Assembly: GCA_963781585.1 (NCBI GenBank)
Contig: CAWAGQ010000004.1
Coordinates: forward strand, 288,001 to 352,000
Length of the DNA stretch: 64,000 nt
From: an uncultured Gemmatimonadaceae bacterium
GTDB lineage: Bacteria > Gemmatimonadota > Gemmatimonadetes > Gemmatimonadales > Gemmatimonadaceae
Reading direction: 5' to 3'
The notes under the pieces are model-generated. The model saw nothing but the letters and a program-made list of their open reading frames with translations, searched no databases and was not told the DNA's origin. The translations under genes were made by a program, and so were the position numbers. Within the stretch, counting starts at the first letter, position 1, and each line of letters starts with the position of its first letter. Shown one piece after another: positions 1-64,000 of the stretch.

Positions 1-636
1 GGCCCGCCTGCCCGCGGCGAAGCCGCCGCGCCGTTCACGGTCAGTGGCGACTTCACGGATGCCTTTCGCGAAGGCAATGACCAGCTCAAGGGCGGCCGCG
101 TAGATGAAGCCATCGCGAGTCTCCGGCGGGCGAAGCAGATGATCCCGGAGTACGCGGACGAGAACGGACCCTACGGGCTGCTGGCGCGCGCGTTCCTCGG
201 CCGCGGCGACGAGAAGAGCGCGGCCCGGGAGCTCACCGAGCTCACCGCGATCAATGAAGAAGCCTACCAGTCCAACGTGAAACTGGCCGACCTGCTCGAA
301 GGGCAAGGCGACCTGCGTGGCGCCGCGGCCGCGCTGGACCGGACGGTCTGGATCAACCCGTTCGACCCCGCGATTCATCAGCGGCTGGCGACGCTGGCCG
401 AGCGGATCCCGGACCGCACCCTCGTGGTGCGGGAGCGGCGCGCGATTCTTGCTCTGGATCCGGTCGACCGGGTCGACGCGCTGTATCAGCTCGCCTTGGC
501 GTATTCAGAGGCCGGCGACACGGCATCGGCGCGCCGCGAGGTGCTGCGAGCGCTCGAGCTGGCCCCCAATTTCGAGAAGGCGCAGCAACTCCTGCTCAAG
601 TTGCAGGGTACCGGCGGAAACGGAGGGACGCGATGA
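1..636 (+). CDS. Tetratricopeptide-repeat protein, 5'-truncated by the window edge
   Basis: Frame 1 is open from base 1 to TGA at 634-636. TPR-like helical repeats (e.g. VDALYQLALAYSEAGDTASARREVLRALELAPNF). Stop overlaps the next ATG (ATGA). Confidence 0.85.
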   Translation, partial: GPPARGEAAAPFTVSGDFTDAFREGNDQLKGGRVDEAIASLRRAKQMIPEYADENGPYGLLARAFLGRGDEKSAARELTELTAINEEAYQSNVKLADLLEGQGDLRGAAAALDRTVWINPFDPAIHQRLATLAERIPDRTLVVRERRAILALDPVDRVDALYQLALAYSEAGDTASARREVLRALELAPNFEKAQQLLLKLQGTGGNGGTR

Positions 637-1436
637 GGAAACGCGTGGTCGGCACCGTGGCGGCCGGTGCGGTGGTGGCCGCCGTGTCGGCGTTCTCGTC
701 GTCCCGGCCGGCGGACGCACGCTACTGCTTTGTGCAGCGGGACGACGTGTCGGCGATCGAGAACGGACCGTACGACGGGCGATTCACGTTCTTCCGCGTG
801 CGATTCGATCCGCTCTCCGGCGGACAGCGATACGGGCGGCGCTTCGACAAGAAATGGGACCACGACACCCCCCGCGCCGAGCGCCACTTCATGAAGATCC
901 TCGAGGAGATCACGTCCCTCCGTCCCCAGATGGATTGTGGAGCCATCTACGCCTTCGGCGATTCCGAGAGTTACAGGTATCCACTGGCCTACGTGTCCGA
1001 ACCCGGGTTCTGGACGATGAACGAACAGGAGTTGCAGGGAATTCGCGACTACGTGCACAAGGGCGGGTTCATCATCTTCGATGACTTCCAGGGCCCGCAT
1101 TGGAGCAACTTCGAGTTCATGTGGCGGCAGGCCTTCCCCGACCTGGACATTGTGCGGCTCGACGCGACGCATCCGATCTACGACGCGTTCTATCATATCG
1201 GAACGCTCGAGGGGTTCCGCGCTCCGCCCAACAGCAACTATGGGCCGGTGGCGTCGGAATTCTACGGTGCCTACGAGGAGAACGATCCGAAAAAGCGGCT
1301 CGTCATGGTGGCCAACTACAACAACGATCTGGGTGACTATATGGAGTGGTCGGATCAGGGTTGGCTCCCGATCGCGCTGTCGAACGAAGCGTACAAGCTG
1401 ATGGTGAACTACGTTGTGTACTCCATGACGCACTGA
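633..1436 (+). CDS. DUF4159 family protein (exported), paralog 1
   Basis: Hydrophobic N-terminal signal. Motifs FTFFRVRF, YPLAYVSEPGFW, GGFIIFDDF, HPIY, NNDLGDYMEW and a terminal NYVVYSMTH are typical of DUF4159 proteins next to MoxR. Confidence 0.8.
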   Translation: MRKRVVGTVAAGAVVAAVSAFSSSRPADARYCFVQRDDVSAIENGPYDGRFTFFRVRFDPLSGGQRYGRRFDKKWDHDTPRAERHFMKILEEITSLRPQMDCGAIYAFGDSESYRYPLAYVSEPGFWTMNEQELQGIRDYVHKGGFIIFDDFQGPHWSNFEFMWRQAFPDLDIVRLDATHPIYDAFYHIGTLEGFRAPPNSNYGPVASEFYGAYEENDPKKRLVMVANYNNDLGDYMEWSDQGWLPIALSNEAYKLMVNYVVYSMTH

Positions 1437-1467
1437 CGTTAAGCCCGACCTGACTCACGGCGGATTC

Positions 1468-2310
1468 ATGCGGAGACGTCGCTCCTTTCATCCCTCGCTC
1501 CCGCCTGCACGGCGCATCCTGTCGGCGGTAGCCGTGCTGGCGTGCCTGGCCGCGGCAGCCCGGGCACAGCGTTTCAGGTTCGGCGGGTCGCCCGTGGAGC
1601 CGGAGGTGCACAACGTACCGTATGATGGCCGATTCACCTTCGCGCGGCTGAAGTTCACCACCGGCGCCGGGGGCTACTACTACCGCGGGCTGCCGGCGTG
1701 GGCGCACGGCTACGGCTATGGCACGCCCGGCGATGTGGAGGTCGCCGGCCGGAACCTGGTGAGCATCCTGCAGGAACTCACCACCGTCGGGCCGCGCCTG
1801 AACGGCAACAACGTCTTCGCCGTGGACGACCCCGAGTTGTGCAAGTACCCGGTCGCGTACCTGGCAGAAGCCGACTACTGGGTGATGTCGGACGCGGAGG
1901 CCGTCTCCCTTCGAGCGTATCTGCAGAAGGGCGGATTCCTCATCTTCGACGACTTCCGTGATGATGGGCGCGACGGCTTCCAGGGGTGGGCGAACTTCGA
2001 GGCGAACATGCGTCGTGTGATTCCCGACGGGCGCTTCATCGACCTCGACCCGTCGTCGCCGATCTTCCATGCGTTCTACGATATCGACTCCTTCGACATC
2101 ATCCCGCAGTACTACGATGCCGGGAAACCCGTCCTGCGCGGCCTGTTCGAGGACAACGATCCGAACAAGCGCATGATCGCGATGATCAACTTCAACACCG
2201 ACGTGTCGAATTTCTGGGAATACTCGGGCGAAGGGTTCCTGCCGATCGAGCTCTCGAACGAGGCGTACAAGCTGGGCGTGAACTACATCGTGTACGGACT
2301 GACTCACTGA
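1468..2310 (+). CDS. DUF4159 family protein (exported), paralog 2
   Basis: Same motif set as paralog 1 (PYDGRFTFARL, GGFLIFDDF, LSNEAYKLGVNYIVYGLTH). Signal peptide ending ARA-Q. Confidence 0.8.
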   Translation: MRRRRSFHPSLPPARRILSAVAVLACLAAAARAQRFRFGGSPVEPEVHNVPYDGRFTFARLKFTTGAGGYYYRGLPAWAHGYGYGTPGDVEVAGRNLVSILQELTTVGPRLNGNNVFAVDDPELCKYPVAYLAEADYWVMSDAEAVSLRAYLQKGGFLIFDDFRDDGRDGFQGWANFEANMRRVIPDGRFIDLDPSSPIFHAFYDIDSFDIIPQYYDAGKPVLRGLFEDNDPNKRMIAMINFNTDVSNFWEYSGEGFLPIELSNEAYKLGVNYIVYGLTH

Positions 2311-2322
2311 GTGGGGAGGAGC

Positions 2323-3360
2323 GTGGCTACCAACCTTCAGGAACAGGTGGCGCTCGAGGCGCCGGACGACATCTCGCTGGCCGATCGGCTCCGGACTGGT
2401 CGCGACCAGATCATCAGCGAGTTGAAGAAGCTCATCGTCGGGCAGGAGTCGGTGATCGAGCAGTCCCTGATCGGGCTGTTCGCCGGCGGGAACTGCCTTA
2501 TCGTCGGCGTCCCGGGACTCGCGAAAACGCTCCTTATCCACACCATCGCACAGGTGCTGGATCTCAAGTTCGCGCGCATCCAGTTCACCCCCGACCTGAT
2601 GCCGTCGGACATCACCGGCACCGACATCATTCAGGAGGACGCCCAGACCGGACGCCGCTCCATGACGTTCGTCCCGGGGCCGATCTTCGCGAATATCGTG
2701 CTCGCCGACGAGATCAATCGGACGCCGCCCAAGACCCAGTCCGCGCTGCTGGAAGCCATGCAGGAACATCGGGTGACGGTCCAGGGTCGCACCTACACGC
2801 TCGAGGAACCGTTCTTCGTATTCGCCACCCAGAACCCGATCGAACTGGAAGGCACGTATCCGCTGCCCGAGGCCCAGCTCGACCGGTTCATGTTCCAGAT
2901 CATCATCGATTACTTGCCGGAAGACGAAGAGCTCGATGTCGTGCGGTCGACGACCGCCATCCAGAACTACCGCTTCCAGCACGCTGTCACCGGGGCGGAC
3001 ATCGTGGCGTTTCAGCAACTGGTCCGGCGCGTGCCGATCGCGGAACCGGTTGCCCGCTACGCGGTCCACATTGCCCGGGCCAGCCGCCCGGTGTCTCCCA
3101 CCGCACCCGATTTCATCCGGAAGTGGGTGGCGTACGGTGCCTCGGTGCGGGCGGCGCAGTACCTCGTGCTGGGCGGCAAGGCGCGCGCCCTGATGCACGG
3201 TCGCTATCACGTGAGTTTCGACGATATCCGCGCCTTGGCGCATCCCGTCCTCCGCCATCGACTGCTCACCAACTTCCATGCGCAGTCGGAACGTGTCTCG
3301 ACCGACCAGATCGTTGACCAGCTGCTCGAGGCCGTGCCGACTCCGAAGTCGGGCCTCTGA
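2323..3360 (+). CDS. moxR: MoxR family AAA+ ATPase
   Basis: Walker A GVPGLAKT, RIQFTPDLMPSDITG, Walker B LADEINRTPPKTQSALLEAMQE, ATQNPIELEGTYPLPEAQLDRF. GGAGGA lies just before the GTG at 2323. Confidence 0.95.
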   Translation: MATNLQEQVALEAPDDISLADRLRTGRDQIISELKKLIVGQESVIEQSLIGLFAGGNCLIVGVPGLAKTLLIHTIAQVLDLKFARIQFTPDLMPSDITGTDIIQEDAQTGRRSMTFVPGPIFANIVLADEINRTPPKTQSALLEAMQEHRVTVQGRTYTLEEPFFVFATQNPIELEGTYPLPEAQLDRFMFQIIIDYLPEDEELDVVRSTTAIQNYRFQHAVTGADIVAFQQLVRRVPIAEPVARYAVHIARASRPVSPTAPDFIRKWVAYGASVRAAQYLVLGGKARALMHGRYHVSFDDIRALAHPVLRHRLLTNFHAQSERVSTDQIVDQLLEAVPTPKSGL

Positions 3361-3395
3361 GTCCGCACCTCACCGCGCGATCCCGCAAGATCCAG

Positions 3396-4358
3396 ATGGC
3401 AGACGACGCCGGCCGCTCCAGCGACTACGCACGCACCGTCGACGCGCACCGCGACGAGATCGGTGTGCCCGGCACGCGGTTCGTCGATCCCCGCGTGCTG
3501 GCGCGCATCGGTAACCTCGAACTGGTGGCACGCGTGGTCGTGGAGGGATTCATCTCGGGACTCCATCGGTCGCCGCACCTCGGCTTCTCCACCGATTTCG
3601 CGGAGCATCGGCCGTACATGCCCGGCGACGACATTCGCCACATGGACTGGAAGCTGTTCGCCCGGACCGATCGCTTCTACCTGAAGGAGTTCGAGGCCGA
3701 TACCAACACGAATTTCCTGATCATCATGGACGTGTCGCGCTCGATGGGCTACGGCACCACCGGGCTCACCAAGCTGGAATACGCGAAGTACGTGGCAGCC
3801 TGTCTGGCGTACTTTTCCCACCACCAGCGCGACCGCGTGGGGTTCGCGTCGATCGATCGCGACATCGTCGAGTACGTGCCACCGTCGGCCAAGCACTTCT
3901 ATCAGGTGCTCCACGCCATCGACCGTGCCGAGGTGCGGGGCGAAGGCGCCATCGGGCTCCCCCTCCACAAGATCTCCGAGAGTCAGCGGCGGCGGAGCAT
4001 GCTGGTGCTGCTCTCGGATCTCTACGAGTCACCGGAGAAGATCCGCGATGCGGTCGGTCCGCTGCGCGACGCCGGCCACGATGTCGTCGTGATGCACGTT
4101 CTCGATCCGGCCGAACTCAACTTCCCATTCGATTCGGCGGCCACCTTCGAGGACCTGGAGAGCCGGGAACGCCTGCCGGTGGTCCCGGCACGGCTCCGGA
4201 GCCGGTACACCGAACTGGTGCGCGAGCACCTCGAGACGCTCGAACGCCTGCTCGGTGAGGGACGCGTCGACTACGTGCTGGTCGATTCGTCCAAGCCGGT
4301 GGACGCTCTGCTGTTCGAATACCTCGTCAGGCGCGAGCGGCTGCGCACGGTGCGCTGA
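3396..4358 (+). CDS. DUF58 family protein (vWA-like, MoxR-associated)
   Basis: GLHRSPHLGFSTDFAEHRPYMPGDDIRHMDWK, MIDAS-like DVSRSM, DRVG. Position directly after moxR. Confidence 0.92.
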   Translation: MADDAGRSSDYARTVDAHRDEIGVPGTRFVDPRVLARIGNLELVARVVVEGFISGLHRSPHLGFSTDFAEHRPYMPGDDIRHMDWKLFARTDRFYLKEFEADTNTNFLIIMDVSRSMGYGTTGLTKLEYAKYVAACLAYFSHHQRDRVGFASIDRDIVEYVPPSAKHFYQVLHAIDRAEVRGEGAIGLPLHKISESQRRRSMLVLLSDLYESPEKIRDAVGPLRDAGHDVVVMHVLDPAELNFPFDSAATFEDLESRERLPVVPARLRSRYTELVREHLETLERLLGEGRVDYVLVDSSKPVDALLFEYLVRRERLRTVR

Positions 4359-6454
4359 TGGGTTTCTCGTTCCTCACCCCGCTGTTCGCGATCGGCGCCG
4401 CCGCCATCGCCGTGCCCATCCTTGTGCACCTGGTGCACAAGGAGCGCAAGGAAGCCACGCCCTTTCCCTCGCTGATGTTCCTGCGGCGCACGCCGTATCA
4501 GCACTCGCGGCGCCAGCGCATCCGCGACTGGTGGCTGTTTGCCCTGCGTGCGCTCGCCGTCCTGCTGCTGGTGGCGGCCTTCTCCCGCCCGGTTTTCAGT
4601 CGCGTCTCGGCCGCCGCGCCGACGCAGGCCGGCGGCCGGGAGGTCGTGCTGCTGGTGGATCAGTCGCTCAGCATGCGCTACCCCGACAGATGGACCCGGG
4701 CCACCGATGCCGCGCACCGGGTGATCGACGGCCTCGGCGTGCGTGACCGGGCCACCATCATCCTGTTCGACGACGCCGCGCATGCCGTCAACGAAGCCAC
4801 GGGAGACCATGCCGTGCTCCGCGCGGCCATCGACTCGGCGCGTCCCACCGACGGGTCCACCCGATACGCGCCGGCGCTGACGCTCGCCAGGCGCATCGTG
4901 GCCGGGTCGCGGCTGCCGAAACGCGAGGTGATGGTCGTCAGCGACTTCCAGCGCTCGGGATGGGACCTGACCGAAGAGGCACGTCTCCCCACGGGCACCG
5001 AAATCGAGACCACCGATGTGGCCCAGGGTGAAGTGCACGACCGCGCCGTGCGGTCCGTGGAGCTCCGGCGGGAAACGTCGGGACGCACCGAACGCATTGC
5101 GGTCAGCGTCCGCGTCTCCAATGCCGGACCGGCGGCGCACGGTGTCGAGGCTCGGCTGGAGGTCGGAGGTCGCACCGTACAGACCTCGCGGTTCGATGTG
5201 GCCGCCGACGCCGGTGGCCTGGTCACTTTTTCGCCGGTGCCCGTGCCCCAGACCCCGCAGCGCGCTGCGGTGCGTCTTGCCCCGGATGTCCTGAAGGATG
5301 ACGACGGCTTTTCGTTCATCCTCGAACGGGCGCCGAGCGTGGGAGTGCTGGTGGTTCAGCCCGCTCAGGCCCCCGCCGACCGCGTCCTCTACCTCCAGCG
5401 CGCCCTCGAGATCGGCGACCGGCCGTCGTTCGATCTCAGCGTCCGAACTGTGACGCAACTGACGCCAAATGACTTTACGGGGAAGAAGGTCGTGATTCTC
5501 AACGACGCCGGCTTCCCGTCGGGCGAGGCCGCGCGACGCCTCGAACGATTCGTACGTGGTGGCGGAGGGCTCATTGTGGCACTTGGCGAGATGTCCGGGC
5601 CACGGTCCTGGCCGGCGGGTGCCCAGAACCTGTTGCCGGCGCCGGTCACCGATCCGATCGATCGCCTGGGCGAAAGGGGCGCCATTCTCGGGTTCATCGA
5701 CCGCAGCCACCCGGCCCTGGCGTTGTTCAGCGCGTCGCGCAGCGGCGATCTCTCGGCCGCGCGGTTTTTCCGCTACCGGCCCATTCCTACCGACAGTGGT
5801 GTGTTGGCGCGCTTCGATGACGGGTCGGCCGCGCTCGCGGAGCGACAGGTCGGTCGCGGCCGCGTACTCGTGTGGGCGTCATCGTTCGATGCGCTCTGGA
5901 ACGACCTGCCAAGGCAGCCGGTGTTTCTGCCCTTCGTGCACCAGCTGGTTCAGTACGGCGCCGGCTACCGGGCGCAGCGCAGTGGTTACGAAGTGGGCGA
6001 TGCGGTGGATCTTTCAGTCGCCGGTTCGGACGCCGCCGTGACGGATACCAGTGTCCACGCCATCCTGAACGAGGCCTTCGTGGCCGTCGCACCGTCAGGT
6101 GCCCGCCTCCGCATCGGAGGCGAAGGGAACCCGAGCGCGCTGCTTCCGCGCGAGGCTGGCATCTATGAGGTGCGACGCGAGGGAGCGCCGGGCGAGTTGC
6201 CGCGCCTCGTCGCGGTCAACCTGGCCTCCCGGGAACTGGAGTTTGCCCGGTTCGACCCGACGCGCCTAACGAACGCGGTCGCGCCGGCACCGGGGGCGAC
6301 AACGAGCGCGGCCCAGACTACCGCCCCAGACCCTGCCGCCCGCGAACGCCAACAGTCGCTTTGGTGGTATCTTTTGCTTATCGTCACCTGTCTGCTCGTT
6401 GGCGAGTCCATACTCGCCGACCGCATTTCACGCCGCCGGCCGGCCGTCAGTTAG
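4358..6454 (+). CDS. BatA N-terminal / von Willebrand factor A domain membrane protein
   Basis: BatA-type N-terminus (FLTP...VPILVHL...FPSLMFL...LRALA...AFSRP), MIDAS DQSLSM, SDFQ, and a C-terminal TM helix LWWYLLLIVTCLLVGE. Confidence 0.88.
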   Translation: MGFSFLTPLFAIGAAAIAVPILVHLVHKERKEATPFPSLMFLRRTPYQHSRRQRIRDWWLFALRALAVLLLVAAFSRPVFSRVSAAAPTQAGGREVVLLVDQSLSMRYPDRWTRATDAAHRVIDGLGVRDRATIILFDDAAHAVNEATGDHAVLRAAIDSARPTDGSTRYAPALTLARRIVAGSRLPKREVMVVSDFQRSGWDLTEEARLPTGTEIETTDVAQGEVHDRAVRSVELRRETSGRTERIAVSVRVSNAGPAAHGVEARLEVGGRTVQTSRFDVAADAGGLVTFSPVPVPQTPQRAAVRLAPDVLKDDDGFSFILERAPSVGVLVVQPAQAPADRVLYLQRALEIGDRPSFDLSVRTVTQLTPNDFTGKKVVILNDAGFPSGEAARRLERFVRGGGGLIVALGEMSGPRSWPAGAQNLLPAPVTDPIDRLGERGAILGFIDRSHPALALFSASRSGDLSAARFFRYRPIPTDSGVLARFDDGSAALAERQVGRGRVLVWASSFDALWNDLPRQPVFLPFVHQLVQYGAGYRAQRSGYEVGDAVDLSVAGSDAAVTDTSVHAILNEAFVAVAPSGARLRIGGEGNPSALLPREAGIYEVRREGAPGELPRLVAVNLASRELEFARFDPTRLTNAVAPAPGATTSAAQTTAPDPAARERQQSLWWYLLLIVTCLLVGESILADRISRRRPAVS

Positions 6455-6465
6455 GAGCAGCGACC

Positions 6466-9400
6466 ATGGCGAGTTACGTCGAACGCACCGTTGCGACCGA
6501 TCGCGTCGCTCACGTCGTCCAGCTCCTTCGCCGACGCTGGCGGCTCCGCCATGCCCTGGTGGGCTTGAGCTTCGTGGCGGGCATTTCCATTGCCGCCCTG
6601 TTCATTGCGGCCATGATCATGCAGCGCGCGGGATTCAGCGTCGGCAGCATCACCGGCGCGCGCGTTGTCGTAGCCATGATCGTGCTGGCCGTCGGACTTC
6701 GCTGGGTCGCCTTCCCCCTGCTGCGTCGGGTGCCCGACAAACGCGTGGCGCTGTACGCGGAAGAGAGGTTGCCCGCGTTGGATGGCGCGCTCATCAGCGC
6801 GGTGGAGGCGGGTGCCCCTGAGGCCCCCGAAGAGCTACGTACCGGCGGACTGCTGGCTGGTCTGATACAGGACGCGATCCGACGCCTTCGCCCCCATCGC
6901 GACGGCGCGACAGTGGAAGAGGATGCAATCCGACGGGCGGGCTTTGCCTTTTCCGGCATCGTGGCAATTGGCGTTGCCCTGTTCGTCCTGGGACCGGCCT
7001 ATGTCCGCCATGGCGTTTCCCTCATCGCCACGCCGTGGCGCAGTGCCGCAGCGGGCGCGCCGTATGCCATCGCCGTGGCTCCCGGGAATGCCAACGTCCC
7101 GAAGGGCGCCGATCAGCAGATCTCGGCCGAGTTGCGTGGCTTCAGCAGCGAGATGGTTGAGCTGGTGACGCGGCGTGGTGCGACCGCGGACTGGGAACGG
7201 ATTCCGATGGGGGCGGCCGGTGACTCGGTGCGCTTCACGGCGCGGCTGTTCGATGTTGCCACCGATGTCGAGTACTTCGTCGAATCCAACGGGGTACGCT
7301 CGGGCGTCTTCCGGCTCACCGTGAAGAACCTGCCGGCGGTGCGGCGCGTGGATCTCGACCTGCGATACCCGACCTATACCGGACTCGCGCCGGAGCACAT
7401 CGACGACAGTGGAGACATCGCCGCGCTCGTTGGTACACGGGTGCGGGTGAGTGTGCGCAGCACCCTCCCCGTACGAGGGGGGGGGCTGGTGGTCGAGGGC
7501 GACGCCGCCTTCCCACTACAGCGCACCGACGACAGCACGCTGGTCGGCGAGCTCGTGGTCAAGCGCGACGGCTTTTATCGCATCGAACTGGAGGCGCCTG
7601 ACGGGACCAAGGTTGCCGGGTCGGTCGATTACGTCATCGACGCCATCGCAGATCAACCGCCCACAGTGCGGATCAGCAAACCGGGACGCGACATCCGGCC
7701 GACCAATGTGGAGGAGGTGTTCGTCGAGGTGCAGGCCACGGATGACTACGGCGTGGGAAAGGTGGAAATGGTCTACTCAGTGAACGGTGGCGAGGAGAAG
7801 TCGCTGGTGCTCAACGACAGCAGCGCGGCTTCTTCGAAGGATGTCGTCGCCGGCCATACGTTCTTTCTGGAGGAGCTATCCCTGCAGGCGGGCGACGTGG
7901 TTTCATACTACGCCCGCGCCCGCGATGCCAATACCGCCAACGCCGGTAAGGCGGCGACGAGCGACATCTACTTCATGACCGTCCGACCGTTCGGTCGAGA
8001 CTATCGTCAGAATCAGCAGGGTGGTGGGGGTGGTGGTGGCGGCGGCGAGAATCCGGGTGCGCTCACGCAGCAACAGCGGAACATCGTCGCGGCCACCTTC
8101 AAGACGGAACGGGATCGTCCAACCACACCGGCCACCGAATTCAAGGAAGATGTCACGACCATCCTTCTCTCGGAGGGGAAGCTGCGTGGGCAGGTGGAGC
8201 AATTGGCCACGCGGATGAATCGACCGGTCGTGCAGCAGGCCGACACGGGATTCCGCGTCATATACCAGTACCTCTCGAAGGCGGCCGAAGAGATGAAGGC
8301 GGCCGAGGAAGATCTCGGCAAGCGGGACACCAAGGAAGCCCTCTCGCCCGAACAGCGGGCGCTCCAGAACCTGGAGCGCGCGGAAGCCGTCTACCGCGAC
8401 GTGCAAGTGAGCATGGGCGGCGGCGGTGGCGGTGGTGGCGGCGGGAGTCAGGCCAACGCAGAGGATCTCGCGAATCTGTTCGAGCTGGAAACGGACAAGC
8501 TCCGGAATCAGTACGAGCAGGTGCAGCGCGATCAGCAGCAGAGTGCCAATGCCGAGGTGGATGCCACGCTTGAACGCCTGAAGCAGCTCGCGGCGCGCCA
8601 GCAGCAGGAGAACGAACGCGCGCGCCAACGAGCGCAGAACATGGCCCAGGGAGGAAGCGGAGGCGGTGGCGGTCAGCGACAGCTGGCCGACGAAACGGAA
8701 AACATGGCGCGTCAGCTGGAACGCCTTGCCCGCGAGCAGCAGTCTCAGGAACTGGCGGAGAGCGCGCGCCGGTTGCAGGAAGCAGCCAACGAGATGCGGC
8801 GTTCGGCCTCCTCGCAGAGTTCGCAGGCTGGCGCATCGGGCGCGTCGGCCCTGGATCGACTCGAGAACGCGCGGCGCCTGCTGGAGGAGGGGCGTACCTC
8901 CGCCCGGACCGCGGGGGTCAAGGATGCGGCGCGTCGCGCCGCGGACCTGGCGCGACAGGAACGCGACGTGGCCGAAGGCGTGAAGGACCTGCCTGCAGCT
9001 GGGGCGAATCGCGCCGAGCGCGAACAGCGGCTCGATCAGCGCAAGGAGCAGATGGCGAACGATGTGCAGCAGCTCCAGAACGATCTCGATCAGATGGGTC
9101 GCGAAACGCGACGAGATCAGCCGGAGACGTCGCGCCAACTTCAGGACGCCGCGGCCCGAATGCGCGACGGCCGTCTGCGCGACCGCATTCAGTACTCGAG
9201 GGGTGTCATGCGGCAGGGTTCTCCCGACTACGTTCGCACGTTCGAGGGACAGATCCAGGAGGACCTCGACTCTCTGAGTGCCCGTCTGGCGCAAGCGGCC
9301 AGCGGCGCCGGCACGAACGCCCAGCGGAACGCCGACGCCACCCTCAACCATGCCCGCGATCTCGTTCGCGGCCTGGCTTCGATCGATGATCGGATGCGCG

Positions 9401-10169
9401 CACGCGAATCAGGCACGGCCGCAGGACGCCAACCTGGGGATCAACGACTCGCGCCTGACACGCTGGCACGCCAAGGCGACAGGGCCAGCAGGGTCAGGGC
9501 CAGCAGGGTCAGGGCCAGCAGGGTCAGGGCCAACAGGGTCAGGGCCAGCAGGGTCAGGGCCAACAGGGTCAGGGCCAACAGGGTCAGGGCCAACAGGGTC
9601 AGGGCCAGCAGGGTCAGGGACAACAGGGTCAGGGCCAGCAGGGTCAGGGGCGGGGTCAAGGACAGGGTCAGGGCCAGCAGGGGGGACAGGCCCAGGGCGG
9701 AGGTGGAGGTGGTCAGCGATCCGGCCAGGGCAGTCCCTCAGCGACCGGGTCGAGGACGGGGCGGCCGGGAACGCCCGGAGGGTCTGGTGGGGGAGTTGCA
9801 GCGGGTCCCTATAGCGCCGAGGACGTTCGCCAGTTCTCGCGGGAGTTGCAGAATCAACGGCAGGCCGCTGAAGCGTTGCGGCGCGACCTGCAGCGCGAGG
9901 GACGCGATGTTTCCGACCTCAACCGCCTCATCGAGGGGTTGCGACAGCTGGAATCGCAGAAAGCCTTCAATGACCCGGAGGGGTTGGAGCACTTGAGGTC
10001 CGCCGTGGTGGAGGGGTTCAAGGAGTTCGAATTCGGCCTGCGCCGGCAACTGGCCGGAGCCGACAAGGACCGACCGGTTCTCGGCGGGAGCGAGGATGTA
10101 CCGCAGGGCTATCGCGACATGGTTAACGAGTACTTCAAGTCGCTCTCGAAGCGTCCGCCCAAGCCGTGA
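6466..10169 (+). CDS. Giant DUF4175-like membrane-anchored coiled-coil protein (about 1234 aa once a single-base frameshift near 9475-9480 is corrected)
   Basis: AGGAG RBS before ATG 6466. Three N-terminal TM segments, an Ig-like region (DQPPTV..ATDDYG), Gln/Glu-rich coiled coil and poly-Gly linkers. From 9480 the natural reading (QGQQG)n...VPQGYRDMVNEYFKSL continues in the frame of ORF 9846-10169. Confidence 0.8.
9480..9644 (+). repeat. 11 tandem copies of a 15-bp unit CAGGG(C/A)CA(G/A)CAGGGT encoding (QGQQG)n
   Basis: Counted directly. Variation between units (CAG/CAA, GGC/GGA) is synonymous only in the QGQQG frame. Confidence 0.95.
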
Positions 10170-10293
10170 GTACGCTGCGCCTTCCTCTGCGGTGTCACCG
10201 CTGCCAGAGGAGGTGTAGCTTGTGGCCGATGGCCACGCTCGCTCACGATTCGGCGGGAAGTGGTCGGGGTTGGTGCTTCACCGAGGAGGATCC

Positions 10294-10830
10294 ATGACCG
10301 CTGCAGCTCAGGACGTGCGGACCCAGCGTCCCACCGGCGACGAGTACGCGCCGTATTTCGACCGCTACATCGCGAAAGTGAACCCTGGCGACGTGGTGCG
10401 GCAGCTCGAGGCACAAAGCTCAGCGACCATCGAGCTCCTCCGGTCCATCCCCGAAGAACGGGGGGGACATCGATATGCGGACGGGAAATGGAGCATCCGG
10501 GAGGTAGTGGGCCACATCTGCGATAGCGAACGGGTGTTCGTCTACCGCGCCATGCGGTTTGCCAGGGGCGATGACACACCGCTGGCCGGCTTTGACGAAA
10601 ACGCGTTCGTTGCGAATTCTCGCCTCGACACCCGTACCCTGGCGAGCCTGATCGCCGAGTTCGACGCCGTGCGCATGGCGTCGGTGGCGTTCTTCGACAG
10701 CCTGGACGCCGGTGAGTGGATGAGGCGTGGGCTGGCGAATGACCGCGAGATGTCAGTGCGCGCTCTCGCCTGGACGACGGCTGGACATGAGCTGCATCAC
10801 CGGGAGATTCTGCGCACGCGGTATCTGTAG
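10294..10830 (+). CDS. DinB family protein
   Basis: GAGGAGG RBS. RYADGKWSIREVVGHICDSERVF and GHELHH metal-binding histidines. Confidence 0.9.
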   Translation: MTAAAQDVRTQRPTGDEYAPYFDRYIAKVNPGDVVRQLEAQSSATIELLRSIPEERGGHRYADGKWSIREVVGHICDSERVFVYRAMRFARGDDTPLAGFDENAFVANSRLDTRTLASLIAEFDAVRMASVAFFDSLDAGEWMRRGLANDREMSVRALAWTTAGHELHHREILRTRYL

Positions 10831-10881
10831 CAGGTGGCGGCGACGCTGGCCGCGCACGTTCGGCGGCCTCAATTTCCTGCG

Positions 10882-11901
10882 ATGACATCACGCATGGACG
10901 AGCCCGCGACGCAGGCCCCGCCCCGCACACCTGACGAAGACGAGCGGGACCTCGGCTTTGGCGCGGTCGTGTCGCGCGCGAGCCGCATGCGCCTGCTGAA
11001 CCGCGATGGGACGTTCAACGTCCAGCGCCGCGGGCTCTCGTGGTTCGGCTCGCTCAGTGCCTTCCACTGGCTCCTCGCGATGTCGTGGAGCCGGTTCTTC
11101 GTTGTGGTGGCGACATTCTATCTCGCGTCGAACGCGGCATTCGCCGGGTTGTACGCCGCCTGCGGACCTCTCGCGATCGTCGCCCCTGTCGGCGAAGGGC
11201 CCATGAGCCTGTACGCCCGAGCCTTCTTCTTCAGTGTTCAGACTCTGGCGACCATCGGATACGGTCACATTCATCCCGTGGGCATGACGGCGAATGTACT
11301 GGTGACCATCGAGAGCCTTTTCGGGCTGATGGGGTTCGCCCTCGTCACCGGAATTCTGTTTGCGCGCTTCTCGCGGCCCACGGCACGGATTCTGTTCTCG
11401 GAACGAGCGGTCGTCGCTCCACACGCGGGAGGGGCCGCGCTGATGTTCCGGATCGTGAATGGGCGACGCACGGAGCTGATCGAAGTGGACGTCCGTGTCG
11501 TCATGTCGCGATTCGAGACGTTCAACGGAAACAGGCGCCGCCAGTATCATCGGATCCATCTGGAGCGGAACGACGTGGTGTTCTTCCCGCTGGGTCTCAC
11601 CCTGGTCCATCCCATCGACGAGAAGAGTCCCTTGTTTGGTGTTTCGCCGAGCGAACTCGATGACAGCGAAGCGGAGTTTCTCGTTCTGATCCGCGCTATC
11701 GACGAGGGCATGTCGCAGACCGTGCACGCCCGGACCTCGTATCGTGCTCACGAGATCACGTGGGGAGCGAAGTTCGTCAGTCTGTTCGACCAGCCCGACG
11801 ATGGCCGCCTGGTGGCCATCGATGTCGAGAAGCTCCACTTGGTGGAGAGCGCTCCCATCCCGTCTTTCGCGGCGCCGCCGTCGACGCCGCCGGCGACCTG
11901 A
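10882..11901 (+). CDS. Inward-rectifier potassium channel (KirBac type)
   Basis: FFFSVQTLATIGYG selectivity filter, FARFSRP, LMFRIVN, HPIDEKSPL. The start could also be ATG 10894. Confidence 0.92.
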   Translation: MTSRMDEPATQAPPRTPDEDERDLGFGAVVSRASRMRLLNRDGTFNVQRRGLSWFGSLSAFHWLLAMSWSRFFVVVATFYLASNAAFAGLYAACGPLAIVAPVGEGPMSLYARAFFFSVQTLATIGYGHIHPVGMTANVLVTIESLFGLMGFALVTGILFARFSRPTARILFSERAVVAPHAGGAALMFRIVNGRRTELIEVDVRVVMSRFETFNGNRRRQYHRIHLERNDVVFFPLGLTLVHPIDEKSPLFGVSPSELDDSEAEFLVLIRAIDEGMSQTVHARTSYRAHEITWGAKFVSLFDQPDDGRLVAIDVEKLHLVESAPIPSFAAPPSTPPAT

Positions 11902-12081
11902 CGCGCCGCGGCGAGTCGACCTCGGGTGGACAACGGCCTGATTAACGAATGGCGGACGGCCAGGTGCCAAGTACGGGTTCGGTCCCCGAATGTGCGTGGC
12001 GGATCGACCGTCGGGCGCCAACCCGCTCACTAGATTTGCCGGGACGAAGCCGTTCTGTCTCACCCTCCCATCAAGCCAGGA

Positions 12082-12606
12082 ATGACCGACCCGCGCTACC
12101 CGATCGGCCAGTTCGTACCTCCTGAGGCCTTCACCAGGGAATGGCGTCAGGGTGCGATCGAGACGATCGCGCAAACGCCCGCCCGACTTCGCGGTGCCAT
12201 CGCCGGACTGAATGCGGTTCAACTCGGCACACCCTATCGCGACGGAGGTTGGACGGTGCGGCAGGTGGTTCACCATGTGCCGGATAGTCACGTGAACGCA
12301 TACGTCCGTCTCAAGCTGGCGCTTACCGAGGACACGCCCACGATCAGGCCCTATGCGGAGTCGCTGTGGGCCGGACTTGCGGATTCCGCAACCGTTCCAG
12401 TGGAGACCTCCCTCACGCTCCTCGACGCGCTGCACACACGATGGGTGGCGTTGTTGCGCGAGATGACAGTGGCGGATTTCGAGCGACAGTACCAGCATCC
12501 GGAAACGGGTCGTCACTCGCTCAACTACCTGCTGGCGCTGTACGCGTGGCACGGTCCGCACCATACGGCGCACATCACGCAGCTGCGAAGGACGCGGGGA
12601 TGGTGA
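12082..12606 (+). CDS. YfiT/BstA family thiol S-transferase (DinB superfamily)
   Basis: RYPIG, TPYRDGGWTVRQVVHHVPDSH, YAWHGPHHTAHI. Confidence 0.92.
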   Translation: MTDPRYPIGQFVPPEAFTREWRQGAIETIAQTPARLRGAIAGLNAVQLGTPYRDGGWTVRQVVHHVPDSHVNAYVRLKLALTEDTPTIRPYAESLWAGLADSATVPVETSLTLLDALHTRWVALLREMTVADFERQYQHPETGRHSLNYLLALYAWHGPHHTAHITQLRRTRGW

Positions 12607-12951
12607 GTTCAGCGGACACGTCCTTGACGGCTCGTCGGTCAGAGTGGGCCCGCATCCTGTGCTCCGACATCTGGTGCGTGGATGCGAGGCGGCGAGCGAC
12701 CTCCAGCGCATCCCGGGGAACGAGAGTTGGTTCGCATTACCTCGTCCGGACCGATCCAGACCACGCCGGCGCGGAGGCGACGTCATCTGCTCGGGACAGG
12801 GCAGTGTCCGGCAAAGTGGACGAAAAGAGGATGTTGGGGCAAAGATGCCTATGATGGCGGGTGGCCCGGGGCATGCACTTCGCACAGATTGGTAACGGGG
12901 CAATTGGCCGCCCTCTCTCCGACGCAGTTCATCATGAGGTCAGGAGGAAGC

Positions 12952-13596
12952 ATGCGGGTAACAGCCTGGCGTGCAACCGCTCCACTGTTGATCGCTGCCG
13001 TGATCTCCTGCGGTCGCGATGGGACGAGCGCGAAGGCAAAGCCGGGAGACGACCTCCGTCGCGATCTCGCGGCCGCGTCGGCGGCCAGTGTACAGCTGGC
13101 GACCGACGCGCAGAGCTACCAGGCCACGCGGGTCGTCTCCGATCTCGAGCAGTCGGAGAGAGCCGTTCCGGTGACGCGCGCACCTGTTCCGCGGCCGGTG
13201 GTGCAGAGACACACGGATGTCGCCCCCCAAGAGGAAAAGGCGCCCGATCCGAGTCCCCAGGTCGCGGTCGACGCCCCGACGGCGCCCGAGCCGCAGCAGC
13301 CTCAAGTGGCCACCAACGACGCGCCTACAGTTCCGACGGTAGCACCTCGTCCGTCTCCCGTGCCGGTGGAGTATCCCGCATCTTCTGGCCGACAAGGCGA
13401 AGGCGGGGGTGCTGACGGGAGAACGGGCCCAGGTTCAGGTATCGGAGGGATCATCGGCGTGATCATTCGCGGTGGGGGAATCGGGGGCGACGATCATTGC
13501 GTGCCGAATACGCGCGGTCGTCCTGGGTGGCCCGCGCTCCCGCACCCGAATCCGATTCCGAGGCGAGGAGGACGGATAATCCGCCCGCGCCGGTAA
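12952..13596 (+). CDS. Hypothetical Pro/Gly-rich lipoprotein
   Basis: AGGAGG RBS. Lipobox-like VISC, DDLRRDL helix, Pro-rich linker, C-terminal GVIIRGGG..DDHC. Confidence 0.7.
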   Translation: MRVTAWRATAPLLIAAVISCGRDGTSAKAKPGDDLRRDLAAASAASVQLATDAQSYQATRVVSDLEQSERAVPVTRAPVPRPVVQRHTDVAPQEEKAPDPSPQVAVDAPTAPEPQQPQVATNDAPTVPTVAPRPSPVPVEYPASSGRQGEGGGADGRTGPGSGIGGIIGVIIRGGGIGGDDHCVPNTRGRPGWPALPHPNPIPRRGGRIIRPRR

Positions 13597-13631
13597 GCTC
13601 AAACGATCGAGGCGCATCGGCAGCGCGCACG

Positions 13632-13660
13632 AAGGGCCGGTTCTTGACGAACCGGCCCTT
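13632..13660. terminator. Perfect 12-bp hairpin between convergent genes, probable bidirectional terminator
   Basis: AAGGGCCGGTTC-ttgac-GAACCGGCCCTT, followed by GGTTTGT on the + strand. Confidence 0.75.
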
Positions 13661-13686
13661 GGTTTGTCCGCCCTGGTCGTTCCACG

Positions 13687-14088
13687 TCAGATGGGAGGGC
13701 GGGATCCGATTATCTGAATCCTGGTCGGAAACGTGACGGAGGGCGGAATCGTCAACTCGACCTCGTCTCCCGGTGAGACCACGATCTTGTCGGAAATCGG
13801 TTCCACGCGCGAGCCGATCGGATCGGCGAGGAACTGGAGCGATGTCGCACCAAACACGTACTGCGCCGGGATGACCAACCTGGTCCTGGTCTCGCTCCTC
13901 GCGGTGCCCAGTCGAATGCGCTGGCCGCCGTATAACAGGTAGATGTTGTGCTCGAGCCAGTTCTGGTTGTTCACCACCAGAGTAGTTACCTCCTGACCCT
14001 CGGGGTTCCGGTACCTGTTCGACGCGCAGGCGGCGAGGGAAGCGCCCAGTGCGGCCAGTCCAAGTACCCGGCCTGTAAGTCTGCGCAT
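13687..14088 (-). CDS. Hypothetical small lipoprotein
   Basis: AGGAG RBS, lipobox LAAC, beta-rich mature domain (LVVNNQNW...RIRLG). Confidence 0.8.
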   Translation of the reverse strand: MRRLTGRVLGLAALGASLAACASNRYRNPEGQEVTTLVVNNQNWLEHNIYLLYGGQRIRLGTARSETRTRLVIPAQYVFGATSLQFLADPIGSRVEPISDKIVVSPGDEVELTIPPSVTFPTRIQIIGSRPPI

Positions 14089-14348
14089 GAATTCTCCTGA
14101 AGAGGGAATCGTCTCTCCCCCGAGTGACTACCGAAATCCCCGGGCCTTGTTCCTGCCACGCAGCCAACCCAAGGCGCGCAGTCACATTGTGTAGCGTACG
14201 CAAGCGCTGAGCAATTGAACAGCCCTGCCTGCGTCCGCAGCCGCAATTCTGCGCCGGAACGCCTCGGCTGGCATTCGCCTCGCGCACCTCGCATCTTGCG
14301 CCACCCTGGTCGAGAGTAACAGGCGATACCCGAGCCCTGGAGACAGTC

Positions 14349-14783
14349 GTGCTGACGAAGGAACATCCGGATCATCATGATGCGGAGCTCGTGCTGCGGC
14401 TCTACGATTTGCGGCGCGAGCCAACCATGCGGGAGTCGCGCTCCGCGGTGCACACGAAGTACTGGCCGAAGAATGCTGACGAGGCTGTGGCGGTTCTCGA
14501 GTCCGGCCATCCCATCAATGCCGCCTTTCGCCAGGTCGTCACGTACTGGGAGATGGTCTACGGCATGGCCAAGTGGGGAATCATTCATCCGGATTTCATG
14601 ATCGAGAGTTCGAGTGAGGGACTCCTGGTCTTCGCCAAGGCCGAGCCACATCTCGACCGCATTCGCCAGTCGCACCCGACGTATTTCACCAACACCGAGT
14701 GGGTGGTCGAGCACAGCGCCGTTGCCCTCAAGGCCCTGGAACGCTACAGGGTTCGTGTGAAGCGTGCGCTGGAGTCGAAGTGA
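14349..14783 (+). CDS. Hypothetical helical protein (DUF4760-like)
   Basis: GGAG RBS before GTG. DAELVLRLYDLRREPTMRESR and RQVVTYWEM resemble a conserved family. Normal codon usage. Confidence 0.65.
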   Translation: MLTKEHPDHHDAELVLRLYDLRREPTMRESRSAVHTKYWPKNADEAVAVLESGHPINAAFRQVVTYWEMVYGMAKWGIIHPDFMIESSSEGLLVFAKAEPHLDRIRQSHPTYFTNTEWVVEHSAVALKALERYRVRVKRALESK

Positions 14784-14862
14784 GCAGGACAGCGCCGTGG
14801 CAGCAGTCGGCTCAGGAGCCGGATGCAACACGTTCCCGCCGGCGTGGCGTGTGAGGGTGGCG

Positions 14863-15765
14863 GTGTCAGCGCAGACAGCTTCCCGCGTCAGGAGTTTGCG
14901 CGCGGTTCTGGCGGGCACGATTGACTATGCGGGACTGTTCCCACCGGGGTCGTTGCCGATGGAGCAGGCGGTGCGCGAGTATGTGCGCTCGGCAGCCGGT
15001 GATGACGCGTGGGCACTGGGGCGCTTCGTTGTGCCGGCGCATCGGCTCGACGAGTTGCAACGCCACATCGCGGCTGGCGCTCCACGAATACCTCTGAGCG
15101 TTCTGGTCGGCCCGGACGTCGCGGACGACGTCGCACGCGTGGTGGTACATCGCGAACGGTTCGGTGCGCGCGCCCCCGTCGACTGTATGGAAGCGCGCGC
15201 CGCTACCGTCGACGAGGTGCACGGTCTCGGCGGACTACTGCCGTCCGACACGGATCGATTCATCGAGGTATCACCGGTCCAGGAGATCGATGCGCTGCTG
15301 GCCGCCGTGCGCGGAATCAGTGCCGGGGCGAAAATCAGAATGGGTGGTATCGTCGACGGCGCGTTCCCGGCCCCGGGCGAGGTCCTGCGATTTCTGCGCG
15401 GCTGCCGGTCGCACGGCCTTCGGTTCAAGGCGACGGCGGGGCTGCATCATCCAGTGCGGGGAGAATTCCGCCTTACCTATGCGGCAGACAGCCCGTACGG
15501 GACCATGTTCGGATATCTCAACCTGATTCTCGCCGGAGCATTCCTCTGGTCCGGTGCATCGGACACGATCGTACTTGGCGTGCTGACGGAGCGATCTGCG
15601 AGCGCATTCAGTTTCTCGGATGCGCGCGTGTCGTGGCGGAAGGTCGACCTGTCGGTGGAGGCGATCGAGTCGGCGCGCCACGAATTCGTGGCCAGCATAG
15701 GCTCCTGCTCGTTCCGGGAGCCACTGGAGGAAGGGAAAGGACTCCTGTCGGCGCAGCGGGAATGA
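14863..15765 (+). CDS. Conserved hypothetical protein coupled to fumarylacetoacetase
   Basis: Motifs IDYAGLFPP, AKIRMGG, FKATAGLHHP, FGYLN, GSCSF.EP. Stop overlaps the fahA ATG. Start is approximate. Confidence 0.8.
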   Translation: MSAQTASRVRSLRAVLAGTIDYAGLFPPGSLPMEQAVREYVRSAAGDDAWALGRFVVPAHRLDELQRHIAAGAPRIPLSVLVGPDVADDVARVVVHRERFGARAPVDCMEARAATVDEVHGLGGLLPSDTDRFIEVSPVQEIDALLAAVRGISAGAKIRMGGIVDGAFPAPGEVLRFLRGCRSHGLRFKATAGLHHPVRGEFRLTYAADSPYGTMFGYLNLILAGAFLWSGASDTIVLGVLTERSASAFSFSDARVSWRKVDLSVEAIESARHEFVASIGSCSFREPLEEGKGLLSAQRE

Positions 15766-17078
15766 ACGACACGCATCGTCCTGACCTGGCATCGTGGGTC
15801 GACGCCGCGCATGACGACGGCACCGACTTTCCACTCCAGAACCTGCCGCTCGGCGTGTTCAGACCTCGCGGTGCGGGGGAACCCTGGCGCGTCGGGACGG
15901 CTATCGGAGATGCGGTCTTCGACGTTGCCGCGGCCGCGCGCAATGGCCTGCTGGTTGGCGACGCCGCTCGTGCCGGTGCGCGGTGCGCTGCCGACTCCCT
16001 GAATGGCGTGATGGCGCTGGGCCCGGCTGCCTGGCGCGCCCTGCGCTCGCAATTGAGTCTATTGCTTCGTGGTGACACACCCGAGGGGGCGCGCGCCAGG
16101 CGGTTGAAGGGCGCCCTCCTGCACGCCCGCGCGGACATCGAGCTGTCGCTACCCGCCGCCGCAGGGGACTACACCGACTTCTACGCCTCCGTGCACCATG
16201 CCACGAACGTGGGGCGCATGCTGCGACCGGACAATCCGCTTCTGCCGAACTACAAGTGGGTGCCGATCGGATATCACGGCCGATCCTCGTCGCTCGTCCT
16301 GAGCGGGACATCGGTGCGCCGACCATGGGGACAGATCAATCCTGACGGCAACGACCCCGTGTTTGCGCCGAGCGCCCGACTCGACTACGAAGCGGAGATC
16401 GGATTCTTCGTTGGCGATGGCAACACGCTCGGCCACCCGATTCCGGTGGAGCGTGCCGACGAGCACATCTTCGGGGCGTGCATCGTGAACGACTGGTCAG
16501 CCCGCGACATTCAGGCGTGGGAATACCAGCCTTTGGGGCCGTTCCTCGCGAAGAGCTTCGCGACCTCCATTTCACCCTGGGTGGTCACGACCGAAGCACT
16601 CGAGCCCTTTCGCGTTGGTGTGGCGGCGCGCGAGCCGGGAGATCCGCAACCGCTCCCCTATCTTTCGTGGCCAGATCTCACCGTCCGGGGAGCGATCGCG
16701 GTCCAGATCGAGGTGTTCCTCAGCACGGCGCGCATGCGCGAACTGCAACTCGCCCCAGTGCGCCTTTCCAGCGGCAATCTGGCCGACATGTACTGGACTC
16801 CCGGCCAGCTCGTAGCGCACCATACCAGTAACGGATGCAATCTGCGGGCGGGCGACCTGATCGCGAGCGGAACCGTGTCGGGGCCAGATCGAGACTCGCG
16901 CGGTTGCCTGCTCGAACTGACCTGGCGCGGCACTGAACCGCTGCGGCTTCCGTCGGGTGAGGAGCGCAGGTTTCTCGAGGACGGCGATGAAGTGGTCATG
17001 CGCGCCTGGTGCGAACGCGAGGGGGCCGTGCGGATTGGCTTTGGGGACTGCACGGGTTCGATCTTGCCGGCCGCGTGA
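15762..17078 (+). CDS. fahA: Fumarylacetoacetase
   Basis: FPLQNLPLGVF, GDYTDFYASVHHATNVG, PIGYHGRSSS, LDYEAE, NDWSARDIQAWEYQPLGPF, SGTVSG. Confidence 0.95.
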   Translation: MNDTHRPDLASWVDAAHDDGTDFPLQNLPLGVFRPRGAGEPWRVGTAIGDAVFDVAAAARNGLLVGDAARAGARCAADSLNGVMALGPAAWRALRSQLSLLLRGDTPEGARARRLKGALLHARADIELSLPAAAGDYTDFYASVHHATNVGRMLRPDNPLLPNYKWVPIGYHGRSSSLVLSGTSVRRPWGQINPDGNDPVFAPSARLDYEAEIGFFVGDGNTLGHPIPVERADEHIFGACIVNDWSARDIQAWEYQPLGPFLAKSFATSISPWVVTTEALEPFRVGVAAREPGDPQPLPYLSWPDLTVRGAIAVQIEVFLSTARMRELQLAPVRLSSGNLADMYWTPGQLVAHHTSNGCNLRAGDLIASGTVSGPDRDSRGCLLELTWRGTEPLRLPSGEERRFLEDGDEVVMRAWCEREGAVRIGFGDCTGSILPAA

Positions 17079-17165
17079 GGGCTCCGCAGCGGGCTCAAGG
17101 GGCGGGCGCTTCAGCGACGCAGTGGTGTCGCGGCATAGAATCTCATTCTGAGGAGGGAATCGGGC

Positions 17166-17540
17166 ATGCAACTCGTGGAGACGGGCAGGGCGCCGGCGCC
17201 CGGTGGCCACTACTCGCAGGCCGTCGTTCACAACGGATTCGTGTTCGTCGCCGGGCAGCTTCCCATTGAGCCCGGTGCTCAGGCACCTCGTCCGGGCTCG
17301 ATCAGGGAGCAGACGGTGCAGGCGCTGCGAAACGTGCAGGCGATCCTCGAGGCGGCAGGGAGCGGCCTCGATCGCGTCGTGCAGATGACGATCTACGTGT
17401 CGGACATGTCGCTCTGGAGCGAGGTGAACGCGGCCTACGCGGACATCATGGGAGCGCATCGTCCGGCACGCGCGGTCGTGCCGGTCAAGGACCTTCACTA
17501 CGGCTACCAGCTCGAGGTGCAGGTGATCGCGGCGGTTTAG
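17166..17540 (+). CDS. RidA/YjgF family enamine-imine deaminase
   Basis: APAPGGHYSQAV, VAGQLP, PARAVV, LEVQVIA. GAGGAGG RBS. Confidence 0.92.
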   Translation: MQLVETGRAPAPGGHYSQAVVHNGFVFVAGQLPIEPGAQAPRPGSIREQTVQALRNVQAILEAAGSGLDRVVQMTIYVSDMSLWSEVNAAYADIMGAHRPARAVVPVKDLHYGYQLEVQVIAAV

Positions 17541-17571
17541 CCCAGAGACCGACAGACCGGTCGAGGCCGCG

Positions 17572-18810
<1,239 letters not shown>

Positions 18811-18963
18811 GAGATGAGGGGCGGAGGATAGGGAACGAAGAACGGGACGCGGGCGTCCCACTCGGATGGGGCGAACGTTGGAATCAAGGGTGGTGAACGG
18901 CCATCAGGGAATACGCGACAGCCGAAATCGACAAGCCGGGGCCGCGGGTCCGCTGATGTCCTG

Positions 18964-20136
18964 TCAGCTCTCGACCTCGAACACACCCGCGGCGCCCATT
19001 CCGCCGCCCACGCACATGGTAACCAGCCCGAAACCGCCGCCGCGGCGACCGAGCTCGTGGACCAGCTGAGTCGCGAGCTTGGTGCCCGTGGCGCCTAACG
19101 GGTGCCCGAGAGCGATGGCCCCTCCGTTTACGTTCAGAATCTCGTCGCGGAACCCGAGCTCCCGCTGCACGGCGAGGGCCTGCGCGGCAAACGCCTCATT
19201 GAACTCGATCAGGCGGATCTCGTCCAGTGCGCGGCCGGCGCGCGCCAGGGCCTTCGGTACAGCGCGAATCGGGCCGACGCCCATGATGTCGGGCGCCACC
19301 CCGGCCACCGCGTAGCCGGCGAAGCGGGCCAGTACCGGCGCGCTCAGGGCCCGCGCGCGCTCGGCGCTCATCATCACCACCGCGGCGGATCCGTCGGAGT
19401 AGGGGCTCGAATTTCCGGCCGTGACCGTGCCATCGACCTTGAACGCCGGCGGCAGCTTCGCCAGCCGCTCCAGACTGGTGTCGCTGCGCACGTTTTCGTC
19501 GCGCACAAAGAACCCCTGCTCGACCTCCTGGCGCGGTCCCTGCCACCGTACCCGTTCCACCGGCACGGGCACGATCTGGTCCGCGAATGCATCACCAGCC
19601 AGCGCGCGCGCGGCCTTCTCATGGCTCGCCAGCGCGTAGGCATCCTGATCGGCGCGGCTTACCTTCCACCGCGCGGCGACACGCTCGGCGGTGAACCCCA
19701 TGGCGATCATGTCTTCCGTCATGTCGGCGTGCAACCGCGGGTGAAAGCCCGACATGGGCACCTGACTCATCATCTCCACGCCGCCGGTGAGCACGACATC
19801 GGCCATCCCCGTCATGATGGCCTGCGCGCCCATGGCGATTGTCTGCAAGCCTGACGAGCAGAAGCGATTGACGGTGCAGGCGGGGACTTCAACGGGCAGC
19901 CGGGCGCGCAGCACGGCCAGACGCGCGACGTTCAGACCCTGGGACGCCTCCGGCATGGCGCAGCCCCACAGTACGTCATCGATCTCCCGCGGGTCCACAT
20001 TCGCACGCTTGATGGCCTCCTGCATCACGAGTGCAGAGAGGTCGATGGGATGCACCGCGGCAAGGGCGCCGTCCTTCTTCCCACGCCCAACCGCCGTGCG
20101 AACGGCGCTGACGATCACCGCGTCCCGCATGGTCAC
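18964..20136 (-). CDS. fadA: Acetyl-CoA C-acyltransferase (thiolase)
   Basis: [33 protein letters not shown]. The start may be ATG 20130. Confidence 0.93.
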
Positions 20137-20160
20137 CTGTCTCGCGGCCTCCGTGCCACT

Positions 20161-22461
20161 CTAGTTCCGCAGCGGTTTGCCCGTGCGCAGCATGTGCGCG
20201 ATCCGGTCCTGGGTGGCCTGCGTGCCGAGCAGGGCCAGGAATGCCTCGCGCTCGAGGTCCAACATGTCCTGTTCGCTCACGTCGCGTGCCGGACCGTCGC
20301 CGGCACTCAGCACCCACGCCACCTTGTTCCCGATCAGGACGTCGTGGTCGCTGATCCGGCCGGCTTCCCGCATCGCCCACACGGCATACTTGAGGTTTCC
20401 GAACGCCTCACGGCCCAGCGCGCGCATGGTCCGTGGTCCCGGAGGCGTGTAGTCCGTGGCGAGATCGAGCACCCGGGCTTTGGCATCGCTCAAAAGGCGA
20501 TCGCGATTCATCGACACGCGATCTCCGTCGCGAAGGAACCCGAGGCGACGTGCATCCAGCGCGCTCGTGCTGGTGGTGGCCATGCTGATGAGGCGAAACG
20601 CCCGCTTCACGGCTTCGAACCGGTCGGCCTCCTCATATGGAGCCAGTTGGCGCGTGAATCGAAAGAGCAGTTCCTTGCAACCCCCGCCGGAGGGAAGAAG
20701 CCCGACGCCAGCCTCCACGAAGCCGAGATAGAGTTCCGCGTGCGCCTGCAAGCGCGCGGCGTGCAGCGCGAACTCGGCTCCGCCGCCAAGCGTGAGTCCG
20801 AACGGCGCGACCACCACGGGGAAGGGCACGCGGCGCAAGCTCATGACGGCGTTCTGGAACTCCCGGACGGCCACTTCCAGCGCACCCCAGGTTCCTTCCT
20901 GCGCGAGCGAAAGCAGCTCGCCGAGATCAGCTCCGGCAGAGAACGTCCGCGGATCCTGGTTCCCGATCACCAAGCCGGTCCTGCCGTTCTGATCGACGAT
21001 GTCGAGTGCGCGCTTCAGCATGTCCAGGGTTCCGTGCCCCAGCGTGTTCAGCTTGCCGTGGAACTCCAGCAGCACGGCACCATCGCCCACGTCCAGTACC
21101 GAGGCGTCGTCGTTCCTTGCCAGGGCGCCGAGTCTCGTCTTGACCAGGGAGAGGTCGAGCTGACCCGGGATCGGTTCGATCGGCGCGTACTCGCCGGCGA
21201 ACGAGAGCTGTCGCGGCCCGCTCCCCAGCGTGCGATAGAAGTTTTCGCGTGCGGTGGAGAGCAATGGCGGCACCGCGCCTGGCGCGAGGGCAGAGCGCAG
21301 GTAGTCCAGTCCCATGGCGTCGAAGACGCGATAGGGCCCGATCTCCCATCCGTAGCCCCATTCCATGGCGCGGTCGACGGACGCGATATCGTGGGCCAGG
21401 GCCGGCGTCTGCTCGAGCGTGTACCGGGCGACGGCGAGCAGCATGTCGCGGAGAAAGCTCCCGTGGCGCCCGTCAGCCGTCGCGAGCGCCTGCAGCCGGC
21501 GCTCGAGGGGTTGCTGTCGAAGCTGGCTGAGATCGGGCAGGTCCGGAGCCGGAACGTCCCGGTACTCCCCGGTCTTCCAGTCCAGCGTGAGGATTCGCTT
21601 TCCGTCCCTGCGGTAGAAGCCCGCCCCGCTCTTCTCGCCCAGATGCCCCTGCCTGACGAGTTGCTGCACCCATTCGGGCAGCGCGAAGTCCTCGCCAGTG
21701 GCCCGCGACAGCTCTTCGGTGACCAGCACCAGCACATCAAGCCCGGAGATATCGCCGGTTCGAAAGGTGGCGGATCGGGGCCGCCCGATGAGTGGCCCGG
21801 TGAGGGCGTCGACCTCCGCAATGCCCAACTCGTACTGCTCCATGAGGCGAATGGTGGCCACCAGGCCGAACAGTCCGAGGCGGTTCGCGATGAACCCGGG
21901 AACATCCTTCGCAATCACCACCCCCTTGCCCAGTGTGCGCTCGGCGAAGGCACGGATCTCGCTCACGGACTCGGGATTTGTTTCCTCGCCCGGGATAATC
22001 TCGAGCAGATGCAGATACCGCGCGGGATTGAAGAAGTGTGTACCCAGGAACCGGCCGCGGAACGCCGCGCCAAGTCCTCTGGCCAGTGAGGCGATGGGGA
22101 TCCCGGAGGTGTTCGACGACACGATCGCGGTGGGCTTCACCACGCCCTCGAGGCGCTCGAACAGGCGACGCTTCGGTTCGGGCTGTTCGATGATCGCTTC
22201 GATGATCCAGTCGCAGCCGGCGAGCAGGTCGAAGTCGTCCTCGATGTTGCCAATGGTGATTCGTGAGGCGCGCTGGGGATCCATGAAGGGTGACATCCGC
22301 GAGGCGATCGCGCGCTGGACGGCGTTTCGCGCGCGCGCATTCCGGTCGGGATCAGCCGGAACGTCGAGCAGCACGACCGGCAGTCCGGCGGACGCGGCCA
22401 GTGCCGCGATGCCGGTGCCCATGGCACCGGCTCCGATCACTCCCATCCTGGCTATCCGCAT
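20161..22461 (-). CDS. 3-hydroxyacyl-CoA dehydrogenase / enoyl-CoA hydratase (FadN type)
   Basis: GAGAMG, EAIIE, SNTSG, HFFNP, PGFIANR. C-terminal crotonase motifs FSAGADL and GGGAE. Ends GKPLRN. Confidence 0.93.
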   Translation of the reverse strand: MRIARMGVIGAGAMGTGIAALAASAGLPVVLLDVPADPDRNARARNAVQRAIASRMSPFMDPQRASRITIGNIEDDFDLLAGCDWIIEAIIEQPEPKRRLFERLEGVVKPTAIVSSNTSGIPIASLARGLGAAFRGRFLGTHFFNPARYLHLLEIIPGEETNPESVSEIRAFAERTLGKGVVIAKDVPGFIANRLGLFGLVATIRLMEQYELGIAEVDALTGPLIGRPRSATFRTGDISGLDVLVLVTEELSRATGEDFALPEWVQQLVRQGHLGEKSGAGFYRRDGKRILTLDWKTGEYRDVPAPDLPDLSQLRQQPLERRLQALATADGRHGSFLRDMLLAVARYTLEQTPALAHDIASVDRAMEWGYGWEIGPYRVFDAMGLDYLRSALAPGAVPPLLSTARENFYRTLGSGPRQLSFAGEYAPIEPIPGQLDLSLVKTRLGALARNDDASVLDVGDGAVLLEFHGKLNTLGHGTLDMLKRALDIVDQNGRTGLVIGNQDPRTFSAGADLGELLSLAQEGTWGALEVAVREFQNAVMSLRRVPFPVVVAPFGLTLGGGAEFALHAARLQAHAELYLGFVEAGVGLLPSGGGCKELLFRFTRQLAPYEEADRFEAVKRAFRLISMATTSTSALDARRLGFLRDGDRVSMNRDRLLSDAKARVLDLATDYTPPGPRTMRALGREAFGNLKYAVWAMREAGRISDHDVLIGNKVAWVLSAGDGPARDVSEQDMLDLEREAFLALLGTQATQDRIAHMLRTGKPLRN

Positions 22462-22595
22462 CGGCGTCCTCGTGTCGGGTGTCGCGCGTGCGGGGAAGAT
22501 CGACGGCGTTGTTCGTCGCGACAAGGGACCACGCGTCCGCAGACCCGAGAACAGAACCTCTTCCAGTCGCATACTGCACTTGCTAGCCTCCGGGC

Positions 22596-25199
22596 ATGGT
22601 CCTGTCCGCATTGCTCGTCACATGGGTCAGCGGTGTCACGTCACCGGCAGCTCGGCTACCGGACGACTCGCTCATGGCGCCCGGTGTGTCGCACGCGCTG
22701 GCGGAGCGGCGTGCTACGCGAATCCGCAGCGTGCGATACGCTCTGACGCTGGATGTGACGCGCCCCGACACAGCTGTGGGACGGGTGACCATTCGCTTCA
22801 ATCTCAGGGGGCCAGGGGACGTCATCCTCGACTTCCGCGGGCCATTGCTGAGGCAGGCACTCGTCAACGGTGTCGCGCAACCGTCGCTGACCTTCAACGG
22901 TCAGCACGTCCGAATTCCGGGAGCGCTACTCACTAACGGCCCCAACCGCATCGACTTCGAGTTCTCGGCGCTGATTGCCGCGGCTGGCGCGAGCATCATT
23001 CGTGTGCGCGACCCATCCGATGGAGCGACGTATCTCTACACGCTTCTCGTCCCGAGCGATGCCGAGCAGCTTTTCCCGTGCTTCGACCAGCCTGACCTGA
23101 AGGCGCGGATTGCTCTCACCCTGACCACGCCGCTGGGTTGGCGCGCAGTGGCGAACGGCGTCGTTACGCGAGCCGACTCGTCATCGCGCGGCACCACCTA
23201 TGTGTTCCGTGAGTCGGAGCCGATCAGCACCTACCTCATTGCGTTCGCAGCCGGTCCATGGGCGGCTCTCACCGCCACCAACACAGCGCGTCCGATCACG
23301 CTCTACGTTCGCAGGTCGCGTGCGCGCGAGGTGGATGTCGACTCGATCATCCACGATGCGGATCGCGCGGTGTCATGGCTGTCGCGGTACTTCGCCTACC
23401 GTTATCCGTTCCAGAAGCTCGACATCCTGCTGGCGCCCGCTTTTCCGTTCGGAGGCATGGAACACCCTGGCGCCATCTTCTTCAGCGAGGAGCGATTCAT
23501 CTTCCGAGAGCCGCCAACGCTTACGCAGCGGCTCGGTCGTACCGCCACGGTTTACCATGAAGTGGCGCATCAGTGGTTCGGCGACCTGGTGACCATGCGA
23601 TGGTTCGACGACCTCTGGCTCAAGGAGGGTTTCGCGACCTACATGGCTGCGAAGATGCAGGCCTCGCTCGACTCCAGCGCCGGGGCCTGGGAGTCATTCT
23701 ATCTGCGGAACAAGCCGGCGGCCTACGCGGTCGATGTGAGCGGCGGCACGACGGCAATCTGGCAACCTCTCGACAATCTCGATCAGGCAAAGAGCAACTA
23801 CGGCGCCATCGTCTACAACAAGGCACCGGGTGTCCTGAAGCAGCTCAACTTCCTTGTCGGCGAGTCCGCCTTCCAACGCGGCCTCCAGCAATTCGTGCAC
23901 GCGCACGCGTTCGCCAACGCCACCTGGCGCGATCTGCTCGACGCCATCGCGGGCGTCCGTGGAAACCCGCTGCGCAACTGGGGCGAGGACTACATCACAA
24001 GAGCCGGGATGCCGGTGCTGGAGCAACGTCTGGAGACCAGTGACGGGCGGGTGACTCGGCTCGCCATCGTCCAGCATCCGGCGCAACTCGCGGTATCCGG
24101 CGCGCGGCCCTGGCCTATCCGCACCGAGCTGGTGCTCGCTTCGCCCGATGGGGTTCTGACTCGACTGCCATTGACCATCACTTCCGACACGACGCTGGTG
24201 AGCGCGGCCGTCGGCTTGCCCGCTCCGGCATGGATGTTCGCCAACGCCGATGACAACGCATACGCGCTGGTCCTGCTCGACTCCGTGAGCGTGAGCTGGC
24301 TCGAACACTCGCTGGGCCGGGTTCAGGTCGCCTTCGACCGCGCGATGCTGTGGGGAGCGCTCTGGGATCAGGTGCGGGAGGCGTCCCTCAGTCCGCGGCG
24401 GTTCATTCGCCTGGCGGTCCGCGAGCTGCCGCATGAACCCGACGAACAGATTCTGGCGAGTGAACTCAATCACCTGACGCGCGCGGTGACGGCGTACATC
24501 GATGGCGCGACCCGCGACACGCTGCTTCCGGACGTGGAGCGAATGCTTCTCGTCGGCGCGTCGGACTCGACAAGGTCGTATGGCGTGCGGCGATCGGAGC
24601 TGGCCGCGCTGATTCGGGTAGCGGCGAGCCGCACGATGGTCGATACCCTCGACGCGCTGCTGGACCGGGACCGGTTGGCGGGACTGCCCTTGGGTCCGTC
24701 GACGCGATGGTCCATCGTCACCCGGCTGGTAGCGCTTGGAGCGCCTTCGGCGGCGCGCCGTTTGGTGGACGAAGCGCGGCGCGATTCGTCCGCCGAGGGA
24801 GCGCGCCGGAAATTCGTGGCCGCTGCCGCGGCCCCACGCGCTGCGGTCAAGGCAGACTACTTCGCGCGCTACTTCGCTGACAGTACGCTCAACGAGGATT
24901 GGGCGACTGCCAGTCTCGATGCGTTCAACGCCGTGGAGTCGAGAGACATCACCGCGCCCTTCCTGCGCCCGGCACTCGATTCGCTGCCGTGGATACAGCG
25001 CAACCGCCGCATCTTCTTTCTGGGATCCTGGATCAATGGGTTCCTGGGCGGGCAGCTCGACGAGGCGGCGTTAGGCATCGTACAGCGCTTTCTCGGCGAG
25101 CGCGCAGACCTGCCTGACGATCTGCGGTTGAAGGTGCTGCAGGCGGCGGACGAACTGGAGCGCACGGTGCGCATACGGCGTCGGTTTTCCAATGAGTGA
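22596..25199 (+). CDS. M1 family zinc aminopeptidase (PepN-like, ERAP1-type C-terminus), probably exported
   Basis: FPCFDQPDLKA, GGMEH, HEVAHQWFGDLVT..WLKEGFA, IVYNKA. Hydrophobic N-terminus. Confidence 0.93.
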   Translation: MVLSALLVTWVSGVTSPAARLPDDSLMAPGVSHALAERRATRIRSVRYALTLDVTRPDTAVGRVTIRFNLRGPGDVILDFRGPLLRQALVNGVAQPSLTFNGQHVRIPGALLTNGPNRIDFEFSALIAAAGASIIRVRDPSDGATYLYTLLVPSDAEQLFPCFDQPDLKARIALTLTTPLGWRAVANGVVTRADSSSRGTTYVFRESEPISTYLIAFAAGPWAALTATNTARPITLYVRRSRAREVDVDSIIHDADRAVSWLSRYFAYRYPFQKLDILLAPAFPFGGMEHPGAIFFSEERFIFREPPTLTQRLGRTATVYHEVAHQWFGDLVTMRWFDDLWLKEGFATYMAAKMQASLDSSAGAWESFYLRNKPAAYAVDVSGGTTAIWQPLDNLDQAKSNYGAIVYNKAPGVLKQLNFLVGESAFQRGLQQFVHAHAFANATWRDLLDAIAGVRGNPLRNWGEDYITRAGMPVLEQRLETSDGRVTRLAIVQHPAQLAVSGARPWPIRTELVLASPDGVLTRLPLTITSDTTLVSAAVGLPAPAWMFANADDNAYALVLLDSVSVSWLEHSLGRVQVAFDRAMLWGALWDQVREASLSPRRFIRLAVRELPHEPDEQILASELNHLTRAVTAYIDGATRDTLLPDVERMLLVGASDSTRSYGVRRSELAALIRVAASRTMVDTLDALLDRDRLAGLPLGPSTRWSIVTRLVALGAPSAARRLVDEARRDSSAEGARRKFVAAAAAPRAAVKADYFARYFADSTLNEDWATASLDAFNAVESRDITAPFLRPALDSLPWIQRNRRIFFLGSWINGFLGGQLDEAALGIVQRFLGERADLPDDLRLKVLQAADELERTVRIRRRFSNE

Positions 25200-25452
25200 C
25201 TCGCCGCTCCCCGCCTAGGATGCAATCCCGCTTCGTTTCGATGAGGGACCCGTCCTCCCCTGGAGTCGGACAGCTGCCTGGCACTCCGTGGGATGCAGGT
25301 TACCCGCGACCTGTTGCGCGAGGACGCCAGTCAGGTGCTGGAGATGTATCGTTGCCGCTGCGGCATCATCGAGAACGGGTGGACAGCCCGGGTCCCGTGC
25401 TGGCATGAGGGAAGTCAAATGTCCAGTCGCATGACCATTGCAGTATGAAGGT

Positions 25453-25468
25453 CGTGACCCCGGTCACG
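25453..25468. promoter_or_regulatory. Palindromic CRP/FNR-family-like box CGTGA-N6-TCACG
   Basis: CGTGACC-CC-GGTCACG is a 7-bp inverted repeat matching GTGA-N6-TCAC, in a 550-bp intergenic region. Confidence 0.45.
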
Positions 25469-25756
25469 CAATTGGGGTTAAGTTTCTGTCACCAGGAGCC
25501 GCTTTCAGTAGTTGGGGCGGGTCATTCAGAAGCCCCGCCCCACGTCCACGCACCTCGGTTCTCCATTCCCAACAGGACGGTAAGGGTGACGCGCTTCCAT
25601 CGCACTGTGGCGAAAGAGCTTTGCCACTCGGGAGGTTACTGGCCCCGGGCGTCCCGGAGTCGCGTCATGAGCCGTTGTCTATCGACGCTGTCTTGTGCGC
25701 ATGCAGTTTCCGTCTGATTATTAAGGCCGATCAAGCCCCTCCAACCCGCTACCTTG

Positions 25757-27025
25757 ATGCTCTACGTCGAATCTCCGCTCGACGCATATCGCAGCGATCT
25801 GGCGCGAAATGCGAATCGCGAGGATTTCGGAGGCGCCGATACGGTCTGGCTGCTTACCGCACACTGCCTCTCGAGAATCATCCGCACCGGCGTCGAAGAC
25901 CGTGGCGTGAGCGCTGCGCAATCCGCGTCGGCGCTGCGCGATCTCCTCGGTTCGGATCCGGACGGTTGCCAGCTTCCGGAGCCGGAGCGGCGGGATCTCT
26001 CGCAGGTCGTCGACGGCCTCACGGCGTTGACTGACCGCGATTCGGCCGATGCGGTCGCGCGGGGCGTGCGCGGAATGACCAGTCGCATGTCGGATGCAGG
26101 CGCGGTTTCCATGGCCTACACGACGCTGGCCAGCACACGCGAACTGGTGGGGTTGGCGAGTGATCGCGAGCGAGGACTTCTGGCCGCCGACCAGGCGCGG
26201 GTTGCGCGCCTGCTGGGCGACCTCGACACGTCGGAGGAACTGTACCAGGCCTGCTCCGACATCGCAGAGCGGTCGGTCGACTTCGCCCTCCTCTCGCGCG
26301 CCTGTCTCGGTCGTGGCGTGATCAATCGAGTGCGGGGCAACTATCCCCGGGCACGCGTCTTCTTCGAGCGCGGACTCGAGCTCGGCGAGACGGCGCATGC
26401 CAGCGAACTGGTGATGCTGGCACACCAGGGCCTGACCATCTGCTTCGCGATCGGTCATGACTTCGATCGTGCGCTGAAGCACGCCTGGGCCACCTATCTG
26501 TGTTCGGAGGGCGATCGGGCCCTGGAGGGGGAGGCCCTCGGCAACCTCTCGCAACTCTGCCTGGATGCGGGCTTCCCGCGCGCCGCGCTGCAGGGATTCG
26601 CCGCCGTACTTGATCGAACCGAAGTGCTTCGCGTGCGTTTGAGCATGCTGGGCGGCGCCGCGGTTGCAGCGGCACGATGCGACAAGTCGGATGTCGTGGA
26701 GCGCGTTGCTGCTGAGGCCGAGCGGCACGTGTTGCGATCAGCGCTCGCCTACGAGAATGCCCAGACCCTGTTTCACCTCGCCACGGCGTACGGCGTCATC
26801 GGCAATGCGGAGCGCGCGTCGGCCTATCTCACGCGTGCACGGCGGCTCGCGAAGGTCAGGGGCTTTTTCGAACTGCTGCACGCGTGTGAAAACGCCAAGC
26901 TCTCGCGGGCGACCGTTGAAGCCATTGCGCCGCACACGCTGTCTGAGGCCTCGCGGGAGGTCGTGGCGTCCCTCGCCGGAATGGACGCAGGCGACACCGC
27001 CGGGGTGCTCGCGCTGCGGAGTTAG
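25757..27025 (+). CDS. Cytoplasmic TPR-like helical-repeat protein
   Basis: About 5-6 TPR-like units (RACLGRGVINRVRGNYPRARVFFERGLEL; GEALGNLSQLCLDAGFPRAALQGF; AQTLFHLATAYGVIGNAERASAYLTRA). No signal peptide, TM helix or obvious HTH. Confidence 0.8.
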   Translation: MLYVESPLDAYRSDLARNANREDFGGADTVWLLTAHCLSRIIRTGVEDRGVSAAQSASALRDLLGSDPDGCQLPEPERRDLSQVVDGLTALTDRDSADAVARGVRGMTSRMSDAGAVSMAYTTLASTRELVGLASDRERGLLAADQARVARLLGDLDTSEELYQACSDIAERSVDFALLSRACLGRGVINRVRGNYPRARVFFERGLELGETAHASELVMLAHQGLTICFAIGHDFDRALKHAWATYLCSEGDRALEGEALGNLSQLCLDAGFPRAALQGFAAVLDRTEVLRVRLSMLGGAAVAAARCDKSDVVERVAAEAERHVLRSALAYENAQTLFHLATAYGVIGNAERASAYLTRARRLAKVRGFFELLHACENAKLSRATVEAIAPHTLSEASREVVASLAGMDAGDTAGVLALRS

Positions 27026-27044
27026 ACGGCGTTCAGGCGCCGCG

Positions 27045-27073
27045 GGGCCGGGGTGCGACGTCAACCCCGGCCC
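27045..27073. terminator. 10-bp GC hairpin between the convergent TPR and peptide genes
   Basis: GGGCCGGGGT-gcgacgtca-ACCCCGGCCC. No clear U-tract. Confidence 0.55.
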
Positions 27074-27102
27074 GACGAAAGCGCGGCGAGTGCTACTCTG
27101 GG

Positions 27103-27309
27103 TCAGCGCTGAGTGGAATCGGAGTCGCTGCGAGCGTTCGGGTTGATATAGTCGGCGTTCGGATTGATATAATCCTTGCTCGCGCACACGCCGGCACCCG
27201 GGATCTTGGCGCTGCGGCAGACCTGGGCGGACGGCGAAGTGGGCATCGAGCAGGCGGCAATGATGGCGGTCGTGGCGACGAATACTGCCAGGCGGATCGT
27301 GCTACGCAT
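27103..27309 (-). CDS. 68-aa lipopeptide precursor with tandem DYINPNA repeats
   Basis: GGAG RBS upstream of the ATG. Basic N-region, hydrophobic core and lipobox IAAC20. The two DYINPNA copies differ only at three synonymous third positions. Confidence 0.85.
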   Translation of the reverse strand: MRSTIRLAVFVATTAIIAACSMPTSPSAQVCRSAKIPGAGVCASKDYINPNADYINPNARSDSDSTQR

Positions 27310-27426
27310 GAGAGGTCTCCAAGGGAAGTGTGAGGGTCGCCATAGTTTGCACGCGGTACGTGCGGACTACCGACACGCTATGTGCAGTTGTGATACATGG
27401 CGTAACATTTTTGGCGGAAAGCGGAC

Positions 27427-28224
27427 GTGATCGTCGGCGCTCTCGTTTGGGAACAGACAGCCCGCACGCGATTGCGCGAGTCGCTCCGGAGTCCCATCAC
27501 GGTTCGCTTCTGCGACCGCCAGACAGAGCTCCTGGCCCTGGTCGAGCATGGCCTCGCCAGCGTGGCGGTGGTCGACATCCGTGATCGGGACGGCGAGTCC
27601 ACGCTCCCGGTTGTGCGCCGACTTCGGGACGACTTCCCGTCGGTGCCCGTGGTGCTGTACTGTGCCCTGGCGCCGGACGCGTCGCGCGATGTGCTCGACT
27701 TTGCGCGGTCGGGAGTCAGCGATCTCGTATTCCGCGGGGTCGATGATCTTCGCGTCACCCTGCGGGCAGCCGTTCAGGCGGCGCTGGACCACAGCTCGAC
27801 CAAGCAGATGCTGCTTGACCTGGAGCCGGTCGTTCCTCCGAACGTGCTTCCCATGCTCCGATTCTGCATCGAAAACGGCAGGCGCAACCTGGGAGTGGAG
27901 GAGGTCGCGTCGGCGCTCGGCGTGCACCGCAAGACGCTCCTGGACCGACTGAATGCCGTTGGTTATCCCTCACCCACCGCCATCATTGCCTGGGGGCGCT
28001 TGCTGGTTGCGGCGAGGCTGCTCGAGGATCCGGGACGCGCTGTGGACGAGGTCGCTCTGCTGCTCGATTTCCCATCCGGCACGTCGCTCCGGAACATGAT
28101 GAAGCGGTACACGGGCCTGGTCTGCGGCGAGGTTCGTCAGAACGGCGGGGTTCACTGCGTTTTCCACGCGTTCAAGCGCGCCGTCACTGCGGCCACTGCC
28201 GGGCATCCTCCGGGCGAGGTCTGA
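27427..28224 (+). CDS. Transcriptional regulator: degenerate receiver-like domain plus AraC-type double HTH
   Basis: N-terminal alpha/beta pattern (AVVDIRD, VPVVLY, GVSDLV). C-terminal VEEVASALGVHRKTL..RL, AARLLEDPG, VALLLDFPSGTSLRNMMKRYTG. Confidence 0.85.
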   Translation: MIVGALVWEQTARTRLRESLRSPITVRFCDRQTELLALVEHGLASVAVVDIRDRDGESTLPVVRRLRDDFPSVPVVLYCALAPDASRDVLDFARSGVSDLVFRGVDDLRVTLRAAVQAALDHSSTKQMLLDLEPVVPPNVLPMLRFCIENGRRNLGVEEVASALGVHRKTLLDRLNAVGYPSPTAIIAWGRLLVAARLLEDPGRAVDEVALLLDFPSGTSLRNMMKRYTGLVCGEVRQNGGVHCVFHAFKRAVTAATAGHPPGEV

Positions 28225-28251
28225 CCGGCACGCGCTACCGGGTGCGCGCGA

Positions 28252-29052
28252 TCATAGCCGTCGCAGGAAACTCTCGGGGTCGTTGAGGAAGGCGCGCGTG
28301 AGCGCCACGTGCTCGAGGTCCTGATACGGCACTTCGCGAACCGGAATCTCGTCGAAGGTCAGCACACGGGCGCCGGGGAACGCGAGCAGTATCGGGGAAT
28401 GCGACGCGATGATGAACTGGCTGTGCTGCGCGACCATGTCCTTGATCATGGCGATGAGTCCGAGCTGGCTCTGCGGAGAGAGGGGCGCTTCGGGTTCGTC
28501 GAGCAGATAGAGCCCTCCCGGCACGAACCGGCTCTGGAACAGCCGGAAAAAGCTCTGACCGTGCGAGTTCTCGTCCAGATTCACGCCGTAGCGATTCTCC
28601 AGCCCGGCGAGCGACGCTCCCACTGGCCCCCTCGCCAATCCCCGGGCCATTGGTGAACGGTCCCGGTACTCGTCATCGATCTCCTCGAGGCGGCGCGTCA
28701 GGTCCTCGCGCAGCCGGGAGAGCGACTTGGCGAATCCGAAGAAGTCCTCGGCGCGCAGGAAGAAGCCGCGGTGGGTGCGCCGGTTCCAGACGAGCTGAAG
28801 CGCCGCCGCCAGACGCCGCTGATGGGCAAGCGTCTCGTCGGTCGTCGCCGATGTGCTGCCGACGGTGGGCAGGCCGCAGGCGGCCGCGAGCCCCTCCAGC
28901 AACGTCGACTTCCCGGACCCGTTCTCGCCGACAAGGAAGGTCACCGGAGTGCTGAGCGACGTCTCCCCAAGGGACTGGATTGCCGGGACGGTGAACGGGA
29001 ATCCGAAGGGGTCGGCCGGGCGGCGCAGCGAGAACGAGCGCAGGTGAATCAC
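28252..29052 (-). CDS. Stand-alone ABC/AAA-type ATPase (COG3910-like)
   Basis: Walker A GENGSGKS, signature-like SHGQSF, Walker B YLLDEPE, H-loop ASHSP. Confidence 0.9.
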   Translation of the reverse strand: MIHLRSFSLRRPADPFGFPFTVPAIQSLGETSLSTPVTFLVGENGSGKSTLLEGLAAACGLPTVGSTSATTDETLAHQRRLAAALQLVWNRRTHRGFFLRAEDFFGFAKSLSRLREDLTRRLEEIDDEYRDRSPMARGLARGPVGASLAGLENRYGVNLDENSHGQSFFRLFQSRFVPGGLYLLDEPEAPLSPQSQLGLIAMIKDMVAQHSQFIIASHSPILLAFPGARVLTFDEIPVREVPYQDLEHVALTRAFLNDPESFLRRL

Positions 29053-29173
29053 CCGTTACTCCACTTCCGCCGCCTGCGTGAGCGGCGCCATCTTGAAACG
29101 CGGCCCGTCATCGCGTCCGGAGGACGAGTCCACACCAACCCGGAGGCGGATCCATGGCAGCGAAATGTACTGA

Positions 29174-30349
29174 ATGCTGACGTTGCTGCTCGTGGGACAG
29201 GCGATAGCGCTGGTCGTGGTGTTGGCGCGCCTCGTGCCGGGTGCTCGCCGTCGACCACCAGTCACACCGGCAAGCACTCCTGGTGCTGACGCAGCCGTCA
29301 GCGTGATCATCCCCACCCTGAACGAGGCGGCTCGCATTGAGCCGTGCCTGCGTTCGCTTCGCAACCAGAACGCTCCGCTGGCGGAGATCATCGTTGTCGA
29401 CAGCGACTCCACGGACGGCACGGAGGGCGTCCTTCGGGCTGCGGCGGCGGAAGATCCCCGGCTGCGCGTGGTCCGGGACCCTCCGCTACCGCGCGGCTGG
29501 ATAGGAAAGGTCTGGGCGCTGCAGCATGGGCTATCGCTGGCGCGCGGTGATTGGATACTAGGCGTCGATGCCGACGTCGAGGCCGACCCCGGGATGGTTG
29601 CCGCTGTGGTGCAGGCGGCATGTTCGGGAGGTCTGGACATGGTGTCGTTCTCGCCCCGTTTCGCCGGACAGAGCGCGGGGGAGCGCCTGGTCCACCCTGG
29701 GCTGCTGGCGACCCTCGTGTACCGGTTCGGCGCACCGTCGGCCGACCCCGCGCCAAGTCGGTTACTTGCCAACGGACAGTGTTTCCTCGCGCGGCGCTCT
29801 GTCCTGCTGCGTCATGGCGGGTACGAGTCGGCGAGGGGTTCGTTCGCAGACGACGTTATGCTCGCGCGGTACTACGCCAGTCGCGGAGCGCGGGTTGGTT
29901 TCCTCGACGGATCTCGGCTTTTTCGCGTTCGTGCATATCGCTCGCTGCGGGAAATGTGGCGCGAGTGGGGAAGATCGATTGATCTCAGCGATGCGACCAC
30001 GCGAGCCCGCCAGTGGGTGGACATTCTTCTGCTCACGCTGGTGCAGGGCGTTCCTCCGATATTGCTGATCGTGGCGGCGACGGGATGGTGGAATGCCTCA
30101 GGGAACGTCTCTCGGGCCCTGGTGATACTGAACTCCATTCTGCTGCTGCTGCGCATCGGGCTCCTGTTCGCTCTCGCGCCCTCATACGAGAAGAGAGGAA
30201 CGATGTTCTGGTTGTCACCGCTGGCAGATCCCCTGGCGGTCGTGCGCGTGGTTCTGTCGACGGTTCGGCGCCCGAGGCGTTGGCGCGGGCGGCAATACCA
30301 GCCGCAGCCGTCCGAGTGGAGGCATTTCGCAGGATGGTCGCATGAGTAG
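29174..30349 (+). CDS. Family 2 glycosyltransferase (CrtQ/CruG-like, membrane-anchored)
   Basis: VIIPTLNE, VVDSDSTDGT, GWIGKVWAL, DAD, ANGQC, FADD. TM segments at both termini. Confidence 0.88.
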   Translation: MLTLLLVGQAIALVVVLARLVPGARRRPPVTPASTPGADAAVSVIIPTLNEAARIEPCLRSLRNQNAPLAEIIVVDSDSTDGTEGVLRAAAAEDPRLRVVRDPPLPRGWIGKVWALQHGLSLARGDWILGVDADVEADPGMVAAVVQAACSGGLDMVSFSPRFAGQSAGERLVHPGLLATLVYRFGAPSADPAPSRLLANGQCFLARRSVLLRHGGYESARGSFADDVMLARYYASRGARVGFLDGSRLFRVRAYRSLREMWREWGRSIDLSDATTRARQWVDILLLTLVQGVPPILLIVAATGWWNASGNVSRALVILNSILLLLRIGLLFALAPSYEKRGTMFWLSPLADPLAVVRVVLSTVRRPRRWRGRQYQPQPSEWRHFAGWSHE

Positions 30350-30599
30350 CAGACGCCGAACCCCGAAACCGATCCGCGATCCGTCCCCGCCTGGTTCCCT
30401 GTCCGACCCGGTGGACGAGGCGTCTCAGGAGAGCTTTCCCGCCAGCGACCCTCCCAGTTGGAGTCCGCTACACGCCGGCGAGCCGAGGGAGGCGGCGCGG
30501 CCCTCGGCTCCGACGGGGCCCAAGGGCGCCGCCGACCCGCTGACCGCGAGGCACGCGGCGCAACGGCGGTCTGACACCTGGCGGCCACAATCTTCGTAG
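30342..30599 (+). CDS. Small hypothetical protein with the DEASxESFPASDPP motif
   Basis: VDEASQESFPASDPPSW is a recognisable conserved small-protein motif. Overlaps the upstream stop. Confidence 0.7.
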   Translation: MSSRRRTPKPIRDPSPPGSLSDPVDEASQESFPASDPPSWSPLHAGEPREAARPSAPTGPKGAADPLTARHAAQRRSDTWRPQSS

Positions 30600-30607
30600 G
30601 TCACGTC

Positions 30608-31321
30608 GTGCAAATCTCCAGCATCCCGCCCGCCGCCCCGGCCCAGCAGCAGTCGGGCACGCCTTCGGCCGTGTCTCTCCCCGCGGAAGCGGGTGGAGCG
30701 CAGGTCGTGCAAGTGCCACACAGCGCCCAGGAGCTGCAAGCGCTTCGCGCCCGACGAGAGGAGCTTTCCACTCAGCTCATTTCGGCGAACGGGCGGCGGG
30801 AAGGGCTGGCGCGCGAACTGCGCAGCGCGATGAACGGAGCCGATCGCACGGGAATCGAGCAGCGCATGACGCAGCTCGATCAGCGCATCATGCATCTCGA
30901 GGCCGACATCGCCGAGAATGGGCGTGCGCTGGCGGCGACACCGGCGGGCCTGATCGCGACCGTGGATGTGCCCCACCGGATTCTCGGAATGACCGAGCAA
31001 TTCGCGGCGCCGCTTGCCGGGCTGTTCACGGTTGTCGTCCTGATGCCGCTTGCCATCGCGGCGGCGCGTCTGATGTGGCGGCGAGCAAGGTCGCCTCAAC
31101 CGTCGAGAGAGTCACCGGAGTTGATCTCGCGACTGGACCGCATGGAGCAGGCGGTGGACGCCATAGCGGTGGAAGTCGAGCGCATCTCGGAAGGGCAACG
31201 CTTCACTACCAGGCTCCTCACCGAAGGTCAGGCGATGCCGGCGCTCGGTTCGTCTCGGGTGGCAGAACGAGTTCCGGTGCGCGCTCTGGACCCAATGCGG
31301 TTGGCTGGCGAGGAGACATAG
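30608..31321 (+). CDS. Hypothetical coiled-coil protein with one TM helix
   Basis: N-terminal coiled coil, TM helix LFTVVVLMPLAIAA, C-terminal RLDRMEQAVDAIAVEVERISEGQRFTTRLL. Confidence 0.8.
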   Translation: MQISSIPPAAPAQQQSGTPSAVSLPAEAGGAQVVQVPHSAQELQALRARREELSTQLISANGRREGLARELRSAMNGADRTGIEQRMTQLDQRIMHLEADIAENGRALAATPAGLIATVDVPHRILGMTEQFAAPLAGLFTVVVLMPLAIAAARLMWRRARSPQPSRESPELISRLDRMEQAVDAIAVEVERISEGQRFTTRLLTEGQAMPALGSSRVAERVPVRALDPMRLAGEET

Positions 31322-31473
31322 CGACTGGGAATCGCGGACGTTGTCATGCGGGGCGCTCCGTCCGTGGTCCAATCCGGATTGAAGCTGGGCGAGACGGCCT
31401 ATTCCGCCGTCGCCGCGACAGGCAGATTCGGGTCATGCCTCTGTGCCTCCGGGAGGATCAGGCTCGAGCGGCG

Positions 31474-32289
31474 ATGGGCCGCGGCGGCGGCTCCTCCTGG
31501 CCCCGACTTCTCGTCCTGGCTTCGTGTGCATGTCAGATCGTGGTGGCCGCGTCAGCCGCGGGGCAGGATCCGCTCACCGGGACGATTCGCGGCGTGGTAC
31601 GAGACTCCCTGGGCGAACCGGTAGTCGGAGCCGGCATCTCTTTGCAACCCGGAGGACGGCAGGCCTGGGCAGACACCGCGGGGCGGTTCACGATGGGCGG
31701 TGTGCCGGTGGGCGCATACAAGGTGCGCGTGCGACGGGTGGGATTCCGGCCCGAGGAGACGCCCGTGGACGTGACGGCCGGCGACGTGACCCGGGTGGAA
31801 TTCGCCCTCATCCGCGTGCCGCCCACGCTCGACACGGTCGTGGTACGCGGAGAGCGGCAGTGCTCCCGATACACTTACGCCGGTTTTCTCTGTCGTCAGG
31901 CGGACCATCGCGGATTCACGATGACCGCGGCGGAGATCGAGGCGAAGGAGCCGGTTTTTGTCGCGGACATCTTCTACGGTCGCCCCGAGTTTCGCATCGT
32001 CGCGACGCCGAGGGGTCGCGATTTTGTCTCAGTCGTCGGGTGGCGCTGCGTCGTTCGATTGGTGAATGGCTCGCCCATCAGCGTTGCCAACCCGGAACCT
32101 GACGTAGGGGACTTGTTCGCGGTGGAGGTCTATCAGCGCACCGAAGTTCCACCGGAATACATCCAGTGGAACTGGCGCGGATCGGTGCAAAGCGGAGCCC
32201 GTGGCGGGGCGCGCCAGCCGAGGGGAGGGGGAGCGCATGGGCCGTGTACCCTGGTCAACTTCTGGACCAGGGACGCGAAGCGAAAGTGA
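31474..32289 (+). CDS. Exported protein with a carboxypeptidase-regulatory-like (Cna-B type) domain and a degenerate TonB-plug-like region
   Basis: Signal peptide (..AASAAG-Q), GTIRGVVRDSLGEPVVGA, DTAGRF, VRRVGF, LDTVVV, AVEVY. The start may be 31435. Confidence 0.7.
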   Translation: MGRGGGSSWPRLLVLASCACQIVVAASAAGQDPLTGTIRGVVRDSLGEPVVGAGISLQPGGRQAWADTAGRFTMGGVPVGAYKVRVRRVGFRPEETPVDVTAGDVTRVEFALIRVPPTLDTVVVRGERQCSRYTYAGFLCRQADHRGFTMTAAEIEAKEPVFVADIFYGRPEFRIVATPRGRDFVSVVGWRCVVRLVNGSPISVANPEPDVGDLFAVEVYQRTEVPPEYIQWNWRGSVQSGARGGARQPRGGGAHGPCTLVNFWTRDAKRK

Positions 32290-32356
32290 GCGGGTGCCGC
32301 TCCACGACATCGATCTACCGTCGTTACCTTGTCGGGAGCACCACCGGGAGGGAGCC

Positions 32357-32781
32357 TTGGAGCGAAATGCGTCGGCCGTCTGGTACGGCACGCTGCGGGA
32401 AGGTCGAGGGGAGATGTCCGTGAAGAGCGGGGTTCTTCGCGACGCCCGATACACATTCGGCGCGCGCTTCGAATCGGCGCCCGGCACCAATCCGGAGGAA
32501 CTGATCGGTGCGGCGCACGCGGGGTGCTTTTCGATGGCGTTTTCAGGCCAGCTCACGAATGCGGGGAATCCACCGGAGCGCGTGACGACGTACGCGACCG
32601 TTACGCTGGAGAAGACGGACGCCGGCTTTACCGTCACGGGCATTCATCGGATACCGTTGCCAGGGTCCCAGGCATCAGCGAGGAGGCGTTTCAGGCGGCG
32701 GCCACCAGGGCCGTGCAGACGTGTCCGATCTCGCGCCTGCTCAGCACGAAGGTCACCGTGACGGCGCGTCTCGAGGCATGA
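32357..32781 (+). CDS. osmC: OsmC family peroxiredoxin, split by a single-base frameshift near 32648
   Basis: GGAGG RBS and TTG start. ASAVW.G, GTNPEELIGAAHAGCFSM in one frame, CPISRLL in the -1 frame. Corrected length is about 141 aa. Confidence 0.88.
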
Positions 32782-33869
32782 CAGCGCAGTCCCGACACGC
32801 GCCAGCTGCGAGGCGGCCGACAGAAGCGAAGCAGCGGTCGATCGCCGGAGTGAGTAACAGGCGCTGGCGAACGACGGTGCGCGAGCTGTCGATCGCGTTG
32901 GTGGGCGCGATGGCGATTCCTCAGGTCGTACAGGGGCAACGCAAGTACACCGACGCGAGCGGACATCTGCGGGTTGCGCTGGCCCGGCAACCCTTCCTGC
33001 CGAACGGGACGTCGCCGGGACCGGCCACGATGGCCAGTGGCGGAATCCAGGATACCCTGGCGCGGCTCGGGGCCGTGGTGCGGGTGGCCGAGGCGGCGCT
33101 CACACCGGAGGAGAACACCGAGTACGGAGGCTGGAAGCGCCTCGGCATGGCGCTCGGCCACTTTGCCCGGATCGTCGCGCAGAACGAGCGCGACGGCTAC
33201 TTCACGGTCGGGCTGCTGGCGACCTGCCCATCGATGCCGGGTCTGGTGGCCGGACTGCAGCATTCCGGTCCCACCCCGGAGGCGATCCGGATCGGCATGC
33301 TCTGGCTCGACGCGCATCCGGATTTCAACACACCGGAGACGACGCGCAGCGGCTCGTTAGGCGGTATGCCGGTCGCGGTAGCCACCGGCCGGGCGCTGCA
33401 GCGGATGCGCATGGATGCCGGTCTCGATCCACCTCTGTCAGACCGCCACATCGTCATGGGCGGCGTACGCCTCATCGATCCGCTGGAGCGGGAGTTGCTC
33501 GACGACTCGTTCATCGAACAGCTGTCGGTCGACGATCTGCGTACCGGTTCGCCCGCGGTCTTCGCCCAGCTCGATCGCTTGAGTCGTCTCACCGACAAGA
33601 TCTACGTCCACATCGACATGGACGTCCTCGATCCGCGCGAGGTCTCGGGTCACCCCAACAAGGTTCCTGACGGCCCATCGAGCGAGCAGCTGGCGCGGCT
33701 CTTCGAGCAGATCTTCAGCCGATATCCGAAGACCGTTGCGATCGGCTTCGCCACGATTCCCGGCACCGATCCGGGCGGCCTGTCGATCGCGGCGGTGAAC
33801 CGCATGATCGCCGGCGCGGTGCGCGGCGTGATGGAGCGGGAGCGTCGCGACGGGGGCAAGAAGCCGTAG
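32778..33869 (+). CDS. Arginase/ureohydrolase-family protein, probably exported
   Basis: WLDAHPDFNTPETTRSGSLGGM and HIDMDVLDP metal motifs. Signal-like N-terminus. Alternative GTG start at 32850. Confidence 0.85.
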   Translation: MTAQSRHAPAARRPTEAKQRSIAGVSNRRWRTTVRELSIALVGAMAIPQVVQGQRKYTDASGHLRVALARQPFLPNGTSPGPATMASGGIQDTLARLGAVVRVAEAALTPEENTEYGGWKRLGMALGHFARIVAQNERDGYFTVGLLATCPSMPGLVAGLQHSGPTPEAIRIGMLWLDAHPDFNTPETTRSGSLGGMPVAVATGRALQRMRMDAGLDPPLSDRHIVMGGVRLIDPLERELLDDSFIEQLSVDDLRTGSPAVFAQLDRLSRLTDKIYVHIDMDVLDPREVSGHPNKVPDGPSSEQLARLFEQIFSRYPKTVAIGFATIPGTDPGGLSIAAVNRMIAGAVRGVMERERRDGGKKP

Positions 33870-33945
33870 GCCCTACGTCGGGTGAGTCGCCACCGCGGGC
33901 GACGCGCCGGGCGCCGAAGTACCGGGTCGCGGCTTACGCCGCGCG

Positions 33946-35388
33946 CTACAACTGCTTCACTTCGGTGATCAGGTCTGTCAGGCTCTTCTTCGCATCGCCG
34001 AACAGCATCGAGGTCTTGCGGTCGTAGAACAGGGCGTTGTCGATCCCCGCAAACCCGGCTGCCATCGACCGTTTCATGACGATGCAGCTCTTGGCGCGGT
34101 CGGCGTCGAGAATCGGCATGCCGTAGATCGGGCTGGACGGGTCGGTGCGCGCCGCGGGATTCACCACGTCGTTGGCGCCGATGACGAGGACGCAGTCGGT
34201 CGACGGGAAGGCTCCGTTCACTTCGTCCATGTCGTACAGCCTGTCGTAGGGCACGTTCGCCTCGGCCAGCAGCACGTTCATGTGGCCGGGCATGCGCCCG
34301 GCGACCGGGTGAATGGCGTACTTCACGTCCACCCCGCGCTTCTGGAGCAGTTCCGCCAGTTCCTGCACCTGATGCTGGGACTGCGCCACCGCCATTCCGT
34401 ACCCCGGCACGATGATCACGGAATTCGCGTACGCCAGTTGCACCGCGGCGTCGGGGGCGGAGATCGGCTTGACCGACAGTCCGGTGGCGCTCTGCACGAC
34501 CGCTGGTGCCGTCTGCCCGCCGAACGCGCCGAACAGGATGTTCGTGAACGGCCGGTTCATCGCCTTGCTCATCAGTACCGAGAGGATGAAGCCGGACGAC
34601 CCGTCGAGCGCGCCGGACAGAATGAGCACGTTGTTGCCGATCGCGAAGCCGGTGGCCGCCGCCGCCAGCCCGGCGTAGGAGTTGAGCAGCGCGATGACCA
34701 CTGGCATGTCCGCGCCGCCGATCGGAATCACCATCAGCACGCCCAGCAGGAAGGCGACCCCGATCATGGTGAAGAAGAGCACGGTGTTGGACGGGTCGTA
34801 GATCAGATACCCGTAGCACCCGAGCGCCACCACGAACAGCAACGCGTTGGAGGCGTTCTGCCCGGGATAGGTGACCGCCCGGCCGGTGATGAACTCCTGC
34901 AGCTTGCCGAACGCCATGAACGCGCCGGTGACCGTCAGGGCCCCCAGCAGCACCTCGAACCCGACCGCCGCCATCCGGGCATGGGAGAGCGCCACGCCGC
35001 CCGGATCGTGCCAGGCGTTCCAGAACTCGGCTACTCCCACCAGCGTCGACGCCAGGGCGCCGAACATGAGCGCGAACGCGATCCGTTGCGGCATGGCCGT
35101 CATCGGCACCCACATGCCTAACGGGTATCCGATGAGACCGCCCAGGATGAGCCCGATCGCGATCCACCGATAGGTGATGACGTCGTGCTGCAGCAGGGTG
35201 CCGATGATCGCGAACAGCATCCCGACGGCGGCCAGCTGCATGCCGCGGCGCGCCTGGTCGGGCCGCGAGAGGCTCCGAATGCCCAGAATGAAGAGGGCCG
35301 ACGCGACCAGGTAGATGCCCTGAATCGCCAGCTCGCGACGAGGGTCGGCGATCGCCGACTGCGCGGCCACCAGCGCGGCCGCGCTCAC
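33946..35388 (-). CDS. pntB: NAD(P) transhydrogenase beta subunit, copy 2 (divergent channel residues)
   Basis: GGADMPVVI, NSYAG, AMNR, VPGYGMAVAQ, IHPVAGRMPGHMNVLLAEA, GANDVVNP. GTG start overlaps the upstream TGA. Confidence 0.95.
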   Translation of the reverse strand: MSAAALVAAQSAIADPRRELAIQGIYLVASALFILGIRSLSRPDQARRGMQLAAVGMLFAIIGTLLQHDVITYRWIAIGLILGGLIGYPLGMWVPMTAMPQRIAFALMFGALASTLVGVAEFWNAWHDPGGVALSHARMAAVGFEVLLGALTVTGAFMAFGKLQEFITGRAVTYPGQNASNALLFVVALGCYGYLIYDPSNTVLFFTMIGVAFLLGVLMVIPIGGADMPVVIALLNSYAGLAAAATGFAIGNNVLILSGALDGSSGFILSVLMSKAMNRPFTNILFGAFGGQTAPAVVQSATGLSVKPISAPDAAVQLAYANSVIIVPGYGMAVAQSQHQVQELAELLQKRGVDVKYAIHPVAGRMPGHMNVLLAEANVPYDRLYDMDEVNGAFPSTDCVLVIGANDVVNPAARTDPSSPIYGMPILDADRAKSCIVMKRSMAAGFAGIDNALFYDRKTSMLFGDAKKSLTDLITEVKQL

Positions 35389-35696
35389 GGCGCGGACTTC
35401 CCGCTCGACCTGCGGTCTCCGCGCTTGAACATCTTCAGCATGCGGTCGGTGATGAGGAATCCGCCCACCACGTTCGACATCGCGCACACCACCGCGACCG
35501 TGCCGAGAACCGTGGCGACCGTTCCGTGCTTCCCGCCCGCAGCGACGATCGACCCGACGAGCGAAATGCCGGAAATGGCGTTGGTCGCGGCCATCAGCGG
35601 CGTGTGGAGGAGCGGCGGCACCCGCGAGATGATCTGGTACCCGAGAAAGGCCGCCAGAAGGAACACGTACGCCTGGATGACGGTTGTGCTGATCAT
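35385..35696 (-). CDS. NAD(P) transhydrogenase alpha subunit part 2 (membrane), copy 2
   Basis: VPPLLHTPLMAATNAISG, NVVGGFLITDRMLKMF. Confidence 0.95.
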   Translation of the reverse strand: MISTTVIQAYVFLLAAFLGYQIISRVPPLLHTPLMAATNAISGISLVGSIVAAGGKHGTVATVLGTVAVVCAMSNVVGGFLITDRMLKMFKRGDRRSSGKSAP

Positions 35697-35763
35697 GCGA
35701 GGGAGCGGGTCGGAGGTCGCAGGGCAGGGGACGGAGCGTGGGGACGCGCGTTCGGGGGCACGA

Positions 35764-37152
35764 TCACAGCTGCTTGATTTCCGAAATCAGTTTCGAGAGG
35801 CTCTGTTTCGCATCGCCGAACAGCATCGACGTTCTGGGTGCGTAGAACAATTCATTCTCGATGCCGGCAAAGCCGGCCGCCATGGAGCGCTTGAGGACAA
35901 TGCAGCTCTTCGCCTTGTCCACATCGAGAATCGGCATGCCGTAGATGGGACTTGACGGGTCGTTCCGCGCCGCCGGGTTGACCACGTCGTTGGCGCCGAT
36001 CACGACCGCAACGTCACAATGCGGAAACTCGTCGTTCACGTCCTCCATGGCCCGCAGCTTGTCGTATGGCACGTTGGCCTCGGCCAGCAGGACGTTCATG
36101 TGGCCCGGCATGCGGCCGGCGACCGGATGGATGGCGTACATGACATCGCCGCCGTGCTTCTCGATCAGCTCGGCCAGTTCGCGCACCTGATGCTGGGCCT
36201 GCGCCACGGCCATTCCGTACCCGGGGACGATGATGACCTTGGGTGCGTATGCGAGCTGGATCGCCGCATCCTCGGGTGTGATCGACTTGGCGGTGAGCCC
36301 GGCGACGCTCTTGCCCGAAGTCTGCGTACCGCCAAATGCCCCGAACAGCACGTTGGTCAGCGACCGATTCATCGCCCGGCACATGATCTGCGAGAGAATG
36401 ATTCCCGACGATCCCACGAGCGCGCCGGAGATGATCAGCACGTCATTCCGGATCACGAATCCCGTCATCGCGCCGGCGATGCCGGAGTAGGAGTTCAGGA
36501 GCGAGATCACGACCGGCATGTCGGCGCCGCCGATCGGAATCACAAGAAGCACGCCGAGTGCCAGGGCAGATGCGGTGACCGCAACGGCCGGCCAGGTGAC
36601 ACCGGCGGGCGAAACGACCTGCCACGCTCCCAGCCCCAGAATGGCGACGAACAGAAGCGCATTGAGAACCTTCTGTCCCGGGTAGGTGATGGGGCGGCCG
36701 GTCAGCACTTCCTGCAGCTTCGCCCAGGCGATCAGGCTGCCCGAGAAGGTCACCGCGCCGATGAGGAGCGACAACTCGATGGTGATGCCGGTGTCGAGCG
36801 GCAGCGACTGGCCGGCCGTTCCCGACTTCTGCAATTCCGCCATGCCGACCAGCAGCGACGCGCCGCCGCCGAAGCCATTGAGCAGCGCAACCATCTGCGG
36901 CATGGAGGTCATCTTCACCGCCATCGCCATCCAGTAACCCAGCGAGCCTCCCACCACGACGCCCGCAATCATCTGCACCGGCGACAGGATCTCGAAGATC
37001 ACGACCGTGGTGACGATCGCGAGCAGCATGCCGAGGCCCGAGATGGCGTTCCCCGAACGGGCGGTGGCCGGACTCTGCAGCCTCCTGAGGCCGGTGATGA
37101 ACAGGATCGCCGACACGAGGTACAGCAGCCGGACGATCGGAGCCGGAATCAC
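35764..37152 (-). CDS. pntB: NAD(P) transhydrogenase beta subunit, copy 1
   Basis: MPQMVALLNGFGG, TFSGS, GGADMPVVISLLNSYSG, AMNRS, IHPVAGRMPGHMNVLLAEA. Confidence 0.96.
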   Translation of the reverse strand: MIPAPIVRLLYLVSAILFITGLRRLQSPATARSGNAISGLGMLLAIVTTVVIFEILSPVQMIAGVVVGGSLGYWMAMAVKMTSMPQMVALLNGFGGGASLLVGMAELQKSGTAGQSLPLDTGITIELSLLIGAVTFSGSLIAWAKLQEVLTGRPITYPGQKVLNALLFVAILGLGAWQVVSPAGVTWPAVAVTASALALGVLLVIPIGGADMPVVISLLNSYSGIAGAMTGFVIRNDVLIISGALVGSSGIILSQIMCRAMNRSLTNVLFGAFGGTQTSGKSVAGLTAKSITPEDAAIQLAYAPKVIIVPGYGMAVAQAQHQVRELAELIEKHGGDVMYAIHPVAGRMPGHMNVLLAEANVPYDKLRAMEDVNDEFPHCDVAVVIGANDVVNPAARNDPSSPIYGMPILDVDKAKSCIVLKRSMAAGFAGIENELFYAPRTSMLFGDAKQSLSKLISEIKQL

Positions 37153-37436
37153 TTCCTGTCCCCGCGCGAGAACATCTTCAGCATCCGGTTGGTGACGGCG
37201 TAGCCACCGACCACGTTGATCATCGCGAACACCACCGCCGCGAACCCCAGCACGGTCGAGATCCAGCCCAGCCCCGAGCCTGCGACCACCAGGGCACCAA
37301 CGATCGTGATCCCGGAGATGGCGTTTGCGCCCGACATGAGGGGCGTGTGCAGCGTTGGCGGCACCCGGCCAATCAGTTCTGCGCCCAGGTAGGTCGCGAG
37401 GACGAAGATGACGATGCCGGTGATCAGCGTGTCCAT
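37149..37436 (-). CDS. NAD(P) transhydrogenase alpha subunit part 2 (membrane), copy 1
   Basis: VPPTLHTPLMSGANAISG, NVVGGYAVTNRMLKMF. Confidence 0.95.
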   Translation of the reverse strand: MDTLITGIVIFVLATYLGAELIGRVPPTLHTPLMSGANAISGITIVGALVVAGSGLGWISTVLGFAAVVFAMINVVGGYAVTNRMLKMFSRGDRK

Positions 37437-37577
37437 GAGCGCGGATCCGGGTTGAGGGTCACACTACAGGCATCGGACGAGGCGAGCAGCGGCCGCCGCG
37501 CGGGCACGGCGCGGCACGGCGCGGTGGCCCTCGAGTGGTCGCAGCTCGTGCGCGCGGTGCACGAGGCGAGGTGGTGA

Positions 37578-38675
37578 TCAGACACGAACCGCGCCAGCGT
37601 GCACGACACACATTGGCCCGGCGATCTCATCCTCGAGGCTGAGGGTGATGGTCCCGTCCTTGAGGAGGTGCTGCAGCAGCGTCAGGCAGTTCTTGCTGAA
37701 CATCAGGCTGGCGTGGAAGGGCACGGAGCTGGGCAGATTGGCCGCTCCCACGATCGTCACGCCGTTCGACTCCACGACCTCGTCCGCCCGGGTGAGCTCG
37801 CAGTTGCCCCCCTGCTCGGCGGCCAGGTCCACGATCACCGAGCCCGGACGCATGGAGGCGACCATGCCGGCGGTGATGAGGCGCGGTGCCGCCCGTCCCG
37901 GGATCTGCGCGGTGGTGATGACGAGGTCCTGGTCCTTGATGTGTTTCCCGATCGCGTCGAGCGTGCGCTGGTGCTCGTCGTCGCTCTGCGCGCGGGCGTA
38001 TCCCCCCGCCGCTTCGGCGTCGGCCTGCGGTTCCGGACCCACGAACGTGGCGCCTAACGACATCACCTGTTCCCGGGCGGCGGCACGGATATCGAATCCG
38101 GAGACCACCGCGCCGAGCCGGCGGGCGGTCGCGATCGCCATCAAACCGGCCACTCCGGCCCCGATGACGAATGTCTTGGCCGGAGGGATGTTGCCGGCGG
38201 CCGTGGTGAGCATGGGGAGCAGCTTCGCCGCGTGCTCGGCCGCCAGCAGCACCGCCTTGTAGCCGGCGATGGTCGCCTGGGACGACAGAATGTCCATCGA
38301 CTGCGCCCGGGTGATGCGTGGGACGCGCTCGAGCGCGAGCGCGGAGACGTTGCCCTGCGCGAGTACCTGGAGGAGATCCGCGCTCGTGGCGGCGGGTAGC
38401 AGCGAGATGAGGAGGGCCCCCGACCGGATCCGCCGGGCCTCCGCCAGCGACGGCTTCTGCACCTTGACCACGACGTCGGCGCTGAACGCGTCTCCGGGAT
38501 CACCGAGTCCGGCGCCGGCTTCCGCGTAGGCCGCGTCGGGGAAGTACGCCGGCACGCCGGCCCCCCGCTCCACGACCACCTCCACGCCCGCCTTCACGAG
38601 GCGTCCTGCGCTCTCCGGCGCGACGGCCACGCGCCGTTCTCCTGCGGCCGTTTCCTTCGGGACTCCGATGCGCAT
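37578..38675 (-). CDS. pntA: NAD(P) transhydrogenase alpha subunit part 1 (soluble NAD(H)-binding dI)
   Basis: MRIGVPKE..ERRVA, PRITRAQSMDILSSQ, GAGVAG, GGYA, IVDLAAEQGGNC. Confidence 0.96.
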   Translation of the reverse strand: MRIGVPKETAAGERRVAVAPESAGRLVKAGVEVVVERGAGVPAYFPDAAYAEAGAGLGDPGDAFSADVVVKVQKPSLAEARRIRSGALLISLLPAATSADLLQVLAQGNVSALALERVPRITRAQSMDILSSQATIAGYKAVLLAAEHAAKLLPMLTTAAGNIPPAKTFVIGAGVAGLMAIATARRLGAVVSGFDIRAAAREQVMSLGATFVGPEPQADAEAAGGYARAQSDDEHQRTLDAIGKHIKDQDLVITTAQIPGRAAPRLITAGMVASMRPGSVIVDLAAEQGGNCELTRADEVVESNGVTIVGAANLPSSVPFHASLMFSKNCLTLLQHLLKDGTITLSLEDEIAGPMCVVHAGAVRV

Positions 38676-38776
38676 TCCTGTAGACTCCGGTCAAAAAGCC
38701 CGGGAAGGTTGAACGAAGGGAAGGGGGGATTCAAGGGAGAGAATGCCGACTCTCCGGCGAGGCGTTCCCCGGCGGC

Positions 38777-41731
38777 TCATGGCCGGTAGGCGGCCGTCAC
38801 CCACAGCCTCGCCTTGTGGCGATACGGTGCGTCCAGCGAATACGAGGCCCCCGCACTCGCGCGGACCTGTGGCAGCCGGGCGAAACCTAACGCTTCCGAT
38901 GCAAACGAGCGTTCCACGCCGACCACGCGCTTCCAGTGCTCGAGCGCATCGCCGGCCGCCAGCCAGGTGGCAAACGGCTCGACCGGCCACATTCCCGGAA
39001 TCGACAGGCGGTAGAGACCCATCCGCCTGCCCCCGAGGAAACCGATGGGCACCCCGGGCACCGGCAGCTGCTGCGATACGAATGCCCGGTCGAAATACGG
39101 CACGTCGGCGCCGCCCACCACGAACTGCTCGAACGCGCGCCCGCCGCGTGAATCGCCCCCCGTGGCGGCGTCCACCGCACCCACGCTCGCTTCCGCGCGA
39201 AGCGCCACGGCCTGTGTGCCGGCCACCGCGCCAACGGCCATGATGGTGCGATTCCACCGCTCGGCCCCAGTCGTGCCTCCGCTGCCCTGAAGCGAGACAC
39301 CCACGGCGAGCACCCGCGTCCCGACCGACAGGTTGGCCTGTGCCCGTGCTTCGCCGAATCCGAGCACGCGCCGATTGTCCTGCGCCGGCACGGAGCCTAC
39401 CGCCCCCAGGCTGCCCCCGGCGCGCAACGAGTAGCTGATCGCGCTGAAGTCGCGGTCGAAGCGCGCGACGATCCCCGATCCCACGTACTCGCCGTCGAAC
39501 GGCAACCGTGGCGTGGCCTCGCCGGCCGGTGCGCGCCGGTTCGTGTACCACGCGGCACCTTCGAACACGACGGGCAGCCGCCGAAAGGCGGCGCTCAGCG
39601 ATCCACCACGCCAGGTGCCCGCTTCCCCGTATCCGCCCTGTGCCACGACGCTCAACCTGGCGATTGGGTCGATGTTGGCGACCATGAGCGTGGCCAGCGC
39701 GCCATCGGTGGTCAGCTGTTCGCCCGGCAGGATCCGCCACCGTCGCGGACCCAACCCATAGGCGTGTGGAGGAGAAATGGTCGTCGCGGTGAATGCCGGC
39801 CTCGTCGTATCTGGTCGCGGCGGAGCAGCCGGCGAGAGTTCGGGGTCGAGGGCGACCACGTCCCGCGCGCTGGTCGCGGAGTCGATGGGGAGCCGTCGCA
39901 AGTCGTATCCCTTCGCGTGCAGCGCCAGGAAATACACCAGATTGTCGGCGCGACTCACGTCAGGCGCCAACGCGGCACCGGTCACCCGTGTGAGCGTCGT
40001 GGCCCGGGCGTTGTCGATCTGCAGTCGTTCGAGGTTCGCGATGCCGCCGCGTTCGCTCACTTCCACCACGGCTTCGCCACTGGCGGTCCAGCTTGGCGCG
40101 TATCGCGACGCGCCATCTCCCGGGTCGACCAGGTGCACATCGCGCGTGACCGGGTCGACAATGGCGATGACCCAGCGCCCATTGATGTGATAGCTCGCGG
40201 CGACGCGGCGTCCGTCGGGCGACCACCGCGGCCGATACCAGGCATCGTTCACGTGCGCGGCAACCAGCGTGTGCCACGCGCCCGTCGCGAGATCGACCGT
40301 AACGAGACCACAGCGTCCGTCGGCGCAGCGTACTCCCGCAGCCGACTTGCCGTCGGGAGACGGATCGGCGTGATGGATGCCGGCGCCGTACGTGACGCGC
40401 CGCAGCGCGCCCGTCCGGGAGTTCCAGAGAAAGAGGTCGGGTCGCGAGGCGCCGTCGCCGATCGGCTCCTCGCGATTCACCAGGAGATGCACGTTGTCCG
40501 GGAGCCAACGCGGAAGGTCGTGCGACCGTCCGGCAAATGGCAGCAGTGTGGCGATGGCCCGCCGCGGCGGAGGAAAGGAGTCGGTCGCCGGCACGTCGAG
40601 TGAGTCCAGACGGAGCAGGCGGGCCCGTCGCGCGGCCGCCAACGAGTCGGCGTTGTCGTTCCCCGTGCGCCAGACGACGAGTCGCGACGGCGCGGTGGAA
40701 GAACGAAGAACCACCGCCATCAGCTTTCCGTCGGGCGAGACGGCGGGTTCTCCTGTTGCCCAGTACAACCTCTGTACCAGCTCTCCCTCGACCAGCCCGG
40801 CCTCCTTCAAGCGCCGGTCGATCTCGAGCGATTTGGCGATCACTTCGACGGAGAACCTGCCGTACATGTCGTCAGGCGGCGCCCCGAACACTCCCGCGAA
40901 CGCGGACCCGAAGCTCCGCCGCTGGCGCGCACTCATCCGCCGCCACAGGTAGACGAGGCTGGAGTCCCCCTTGGCCGACCGCAGCCAATCGAGAAATGCG
41001 GAACCCACGAGGTACCGCATGCTTCCGCCCAGAAACGGACTGCTCAGGTCGAGTTGGGAATAGATCGGCAGTTTTCCCTCCAGTGCCCACTGGCGAAGTA
41101 CGGCAGCGCGCCCAACGGAGCTGGGCCGGCCGTCGCCGGTGAGGTCGCCTTCGATGAGCGTGGCGTACCCTTCGATGACCCACTCCGGTGCCTTGCGAGC
41201 CACCGGTCCGATCTGTTCGGGCAGGAAGCGCCACAGCAGGCGCTCGGCGGGATTGCGCGATGGGAAGGTGAGGTGCGCGATGTGCGCGTACTCGTGAACG
41301 GCGAGCGCTTCTCCCCATTCCCGGTACGCACCAAACGAAGGCGACGGTGCCGGGGGCGTGGGCCAGAGGAACATCAATGGTCCTTCGAGAAACGGCAGCG
41401 CAAACCCGTTCGAGACGCTCGATGGATCCTCCACGAGCACCGTCACGCGCGTCCCGGGCACGTTCCCCACCGCGGCGTTCACGCTGGACGCGACGGACTC
41501 CATGCGCTGTGCCACGTCGACCGCCCAGTCGCGCATGGAGGACGGGAAGTGAAATGTGAAATGCGCTGTCTGAACCGTCTGCCACGGATGCGACGGCCGC
41601 GTGAGATACTGCGGCAGTGCTCTCGCCGAAATGGTGGTGAGGAAGACCGCCGACGCCACGGCGCGCCGGTACCAGCGCGCGGCCTCGCGCTCCCGCCCGC
41701 GGACGTTCAGGCGCTCACCGCCGTCAGGCAC
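38777..41731 (-). CDS. Large exported protein: gluzincin-type metallopeptidase domain, PD40/TolB-like beta-propeller and probable beta-barrel C-terminus
   Basis: HEYAH...WVIEGYA, repeated P.(W/V)SPDG motifs, alternating aromatic/Gly strands at the C-terminus. Start uncertain (ORF open to 41779). Confidence 0.75.
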   Translation of the reverse strand: MPDGGERLNVRGREREAARWYRRAVASAVFLTTISARALPQYLTRPSHPWQTVQTAHFTFHFPSSMRDWAVDVAQRMESVASSVNAAVGNVPGTRVTVLVEDPSSVSNGFALPFLEGPLMFLWPTPPAPSPSFGAYREWGEALAVHEYAHIAHLTFPSRNPAERLLWRFLPEQIGPVARKAPEWVIEGYATLIEGDLTGDGRPSSVGRAAVLRQWALEGKLPIYSQLDLSSPFLGGSMRYLVGSAFLDWLRSAKGDSSLVYLWRRMSARQRRSFGSAFAGVFGAPPDDMYGRFSVEVIAKSLEIDRRLKEAGLVEGELVQRLYWATGEPAVSPDGKLMAVVLRSSTAPSRLVVWRTGNDNADSLAAARRARLLRLDSLDVPATDSFPPPRRAIATLLPFAGRSHDLPRWLPDNVHLLVNREEPIGDGASRPDLFLWNSRTGALRRVTYGAGIHHADPSPDGKSAAGVRCADGRCGLVTVDLATGAWHTLVAAHVNDAWYRPRWSPDGRRVAASYHINGRWVIAIVDPVTRDVHLVDPGDGASRYAPSWTASGEAVVEVSERGGIANLERLQIDNARATTLTRVTGAALAPDVSRADNLVYFLALHAKGYDLRRLPIDSATSARDVVALDPELSPAAPPRPDTTRPAFTATTISPPHAYGLGPRRWRILPGEQLTTDGALATLMVANIDPIARLSVVAQGGYGEAGTWRGGSLSAAFRRLPVVFEGAAWYTNRRAPAGEATPRLPFDGEYVGSGIVARFDRDFSAISYSLRAGGSLGAVGSVPAQDNRRVLGFGEARAQANLSVGTRVLAVGVSLQGSGGTTGAERWNRTIMAVGAVAGTQAVALRAEASVGAVDAATGGDSRGGRAFEQFVVGGADVPYFDRAFVSQQLPVPGVPIGFLGGRRMGLYRLSIPGMWPVEPFATWLAAGDALEHWKRVVGVERSFASEALGFARLPQVRASAGASYSLDAPYRHKARLWVTAAYRP

Positions 41732-41834
41732 AGTACCACGAACCGCGATGCCGACTCCCCGGTGCCGCCGAGGCGGCAAAAAAAACGATGGCCGTCGCCA
41801 TCGTTCCCCCGGCTCCCGCGTCAGACGGACGATC

Positions 41835-42008
41835 TCAGCTCGCTCCCGGCTTCCGACGCCGCACGCGGTCCTGCAACCACGTCAGAGGAATCAGAAACAG
41901 CGGCGTAAGCATGTGACCGAGCAGCAGATTCACCCAGATCAAGGCCAGATAGAATCCACCAAGCGCGAGCCCGGCCCAAAGTGTTCCCAGCGGTCCGTGA
42001 GTCTCCAC
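41835..42008 (-). CDS. Possible 57-aa small membrane protein
   Basis: GAGGA upstream of the GTG. Hydrophobic core LWAGLALGGFYLALIWVNLLL and basic tail RVRRRK. Fills an otherwise empty gap. Confidence 0.45.
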   Translation of the reverse strand: METHGPLGTLWAGLALGGFYLALIWVNLLLGHMLTPLFLIPLTWLQDRVRRRKPGAS

Positions 42009-42154
42009 CCGTCCATTCCTCGTTCGCGGTATCCAGCTCAGAAAAAATAGTGCGGGGCAGAGCAGCGGGCCAGAGCGCGGGGGCGCTGTCGTCATCGTCG
42101 CTCCGGAACGAACAGCGGCCGCACACCGGAGGCGGTCGGCAGTACCTTTCGCCA

Positions 42155-43471
42155 ATGACCGAGGTGACCCAGGACGTCATTCTCCATTCGGTTGCGGCGC
42201 TGCTCGCTCGGCGTGCGCGTCTGGTACTCGCCGTGTCCGGCGGGATCGACTCGATGACGCTGCTCGACGCGGTGTCGCGTGCGCGCAGTCCGCATCATCA
42301 CATCGTTGTGGCGTCGTTCGACCACGGCACGGGAGCGAGTGCCAGGGAGGCAGTGGCCGTGGCCGCGTTCGAATCCTCGCGACGCGGCCTTGCGGTTCGC
42401 ACCGAGTCGGTCTCGCACTCCCGAGCCACCGAGGCCGTCTGGCGGGACGCGCGATGGCGCTTCCTCCGAGCGGTGGCGGATGCCGAGAACGCGATCGTGG
42501 TGACCGGCCACACGCGCGACGACCAGATCGAAACGGTGTTCATGCGGCTGCTGCGCGGCACCGGACCCCGGGGCCTGGCCGGGTTGCTCGAGTCGCCTCG
42601 CATCGCGCGTCCGCTCCTCCCGCGTTCTCGCCGTGAGGTGGAGCGATACGCGACTGCGCATGGCGTCCGATTCGTGGAGGATCCCTCGAACAGCTCGCGG
42701 CAACACCAACGCAATCGGGTGCGATGGGATCTGCTCCCGGCACTCCGCGCTGTTGTTCCCGGATTCGACGACTCGTTGCTCGCGCTCGCGGCGCAGGCCG
42801 CCGACTGGCGAGCGGACTTCGACGCGGTCGTCGGCTTCTTCATGCGGGCGCCACCTCGGGACGGCGAAGTCGAGGTCGACGCGGACACGCTTCGCGGATA
42901 CCCGGCCTGGATGTTGAGGTACCTGTGGCAGGCCATTGCGGCCGCGGGCGGCATCACGCTGGACCGGCGCGCGCTGACTCGCCTGGCGCGCTTCGCCGAG
43001 CGAGGCCGCTGCGGACAGCGGGTGCCGGTGTCGGGCGGGGTCGAAGTCATCCGTGGACGCTCGTCGTTCTGGATGCGACGAGTACTGACCGGAGCGCCCA
43101 TCGGTCTATGCAGCCTGCCGAAGGGCGGCGAGCTAAGCTACGGACCGTGGCACTTCCGCCCCCTTCCCGGGACTACTATTAACAGCATCGGCCGTGACCC
43201 CTGGGTAACCGCGCTGCCGGCCAACAGCGATCTGGCCGTTCGGGCCTGGCAACCCGGTGATCGCATGCTTGTTGGAGCGGACGGGTCGGAGCGGAAGGTC
43301 AAGCGCTTCTTCTCGGACGCTGGTGTTGTGGGACCCATGCGGGAGGGATGGCCGGTTGTCCTTCTCGAAGGCAAGGTCGTCTGGATTCCAGGAATTCGTC
43401 GCGGTTTGTCATCCATCCGTTGGAACCAGAGAGAACCCATACTCTACCGCTGTGAGCGTCTCACTCGGTGA
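42155..43471 (+). CDS. tilS: tRNA(Ile)-lysidine synthase
   Basis: PP-loop SGGIDS, TGHTRDDQIET, RPLL, EDPSN, RNRVR. tilS-hpt-ftsH synteny. Confidence 0.95.
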   Translation: MTEVTQDVILHSVAALLARRARLVLAVSGGIDSMTLLDAVSRARSPHHHIVVASFDHGTGASAREAVAVAAFESSRRGLAVRTESVSHSRATEAVWRDARWRFLRAVADAENAIVVTGHTRDDQIETVFMRLLRGTGPRGLAGLLESPRIARPLLPRSRREVERYATAHGVRFVEDPSNSSRQHQRNRVRWDLLPALRAVVPGFDDSLLALAAQAADWRADFDAVVGFFMRAPPRDGEVEVDADTLRGYPAWMLRYLWQAIAAAGGITLDRRALTRLARFAERGRCGQRVPVSGGVEVIRGRSSFWMRRVLTGAPIGLCSLPKGGELSYGPWHFRPLPGTTINSIGRDPWVTALPANSDLAVRAWQPGDRMLVGADGSERKVKRFFSDAGVVGPMREGWPVVLLEGKVVWIPGIRRGLSSIRWNQREPILYRCERLTR

Positions 43472-44003
43472 TCCGCGGCTGCAGGGGCGTGCCATCCGGC
43501 GCGTCGTCTACTCGACCGAACAGATCGCGGCGCGGGTACGCGAGCTCGGTCGGGAGATCACGGGCGCCTACCCGGACGGGGATCTGCTGGTTCTGGGGCT
43601 GCTCAAGGGGAGCTTCATTTTCGTGAGCGACCTGGTGCGGCAGATCACGCGGCCGCTGCAGGTGGATTTCCTGGTGGTGGCCAGCTACGGGAACGAGCTG
43701 GTGTCGAGCGGCCAGGTGCGGCTCGTGTACGATCCGGAGACAGTCCTGGGAGGGAAGCACATCCTGGTGGTGGAAGATGTGGTGGATTCGGGGCGAACCC
43801 TCAGCAGGGTCATCGACGTACTAATGGAGAGACACCCGGCTTCCCTGGAAGTGTGCGCCATGCTGGACAAGCACGTATCGACGCATCTGGCACGTCCGCC
43901 GAGGTTCATCGGATTCGACGCGCCGCCCGAGTTCCTCGTCGGTTACGGCCTGGATCATGCGGAGAACTTCCGTCACTTGCCCTATATTGCGAGTCTGCAG
44001 TAG
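43452..44003 (+). CDS. hpt: Hypoxanthine phosphoribosyltransferase
   Basis: LLKGSFIF, VVEDVVDSGRTL, FLVGYGLD. Confidence 0.95.
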   Translation: MSVSLGDPRLQGRAIRRVVYSTEQIAARVRELGREITGAYPDGDLLVLGLLKGSFIFVSDLVRQITRPLQVDFLVVASYGNELVSSGQVRLVYDPETVLGGKHILVVEDVVDSGRTLSRVIDVLMERHPASLEVCAMLDKHVSTHLARPPRFIGFDAPPEFLVGYGLDHAENFRHLPYIASLQ

Positions 44004-44016
44004 GGCGGAAGGATAC

Positions 44017-45995
<1,979 letters not shown>

Positions 45996-45996
<1 letters not shown>

Positions 45997-46943
45997 TGGC
46001 GTCCGAGCGTTTCACGCCGCACGAGGGCGGGACGCGCACCACGGGAGAAGGGAAGCGCGGCGCTTCGGACGGCGGAACGCCGCGCTGGCGTCTGTTTGGC
46101 GCAGATGTGGCGCTCTCGCGTCCGGTGGTCGTGGGAATTCTGAACGTCACGCCCGATTCGTTCAGCGACGGGGGCCGCTACTCCACGGTCGAGGCTGCGG
46201 TCGCCGCGGCGGAAGAAATGGCTCGCGACGGGGCTGACGTACTCGACATCGGTGGCGAGTCCACGCGACCCGGCTCCCAGCGGGTCTCCGAAGAGGAAGA
46301 GCTGCGGCGCGTGATGCCGGTACTGCGCGCGGTGCGACGCCGCGTTCCGGAGCTCCCGATCTCGCTCGACACGACCCGGAGCAGCGTTGCCGGAGCGGGG
46401 CTTGGCGAAGGCGCCAATGCGATCAATGATGTCTCCGGGCTCCGCCTCGATCCGGATCTCGCCAACGTCGTGGCGGGCATTGGCGCCGGCCTCGTCCTCA
46501 TGCACTCGCGCGGTGGCGCGGACCAGATGGCGAGCTACGACCTCGCCGAGTACGGTGGCGACGTGACCGGGGCCGTTGTCGCGGAGGTCCAGGTGGCGCT
46601 GTCGCGCGCGCGCGAGGCCGGGGTTCGCGACCACTCCATTGTTCTCGATCCGGGTATTGGATTCGCGAAACGCGGCGACCAGTCGCTCACGGTGCTCCGG
46701 GAGCTTGATCGGCTGGCCGTGCTGGGTCTTCCCATCATGGTGGGCGCCTCGCGCAAGCGCGTGGTGGCGGACATCACCGGCGAGATCGTGCCGGCGCAGC
46801 GTGTCTACGGGAGCGTTGGCCTGCACATCGCCGCCCTCCAGCGCGGTGCCCGACTCTTTCGCGTGCACGACGTGAGGGCGCACCGGCAGGCGCTGGACGC
46901 GGCATGGCGCGTCCTCGGTCCGGGCGATCGCGTCACGGCATGA
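45996..46943 (+). CDS. folP: Dihydropteroate synthase
   Basis: GILNVTPDSFSDGG, DIGGESTRPG, DPGIGFAK, SRKR, RVHDV. Confidence 0.96.
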
Positions 46944-48955
46944 CCGCGGGGCCCTCCGATGCGCGGGCCGTCGGGGCGCGCGAGCCGCGTCGGGCGGCGG
47001 AGCGCGGCGCGGGCGTCATGGTGTGCGCCTTTCTCCTGCTGGTGTACTTCGTGTCGCTGGCGCCCGACGTGACACTGTGGGATGCGGGCGAGTTCAACGC
47101 CGCAATCGCCACGCTGGGCATTCCTCATCCGCCGGGGACGCCCCTCTATGTACTCGTAGCCCACGTGTGGGCGCGCCTGTTGCCGCTGTTATCGCAGGTG
47201 GTGGCGGTGAACGCGCTCTCGGCCGTTGCCACGGCTGCGGCGTGTGGACTGCTGGCGCGGCGGATCACAGCCTGGACGGGGAGCGCCGTGTCGGGAATCG
47301 CCGCAGGAGTGACCGCGGGAATCATGTTTTCTGTATGGCAGAACGCCACGGAAACCGAGGTGTACGCGCTCTCCTTGTTGCTGGCGATATCGCTGCTGAT
47401 CGTCGGCGATCGTGCCGGCCGGACGGGATCGGTGCGGCACGCGGTGCTGCTGGTGTACCTGATGGCGCTGTCGATTCCACTGCAGATCAGCGCGCTGGTG
47501 TCGGCGCCCGCGGCCATTCTGCTCGCCAGCACCACCGACGCGGGGCGGATCTCCCGCGAGCGCCTTGTCTCGTTAGGTGCCGCCTTCGCGATGGTGGTCG
47601 GCCTCGGGGTGGGAGCCGCCTGGCTGGTGGTGGCCGGGGCCCTCGTGCTGTTCGGCCTGTCCGGCTACCGCGTGGTACGACGGCAGGCGAGCAACGTGGC
47701 GGCCTGGCGGCTGATAGGGGCCGTGGCGGTGGGAGCCAGCGCCGTGGTGTTCATGCTGATCCGTGCGGCGCACGACCCGGGAGTCAACCAGGGCGATCCG
47801 GCCAGGTGGCGCGCCCTGGCCGATGTCGTCGCCCGACGCCAGTACGACGTCCCTCCGCTCTGGCCGCGCCGCGCACCCATCTGGCTGCAGCTCGGCAATC
47901 TCGTGCAGTACAGCGACTGGCAGGTAGCGGCCGGGCTCGACGCGTCGCCCGGACCATCGTGGCTCCGCACCCCCTGGACCATTGCGTTCGGCCTCCTGGC
48001 CGCAGTCGGCGCCCGGTGGCACTGGAACCGCGAACGCCGGAGTGCCACCGCCATGGCGCTGCTGTTCGCCTGCGCCTCGTTAGGTGTGGTGGGCGTACTC
48101 AATCTGCGCGCCGGACCGAGCATCGGCATCGGCGTCCTGCCGGCCGACGCCGTCCACGAGCCGCGCGAGCGGGACTATTTCTTCGCGTTGGCCTTCGTCG
48201 TGGCGGGTGCGTGGGCGGGAATGGGTGGCGTGGCGGTGGCCGGTCGTCTCGGGAGACGACGGCGGTGGCTCGGTCTGGCAACGGCGGTGCCGCTCGCCCT
48301 CAACTGGCAGGCCACCGACCGCCGCCGACAGCCCGATGCCTCGCTCCCCGACGCCCTGGGCGTCTCGCTCCTGTCGTCCTCGCCGCCGCGTGCGGTACTG
48401 CTGCTCGCCGGCGACAACGACTCGTACGCGACGTGGTTTGAGCAGCAGGTGCACGATCTGCGCAAGGACGTCACGCCGATAACGCTTCCCCTGCTCGGCG
48501 CCGACTGGTACCGCGCCGAACTGGCGCGCCGGGATTCACTCCTGCCAGCGCGCGCGGTGTCGGAGTGGGTCGGTACCGAAGCCACCCTTCGGTTCATTCG
48601 CGAGCAAGCAGCGCGCCTCGGCCGACCGGTTGTCGCGGCCGTTTCGATTCCTCGACAGACCCGCGAGGCGATCGCACCGGACTGGGTGCTGAGCGGAATG
48701 GTGTTTGTGGAGCGCGGGGCGGACCGGGGCGCTCCGACGGTCATCGTGTCCGGCGCGCCTGTCGATCCACGCGCGGCCCGGACCGCTGCACGAGACATCG
48801 CGGCCCGGGTGCCTCAGCTGTCACGTCCGGCTCGGGACCCTGCGGGCACGTACGTCCAGCAGCTGCTGAGCTGCCCGTCGCGCGCGGTGCGCGAAATCGA
48901 CTCCATCTCTACCGGTCGCGACGGTTTACTTGATTCGTGGTGTAACCTCAAGTAG
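46940..48955 (+). CDS. DUF2723 / TMEM260-like GT-C membrane glycosyltransferase
   Basis: WDAGEF..LGIPHPPGTPLY, ETEVY, RERDYFF, GDND. Multiple TM helices. Confidence 0.85.
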   Translation: MTAGPSDARAVGAREPRRAAERGAGVMVCAFLLLVYFVSLAPDVTLWDAGEFNAAIATLGIPHPPGTPLYVLVAHVWARLLPLLSQVVAVNALSAVATAAACGLLARRITAWTGSAVSGIAAGVTAGIMFSVWQNATETEVYALSLLLAISLLIVGDRAGRTGSVRHAVLLVYLMALSIPLQISALVSAPAAILLASTTDAGRISRERLVSLGAAFAMVVGLGVGAAWLVVAGALVLFGLSGYRVVRRQASNVAAWRLIGAVAVGASAVVFMLIRAAHDPGVNQGDPARWRALADVVARRQYDVPPLWPRRAPIWLQLGNLVQYSDWQVAAGLDASPGPSWLRTPWTIAFGLLAAVGARWHWNRERRSATAMALLFACASLGVVGVLNLRAGPSIGIGVLPADAVHEPRERDYFFALAFVVAGAWAGMGGVAVAGRLGRRRRWLGLATAVPLALNWQATDRRRQPDASLPDALGVSLLSSSPPRAVLLLAGDNDSYATWFEQQVHDLRKDVTPITLPLLGADWYRAELARRDSLLPARAVSEWVGTEATLRFIREQAARLGRPVVAAVSIPRQTREAIAPDWVLSGMVFVERGADRGAPTVIVSGAPVDPRAARTAARDIAARVPQLSRPARDPAGTYVQQLLSCPSRAVREIDSISTGRDGLLDSWCNLK

Positions 48956-48958
48956 TAT
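48930..48958 (+). promoter_or_regulatory. Sigma70-type promoter directly upstream of yggS
   Basis: TTGATT-17 nt-TAGTAT in an AT-rich patch. The ATG follows 8 nt after the -10. Confidence 0.6.
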
Positions 48959-48966
48959 GGGATGTT

Positions 48967-49650
48967 ATGTCGTTCGTCGGACTGGCTGATCGATTCGCTG
49001 ACGTCCGCCACAGAATTGCCGCGGCGGTGTCGCGTGGGGGGCACGGCCAGGCGGTGAAAGTGGTGGCAGTGACGAAGACGCATGGCGCCGAGGCGGTACA
49101 GGCGGCTTGGACGGCGGGGTTGGGGGCGGTGGGTGAGAACCGGGTACAGGAGGCGTTGGCGAAGATGGAGCAGTGCGCGGTGCCGGTGGAGTGGCATCTG
49201 ATCGGTCATTTGCAGCGAAACAAGGTGAAGCACCTGGGACGTTTTGCGTTGTTTCATGCGCTGGATAGCGTGCGCCTGGCCGAGGCGGCGGCGCTGCACG
49301 GTCGTGCGACCGGGGAACGGTATGCGGTTCTGGTGCAGGTGAATGCGTCGGGAGAGACGACCAAGGGAGGTTTCTCCCTGGCTGAGCTGCCTGCGGAAGC
49401 GGATCGGCTGCGGGGGACGCGTGAACTGGATGTGCGTGGCGTGATGACCATGGCGCCTCTGGACGCGGACGAGGCCACCCTGCGCTCGGCGTTCGGAGCC
49501 TGCCGGGACGCGCTGCGGATGTTACGCGAAGCGGGGCACGAAGCGTCGGAGTTGTCGATGGGGATGTCAAACGATTTCGAGGTGGCTGTTGAAGAGGGAG
49601 CGACGATGGTGCGTTTAGGGACGATCCTGTTCGGAGCGCGAGAGCCATGA
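48967..49650 (+). CDS. yggS: PLP homeostasis protein (YggS family)
   Basis: VAVTKT, GENRVQE, WHLIGHLQRNK, GVMTMAP, LSMGMSNDF, VRLGTILFG. Confidence 0.96.
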   Translation: MSFVGLADRFADVRHRIAAAVSRGGHGQAVKVVAVTKTHGAEAVQAAWTAGLGAVGENRVQEALAKMEQCAVPVEWHLIGHLQRNKVKHLGRFALFHALDSVRLAEAAALHGRATGERYAVLVQVNASGETTKGGFSLAELPAEADRLRGTRELDVRGVMTMAPLDADEATLRSAFGACRDALRMLREAGHEASELSMGMSNDFEVAVEEGATMVRLGTILFGAREP

Positions 49651-50201
49651 CCGACGAGTCGTTTCATCTCACCCCGCTCGACATCCGGCGCTACGATTTT
49701 GGCAGCGCCCTGCGCGGATACGACAAGACCCGCGTGGATCAGTTTCGCGACCAGGTCGCGAACGAAGTCGAGCGACTCGTCAAGCAGTGCCAGGATCTCG
49801 AGGCCAAGGCGCGCGGATTCCACGAGCAGCTGCGGGCATTTCGCGAGCGGGACAAGGCGCTCAACGAGGCGCTCGTCTCCGCCCAGCAGTTGCGCGCCGA
49901 GATTCGCGAGCAGGCCGATCGCGAGGCGCAACTCATCCTGCGGGAGGCGCGTGCCGAGGGAGAGCGGCAGCTCGACCAGCTGCGCCTCGAGATGCACCGG
50001 GTGGAAGGCGACATCGACACCCTCGTCAAGCGACGGCGGTCGTACCTGGCGCAGCTCCGTTCGGTGGTGGAGCATCAGCTGGCGGACATCGAGGCCGCCG
50101 AGGCGGCGCCGAGTTCCATGTCTCCGGGCGACAGCGCCGACTCGCGGGCCCGCGACAATACGGAGACCCCCGCCTGGCTGGATGAACTGGTGAAGGAGTA
50201 G
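49647..50201 (+). CDS. divIVA: DivIVA-domain protein
   Basis: LTPLDIRRYDF..LRGYD..VDQF followed by coiled coil. yggS-divIVA-ileS context. Confidence 0.88.
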   Translation: MTDESFHLTPLDIRRYDFGSALRGYDKTRVDQFRDQVANEVERLVKQCQDLEAKARGFHEQLRAFRERDKALNEALVSAQQLRAEIREQADREAQLILREARAEGERQLDQLRLEMHRVEGDIDTLVKRRRSYLAQLRSVVEHQLADIEAAEAAPSSMSPGDSADSRARDNTETPAWLDELVKE

Positions 50202-50295
50202 GCGCGGGGCGCGCACTCGCGACGCGGACATCCGGCGCAAAACGAGGGACTGCTGCTAGATTCCCTCGTTTGTCTTTCCGCCATTGGCGCCGCTC

Positions 50296-51147
50296 ATGAC
50301 GATGCCCGGATTGGATCAGGTCACGCAGAAGCTTGAACAGGTGGATGCGGCGGCCGACGTCGTGCGACGTCGCTCGGGCGTCGTGCCGCAGGCTGCCGTG
50401 ATCATCGGGACTGGGCTGGGTGCGCTGGCAACGCGCATCGAATCCGCGACCGTGATCCCGTACGCGGACATCCCGGGCTTCCCACGTCCCACCGTGGAAA
50501 CGCACGCCGGCCGCCTGCTGTGCGGTGAACTGTCCGGACGCCAGGTGGTGGCGATGGAAGGGCGCTTCCACCGGTACGAGGGATACTCTCTGCAGCAGGT
50601 GACCTTCCCGGTCCGGGTGCTGCGCGCGTTAGGCGCACGGGTCTTGGTGGTCTCGAATGCGGGCGGCGGGATGCACCCCCTGTGGGAGGCCGGCGACCTG
50701 ATGCTGCTTGCCGATCACATCAATCTGCTGGGAGACAACCCGCTGGTGGGACCGAACGATGACCGCCTGGGTCCGCGGTTCCCGGACATGTCCGAGCCAT
50801 ACGATCCGGGACTGCGGGCGCTGGCCAGGGAGGTGGCCGCGGCGCAGGGCATCCACCTGCGCGAAGGTGTGTACGTGGCGGTGAGCGGCCCGAACCTGGA
50901 GACGCGCGCCGAATACCGGATGCTGCGCGCGCTGGGCGCGGATGTGGTCGGCATGTCCACGGTTCCCGAGGTGATCGTCGCCGTCCACGGGGGGATGCGC
51001 GTACTGGGCCTCTCGATCATCACCGATCTGTGCCTGCCCGACGCGCTGGCTCCGGCCAGCGTGGCGGACATCATCGCCACCGCGGCGCGGGCCGAGCCGC
51101 ACCTGACCGCCGTGATCACCGGCGTGCTGCGGCGTCTCGACACATGA
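50296..51147 (+). CDS. Purine-nucleoside phosphorylase (trimeric type)
   Basis: GTGLG, GRFHRYEG, NAGGG, GPNLETRAE, VGMSTVPE. Confidence 0.93.
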   Translation: MTMPGLDQVTQKLEQVDAAADVVRRRSGVVPQAAVIIGTGLGALATRIESATVIPYADIPGFPRPTVETHAGRLLCGELSGRQVVAMEGRFHRYEGYSLQQVTFPVRVLRALGARVLVVSNAGGGMHPLWEAGDLMLLADHINLLGDNPLVGPNDDRLGPRFPDMSEPYDPGLRALAREVAAAQGIHLREGVYVAVSGPNLETRAEYRMLRALGADVVGMSTVPEVIVAVHGGMRVLGLSIITDLCLPDALAPASVADIIATAARAEPHLTAVITGVLRRLDT

Positions 51148-54100
51148 CCGCGCTCCGCCGGTATCGCGTGCTGCCAGCCGATCGGCCGGCCGACGATCTC
51201 GAGCGCGAGCTGCTGGAGCGCTGGCGCGACGAAGGGTTGTTCGAGCGCTCCCTGCAGGAGCGCGCGACCAGTGGAGCGCCGCCGTTCGTGTTCTTCGAGG
51301 GGCCGCCCACCGCGAACGGGCGACCCGGTATCCATCACGTCTTCTCGCGCACCATCAAGGACCTCTTCTGCCGGCACCGCCACATGCGCGGCTTCCACGT
51401 GCTGCGCAAGGCGGGATGGGATACCCACGGGCTCCCGGTGGAAATCGAGGTCGAGAAGGAACTCGGCATCAACGGCAAGCAGGAGATCGAAGCGTTAGGC
51501 GTGGAGGAGTTCAATCGTCGGTGCCGGGAGAGTGTCTTCCGGTATCGCAGCGAGTTCGAGCAGCTCTCGGAGCGCATCGCGTACTGGCTGGACTACGGCC
51601 ACCCCTACGTGACCTACTCCAACCAGTACATCGAGAGCGTCTGGTGGGCCCTCAAGACGCTCCATGCGAAGGAGCGCCTGTACCGGGGACACAAGATTCT
51701 TCCGTACTGTCCGCGCTGCGGTACCGCCCTGTCGAGCCACGAAGTGGCGCAGGGGTACGAGGACGTCGAGGATCCGAGCGTGTACGTGGCGCTGGAACTG
51801 CGGGCCGCCAGCGAGGAGGCGCCGTCTCCGTCCGGCGAGCAGGTGGTGGCGCCGGTGGGGGCGGGCGTAGCGACACCGGCGGACGGCTCGCGGCGCCGGT
51901 TGCTCGTGTGGACGACCACGCCGTGGACCCTGGTCTCGAACGTGGCGCTCGCCGTCCATCCCGACCTCGAGTACGTCGAGGTGCGCAAACGGAAAGGCGC
52001 CGACTGGACGTTGGTCCTCGCCGCGGCGCGGGCCGGCGCCGTGCTCGGTGACGACTACGCCGACCGGTGGGAGATCGTCGGGCGGCTCACGGGGCGCGAT
52101 CTGGTCGGCCGTCGCTACCGCCGTCCACTGGATTGGGTGCCGATTGCGCCGGGGAGTGGGGAACACGAACTGATCGTCGCCGGCGACTTCGTCTCGGCAG
52201 AGGACGGGAGCGGCATCGTGCATCTGGCACCGGCGTTCGGGGCAGACGACTACGCGATGGGTCGACGCCACGACCTCGCCTTCCTGCAGCCGGTCAATGC
52301 ACGCGGCGAGTTCGGCGAGGAGGTGCCGGTGGTGGCGGGGAAATGGATCAAGGACGCCGACCCGCTGATCATCGCCGAGCTGCGCCGCCGTGACACGCTG
52401 TGGAAGACGACCACCATCACGCACGCGTATCCGCACTGCTGGCGGTGCCGCACGCCGCTCTTGTACTACGCGCGCGGCTCCTGGTTCGTGCGCACGACCG
52501 TCCTACAAGGAGCAGATGCTCGCCCGCAACGCGCGCGTCGAGTGGCATCCGCCGGAGGTGGGAGAAGGACGTTTCGGTGAATGGCTGAAGAACAACATCG
52601 ACTGGGCGATCTCGCGAGACCGCTACTGGGGAACGCCGCTGCCGGTCTGGATCTGCGAGGAGAACGATCAGCACGTGGAGGTCATCGGTTCGTACGCCGA
52701 GCTCGCAACGAAGGTGGGAAAGACCCTTCCCGACGATTTCGATCCGCACAAGCCGTTCATCGACCAGTACCAGTGGCCGTGCCAGCGGTGCGCTGCCGCC
52801 GGCACGCCACGCACGACGCGCGCGGGGCAGGATCCCGGCGACGCACCGGCGCCACGCATGCGCCGGGTGCCGGAGGTCATCGACGCCTGGTTCGATTCGG
52901 GGTCGATGCCGTTCGCACAGTGGCACTTTCCGTTCGACAACCGGGAGATGATGTCCGCGCAGTACCCGGCCGACCTGATCGCCGAAGGCGTGGACCAGAC
53001 GCGCGGATGGTTCTACTCGCTGCTCGCGATCGCCACCGGGCTGGGGGACGCGCTGCCGCATAACGAGGACATCGCGAACAGGCCTCCGCATGCCGGCCGG
53101 CAGCCCGGCGCGGTGACGCTCGGCGCTCCTCGCAACAGCGAGCGCGTTGCGCCGTCCTACGACTCGGCTCCCTACCGGAGCGTGGTGGTCAACGATAACG
53201 TGCTCGACGCGACTGGCGTGAAGATGTCGAAGAGCCGGGGCAACGTGGTGGACCCGTGGGACGTGATGACCCGTCACGGCGCGGACGCGGTGCGGCTCTT
53301 TCTGGTTGCCGCAAGCCAGCTCGACGTCCCCCGGCGATTCGACGAGAACGCACTGCGTGAGACGGCCGCCCGGTTCCTGGTGACGTTGAAGAACGTCTAC
53401 AGCGGCATCTTCGCGCAGTACGCGAATTTCGGCTGGGAACTGTCGGATCGGGATCCGGCACCGGACCATCGCCCGTTGATCGACCAGTGGATCCTGTCGC
53501 GGACCCGCAGCGTCGAGCTCGAGGCCGACCGCCTGCTCGACGCGTGCGACGCCACGTCGGCCGCCCGCCTCGTCATGGGATTCGTCGTCGACGACGTCTC
53601 CAACTGGTACGTCCGGCTGAACCGCCACCGCTTCTTCAGCGTGGCCGGCGACGACAACCGATCCGCGTTCGCGACCCTCCACGAATCGCTACTCGTCATC
53701 AGCCGATTGCTGGCGCCGTTCACGCCGTTCATCAGTGATCTGATCCATCGCGAGCTGGCCGACGAGAGCGTTCACCTGGCACCGTACGTTCGCACGCGCG
53801 CGTTCCCTCCGCACCCCGAGCTGGAGGCAGCGATGACGGAGGTGCGCGAGCTGTCGCGCCTGGGACGCGCAGCGCGGGAGGACGCCGCGGTCGCGGTAAG
53901 ACGGCCCCTGTCACGCCTTCTGTGCGTGGTTCCGGCTGCACACGTGGAGCGCGACCGACCCCTGTTACCGCTGCTGGCGCTCGAACTCAACGTGAAGGAG
54001 GTCGTACTGCTCACGTCGGCCGATGAGCTCGTTCGGCTCAATGCGAAGCCGAACTACCGTAGTCTCGGCAAGCGGTTCGGCAAGAGCACACCACTCGCGG

Positions 54101-54570
54101 CGAAAGCGGCCGAAGGGTTGCCAAGCGACGTGCTGCGCGCGTTCGAGCGGGGTGAAGCGCTCGCAATCTCGGTCGAAGGGCAGACGCACGTCCTCGAACC
54201 GGAAGACCTCACGATTGTGCGGCGCGCAGCCGGCGACCTGGTGGTGAAGGAATCGGTCGGCCTGTTCGCCGCGATCGATCCGACAATCACGGATTCGTTG
54301 CGCGGCGAGGGGTTGGCGCGTGAGTTGGTGAGCCGAATCCAGCGCATGCGCAAGGAAGCCCGGCTGGCCGTCTCGGACCGCATTCGAGTGTGGGTGGATG
54401 GTCCGGGCGAGATCGAACGGGTGGTTCGCGAGTATAAGGAGGCTATTTCCGGCGAAGTGCTGGCACGGGAGCTCGTTGCCGGCAGAAACCCGGCGGACGT
54501 TGAATCCGCGGTGCAAACAGTGGAGATTGACGGACTTGCTGTTCGCATCGCCTTGACCCTGGATACCTGA
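51144..54570 (+). CDS. ileS: Isoleucine-tRNA ligase type 2, split by a single-base frameshift near 52495-52501
   Basis: EGPPTANGRPGIHH, GWDTHGLP, WTTTPWT, GIVHLAP, YPHCWR in frame 3. DWAISRDRYWG, EGVDQTRGWF, KMSKS in frame 1. About 1141 aa once corrected. Confidence 0.96.
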
Positions 54571-54572
54571 AC

Positions 54573-54989
54573 ATGGGAACAACCAGCGGCGTGAAGAAGC
54601 CGAAACCGATGAACAAGAAGAACCTCCAGCACTTCGAGAAGCGACTGCTGGAGGAGCGGCGCCGCGCGCTCAAGGAACTTGGCCACTACGAGGACGTGTT
54701 CGGTGCCACGCCGCAGTCCGCGGACGGAGATCTGAGCTCGTACTCGTTCCACATGGCAGATCAGGGGACCGACGCCATGGAGCGCGAAAAGGCGTTTCTG
54801 TTCGCTTCGCAGGAAGGGCGATTCCTCTGGCACATCGATCAGGCGCTGCGGCGCCTGTACAAGGCCCCGGAGACGTTCGGCAAGTGTCACAATTGCGGCG
54901 AGGACATCGCCTTCGAGCGGCTCGATGCGCTTCCCCATGCGCGCTTCTGCATCAAGTGCAAACAACGGGAAGAAGATGGGAAACAGTAG
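54573..54989 (+). CDS. TraR/DksA C4-type zinc-finger protein
   Basis: Coiled coil with HMADQGTD, CHNC...ERLDALP...CIKC. Confidence 0.92.
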   Translation: MGTTSGVKKPKPMNKKNLQHFEKRLLEERRRALKELGHYEDVFGATPQSADGDLSSYSFHMADQGTDAMEREKAFLFASQEGRFLWHIDQALRRLYKAPETFGKCHNCGEDIAFERLDALPHARFCIKCKQREEDGKQ

Positions 54990-55515
54990 CGAGACCAAGA
55001 GCAGAATATTCTGGGCGGTCGCGGCAGTCATCGTCCTGTCGGATATCGCCAGCAAGAGAATCGCTGTGGCGTCGCTCCCCGTGCGCGGTGTGTCGCAGTC
55101 GGTGGTGGGTGAAGTCGTACGCCTGACGCTGGTCTACAACCCCGGGGCGGCGTTCGGCCTCAATCTGGGGGAGTACTCGCGGTGGATCTTCATTGCGCTC
55201 ACCATCGGCGCCCTGCTGATCCTGGGTCGGCTGTACCGCAACACGGCCGGCGCCGATGTCATGCGGGCCTTCGCCATTGCCCTGGTGTGCGGCGGCGCAA
55301 TCGGCAATCTGATCGATCGCTTCGCGTCGCCGGCCGGCGTGGTGGACTTCATCGACGTGGGGATCGGCGACATGCGCTGGCCCACGTTCAATGTGGCCGA
55401 CATGGCCGTGAGTATCGGGGCGTTTCTGCTGGCCTGGGTGTTGTGGGGCGAAGAACGCGCCGACCGGACTGCGGCACGCTCGGCGGTCGCTTCGGAGACG
55501 CCGCGCACGACGTGA
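54976..55515 (+). CDS. lspA: Lipoprotein signal peptidase II
   Basis: NPGAAFG, GAIGNLIDR, VVDFI, FNVAD. Confidence 0.96.
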   Translation: MGNSSETKSRIFWAVAAVIVLSDIASKRIAVASLPVRGVSQSVVGEVVRLTLVYNPGAAFGLNLGEYSRWIFIALTIGALLILGRLYRNTAGADVMRAFAIALVCGGAIGNLIDRFASPAGVVDFIDVGIGDMRWPTFNVADMAVSIGAFLLAWVLWGEERADRTAARSAVASETPRTT

Positions 55516-56510
55516 ACGACAACGGCACCACCTCCACGCAGGACTTTCTCGTCGAGGCGGACAGTGATGTTCGCCTCGATTTGCTCGTGGCCAGGCAGCT
55601 CGACCTGTCGCGCAATCAGGCGGCGAGTCTGATCGCCCGCGGGCTCGTGACAGTGGCCGGGAAGCACGAAAAGGCGAGCTACCGCGCGCGCCCCGGCGAA
55701 CGCGTGGTCGTGACGGTGCCTCCAGCGCCGGCGCATCATGTGCTGCCGGAGTCGATTCCGCTGGTGGTGGCGTATGAGGACGAACACCTGCTCGTGATCG
55801 ACAAGCCGGCCGGCATGGTGGTGCATCCCGCCCCCGGCAACTGGTCCGGCACGCTGGTCAATGCGCTGCTCGGTCGCGCTGGCGAGGCGTTCCCGGCAAG
55901 CGCCCCGACCGAGCGCGCAGGGATCGTGCATCGACTGGACAAGGACACTTCGGGGCTGTTGCTGGTGGCCAGGACCGATCGCGCGCACCGGATTCTCGCC
56001 GACGCGCTTGCCGCGCGACGCGTCATTCGCCGGTATGCCGCTCTTACCTGGGGACACCTCGAGACGGACGCGTTGTCGATCGATCGGCCGCTGGCGCGCG
56101 ATCCGAGAGATCGGAAGCGGATGGCCGTGGTGCATGCCGGGAAGGCCGCGCGCACGTCGCTGGTCCGCCTGGCCCGTTTCGACGTCGCCGACCTGGTGCG
56201 CGCGCAGCTGCATTCGGGCCGGACCCACCAGATCCGTGTACATCTGGCGTCAATCGGTCACCCGGTGGTGGGGGACGATACGTACGGCGGAGGAGGCGGA
56301 CGGCGGGTGGTAGGACTGCCGCTCAAGCGACACTTCCTGCACGCCGCGTGGCTGCGTTTCCGGCATCCCGTGTCGGGAGCAGAGATGGACCTCCGGTCGC
56401 CGCTTCCGCCCGATTTGCGCGAATCGCTCGCCAGAGTCGCGCACGATGAGGCGGTGACGGCGCAGTCCGATCCACTGGAGGTCTTCGGGTTCTACGATGA
56501 CGGAGCCTGA
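55512..56510 (+). CDS. rluD: RluA/RluD family pseudouridine synthase
   Basis: S4 domain (RLD..SRNQ), KPAGMVVHP, HRLDKDTSG, GRTHQIRVH, GDDTY. Confidence 0.92.
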   Translation: MNDNGTTSTQDFLVEADSDVRLDLLVARQLDLSRNQAASLIARGLVTVAGKHEKASYRARPGERVVVTVPPAPAHHVLPESIPLVVAYEDEHLLVIDKPAGMVVHPAPGNWSGTLVNALLGRAGEAFPASAPTERAGIVHRLDKDTSGLLLVARTDRAHRILADALAARRVIRRYAALTWGHLETDALSIDRPLARDPRDRKRMAVVHAGKAARTSLVRLARFDVADLVRAQLHSGRTHQIRVHLASIGHPVVGDDTYGGGGGRRVVGLPLKRHFLHAAWLRFRHPVSGAEMDLRSPLPPDLRESLARVAHDEAVTAQSDPLEVFGFYDDGA

Positions 56511-56934
56511 AGGGGACGCCGAGCAGGTTCTCCTGCTCGAACTCGCCGGCGCGCTGTACGCCGTCGACAGTGCCGCGGTGCGCGAAGTGATCCCGACGAC
56601 GCCCGCCACGCGGCTTCCCGGTGCCCCGGGGTACGTGCGCGGAATCATGAACCTCAGGGGGCAGCTGCTGACCGTGGTCGACCTCGTCCAGCGGTTGACG
56701 GGAGCCGCGACCTGCAACCCGGAGGGCTCCACGATCGTCGTCCAGTCAGGCGAGCGAATGCTCGGCCTGAGTGTGGATGATGTGCGCCAGGTGCATGCGG
56801 TGGCGGTCTCCGGGGCCGGTGGCGTGTCCATCGATTTCCCGGGCCTGGGTCTGGTTCGTGGACTGGGACGTTTCGGCGACGAAGTCGTCATTGTCCTCGA
56901 CGTGGACGAGATCGTACGGCAGACGCTGGCGTAA
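56497..56934 (+). CDS. cheW: Chemotaxis adaptor CheW
   Basis: VREVI, TRLPGAPGYVRGIMNLRGQLLTVVDL, GLSVDDV. Confidence 0.93.
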   Translation: MTEPEGDAEQVLLLELAGALYAVDSAAVREVIPTTPATRLPGAPGYVRGIMNLRGQLLTVVDLVQRLTGAATCNPEGSTIVVQSGERMLGLSVDDVRQVHAVAVSGAGGVSIDFPGLGLVRGLGRFGDEVVIVLDVDEIVRQTLA

Positions 56935-56972
56935 ACGCGGGGGCTCCGGGCTCCCGGCAGGGAGAGATCACA

Positions 56973-57335
56973 GTGAGCCACACGGTACTGATCTGCGACG
57001 ATGCCATCTTCATGCGCACGATGCTGGGTGACATCCTCCAGCAGGCGGGCTTCGAAGTCGTTGGCGAAGCCGAAACCGGAGCGCAGGCGGTGTCCAAGTA
57101 CCAGGAGCTGCGTCCCGACCTGGTGACGATGGACATCGTGATGCCCGACATGGGGGGGATCGACGCGGTTCGTGAGATCACGAAACGCGATCCGGCTGCC
57201 AAGGTCCTGATGTGCAGCGCGATGGGGCAGCAGGCGCTGGTGGTCGAGGCCATCCAGGCAGGGGCGAAGGACTTCGTCGTCAAGCCGTTCCAGCCGAGCC
57301 GAGTGCTGGAGGCGGTCAATCGGGTGTTGGGCTGA
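56973..57335 (+). CDS. cheY: CheY response regulator
   Basis: CDDAIFMR, MDIVMP, SAMGQQ, DFVVKPF. Confidence 0.95.
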   Translation: MSHTVLICDDAIFMRTMLGDILQQAGFEVVGEAETGAQAVSKYQELRPDLVTMDIVMPDMGGIDAVREITKRDPAAKVLMCSAMGQQALVVEAIQAGAKDFVVKPFQPSRVLEAVNRVLG

Positions 57336-57526
57336 ACGGCGCGCCGCGCGTGGTGCCAGCCACCGGATCCTGACGTGGCCGGTTGGCCGCGCCCTTGGCC
57401 AGCCGCCCGGCCCCTCCAGCCTCCGAGAGCCGTCGTCCATGTGTTCGCCCGGGTTTCGGAACGCGCCCCGATCGATCCGCGCGCGATAGTCGAGCCGGCG
57501 TCACTGACCCCCTTCGGTCCCGACCC

Positions 57527-59431
57527 GTGAACACGTCCAGGTACGCGGAGCTGTTCCTCAGCGAGAGCCGTGACAACCTCGTGTCCATCAACGAGGCGCT
57601 GATGGAGTTGGAGCGGGACCCGGCGGCCCCCGCGCACATCGACAGTCTGTTCCGCGGCGTCCATACGCTGAAGGGCATGGCGGGCGTGATGGGCCACAGC
57701 GCCGTGGTGGAGCTCGCCCATGAGCTGGAGACGGTTCTGGCACTGGTCCGCGACGGGGCCCGCGCGCTCACTCCCGACGATCTGGCGCTGCTGTTCGACG
57801 CGGTGGACGTCCTGGAGATGGTCGTCGAGCGCGTCGGCTCGGGGGAAGGCGCCGACGCCATGCCTGACGTGGCGGCGTTATGCGAGCGGCTGCGGTCTGC
57901 CAGCGGGGCCGCTGGTCCTCCGGTCTGGACGGCGACCGCCGAGCACCGGGTGGCGCTGCCGCCCGGCGACGGCGTGGCCGTGCACGTGAGCCTGTCGCCC
58001 GACGCGCCGCTCAAGGGGGCACGCGCGCTCCTCATCCTCCAGCGCCTGCGTTCGTTAGGCGAGATCACCGCCATGTCGCCGGCGGAGAGTGCGCTGCGCG
58101 AAGACAGCTTTGGCGGCGAATTCTCGTTCCGGGTGCGCACCGATGCGCCCGACGAGCAGCTGGCTGCCACGGTACGCGACGCCGGATACGTGCACACCGT
58201 CCGGGTGCGACGCGAGACGACGCCGGCGTCGGGAGCCGGACAGGCGGCGGAGCGGGCGGACGCCGCCTGGCTGTCGGGGGGTCTGAAGGCACCGCTGCAA
58301 CGCTACGTGCGCATCGACGTGCAGAGGCTCGACGGCCTGATGAATCTGGTCGGCGAGCTGGTGATCGCGCGCGGCCGGCTGGCCCGGGCGATCGCCTCCC
58401 ACGTCGACCCCGAGCTCGACGAAGCCGGCGCCACGGTCGCGAATCTGGTAGGCGTGCTGCAGGACGACATTCTGGACAGCCGGATGGTGCCGGTGTGGCA
58501 GGTTTTCGATCGGTTTCCGCGGGTGGTGCGAGACGCCGCGCGGACGCTGGGGAAGGAGATCGAGTTCGTCATCGAAGGACGCGAGATCGAGCTCGATCGC
58601 GCGTTGCTCGAACAAATCGGAGAACCGCTGGTGCACCTGCTGCGAAATGCGGTGGACCACGGCATCGAATCGGCGGCTGCGCGCAGGGAGAAGGGGAAGC
58701 CGGCCGCAGGTCGGCTGGTCCTCGGTGCCTCGCGCGACCGCTCGGCGGTGGTGATCCGCGTCACCGACGACGGGCGGGGCATCGATCGGCGAGAGATTCT
58801 CCGGAGGGCGCGGGCGGACGGCAGTGTGGATGACGAAAAGACGGATCTGACCGACGACGAGGTGTTGCGCCTGATCGCCCGACCGGGGTTTTCGACCGCC
58901 GAACAGGTGACGAATCTCTCGGGGCGGGGGGTCGGTGTGGATGCGGTGGTGAGTCGGATCCGCGCCCTGGGCGGCTCCGTGGAGCTGCGCAGCGAACCGG
59001 GACGGGGCACCACGATCGCCCTGCGGCTCCCGGTGACGCTGGCGATCATTCCGGCCCTTCTGGCACGTGCCGAGCAGGAGACATTTGTGCTCCCGCTCAC
59101 GCATGTCAGGGAGACGCTCCACCTCACCCGACACGTGGTGCGTCAGGTCCGGGGTCGGGACGTGCTGGTATTGCGGGATGACATCCTCCCGCTCCTCAGC
59201 TTGCGGGCGCTGGTAGGCCTTCCAACCCGCGACGCAGAGGGGAGCCAAGTCGTCGTATTGGAGATAGCGGACCGCCGAACCGGACTCGTGGTGGACCAAC
59301 TCCTGGGGCAGCAGGAGGTCGTGGTGAAGCCATTCGATCCGGTGCGTGGTGCCGCTGCGTGTTTCAGCGGCGCGACGATCCTGGGTGACGGCGCGCCGGC
59401 GCTCATTCTCGAGGCCACGAATCTGGTGTAG
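57527..59431 (+). CDS. cheA: Chemotaxis histidine kinase CheA
   Basis: FRGVHTLKG (Hpt), P2 domain, LMNLVGELVI, HLLRNAVDHGIE, DDGRG, PGFSTA, SGRGVG, C-terminal CheW domain. Confidence 0.96.
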   Translation: MNTSRYAELFLSESRDNLVSINEALMELERDPAAPAHIDSLFRGVHTLKGMAGVMGHSAVVELAHELETVLALVRDGARALTPDDLALLFDAVDVLEMVVERVGSGEGADAMPDVAALCERLRSASGAAGPPVWTATAEHRVALPPGDGVAVHVSLSPDAPLKGARALLILQRLRSLGEITAMSPAESALREDSFGGEFSFRVRTDAPDEQLAATVRDAGYVHTVRVRRETTPASGAGQAAERADAAWLSGGLKAPLQRYVRIDVQRLDGLMNLVGELVIARGRLARAIASHVDPELDEAGATVANLVGVLQDDILDSRMVPVWQVFDRFPRVVRDAARTLGKEIEFVIEGREIELDRALLEQIGEPLVHLLRNAVDHGIESAAARREKGKPAAGRLVLGASRDRSAVVIRVTDDGRGIDRREILRRARADGSVDDEKTDLTDDEVLRLIARPGFSTAEQVTNLSGRGVGVDAVVSRIRALGGSVELRSEPGRGTTIALRLPVTLAIIPALLARAEQETFVLPLTHVRETLHLTRHVVRQVRGRDVLVLRDDILPLLSLRALVGLPTRDAEGSQVVVLEIADRRTGLVVDQLLGQQEVVVKPFDPVRGAAACFSGATILGDGAPALILEATNLV

Positions 59432-59502
59432 CGACATGGTGCGGAACGGTGAGGCTGCAGCCGCGCCGCTCAACGCGTGACACCCACGGTTGGAGAAACG
59501 GA

Positions 59503-60123
59503 ATGCAAGAGCTGCTGAGTCTCAAGCCGGTGCAGATCGACGCGCTGCGCGAGGTGGCCAACATCGGCGCGGGTCACGCGGCGACGGCGCTGTCGCAGAT
59601 GACATCGCAGCGGATCATGATCAGCGTGCCGCGAATCAGCGTCACGCCGCTGGAAGAGGTACCGCCGCATCTGGGCCCGCCCGAGGAGCCGGTGGCCGCC
59701 GTCCTCATGAACATGCTCGGCGACCTGACCGGTCGGACGCTGCTGGTCTTTCCGAAGTCCACCGCGCTGCGGCTGGCCGAGATCCTGTTGCACAAGCCGG
59801 CGGGCACGTTTTCCGAGCTGGGCGAACTGGAGCAGTCCGCGCTGCAGGAAGCGGGAAACATTCTGAGCGGCGCCTACATGAATGCGCTGAGCGACTTCAT
59901 GGGACTCCTCCTGTTGCCGTCGCCGCCCAGTCTGGCCATCGACATGTCGCGCGCCGTGCTGACGACGGCGTATCTGCAGTTCGGTGCCGATCCCAACTAC
60001 GTGTTCTGTGTCGAGACCGAATTCCTCATGCGCGACGCGAACGAGCGGCTGCGCGGGTTCTTTCTGCTGCTGCCGGACCTCGCGTCGCTGCAGAAGATTC
60101 TGCGGGCCGTGCGGCTCGCCTGA
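59503..60123 (+). CDS. cheC: CheC phosphatase
   Basis: Two E-x-x-N motifs (DALREVANIG, SALQEAGNIL). GGAG RBS. Confidence 0.93.
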   Translation: MQELLSLKPVQIDALREVANIGAGHAATALSQMTSQRIMISVPRISVTPLEEVPPHLGPPEEPVAAVLMNMLGDLTGRTLLVFPKSTALRLAEILLHKPAGTFSELGELEQSALQEAGNILSGAYMNALSDFMGLLLLPSPPSLAIDMSRAVLTTAYLQFGADPNYVFCVETEFLMRDANERLRGFFLLLPDLASLQKILRAVRLA

Positions 60124-60159
60124 CGCGGCGGGCGTGCGCGTCTCCCCGGTGAACTGAGG

Positions 60160-62859
60160 ATGTCGCTTCCCACGGTGTTCCTCTCGGAGCGGGACCGCGA
60201 AGTCCTGCGGAGCTTCGCGCTGCGCGTCGACCCCGCGGATGCCGGATCGCACAACAACCTGGGCGTGCTCTACTACAACAAGGGCATGATCCCGGAGGCG
60301 GTCGAGGCTTTCACGCGCGCGCTCACCCTCGACCCGCAGATGTCGACCGCCGAACGCAATCTGCGCATCGCGTGGTGCGACAGCGGCGCCTTCGAAGAGC
60401 AGGTGAGGGCGCTTGGCGAACGTCTCGCGGCCGACGCGGCCGATCGGGACGCTCGTGACGCGCTGGCGAACGCGTATCTGATGGCCGGCGATTTCGACCG
60501 GGCGGTGGTGGAGCTTGAGCGGCTTGCCGACGCGCAGCCCGATGACGTGGACACCATCGTGCGCCTCGCCCGCGCGGAGCAGCGCCTCGGACATATGGAC
60601 GCGGCGTCGACCTGGCTGCGGCGCGCCCTCGGCTATCGCGAAAGCGACCCGCAGCTCCTGATGCAGTTCGCCGACGTCTCCTATCATCGCGGCCTCGATG
60701 CCGACGCTCTGGCGGCGCTGGAGCGGGTCGTGGAGCACGCCCCGCACCTGGCCGAGGCCCACTACCTGCTGGGGTTCGTGCTCGGTGATCTGGGACGGCA
60801 CGAGGAAGCGCGCGAAGCCACGCGGCGGGCGCTGCGGCTCAATCCGTCGTTAGGCAGGGCGCAGGCGAACCTGTCGCTGGGGCGTGACGGCCCGCTGGCG
60901 ACCCCGCCGGCCGAGGGCCACAACGAACCAGCACCCCTCGCAGGGGGCGCGCTGGCGCACTTCAATCTCGGCATCGCCTTTCGCCAGAAGGGCTACTACC
61001 AGGAGGCGCTCCGCGAGTATCGACTTGCCCTCGACCGCGGTGAAGATCGGGGCCTCGTCACCCAGGCGATGGCGGAAGTCCACCTCCTGACCCGCGAAAC
61101 CGGAGCGGCGGTCACGCTCTACGACCGGCTGGTTGGCAGCGCACCCGACAGCCCCAAGCTGTGGAACGAGCGCGGTGTGGTGCTGCATCAGGCCGGCCGG
61201 ATCGCGGACGCCCGCGCCAGCTACGAGCGCGCGGTCGGTGCGGATCCGGCCTATGCGCTCGCGCTGAACAACCTCGGTGTGGCACACTACCACGCCGGCC
61301 GCCACGATCTGGCGTGCGACGCGTTTCGCCAGTCCATGCTGGAGCAGCCGGCATTCGTCAAGGCCCGGCTCAACCTCGCGCTGCTGCTCTTCCGGCGGAA
61401 GGAGTTCGCGCTCTGCCTGGAAGCCTACCGACAGGTGCTGAATCTCGAGCCGGACCACGCGGTGGCGTGGAACGGCATCGGCCTGGTGCTCTCGGAACTG
61501 CACCAGATCGAGGATGCCCGCAACGCGTTCGGCCGCGCCATCGACGCGCGCCCCGACTACGCCGAGGCGCACTACAACCTCAGTTTCGCCCTGTCGCACC
61601 TCGGCGACTACGCCGGCGGCCTGCGCGAAACGAAACGCGCGCTGGAACTGGACCCGTTCTACGTTCCGCAGAAGTTCGAGCTCGCCATCGATCTCCAGTA
61701 CGAGAACCCGCGCGTGGCGATCGCACCGGAGCTGGGCGCCGACCAGCGACTGGACGGCGCGGTGGAAGAGTTCACGCTGGATGTCGGCGCGCTCGAGACC
61801 TTCTTCGACCAGCTGGCGCCCGCGACCCACGAGGAGCCGCCCGACGCTCCTGGCGGTCCGTCGTATGGGGTCGCGCGCGCGGCGGTGGCCGCGGGGCAGT
61901 TGCCGGCAGCTGCCGCCGAGACAAACCGTGTGCTCGCGGCCGGCGGAGCGCGTGGCGAGGGACTCGGGCTGCTCGGCGGCATCTTCATGCGACAGGGCGC
62001 GTTTGGCGAGGCCCTGGATCGCTTCCGTCAGGCGCGCACGGCGGACGCGACAGACCAGAGCGCGGCCATGGGTGAGGTGCGCGCGCTGCTGCTGCTGGGA
62101 CGTGGGAGCGAGGGGAGTGACCTGGCCGAGGACCTGGCCGCGCGGGCGGATTCCGATGTGGAGGCCCTGCTGCTGGTGGCGCAGGTGCGCGCCGAGCGGG
62201 GTGCACACGGCCCGGCCCTGGCTGCCCTCGATGCGGCGCGCCGCCTGGCTCCGGCGCGCGCCGACGTCCAGAAGGAGATCGGCGACGTGGCGCGTGCCAC
62301 CGGTGACGACGAGCGCGCGCTGGCGGCGTACCGCGCCGCGGTGGCGCTGGACCGCGGATTCGCGGCGGCGCGCGTGGAACTCGCAGCGTTGCTTCGTGGC
62401 CGGGGTAAGGTCGCCGAGGCCGAGCGGGAGCTGGAGGCAACGGTGCGCGATCTTCCGGCCTGTATGGACGCCGCGCTCGAGCTGGCCGACCTGCGCCGGG
62501 CACGGGGACGCCCCGAGGACACAATCGATGTCCTGGTGGAGGTCCTGCGTCGCGATCCGTACCAGCTGGACGTGCTCGTGTCGTTAGGCGAGTCGCTGTT
62601 CCAGTGCGACCGGCGGGGCGACGCCGCCGTGGCCTTCGCCCGGGTCCTCCGCTTCGACCCCGATCACGTGGGCGCCCTCTACTTCGACGGCGTGCTGCTC
62701 GGGAAGCAGCGGCGGTTCGAGGAGGCGGTGGCGCGCTGGCACCGGGTCATCGACCTCGAGCCGGCCAGCGACTACGCCAGGCGCGCGCGTCGCGACGCGC
62801 GGATCGCCGCAGACCTCCAGCGCATCTTCGTGGCGCACGAGCGCCGGGGAGCGGCCTAG
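60160..62859 (+). CDS. Large multi-TPR protein
   Basis: Many canonical TPRs (HNNLGVLYYNKG, AHFNLGIAF, ALNNLGVAH, AHYNLSFAL). Confidence 0.92.
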   Translation: MSLPTVFLSERDREVLRSFALRVDPADAGSHNNLGVLYYNKGMIPEAVEAFTRALTLDPQMSTAERNLRIAWCDSGAFEEQVRALGERLAADAADRDARDALANAYLMAGDFDRAVVELERLADAQPDDVDTIVRLARAEQRLGHMDAASTWLRRALGYRESDPQLLMQFADVSYHRGLDADALAALERVVEHAPHLAEAHYLLGFVLGDLGRHEEAREATRRALRLNPSLGRAQANLSLGRDGPLATPPAEGHNEPAPLAGGALAHFNLGIAFRQKGYYQEALREYRLALDRGEDRGLVTQAMAEVHLLTRETGAAVTLYDRLVGSAPDSPKLWNERGVVLHQAGRIADARASYERAVGADPAYALALNNLGVAHYHAGRHDLACDAFRQSMLEQPAFVKARLNLALLLFRRKEFALCLEAYRQVLNLEPDHAVAWNGIGLVLSELHQIEDARNAFGRAIDARPDYAEAHYNLSFALSHLGDYAGGLRETKRALELDPFYVPQKFELAIDLQYENPRVAIAPELGADQRLDGAVEEFTLDVGALETFFDQLAPATHEEPPDAPGGPSYGVARAAVAAGQLPAAAAETNRVLAAGGARGEGLGLLGGIFMRQGAFGEALDRFRQARTADATDQSAAMGEVRALLLLGRGSEGSDLAEDLAARADSDVEALLLVAQVRAERGAHGPALAALDAARRLAPARADVQKEIGDVARATGDDERALAAYRAAVALDRGFAAARVELAALLRGRGKVAEAERELEATVRDLPACMDAALELADLRRARGRPEDTIDVLVEVLRRDPYQLDVLVSLGESLFQCDRRGDAAVAFARVLRFDPDHVGALYFDGVLLGKQRRFEEAVARWHRVIDLEPASDYARRARRDARIAADLQRIFVAHERRGAA

Positions 62860-64000
62860 ATGGCGATCGAAGGCCCGCTCCGCGAGCTCGGCATCCACGA
62901 CGTCTTCCAGCTGCTCGACCTCAGCCGCAAGACAGGACGGCTGCGCGTCACCTCGGCCCTCCGCGACAACGAGGGCACGGTCACGTTTCACAACGGCCGC
63001 GTGGTCGGCGCGACCATCCGCACCAACCCGCACCCGATTGGCGAGATCCTCGTGAACGCCGGCAAGATCACCGCCGAGGAGCTGGATCGCGCGAAAGGGC
63101 TGCAGCGCCAGCCGGGTGAACAGCGGGCTCTCGGCGAGCTGCTGGTGAGCATCGGCGCCATCACCCAGCGCGAGCTGGAACGCCAGATCCGCCGGCAGAT
63201 CGAGGCGGTGGTGTTCGAGTTGATGTCGTGGCAGGAAGGATATTTCTGCTTCGCCGAAGGCGACCCCGGCGCCACCAACGGAGGCTGGCATGCCAGCCTC
63301 ACGGCAGAATCGCTGCTGATGGAAGCCGCTCGCCGAATCGACGAATGGACGCGGATTGCACACCGGATTCCGAGCATGACGGCACTGCCCGCCCTCGCCG
63401 ACGTGGATGGCGACCATCCGGCCTCCCTCGACCTGAGACCCAATGAGTGGGAGGTCCTGGCGCAGATCGACGGCGCGACCGACCTCCGGTCCATCGCCGA
63501 GCGGGTGGGGATGAGCGACTTCGACGTGGCCAAGGTGGTGTTCGGGTTGCTCTCGACCGGCGTGGTGACGCTGGTGGAGGGGCCGAGCGCGCCGCCGACG
63601 AACGACGCGAGGGACGACGCGGTCATGTTGCTCTCCGATGCGCGAGAGGCGCTTCGCGATACGCGCGCCAAGGACGCGCTGCAACACGCCGAGCGCGCGC
63701 TGCTCCTGTCGTCGGAGCTGGTCGAAGGCCGGATGGTGGCGGCACAGGCGCTGATCGCGCTCGAACGATTTGGCGAGGCGGAGCGACATCTCGAGCGCGC
63801 GCTGGAGACCGATCCGGACTCCGCGCAAGTGCTCATGACGCTCGCGCGACTCGCGGTCAGGCGCGGCGACCTCGATCGGGCCATCCAGGCCTGGTCGCGC
63901 GTCATCGAGACATCTCCGCAATCCGCGCAGGCCGAGCGCGCCCGCAAGGCGATGGCCTACGCCACTCGCCTGAACGCGCTCGTGGAGGTCGGCGGCGATG
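62860..64000 (+). CDS. DUF4388 (PATAN) domain and TPR protein, 3'-truncated by the window edge
   Basis: Absent from the ORF track because there is no stop in the window. Reads MAIEGPLRELGIHDVFQLLDLSRKTGRLRV...GEILV...W.EGYF.F...SLLMEAARRIDEW, then TPRs. Confidence 0.88.
   Translation, partial: MAIEGPLRELGIHDVFQLLDLSRKTGRLRVTSALRDNEGTVTFHNGRVVGATIRTNPHPIGEILVNAGKITAEELDRAKGLQRQPGEQRALGELLVSIGAITQRELERQIRRQIEAVVFELMSWQEGYFCFAEGDPGATNGGWHASLTAESLLMEAARRIDEWTRIAHRIPSMTALPALADVDGDHPASLDLRPNEWEVLAQIDGATDLRSIAERVGMSDFDVAKVVFGLLSTGVVTLVEGPSAPPTNDARDDAVMLLSDAREALRDTRAKDALQHAERALLLSSELVEGRMVAAQALIALERFGEAERHLERALETDPDSAQVLMTLARLAVRRGDLDRAIQAWSRVIETSPQSAQAERARKAMAYATRLNALVEVGGD

Follow-up and report, generated by a model that had tools for sequence, protein, structure and literature searches.

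The stretch of DNA analyzed here, a window of 64,000 nucleotides from an uncultured Gemmatimonadaceae bacterium, raises the question of why a single 8-mer, CGTTAGGY, recurs in one gene after another. A sequence-only reading had counted 15 copies, and re-checking the sequence recovered every one of them at the same coordinate and on the same strand. They comprise 11 copies of CGTTAGGC and 4 of CGTTAGGT (38885, 45407, 47571, and 48078). In 100 dinucleotide-preserving shuffles of the window, the mean number of sites was 1.19 (standard deviation, 1.07; maximum, 4), and 15 was reached in none of the 100. It was also found, as had been read before, that 14 of the 15 sites lie on the coding strand, where xCG-TTA-GGY encodes (P/A/S)-L-G, and that the 15th is antisense to its gene, which carries the codon CTA.

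The antisense site (6264..6271, minus strand) opposes a BatA/VWA gene (4358-6454, plus strand) that reads CGC-CTA-ACG (R-L-T) at this point; it is identical in the congener G001. Also on the minus strand, but in the sense orientation, CGTTAGGC occurs as CCG-TTA-GGC (P-L-G) in a thiolase gene (19093..19100; gene at 18964-20136, minus strand) and in the PntB gene (35116..35123), both the same in G001, and as TCG-TTA-GGC (S-L-G) in a PntA/AlaDH-type gene (38052..38059), where G001 has the T-ending variant. On the plus strand, GCG-TTA-GGC (A-L-G) is found in a peptidase M1 gene (25069..25076; CGCTCGGC in G001, with Leu as CTC), in a PNP_UDP_1 phosphorylase gene (50627..50634), and in the N-terminal part of the IleRS gene (51493..51500). 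The latter two are the same in G001, and the IleRS site corresponds to E-A-L-G-V in G002 (CTG) and G009 (CTC). The form TCG-TTA-GGC (S-L-G) is found on the plus strand in an arginase-family gene (33355..33362), in cheA (58053..58060), and twice in one TPR-repeat gene (60848..60855 and 62582..62589). G001 is the same at these four sites except for 60848, where it carries the T-ending variant, and G002 has R-A-L-A-E (CTC) at the cheA site and P-A-L-S-R (CTA) and V-A-L-G-E (CTG) at the two TPR-repeat sites, respectively. The variant CGTTAGGT lies in the sense orientation in a PD40-repeat gene (38885..38892, minus strand; GCG-TTA-GGT, A-L-G) and, on the plus strand as TCG-TTA-GGT (S-L-G), in ftsH (45407..45414) and in TMEM260-like coding sequence (47571..47578 and 48078..48085). 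At 48078, G001 has the full word CGTTAGGC. In the same column as the ftsH site, G009 has GCG-TTA-GGC, and leucine is written CTC in G011, CTT in G002 and G005, and CTG in G001. A local DNA hairpin sought by folding at the ftsH site was no better than shuffles (z, +0.94).

In the whole assembly (G000; 5.72 Mb in 17 contigs), CGTTAGGC is the top 8-mer, with 1,442 copies divided between the plus (724) and minus (718) strands. An order-2 Markov model predicts 44.3, giving an observed-to-expected ratio of 32.5 (z, 208), and synonymous-codon shuffling within each gene (n = 20) yielded 53.8 ± 6.7 copies versus 1,096 observed in called genes, so that the enrichment stands against both of the controls that had been proposed for it. 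The word accounts for 1,442 of 3,056 TTAG tetramers (47%) and for 697 of the 1,490 TTA codons in called genes (47%). The pattern with a Y ending, as first proposed, was right about enrichment and wrong about its last letter: the word proper is exactly CGTTAGGC, an octamer ending in C. With 183 copies, or 7.8 times expectation, the T-ending CGTTAGGT is a secondary or decaying variant of it. A weaker form, CGTCAGGC, is enriched alongside (1,519 copies). The reverse complement of CGTTAGGC is GCCTAACG, and the word is therefore non-palindromic. Its density in word-rich genomes is approximately 0.25 to 1.3 copies per kb.

Sorted by context, the 1,442 copies comprise 691 in the sense frame xCG-TTA-GGC, 273 in the antisense frame xxG-CCT-AAC-G, 53 and 69 in the other two open frames, and 356 outside called genes. 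The sense frame is filled at 697 of 4,533 opportunities (15%), the antisense frame at 273 of 862 (32%), and the other open frames at 1.7% and 2.9%. Filling thus tracks the cost in codons, not the strand. The coding-strand placement seen in the window (14 of 15) does not hold as a rule genome-wide, since the antisense frame is filled more; its near exclusiveness in the window results from the peptides available there. Because the word occupies all four open frames and intergenic DNA, neither a codon nor a peptide effect explains it. The earlier proposal of a DNA-level signal overriding codon preference is borne out by this occupancy of all stop-free frames, both strands, and intergenic DNA, by orthologues that write the leucine as CTN, and by conservation at silent positions. 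Genes on the leading and lagging strands are filled alike (16.5 versus 15.5% in the sense frame, 32.2 versus 33.1% in the antisense frame), and intergenic copies divide 86:76 with respect to replication direction, which agrees with the expectation that the word is not polarized by replichore.

Close pairs of copies were fewer than a Poisson process predicts (1.4 versus 5.0% under 200 bp and 14.8 versus 22.6% under 1 kb). Inverted-pair terminators were sought in the genome and none was seen, only 16 pairs being closer than 150 bp. As the GC3 of genes increases, sense-frame filling climbs from 4.8% to 25%, while other TTA codons drop from 1.2% to 0.3%. The word is depleted in low-GC and low-GC3 DNA, a pattern consistent with a force linked to recombination or to residence time. 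The largest word deserts, however, coincide with housekeeping genes near the replication origin rather than with islands. The flanks of the copies in the assembly have no consensus beyond weak preferences at positions -1 and +8, and a similar partner exists for only 59 of the 355 intergenic copies; on both grounds, a repeat element was rejected as their source.

Conservation across relatives, another check that had been suggested, was observed. In a congener, at 87.5% nucleotide identity, 77 of 105 copies are identical, compared with 40% for all 8-mers, placing the word third among 2,254 words. Leucine is present in 9 of 10 orthologue comparisons, encoded by CTN every time, and serine never; residues beside the leucine are altered at less conserved sites. 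At conserved leucine positions, the change from CTN to TTA takes two substitutions. Genomes differ in one-letter dialects: T only in G121, T and C in G000 and G357, and mostly C, that is, CGTCAGGC, in G016 and G010. Between congeners the T/C switch occurs at eight sites and changes the protein at four. Deamination of CGTCAGGC to CGTTAGGC at a methylated C was rejected as the main source, given the orthologous CTN leucines (9 of 10, never serine) and the lack of depletion of CGTCAGGC.

Within the order, 47 of 401 genomes were tallied as word rich, and word status flips on and off within genera; one genus contains five genomes with 3,200 to 4,100 copies and two with 8 and 66. The G009 sample holds the word at 48 times expectation. 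In soil Verrucomicrobia, the same word was 3.5 to 20 times as frequent as its reversed control in four of five genomes tested. No replacement hyperabundant word was seen in the word-poor relatives G003 (400 kb) or G011 (60 kb), and only heptamer tandem repeats turned up in word-poor G149. Word density showed a weak trend with local identity between congeners (rho, 0.17; P = 0.077). Our literature search returned, among the matches listed, no account of the word as a genomic signal: by itself it occurred in one unrelated paper, and inside longer strings the 25 matches listed out of 478 were all primers or oligonucleotides. The search returned neither a DNA uptake sequence for Gemmatimonadota nor relevant work on overrepresented oligonucleotides in Gemmatimonas.

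Letters 2 to 8 of the word (GTTAGGC) match perfectly the integron core site, for which excerpts of two sources give the consensus GTTRRRY (R' of attC, R box of attI) (PMC3053210, PMC12901181). In word-poor relatives, the word marks the attC ends of cassette arrays. Most copies there are the 3' ends of imperfect palindromes of approximately 85 to 90 nt that start with GCCTAAC and recur every 500 to 700 bp on one strand beside intI (G021, contigs C95, C43, and C80; G019, contigs C3 and C26). The bottom strands of these attC-like palindromes fold with z values of -6 to -7, and at least 40 of the 65 word copies in G021 lie within such arrays. Real attC sites on many environmental contigs also end in the full 8-mer, and arrays ending in it occur on "viral" contigs with a GC content of 0.31 to 0.67. 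On the viral contigs, the same-strand pair pattern mostly caught cassette-like arrays. Among 17 viral-contig loci with at least six words, 12 had all of them on one strand and 4 more had a single opposite-strand word; these loci say nothing clear on phages.

The copies in the present assembly are unlike attC, standing bare in ordinary genes without cassette periodicity or a link to intI. Pairs of the form GCCTAAC...GTTAGGC numbered only 8 (16 matches over both strands, the arrangement being self-complementary), with one convincing hairpin, and attC copies were accordingly rejected as the source of the words. No inverse core partner was found for the copies in the window, and no cassette array built on the word was found in the assembly, where same-strand runs never exceed 4 copies. 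IntI passed the cut-off in 18 of 31 relatives, rich and poor alike. Genomes above the cut-off include G000, G001, G014, and G357 and the word-rich Chthoniobacterales G408, G409, and G412 (G411 of that group is word poor). In G005, G010, G015, and G410, all word rich, it was not found, and G009 yielded only fragments of it. It was therefore rejected as a gene that tracks the word.

Among the families searched, no gene was found whose presence tracks the word and which might be its reader. The assembly encodes ComEC, DprA, two secretins, and a ComEA-PilB-PilT-PilC cluster. ComEC and ComEA are each present in 30 of 31 relatives, word rich and word poor alike, and the on/off pattern is therefore unexplained by them. 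ComP is the cognate uptake-sequence receptor in Neisseria; no candidate for such a receptor was found. Two open reading frames beside comEA were discarded as wrong-frame, Arg-rich reads. Of the DNA methyltransferases, C5 enzymes (PF00145) occur in 4 of 31 genomes, and N4/N6 enzymes (PF01555) and N6 enzymes (PF02384) in 17 of 31 each, the former with none in G000 or G001 and the latter with none in G000 at the threshold used. Vsr occurs only in G000, on an island, and DUF559 in 1 of 31 genomes. None of these tracks the word. An Eco57I/MmeI-type adenine methyltransferase and its SNF2 helicase partner are encoded in word-rich G000, G357, and G121, and the methyltransferase only, at a contig end, in G009. 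This pair was rejected as tracking the word because the methyltransferase is found in rich and poor genomes alike, with orthologues at the same approximately 50% identity in word-poor G149, G397, G003, G006, and G011. Gene presence (methyltransferases, Vsr, and the Eco57I type) consequently lends no support to the modification-linked motif that had been suggested.

We tentatively regard CGTTAGGC, with the weaker CGTCAGGC, as a genome-wide DNA word for which an uptake bias like that of DUS/USS, with recombination-coupled drive, is the most likely mechanism. The word would arise in resident DNA by substitutions and then be held by a sequence-specific force, acting on double-stranded DNA regardless of strand, frame, or gene. 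Some component of the transformation machinery, at the cell surface or in the periplasm, would favor DNA with the word, imported fragments would swap in for homologous DNA, and word-bearing alleles would be overtransmitted until the density of approximately 0.25 to 1.3 copies per kb is reached. This reading draws on the observed enrichment, frame and strand neutrality, synonymous recoding, conservation, one-letter dialects, full competence gene set, and GC3 link; we infer that the biased step is uptake or recombination and that a receptor exists. Known uptake words each extend across one family and are confined to it, and those of the Neisseriaceae (DUS) reportedly have dialects. Excerpts of one source describe DUS/USS as enriched in the core genome, strictly conserved where positions are permissive, and spaced in relation to conversion tracts (PMC2397512). 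Like the DUS of Neisseriaceae and the USS of Pasteurellaceae, the present word is short and exact, occurs in both orientations, in tolerant frames and intergenic DNA, with conserved copies and one-letter dialects, and is apparently rarer in atypical DNA of a genome that encodes competence genes. Unlike them, it switches on and off within a genus, appears in another phylum, and forms no inverted-pair terminators that we could see. The on/off pattern within one genus speaks against the uptake reading, as known uptake sequences are stable family-wide. One would not expect a tag of "self" to be hyperabundant in a second phylum as well; the receptor would have to be transferable or common to both. 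The uptake reading also leaves the identity with the integron core site unexplained, and every property listed for it would be expected just as much if the word were read inside the cell.

Such an intracellular reading, on the lines of HIP1 (GCGATCGC) and the alternate highly iterated palindromes of cyanobacteria, is a close rival and a possible explanation in its own right. An intracellular protein would bind or modify GCCTRACG/CGTYAGGC, and weak selection or biased repair would maintain the density of these sites; possible readers include a methyltransferase, a restriction-like or defense module, a repair nickase, or a nucleoid protein. Scale and behavior match. HIP1, according to excerpts of two sources (PMC5861425, PMC4390886), is an octamer overrepresented 15 to 300 times, placed through codon choice, and conserved between genomes, and the present word is likewise a hyperabundant octamer (32 times in G000 and 48 times in the G009 sample), conserved, codon placed, and missing in some members of its group. 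The within-genus flips and the second phylum are easier to reconcile with a reader that moves horizontally than with a competence receptor, the close-pair deficit suits a distance-saturating signal, and the Eco57I/MmeI-type methyltransferase with SNF2 helicase is encoded in three word-rich genomes. The word spans 8 bp, is asymmetric, and has a single degenerate position (R/Y) and an A that does not vary. Type IIG/IIL, Type III, and BREX systems usually recognize sites of this shape; the resemblance is one of form only. However, the word differs from HIP1 in being non-palindromic, none of the candidates (PF00145, PF01555, PF02384, Vsr, DUF559, or the Eco57I type) tracks it, and word-poor G003 and G011 have no alternative hyperabundant word. 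For HIP1, a periodicity of 10 to 90 kb has been reported. We know of no established mechanism by which a genome would accumulate the site of its own modification system.

If the copies were instead bare R-boxes (GTTRRRY) for IntI, a relative of it, or a host partner, they would serve as attG-like landing sites or reflect an uptake or recombination bias tuned to cassette ends, which we consider improbable. The fit of GTTAGGC to GTTRRRY and the attC arrays near intI in G021 and G019 favor this idea. By our estimate, a match to GTTRRRY is present in approximately 0.4% of 8-mers, which makes a chance coincidence unlikely, and recognition by IntI, being conserved across phyla, would explain one word in two phyla. 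However, CGTCAGGC, dominant in G016 and G010, breaks the GTT crossover triplet with GTC, IntI does not track the word, the window copies have no inverse core or hairpin, the assembly has no word-built cassette array, and landing pads inside ftsH, ileS, and cheA would be harmful. To our knowledge, a tyrosine recombinase has no way of writing its site by point substitutions. A combined reading is doubtful: the word would be both a shared exchange tag of soil bacteria in two phyla and an integron cassette end, either because import or recombination machinery is tuned to the core site, making cassettes and word-rich chromosomes one preferred DNA pool, or because recombinase recognition has spread to chromosomes as thousands of bare R-boxes. 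A Chi-like site, which the sequence-only reading had also considered, would switch a helicase-nuclease of the RecBCD, AddAB, or AdnAB type from degradation to recombination and spare the cell's own DNA. The word is a conserved octamer with one copy per 2 to 4 kb, apparently rarer in atypical DNA, and E. coli Chi has a comparable length and copy number, as do polar octamers (KOPS and architecture-imparting sequences). Yet it shows no strand polarity, the replication orientation bias being absent once gene strand is allowed for, of 31 relatives one had RecC (PF04257), which did not turn up in G000, and one Chi sequence common to two phyla would be unusual; we consider Chi-like action very unlikely. 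It is hardly credible that the word is an artifact of systematic miscalling of bases at a modified position, or that it simply follows from codon or peptide usage or from translation, with TTA acting as a regulatory codon. Signs of indel errors do exist (IleRS is split in the window, and ftsH of G001 has four TGA stops), but the enrichment recurs across genomes that were assembled separately, at least 47 of them in the order, some highly fragmented (300 to 780 contigs), and in four of the five Verrucomicrobia genomes. CTN codons are replaced by two substitutions at conserved leucine positions, and the possible source words CGTTGGGC (243 copies) and CGTCAGGC (1,519) are not depleted. The synonymous shuffle (54 versus 1,096) and the filling of all four open frames and intergenic DNA stand against a by-product.

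With the uptake-like drive tentatively preferred, the case bears on a small field. Very few groups are known to carry hyperabundant genomic words; in two proteobacterial families, DUS and USS steer gene exchange, and the function of HIP1 in cyanobacteria is, as far as we know, still open after decades. To these can now be added a word that is not a palindrome and that reaches 1.3 copies per kb in uncultured soil Gemmatimonadota. Apparently new are the hyperabundance of the identical word in soil Verrucomicrobia and its coincidence with the core site of integron cassettes. The on/off contrasts within genera provide a clean comparative design for finding the reader, and word density offers a sharp means of binning these genomes and of detecting foreign DNA in them. 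If the word is read inside the cell, it would constitute a second HIP1-type system, more open to study. If it acts as a bias on uptake or recombination, it would shape how genes, cassettes among them, move through soil communities.

All 15 CGTTAGGY sites that the sequence-only reading had placed in the window were recovered at their positions, 14 of them in sense as xCG-TTA-GGY, encoding [P/A/S]-L-G, and the one at 6264 in antisense as CGC-CTA-ACG. Shuffled windows contained 1.19 ± 1.07 such sites, and none of 100 shuffles reached 15. Throughout the source assembly, G000 (5.72 Mb, 17 contigs, 67% GC; the window is C4:288001-352000), the octamer CGTTAGGC, referred to here as the word or T form, was found 1442 times, 724 on the plus and 718 on the minus strand; like every count for this assembly, this figure pools two related genomes, the assembly being doubled for part of its length with a contamination of 7.19%. 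The presence of two genomes follows from contigs C5 and C8, which are collinear at 82 to 92% identity and each carry their own gidA-parA(-parB) origin region, and from the methyltransferase-helicase loci on C6 and C2, which are 90% and 75% identical. The word accounts for 47% of the 3056 TTAG tetramers and, within called genes, for 697 of 1490 TTA codons. Measured against an order-2 Markov model, which predicts 44.3 copies, it exceeds expectation more than any other 8-mer (ratio, 32.5; z, 208). A within-gene synonymous shuffle yielded 53.8 ± 6.7 copies versus 1096 real ones, an expectation that is inflated because TTA codons created by the word are retained in the shuffle. The over-representation claimed from the sequence alone holds under both models.

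Specificity covers all eight positions, with most one-letter variants at 0.3 to 0.9 times expectation. C at position 4 (CGTCAGGC, the C form) gives 1519 copies, 2.7 times expectation, a count inflated by about 77 copies from one CRISPR array; T at position 8 occurs 183 times (7.8-fold) and T at position 1 occurs 79 times (5.2-fold). The sole enriched transversion variant is CGTTATGC (G to T at position 6), with 180 copies versus 38 expected (4.8-fold). The CRISPR-like array (G000:C7:396088-401560) comprises 77 repeats with a period of 70 to 74 bp, and CGTCAGGC lies within the repeat. Maximal-order Markov lists for G000 and for the relative G149 were headed by heptamer tandem runs. Those of G000 are (AGGCCAA)n, with 255 matches of AGGCCAAA, 136 of them outside called genes; loci L115 to L134 of G149 carry (AGGGTTC)n and (AGCAGAA)n runs, followed by a conserved GGAAC..CCTCGG-like flank.

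Placement was evaluated with a crude, GC3-based gene calling (4064 calls, 82% of the DNA). Within called genes, 691 copies are read in sense as xCG-TTA-GGC and 53 as xxC-GTT-AGG-C, 273 in antisense as xxG-CCT-AAC-G and 69 as xGC-CTA-ACG; both frames in which the word would make a stop codon are empty. The remaining 356 copies, 25% of the total, lie in the 18% of DNA that is uncalled. The word writes 15% of [SPTA]-L-G tripeptides (697 of 4533) and 32% of x-P-N-[VADEG] contexts on the opposite strand (273 of 862), and fills its two costlier frames to 1.7% and 2.9%. This genome-wide filling indicates that the sense bias in the window reflects peptide supply and codon cost, and the coding-strand placement reported there does not amount to a strand rule. 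Leading and lagging genes, with gene strand allowed for, were filled to 16.5 versus 15.5% and 32.2 versus 33.1%, in agreement with the absence of replichore polarity noted earlier, and intergenic copies numbered 86 on the G-rich strand and 76 on the C-rich one. The sites are single-copy, and no extended consensus surrounds them in G000 beyond weak preferences (position -1 rarely C, position +8 G or A). Gaps below 200 bp make up 1.4% of spacings versus 5.0% under a Poisson spread, and gaps below 1 kb 14.8% versus 22.6%. The word therefore acts at the level of DNA, and the force on resident DNA is strong, sequence specific and strand neutral. The proposal of a DNA-level signal overriding codon preference is borne out by the shuffle result, by frames filled according to supply and cost, and by the intergenic copies.

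Ten orthologue comparisons over genes of the window gave Leu in nine, Ile in one and Ser in none, which rules out TCA-to-TTA deamination as the origin of the bulk of sites. All nine orthologous Leu codons are CTN except at the ftsH site of the relative G009. There, the same A/S-L-G is encoded with CTC, CTT, CTT and CTG in G011, G002, G005 and the congener G001, respectively, and with TTA in G000 and G009. At less conserved positions, neighboring residues are altered to suit the word, for example from PALSR to PSLGR, and in G009 a change from V-H to V-R fits it. A systematic base-calling artefact, which the sequence-only reading had named as a possible undoing of its claim, is disfavored: the enrichment recurs in many genomes that were assembled independently, some of them highly fragmented, and the CTN orthologues likewise argue that it is real. 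Several window genes had peculiarities of their own. Through either a frameshift or an indel in the assembly, the isoleucyl-tRNA synthetase (IleRS) gene is split into two overlapping plus-strand frames (51030-52580 and 52390-54570; tRNA-synt_1 positions 2-200 and 200-361); in the congener G001, the ftsH gene likewise contains four TGA stops. Two full-length tandem PntB genes (33946-35487 and 35764-37152, minus strand) lie upstream of a PntA/AlaDH-type gene.

Across 414 kb aligned between G000 and G001 (87.5% identity), 77 of 105 copies of CGTTAGGC were identical versus 40% for all 8-mers, which places it third among the 2254 words that occur 40 times or more (mean, 42%; standard deviation, 9.7%). 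In the window, 8 of 11 copies are common to both genomes. The C form was kept at 35 of 67 sites, and one-letter neighbors at 17 to 34%. Where copies differed, the commonest changes were T/C at position 4 (eight sites) and C/T at position 8; four of the eight position 4 switches alter the protein, exchanging Leu and Ser at three sites and Asn and Asp at one. The DNA word is retained where the peptide is not.

Filling of [SPTA]-L-G rises from 4.8% in genes with a GC3 of 0.70 to 0.75 to 25% above 0.87; over this range, the share of Leu written with TTA outside the word drops from 1.2% to 0.3%. Such a pattern is expected of a force that scales with how much a region recombines or with how effective weak selection is. 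Selection on translation would produce the reverse trend; a reading in which the word serves translation is disfavored. The largest word deserts are not islands; they hold the housekeeping genes argH, ispG, murB, gidA, parA and parB and surround the switch of GC skew from minus to plus, presumably the replication origin, with GC3 down to about 0.74. About 80 kb of housekeeping genes at this presumed origin (about 270000-350000 on both C5 and C8) have a GC of about 0.62 and a GC3 of about 0.74, and it is here that C5 and C8 resemble each other least (82 to 85% identity). A separate 14-kb word-free stretch on C7 ends in one 790-amino-acid open frame with C5-cytosine methyltransferase and Vsr endonuclease domains (G000:C7:477177-478451).

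Among 30 relatives, counts of the T form greatly exceed those of the reversed word, the control, in G001, G005, G009, G014, G015 and G030, and are about a tenth of them in most others. A roughly threefold excess of the C form marks G000, G001, G009, G014 and G030, as well as two genomes with a weak T form, G010 and G016; in genus g42 only the T form is enriched. G009 holds 6360 T-form copies in 5.1 Mb; a 198.8-kb sample contained 248 (1.25 per kb; 48 times expectation), and the four frames were filled to 33%, 77%, 28% and 20% in its first 98.8 kb. An ftsH tree, a single-gene, unfinished "quick" tree whose long G001 row is unreliable, groups G009, G000, G001, G016 and G015 as a clade with a support of 93, places G010 close to it and G005, G014 and G030 elsewhere, and forces at least three changes of word state. 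Of 401 genomes sampled evenly across the order and tallied by hand, 47 were word-rich (at least 1.5 times control): 34 of 191 in family f1 (G000 counted), 7 of 189 in f2 and 6 of 21 in f3. The maxima were 7821 copies (G357) and 4469 (G161), and genus g42 includes five species with 3244 to 4141 copies and two with 66 and 8. The unpublished genomes G008, G088, G206, G260 and G359 enter these tallies as word-poor rows only, and no claim is made on them alone. No other hyper-abundant dispersed word was seen in word-poor G003 and G011.

The word also recurs outside the phylum. When one genome of each species was scanned for pairs of copies on the same strand, spaced 300 to 330 bp apart, at least 130 stretches matched; among the 80 matches listed, 27 bear the name Gemmatimonad-, 31 the name Chthoniobacterales, Verrucomicrobi- or Spartobacteria, and 22 are scattered others. 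In five of the Verrucomicrobia genomes that matched, TCGTTAGGC (reverse complement, GCCTAACGA) occurs 5186, 2410, 2512, 947 and 347 times, versus 257, 256, 260, 272 and 458 for the reversed controls.

In word-poor relatives, copies cluster on one strand, one per about 550 bp on G021:C95:1-24000 and likewise on G021:C43, G021:C80 and G019:C3. Each ends an imperfect palindrome of about 85 to 90 nucleotides starting GCCTAAC, whose bottom strand folds with a z of -6 to -7, and on G021:C80 and G019:C26 the arrays have intI or pieces of it next to them. These palindromes are the attC sites of arrays of integron cassettes. Contigs of a viral collection (GC 0.31 to 0.67) carry same-strand arrays ended by the same 8-mer. 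According to the core-site descriptions in two sources (PMC3053210, PMC12901181), GTTAGGC matches the core consensus GTTRRRY, and GCCTAAC the inverse core RYYYAAC; by our estimate, a GTTRRRY match is expected in only some 0.4% of 8-mers. A link to integrons would explain both which word it is and why it turns up in more than one phylum: the same word is found in two phyla where integrons occur, and Gemmatimonadota and Verrucomicrobiota both appear in a published list of integron-bearing phyla (PMC8618304). Such a link is nonetheless improbable, since it fails on the C form, which unlike the core site lacks the GTT triplet, and on IntI, whose presence does not track the word. The G000 copies themselves are not attC sites: the ftsH copy forms no hairpin (z, +0.94). 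Just eight inverse-core/core pairs occur in G000, one with a convincing hairpin; no same-strand run exceeds four copies, and no cassette array was seen at the intact intI (C7:185885-186829). A 303-amino-acid tyrosine recombinase gene is present in three identical copies (C7:172407-173237, C7:183006-183836 and C13:309021-309851); both C7 copies, which were examined, are each followed by an IS91-type (Y2) transposase gene and flank a region beside this intI.

A reader inside the cell, recognizing a word like the cyanobacterial HIP1 and possibly belonging to a mobile modification or defense module, would fit the patchy, cross-phylum distribution better than uptake does. We rate it only slightly less likely than uptake. 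No way is known in which such a reader would make its own site accumulate, and no candidate gene emerged from the analysis. Neither Vsr nor DUF559 nor any of three methyltransferase families tracks the word, and gene presence lends no support to the modification-linked motif suggested initially. Word-rich G000 has two copies of a module consisting of an Eco57I/MmeI-type N6-adenine methyltransferase (about 1076 amino acids) followed by an SNF2-family helicase (740 to 940 amino acids), at C6:141001-151000 (L270) and C2:154001-164000 (L271). The module also occurs in word-rich G357 (C59) and G121 (C2), and in G009 the methyltransferase was seen without its partner at a contig end (C73). Methyltransferase orthologues, at the same identity of about 50%, are present in word-poor G149, G397, G003, G006 and G011, and indeed in every family member tested; the presence of this conserved family gene was rejected as an on/off determinant. 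At a third locus of G000 (C13:300001-312000), a PLD-SNF2 protein is paired with a different Eco57I-type methyltransferase. The Chi-like recombination site also put forward initially is disfavored, with RecC in 1 of 31 genomes and no replication polarity. We found no paper treating the word as a genomic signal (main texts; best-ranked matches for the word within longer strings), and none on uptake sequences in Gemmatimonadota (main texts).

Our tentative preference is uptake-biased transformation. It is the one established mechanism known to yield exactly this anatomy, as described for the uptake sequences DUS of Neisseriaceae and USS of Pasteurellaceae (PMC2397512); the word resembles them in being strand neutral, sequence specific and dispersed in genes. 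G000 carries a competence set with two secretins, DprA and a comEA-pilB-pilT-pilC cluster. Of 31 genomes, 30 encode ComEC, as do all five tested members of g42, the match in G397, the poorest of these, being weak; ComEA, also in 30 of 31, follows phylogeny. G018, among the genomes poorest in the word, has neither. The force is inherited in clades, is gained or lost fast, and is coupled to whatever raises GC3; uptake-biased transformation would write the word into resident DNA and keep it there.

Follow-up and report, generated by a model that had tools for sequence, protein, structure and literature searches.

A three-gene cassette of a TPR protein, a small lipoprotein and an AraC-type regulator as a candidate peptide-signalling module in Gemmatimonadota

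The window, i.e. the whole stretch of 64,000 nucleotides from an uncultured Gemmatimonadaceae bacterium analysed here, contains a unit of three neighbouring genes which encode a TPR protein (the candidate peptide receptor), a small lipoprotein with a repeated C-terminal heptapeptide, and a regulator of the AraC type. We see about an even chance that this cassette is a functional analogue, and not a demonstrable homologue, of the RRNPP systems of the Rap-Phr kind in a diderm phylum. The preliminary description of the locus had already read it as RRNPP-like. The linkage of the genes, the variable C-terminal motif and the co-variation of the TPR protein with the peptide speak for this reading, but the fold of the TPR protein is Rap-like without being uniquely so. 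The three genes, with sizes taken from the ORF list, are located as follows:

25757-27025, forward strand: gene of the TPR protein, 422 aa
27103-27309, reverse strand: small lipobox ORF, 68 aa
27427-28224, forward strand: regulator gene with a GTG start, 265 aa

The TPR gene and the small ORF converge with their stops 77 bp apart, and the small ORF and the regulator gene diverge from starts 117 bp apart. The ORF check returned the same positions and the same divergent spacing as the preliminary description.

For conservation of the linkage we used 50 loci from 50 Gemmatimonadota genomes, picked by similarity to the TPR protein. The regulator adjoins the TPR gene on the same strand in 45/50 loci (43 downstream, 2 upstream). 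A short lipobox ORF convergent on the 3′ end of the TPR gene passes our automated test in 45/50 loci, of which 44 are convincing, against a background of 897 out of 20000 random positions (4.5 %) for the same test in the window's genome, and is far above chance at the TPR loci. The test failed in five of the 50 loci, one of them cut by a contig end, and at locus L113 the sole passing ORF is dubious, being antisense within the regulator gene. With L113 left out, the stop-to-stop distance in the passing loci ranges from -37 to +89 nt. In two loci (L111 and L112) the regulator is located on the opposite side and the small ORF is still convergent on the TPR gene. One sub-family displays the small ORF upstream of the TPR gene and divergent from it. 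Altogether, the unit spans at least five families of the phylum, Gemmatimonadaceae and at least four others. The recurrence of both genes beside TPR homologues was the check proposed in the preliminary description, which also named missing linkage as a ground for giving its reading up; the check was positive and the three genes stay together across these families.

In 14 loci which we extended further, the TPR and regulator genes match in 14/14, whereas the flanking genes of the window match in only the five closest; in distant loci the cassette is found beside rho/yceG or beside unrelated genes. No further gene is conserved with the three in these extended loci, and no protease, exporter, importer, modifying enzyme or secretion-system genes are linked to the cassette there. 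The M1 aminopeptidase encoded upstream in the window was ruled out as a processing enzyme because it is syntenic only in the five closest loci. The TPR gene is single copy in the window's genome, and no second copy of the small protein was recovered there at a meaningful E-value, but some other genomes hold two or three cassettes with different peptides. Cassettes are present in the single-contig genomes G112, G144 and G290. A metagenome scan with the closer TPR alignment (A3) recovered 33 loci, and the scan with a single protein as query gave no match; no sequencing runs (RNA or DNA) containing the locus are listed. Every cassette member that we met is annotated as 'hypothetical' or 'TPR repeat protein'.

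The small protein of 68 aa consists of a lipobox signal peptide, a segment bounded by two cysteines (Cys...Cys), two DYINPNA units and an acidic, Ser-rich tail of nine residues. Its elements are these:

27250..27309, reverse strand: signal peptide ending in the lipobox I-A-A-C (Cys20), read from the sequence
27133..27174, reverse strand: two tandem DYINPNA units, residues 46-59, the candidate mature signal
27317..27320, reverse strand: GGAG ribosome-binding site, 7 nt before the ATG

The ribosome-binding site, the lipobox and the duplicated heptapeptide, all reported at first inspection, were confirmed in the sequence. A purine-rich GGAG-like site is present at the same spacing in 10/10 aligned orthologous upstream regions. 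The lipobox predicts a membrane-tethered product. S-M-P-T-S-P directly follows Cys20, and the succession of lipobox and P-[TS]-x-P is common to distant orthologues, while the pattern C-x(0-5)-P[TS]xP occurs in only 6/403 lipobox ORFs of the window's genome. A pattern search found a lipobox Cys together with a basic N-terminus and a hydrophobic stretch in 44-45 of the 50 loci, and the orthologues measure 40-102 aa as scored. The small protein has no Pfam or NCBIfam family and a homologue search with it returned only the protein itself, which stands in a public collection as a called gene.

The DNA copies of the two DYINPNA units differ at three codons, all three differences being synonymous and none non-synonymous. 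In the clade of the window, the C-terminal heptapeptide has the form [DN]xxNPxx and is present in 2-5 tandem copies. Within 40 distinct arrays, collected with a pattern in which only positions 1, 4 and 5 of the heptapeptide are fixed, the core units differ by 385 synonymous vs 8 non-synonymous codon differences, and between these arrays there are 27 different first heptapeptides. The peptide is under selection as a peptide, because its units hardly change within arrays while the arrays carry so many different heptapeptides. Likewise, the C-terminal motif shows the signature of a specificity determinant, since copies within a gene are identical in protein despite synonymous drift and differ between genes. 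Across the small ORFs some cores are repeated, and some contain Cys pairs or a terminal Trp or end with P-W. The variable C-terminal motif predicted for the lipobox ORF is present, in a lineage-specific form. Lys or Arg precedes the first unit in 28/38 complete arrays, and a universal cleavage site at this position was rejected on account of this incomplete count.

The divergence of the peptide could be compared with that of its two neighbours in 16 complete loci. The partial Mantel correlation between TPR protein and peptide given the regulator was 0.38 (permutation p = 0.0014) and that between regulator and peptide given the TPR protein was -0.04 (p = 0.65), with the qualification that partial Mantel tests are liberal where sequences share ancestry. 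Once the divergence of the regulator is accounted for, that of the TPR protein still follows that of the peptide; the mean p-distance is 0.435 for the TPR protein vs 0.343 for the regulator. The co-variation is not seen over short distances, as L077 and L080 have the same peptide at a TPR distance of 0.181; in the pair L077 and L081 two peptide positions differ at a distance of 0.186.

Regarding the TPR protein, orthologues place its start at the ATG at 25757, and an in-frame TTG is present at 25754. The open frame upstream of the ATG holds only 13 codons (435 aa in total), too few for a signal peptide. TPR_12 from Pfam was recognized with 31.4 bits (cut-off 30.1), and no HTH was found in Pfam at E <= 1. 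The absent space for a signal peptide agrees with the earlier view of a cytoplasmic protein. The AF2 model (pLDDT 91.0) contains approximately 21 helices, with a TPR superhelix that begins after an initial helical part at the N-terminus. When the TPR protein was co-folded with the small protein (residues 21-68, without controls), the score was 0.02 against a mark of 0.32, which is neutral on binding. In G001, a genome of the same genus, the TPR gene reads in two frames. Forms with an N-terminal extension (approximately 590-607 aa, one family) are stop-to-stop frames without an additional Pfam domain, and we do not claim a fusion for them.

The comparison of the TPR model with solved structures had been proposed with Rap, NprR and AimR in mind. 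Rap proteins are indeed its best bacterial matches, but the likeness is not unique to them: LGN (VIA, Z 24.0) and Pins (Z 23.5) stand above every Rap, with 291-318 residues aligned at 13-15 % identity and Foldseek E around 1e-6. RapI ranks third with Z 21.8, followed among the Raps by Phi105 Rap with peptide (20.1), RapH-Spo0F (19.8) and pLS20 Rap (19.6), and the alignments of RapH and pLS20 Rap extend into the N-terminal helices (model residues 25-372). NprR-NprX matches with Z 18.2 and AimR with Z 17.1 and 16.0. Many unrelated TPR proteins reach 17-20. Judging from the model, the Rap-like fold match is apparently generic, because LGN and Pins outrank the Raps and helical repeats give high Z in general. 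LGN and Pins are likewise TPR superhelices, solved with the partners Inscuteable, NuMA and Frmpd4/Preso1, but they are eukaryotic (animal) scaffold proteins, and all that follows from the likeness is a TPR superhelix of a kind that binds peptides. On the side of sequence, there are no RRNPP receptors among the best 60 of 78 PDB matches (E <= 10) of the TPR-family profile, and no Pfam or NCBIfam match at E <= 1 to the Rap, Rgg, NprR, PlcR, PrgX, AimR or ComR families.

The regulator carries an AraC-type HTH at residues 161-238 (Pfam HTH_18, 42.1 bits, cut-off 33.6), while Response_reg is recognized by sequence only with E 0.16. Its AF2 model (pLDDT 90.9) has a CheY-like N-terminal domain of (beta-alpha)5 type at approximately residues 1-132. 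Its best Foldseek matches are response regulators and isolated receiver domains, among them StyR, FixJ and RcsB and the receiver domains of KdpE, PhoP and Spo0F. In the alignment of 14 orthologues, read against the strands of the model, the Asp at the acceptor position (D50) is not conserved (D, E and others occur), and neither the acidic pair after strand 1 nor the Lys after strand 5 is present. By these residues the regulator falls outside the two-component response regulators, despite its CheY-like fold. Its description as a pseudo-receiver/AraC protein was borne out by the HTH_18 hit, the model, the Foldseek matches and the unconserved Asp. A receiver fold that lacks a conserved acceptor Asp fits control by a partner protein and not by phosphorylation.

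Two elements were considered in the intergenic regions:

27370..27406, no strand: imperfect palindrome of approximately 37 bp, candidate operator, from an alignment of 10 orthologous intergenic regions
27045..27073, no strand: 10-bp G+C hairpin between the convergent genes, fold z -1.55

The palindrome is located 60 nt from the ATG of the small ORF and 20 nt from the GTG of the regulator, and in the 10 aligned regions it is the sole conserved block outside the coding regions and the ribosome-binding site. The hairpin may be a two-way terminator without a U tract; however, its fold z is not significant and it is absent from the consensus terminator scan, and we do not retain it as a terminator.

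If the cassette works in the manner of RRNPP systems, the small protein would leave the cytoplasm through Sec and, after cleavage by signal peptidase II, be anchored by its lipid, and a protease would then free the C-terminal unit or units, here DYINPNA. The peptide would accumulate outside the cell or in the periplasm and re-enter. The window's genome encodes three binding proteins of the Opp/Dpp type (SBP_bac_5), none of them linked to the cassette. Inside the cell, the peptide would bind the concave face of the cytoplasmic TPR protein, a step to which the co-variation of the two lends indirect support. Because this protein has no DNA-binding domain of its own, it would act on the receiver-like domain of the adjacent regulator, as Rap acts on Spo0F or ComA. 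An autoregulatory loop would result from binding of the regulator to the palindrome that separates its gene from that of the peptide. Such a signal may report cell density or kin type, and it may equally report envelope-protease activity within the same cell. Against this reading, a lipid tether is predicted, and the outer membrane of a diderm must be crossed.

The published signature of RRNPP systems, as given in the accessible part of PMC10075063, comprises a propeptide of 10-100 aa, a secretion signal, a receptor of 250-500 aa, TPRs and adjacency; the Sec signal is SPI at the strict level, and SPII is accepted at the relaxed level. All five features are present in the cassette (68 aa, SPII-type signal by pattern, 422 aa, TPR_12, neighbouring genes). 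SPII-type propeptides are a minority type in the available text of PMC9765709, 211 out of 2734 RRNPPA propeptides, and tandem duplication of the pheromone is documented for Phr propeptides in the available portion of PMC11343458. With Rap-Phr the cassette shares a cytoplasmic, all-helical TPR protein of approximately 380-420 aa without a DNA-binding domain, an adjacent gene for a small exported propeptide with specificity in its C-terminal part and, on the same partial source, possible tandem duplication, a putative partner of receiver fold (as in RapH-Spo0F), and the occurrence of several paralogous cassettes with different peptides per genome. It differs from Rap-Phr in the absence of a detectable sequence relation, in its diderm host, in a propeptide that has an SPII signal in every case seen and whose gene runs towards that of the receptor (that of Rap-Phr lies downstream on the same strand), in encoding its own putative partner regulator as a receiver-fold/AraC fusion, and in units that are N-P core heptapeptides or have P-W ends. 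In NprR-NprX, PlcR-PapR and AimR-AimP, too, a TPR receptor has an exported propeptide encoded next to it, and the mature peptide is C-terminal. However, NprR, PlcR and AimR bind DNA via their own N-terminal HTH, whereas the cassette has a TPR protein without a Pfam HTH and a separate, linked regulator. A full-text literature search finds no system of this kind described for Gemmatimonadota, in agreement with the preliminary description.

Another known design is the TPR chaperone that co-activates an AraC-family regulator, established according to the accessible parts of 10.1101/2022.04.20.488988, PMC3299695 and PMC10761746. In IpgC-MxiE and SicA-InvF, as far as these partial sources go, a TPR protein that binds an exported substrate is likewise combined with a regulator of the AraC family. 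Chaperones of the IpgC/SicA type are nevertheless small proteins with approximately 3.5 TPR motifs that work for a type III secretion system, whereas here the TPR protein has 422 aa and approximately 21 helices, the substrate is of Sec/SPII type and no secretion-system genes are linked. By size and by linkage in the 14 extended loci, the TPR protein does not belong to the type III class II chaperones.

Among the alternatives to peptide signalling, one that we find unlikely is that the small lipoprotein is a regulated envelope or surface output. The TPR protein and the regulator would sense some other cytoplasmic cue, and the C-terminus would act outward, in adhesion, in antagonism or in being recognized by a receptor whose gene lies elsewhere. 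The divergent promoter region shared by the small gene and the regulator, with its conserved palindrome, agrees with such an arrangement, as do the predicted tether and the lack of an importer linked to the cassette, and exposed peptides commonly evolve fast. However, the small ORF stays at the 3′ end of the TPR gene even when the regulator is on the opposite side, and the divergence of the peptide follows the TPR protein and not the regulator. Moreover, 20-50 mature residues ending in 2-5 identical units are hard to square with a structural role.

A feedback coupled to secretion, of the IpgC-MxiE/SicA-InvF kind, strikes us as quite improbable. The TPR protein would bind the unexported precursor, and export would free it to co-activate the regulator, with neither re-import nor signalling between cells. 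This would explain both the match of TPR protein and peptide and the linkage of TPR protein and regulator without an uptake step, on a design that is established at least in the partial sources given above. The size of the TPR protein (422 residues, approximately 21 helices), its best bacterial matches with Rap and the absence of linked secretion-system genes from the 14 extended loci argue against it, and the multiple identical copies of the unit are left unexplained. Substrates of Sec/SPII are also not known to require a dedicated chaperone.

We regard it as very improbable that the small ORF encodes the precursor peptide for a natural product of ribosomal origin with post-translational modification, whose production is controlled by the TPR protein and the regulator. 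The short precursor with a leader and a variable core, in some cases repeated or with Cys pairs or a terminal Trp, would suit such a product, but in the 14 extended loci the cassette has no conserved neighbour that is a modifying enzyme, protease or transporter, and the leader is an ordinary lipoprotein signal peptide. An accidental reading frame in a G+C-rich spacer, which would leave no more than a TPR protein beside a regulator, can practically be dismissed as an account of the small ORF, for although high-G+C genomes are rich in spurious ORFs and 1064 ORFs of the window's genome pass the lipobox test, 45/50 loci pass against the 4.5 % background, the GGAG-like site is kept in all ten aligned upstream regions, the unit differences are overwhelmingly synonymous (385 vs 8) and the protein exists as a called gene in a public collection.

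The accessible parts of PMC10075063 and PMC9765709 assign signalling by an encoded peptide and a cytoplasmic TPR receptor to Firmicutes and their mobile elements, and the former describes quorum sensing of Gram-negative bacteria as based on small molecules. We tentatively suggest, rating it somewhat short of an even chance, that the cassettes are true peptide-pheromone systems throughout the phylum, independent of the RRNPP systems of Firmicutes, with lipid-anchored precursors carrying one to five copies of a short peptide which is cut off and taken up, a cytoplasmic Rap-like receptor and a phosphorylation-independent regulator, and that the variants are pherotypes which separate kin in soil. 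If the cassette works in the manner of RRNPP systems, it would be a second, apparently independent invention of the design, in a poorly studied and mostly uncultured phylum of soil bacteria; it would supply a catalogue of candidate peptides and receptors and raise the question of how a diffusible signal could arise from a lipid-anchored precursor and cross the outer membrane. Should the signal have no social role, the unit is still a conserved and so far unannotated regulatory module.

The three genes of the cassette, encoding a TPR protein (candidate receptor), a small lipobox protein (candidate peptide precursor) and a receiver-fold/AraC regulator, have exactly the positions and layout given in the preliminary description. 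The features relevant here are:

22596-25199, + strand: M1-family aminopeptidase with ERAP1-like C-terminal domain, upstream of the TPR gene
25757-27025, + strand: ORF of the TPR protein, 422 aa, Pfam TPR families
27103-27309, - strand: small ORF, 68 aa, convergent with the TPR gene across 77 bp
27370-27406: imperfect palindrome of about 37 bp, upstream of the small ORF
27427-28224, + strand: regulator, 265 aa, divergent from the small ORF across 117 bp, Pfam HTH_18
28252-29052, - strand: P-loop protein, 266 aa, with AAA_21/AAA_15 matches, just downstream of the regulator

Pfam searches gave only TPR families for the TPR protein (TPR_12, 31.4 bits against a cut-off of 30.1) and HTH_18 for the regulator (42.1 bits against 33.6), with Response_reg below threshold (E 0.16). 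The small protein had no credible Pfam match, and NCBIfam added nothing for any of the three. Ahead of the ATG the TPR frame stays open for just 13 codons, so the protein is cytoplasmic. The TPR and small genes are present in one copy each in the window's genome, and the regulator has nine weaker paralogues there.

It had been proposed that the recurrence of the three genes be checked among TPR homologues. We ran this check on 50 loci, one per genome and including the window's, comprising the best TPR matches and eight loci from other families, scored by a single script that combined a lipobox pattern with profile HMMs for TPR protein and regulator. The three-gene linkage is conserved, and the homologous unit occurs in Gemmatimonadaceae as well as in at least four further families of the phylum. 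The regulator is the same-strand neighbour of the TPR gene in 45 loci (43 downstream, 2 upstream), lies on the opposite strand in one and was not found in four; a contig end truncates two of these four. A convergent short ORF with a lipoprotein signal was found at the 3′ end of the TPR gene in 45/50 loci, its stop being allowed between -80 and +400 nt from the TPR stop on the opposite strand; the background of this test is 4.5 % (897 of 20000 random positions in the window's genome). One of these passes, L113, is dubious because its ORF is located within the regulator gene, in antisense orientation. The test failed in L026, where there is no room before the contig end, and in L027, L029, L030 and L115. 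In L111 and L112 the order is regulator-TPR, yet the small ORF converges on the TPR gene as elsewhere, and in L119 and L120, one paralogous sub-family, it is instead divergent from the TPR gene, on the upstream side of that gene.

Of 61 related genomes, 28 have a relative of the TPR protein (E <= 0.001). Searched with the family profile (E <= 1e-10), a phylum-wide sample of 401 genomes yielded 130 with relatives, the weakest of which may be TPR proteins of a generic kind; the unpublished genomes G034, G102 and G216 were counted in these two tallies only. By family of the phylum, the profile recovered 49/93 genomes in f1, 62/166 in f2, 8/70 in f7, 3/7 in f4, 3/4 in f8, 0/30 in f6 and 0/5 in f3. 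A genome can have more than one cassette: two or three, differing in their C-terminal peptides, were seen in some (L118 with L044 in G316; L119 and L120 with L048 in G411; L123 and L124 in G222). The TPR and regulator genes of the G411 paralogues directly adjoin each other. In L014, from the closest relative in the same genus (G001), the TPR gene (about 969-2235) reads in two overlapping frames spanning query residues 1-200 and 180-423. Either the receptor is frameshifted or the assembly of this genome, which is 64 % complete, contains an error. The other two genes are intact there: the small ORF is 96 % identical and has both DYINPNA units unchanged, and the identity of the regulator is 94 %.

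The small ORF of the window is preceded by GGAG 7 nt upstream of its ATG. The N-terminus of its product is basic, and the protein also has a hydrophobic stretch, a lipobox (I-A-A-C, Cys20), two more cysteines, two copies of DYINPNA and a 9-residue acidic/Ser-rich tail. A word-indexed homologue search with the small protein matched itself alone, and a search for RNA or DNA sequencing runs containing the locus listed none. The lipoprotein signal is common to all versions of the small protein, and most have P-[TS]-x-P soon after the cysteine, which is rare among lipobox ORFs of the window's genome (6/403). The C-terminus depends on the lineage. In the window's clade of uncultured Gemmatimonadaceae it carries 2-5 tandem copies of a [DN]-x-x-N-P-x-x heptapeptide, at the protein end or before a short unrelated tail. 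Proteins of other genera end in P-W-[NGHVFY], the unit being sometimes present two or three times; further types are an S-G-Y type motif, a short Cys-bounded loop and, in L110 from a different family, H-S-P-D-P-G twice. The arrays of L077-L136 are followed by no tail, by an octamer like [SN]-x-x-[VI]-[RK]-P-G-[ED] or by an acidic/Thr-rich stretch like the window's; such tails may be caps removed in processing.

We compared the units within 40 distinct arrays of the heptapeptide clade, collected with a pattern fixing positions 1, 4 and 5 only. Units of the same array differ by 385 synonymous and only 8 non-synonymous codon changes, and 27 different heptapeptides are found among the first units. 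Adding the complete 7-codon windows of the tails raises the counts to 444 and 577, so the tails are not conserved as repeats. Under gene conversion the synonymous differences would be lost too; the pattern therefore means selection for the same peptide in every copy. Judged from these codon differences, the peptide is translated and under selection that keeps copies alike, the whole set changing between lineages, as one expects for a signal that carries specificity.

The peptide co-varies with the TPR protein. Across the 16 loci with complete TPR protein, regulator and peptide, TPR and peptide distances correlate when the regulator is controlled for (partial r 0.38, permutation p 0.0014), whereas regulator and peptide distances do not when the TPR protein is controlled for (r -0.04, p 0.65); partial Mantel tests are liberal with related sequences. 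Of the two proteins, the TPR protein evolves faster (mean p-distance 0.435; regulator, 0.343). The co-variation is not visible in the closest pairs: L077 and L080 share the same peptide at 0.181, and L077 and L081 differ at two positions at 0.186.

The TPR family is large and unannotated, with 209 matches among 8000 scored candidates, named 'TPR repeat protein' or 'hypothetical' throughout, and 702 clusters at 50 % identity (E <= 0.001; 121 at E <= 1e-30). The closest ESM Atlas clusters are mostly from Gemmatimonadota. An AlphaFold2 model from a 33-row alignment (pLDDT 91.0, pTM 0.86) has about 21 helices. Foldseek placed LGN/Pins at the top (E about 1e-6); its top 50 also included RapF, RapH, phage phi3T Rap and pLS20 Rap. 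A search independent of Foldseek returned LGN (Z 24.0), Pins (23.5) and, at rank 3, RapI (21.8), besides Phi105 Rap with peptide (20.1), RapH-Spo0F (19.8), pLS20 Rap (19.6), MalT domain III (19.5), NprR-NprX (18.2) and AimR (17.1 and 16.0). The alignments to RapH and pLS20 Rap start at model residues 25-26 and thus include the N-terminal helices. Helical repeats give high structural scores in general. The model fits a Rap-like build, which does not prove kinship, and no RRNPP receptor was among the best 60 of 78 PDB sequence-profile matches. Residues 7-17 (P-L-D-A-Y-R-x-D-L) and Trp31, at 25775-25849 in the window, lie outside the TPR repeats and are among the most conserved positions of the family; they may form a contact site for the regulator.

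In the regulator model (pLDDT 90.9), a helical DNA-binding domain comes after five strand-helix units. Its best Foldseek matches were StyR, FixJ and RcsB, and isolated receiver domains, Spo0F included, aligned with TM 0.77-0.82 and rmsd 2.2-2.8 Å. In an alignment of 14 sequences, the acceptor-position Asp (D50 in the window) is replaced in several orthologues, and neither the acidic pair that follows strand 1 nor the Lys that follows strand 5 is present. The receiver-fold domain is therefore unlikely, from its sequence, to be phosphorylated, which would make a protein partner the natural input of the regulator.

The upstream regions of 10 small-ORF orthologues have in common a GGAG-like site and a single conserved block, the palindrome at 27370-27406, which is a plausible candidate operator. 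That the lipoprotein is merely the regulated output seems unlikely, set beside the co-variation of its peptide with the TPR protein. Feedback coupled to secretion, with the TPR protein reading the precursor before its export, has a published precedent in IpgC-MxiE; as an account of the cassette it is rather improbable.

We extended 14 loci to 18 kb. The TPR and regulator genes were matched in every one, and the window's neighbours (the M1 aminopeptidase, a FadB-like dehydrogenase and a GT2 glycosyltransferase) in just the five closest; synteny of the aminopeptidase is limited to these genomes. The genes rho and yceG adjoin five more distant loci and unrelated genes four others. In L071-L075 (G144, G290, G112, G268 and G420; two genera) the cassette directly adjoins rho and yceG (mltG), a housekeeping context very different from the window's. 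The P-loop protein at 28252-29052, an ABC-like ATPase with an 'AbiEii toxin' family name, is common to only 3/14 loci and therefore does not belong to the cassette. The 14 loci have no protease, transporter or modifying enzyme in common, and a modified natural-product precursor is a very unlikely identity for the small ORF. That it is a chance ORF is scarcely credible beside the codon pattern of its arrays.

The published signature of RRNPP systems (TPR receptors with exported propeptides in Firmicutes), as outlined in PMC10075063, lists five criteria, and the cassette shows all five, at the tool's 'relaxed' level because its signal is of SPII type. The sources describe tandemly duplicated pheromones in Phr propeptides (PMC11343458) and SPII-type propeptides as a minority of 211/2734 (PMC9765709). 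The test of homology to RRNPP failed, and we therefore file the cassette as working like these systems and not as a member. It differs from them in its diderm host, its convergent gene order, its universal lipoprotein signal and its separate, co-encoded receiver-fold/AraC regulator. Among the papers listed by full-text literature searches, none was relevant by title or abstract to peptide quorum sensing in Gemmatimonadota, and none was relevant to Gram-negative RRNPP systems with lipoproteins and tandem repeats; for RRNPP in diderms a plasmid review was the one paper obtained. A described system of this kind did not come up in these searches.

We give roughly even chances to the reading of the cassette as a complete signalling pathway. 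The precursor would be exported and lipidated, its C-terminal unit or units would be released by proteolysis, and the peptide would be taken up (the window's genome has three Opp/Dpp-type binding proteins, none linked to the cassette). The peptide would then bind in the groove of the TPR protein, which would act on the receiver-fold domain of the regulator, and the cassette would regulate itself via the palindrome.
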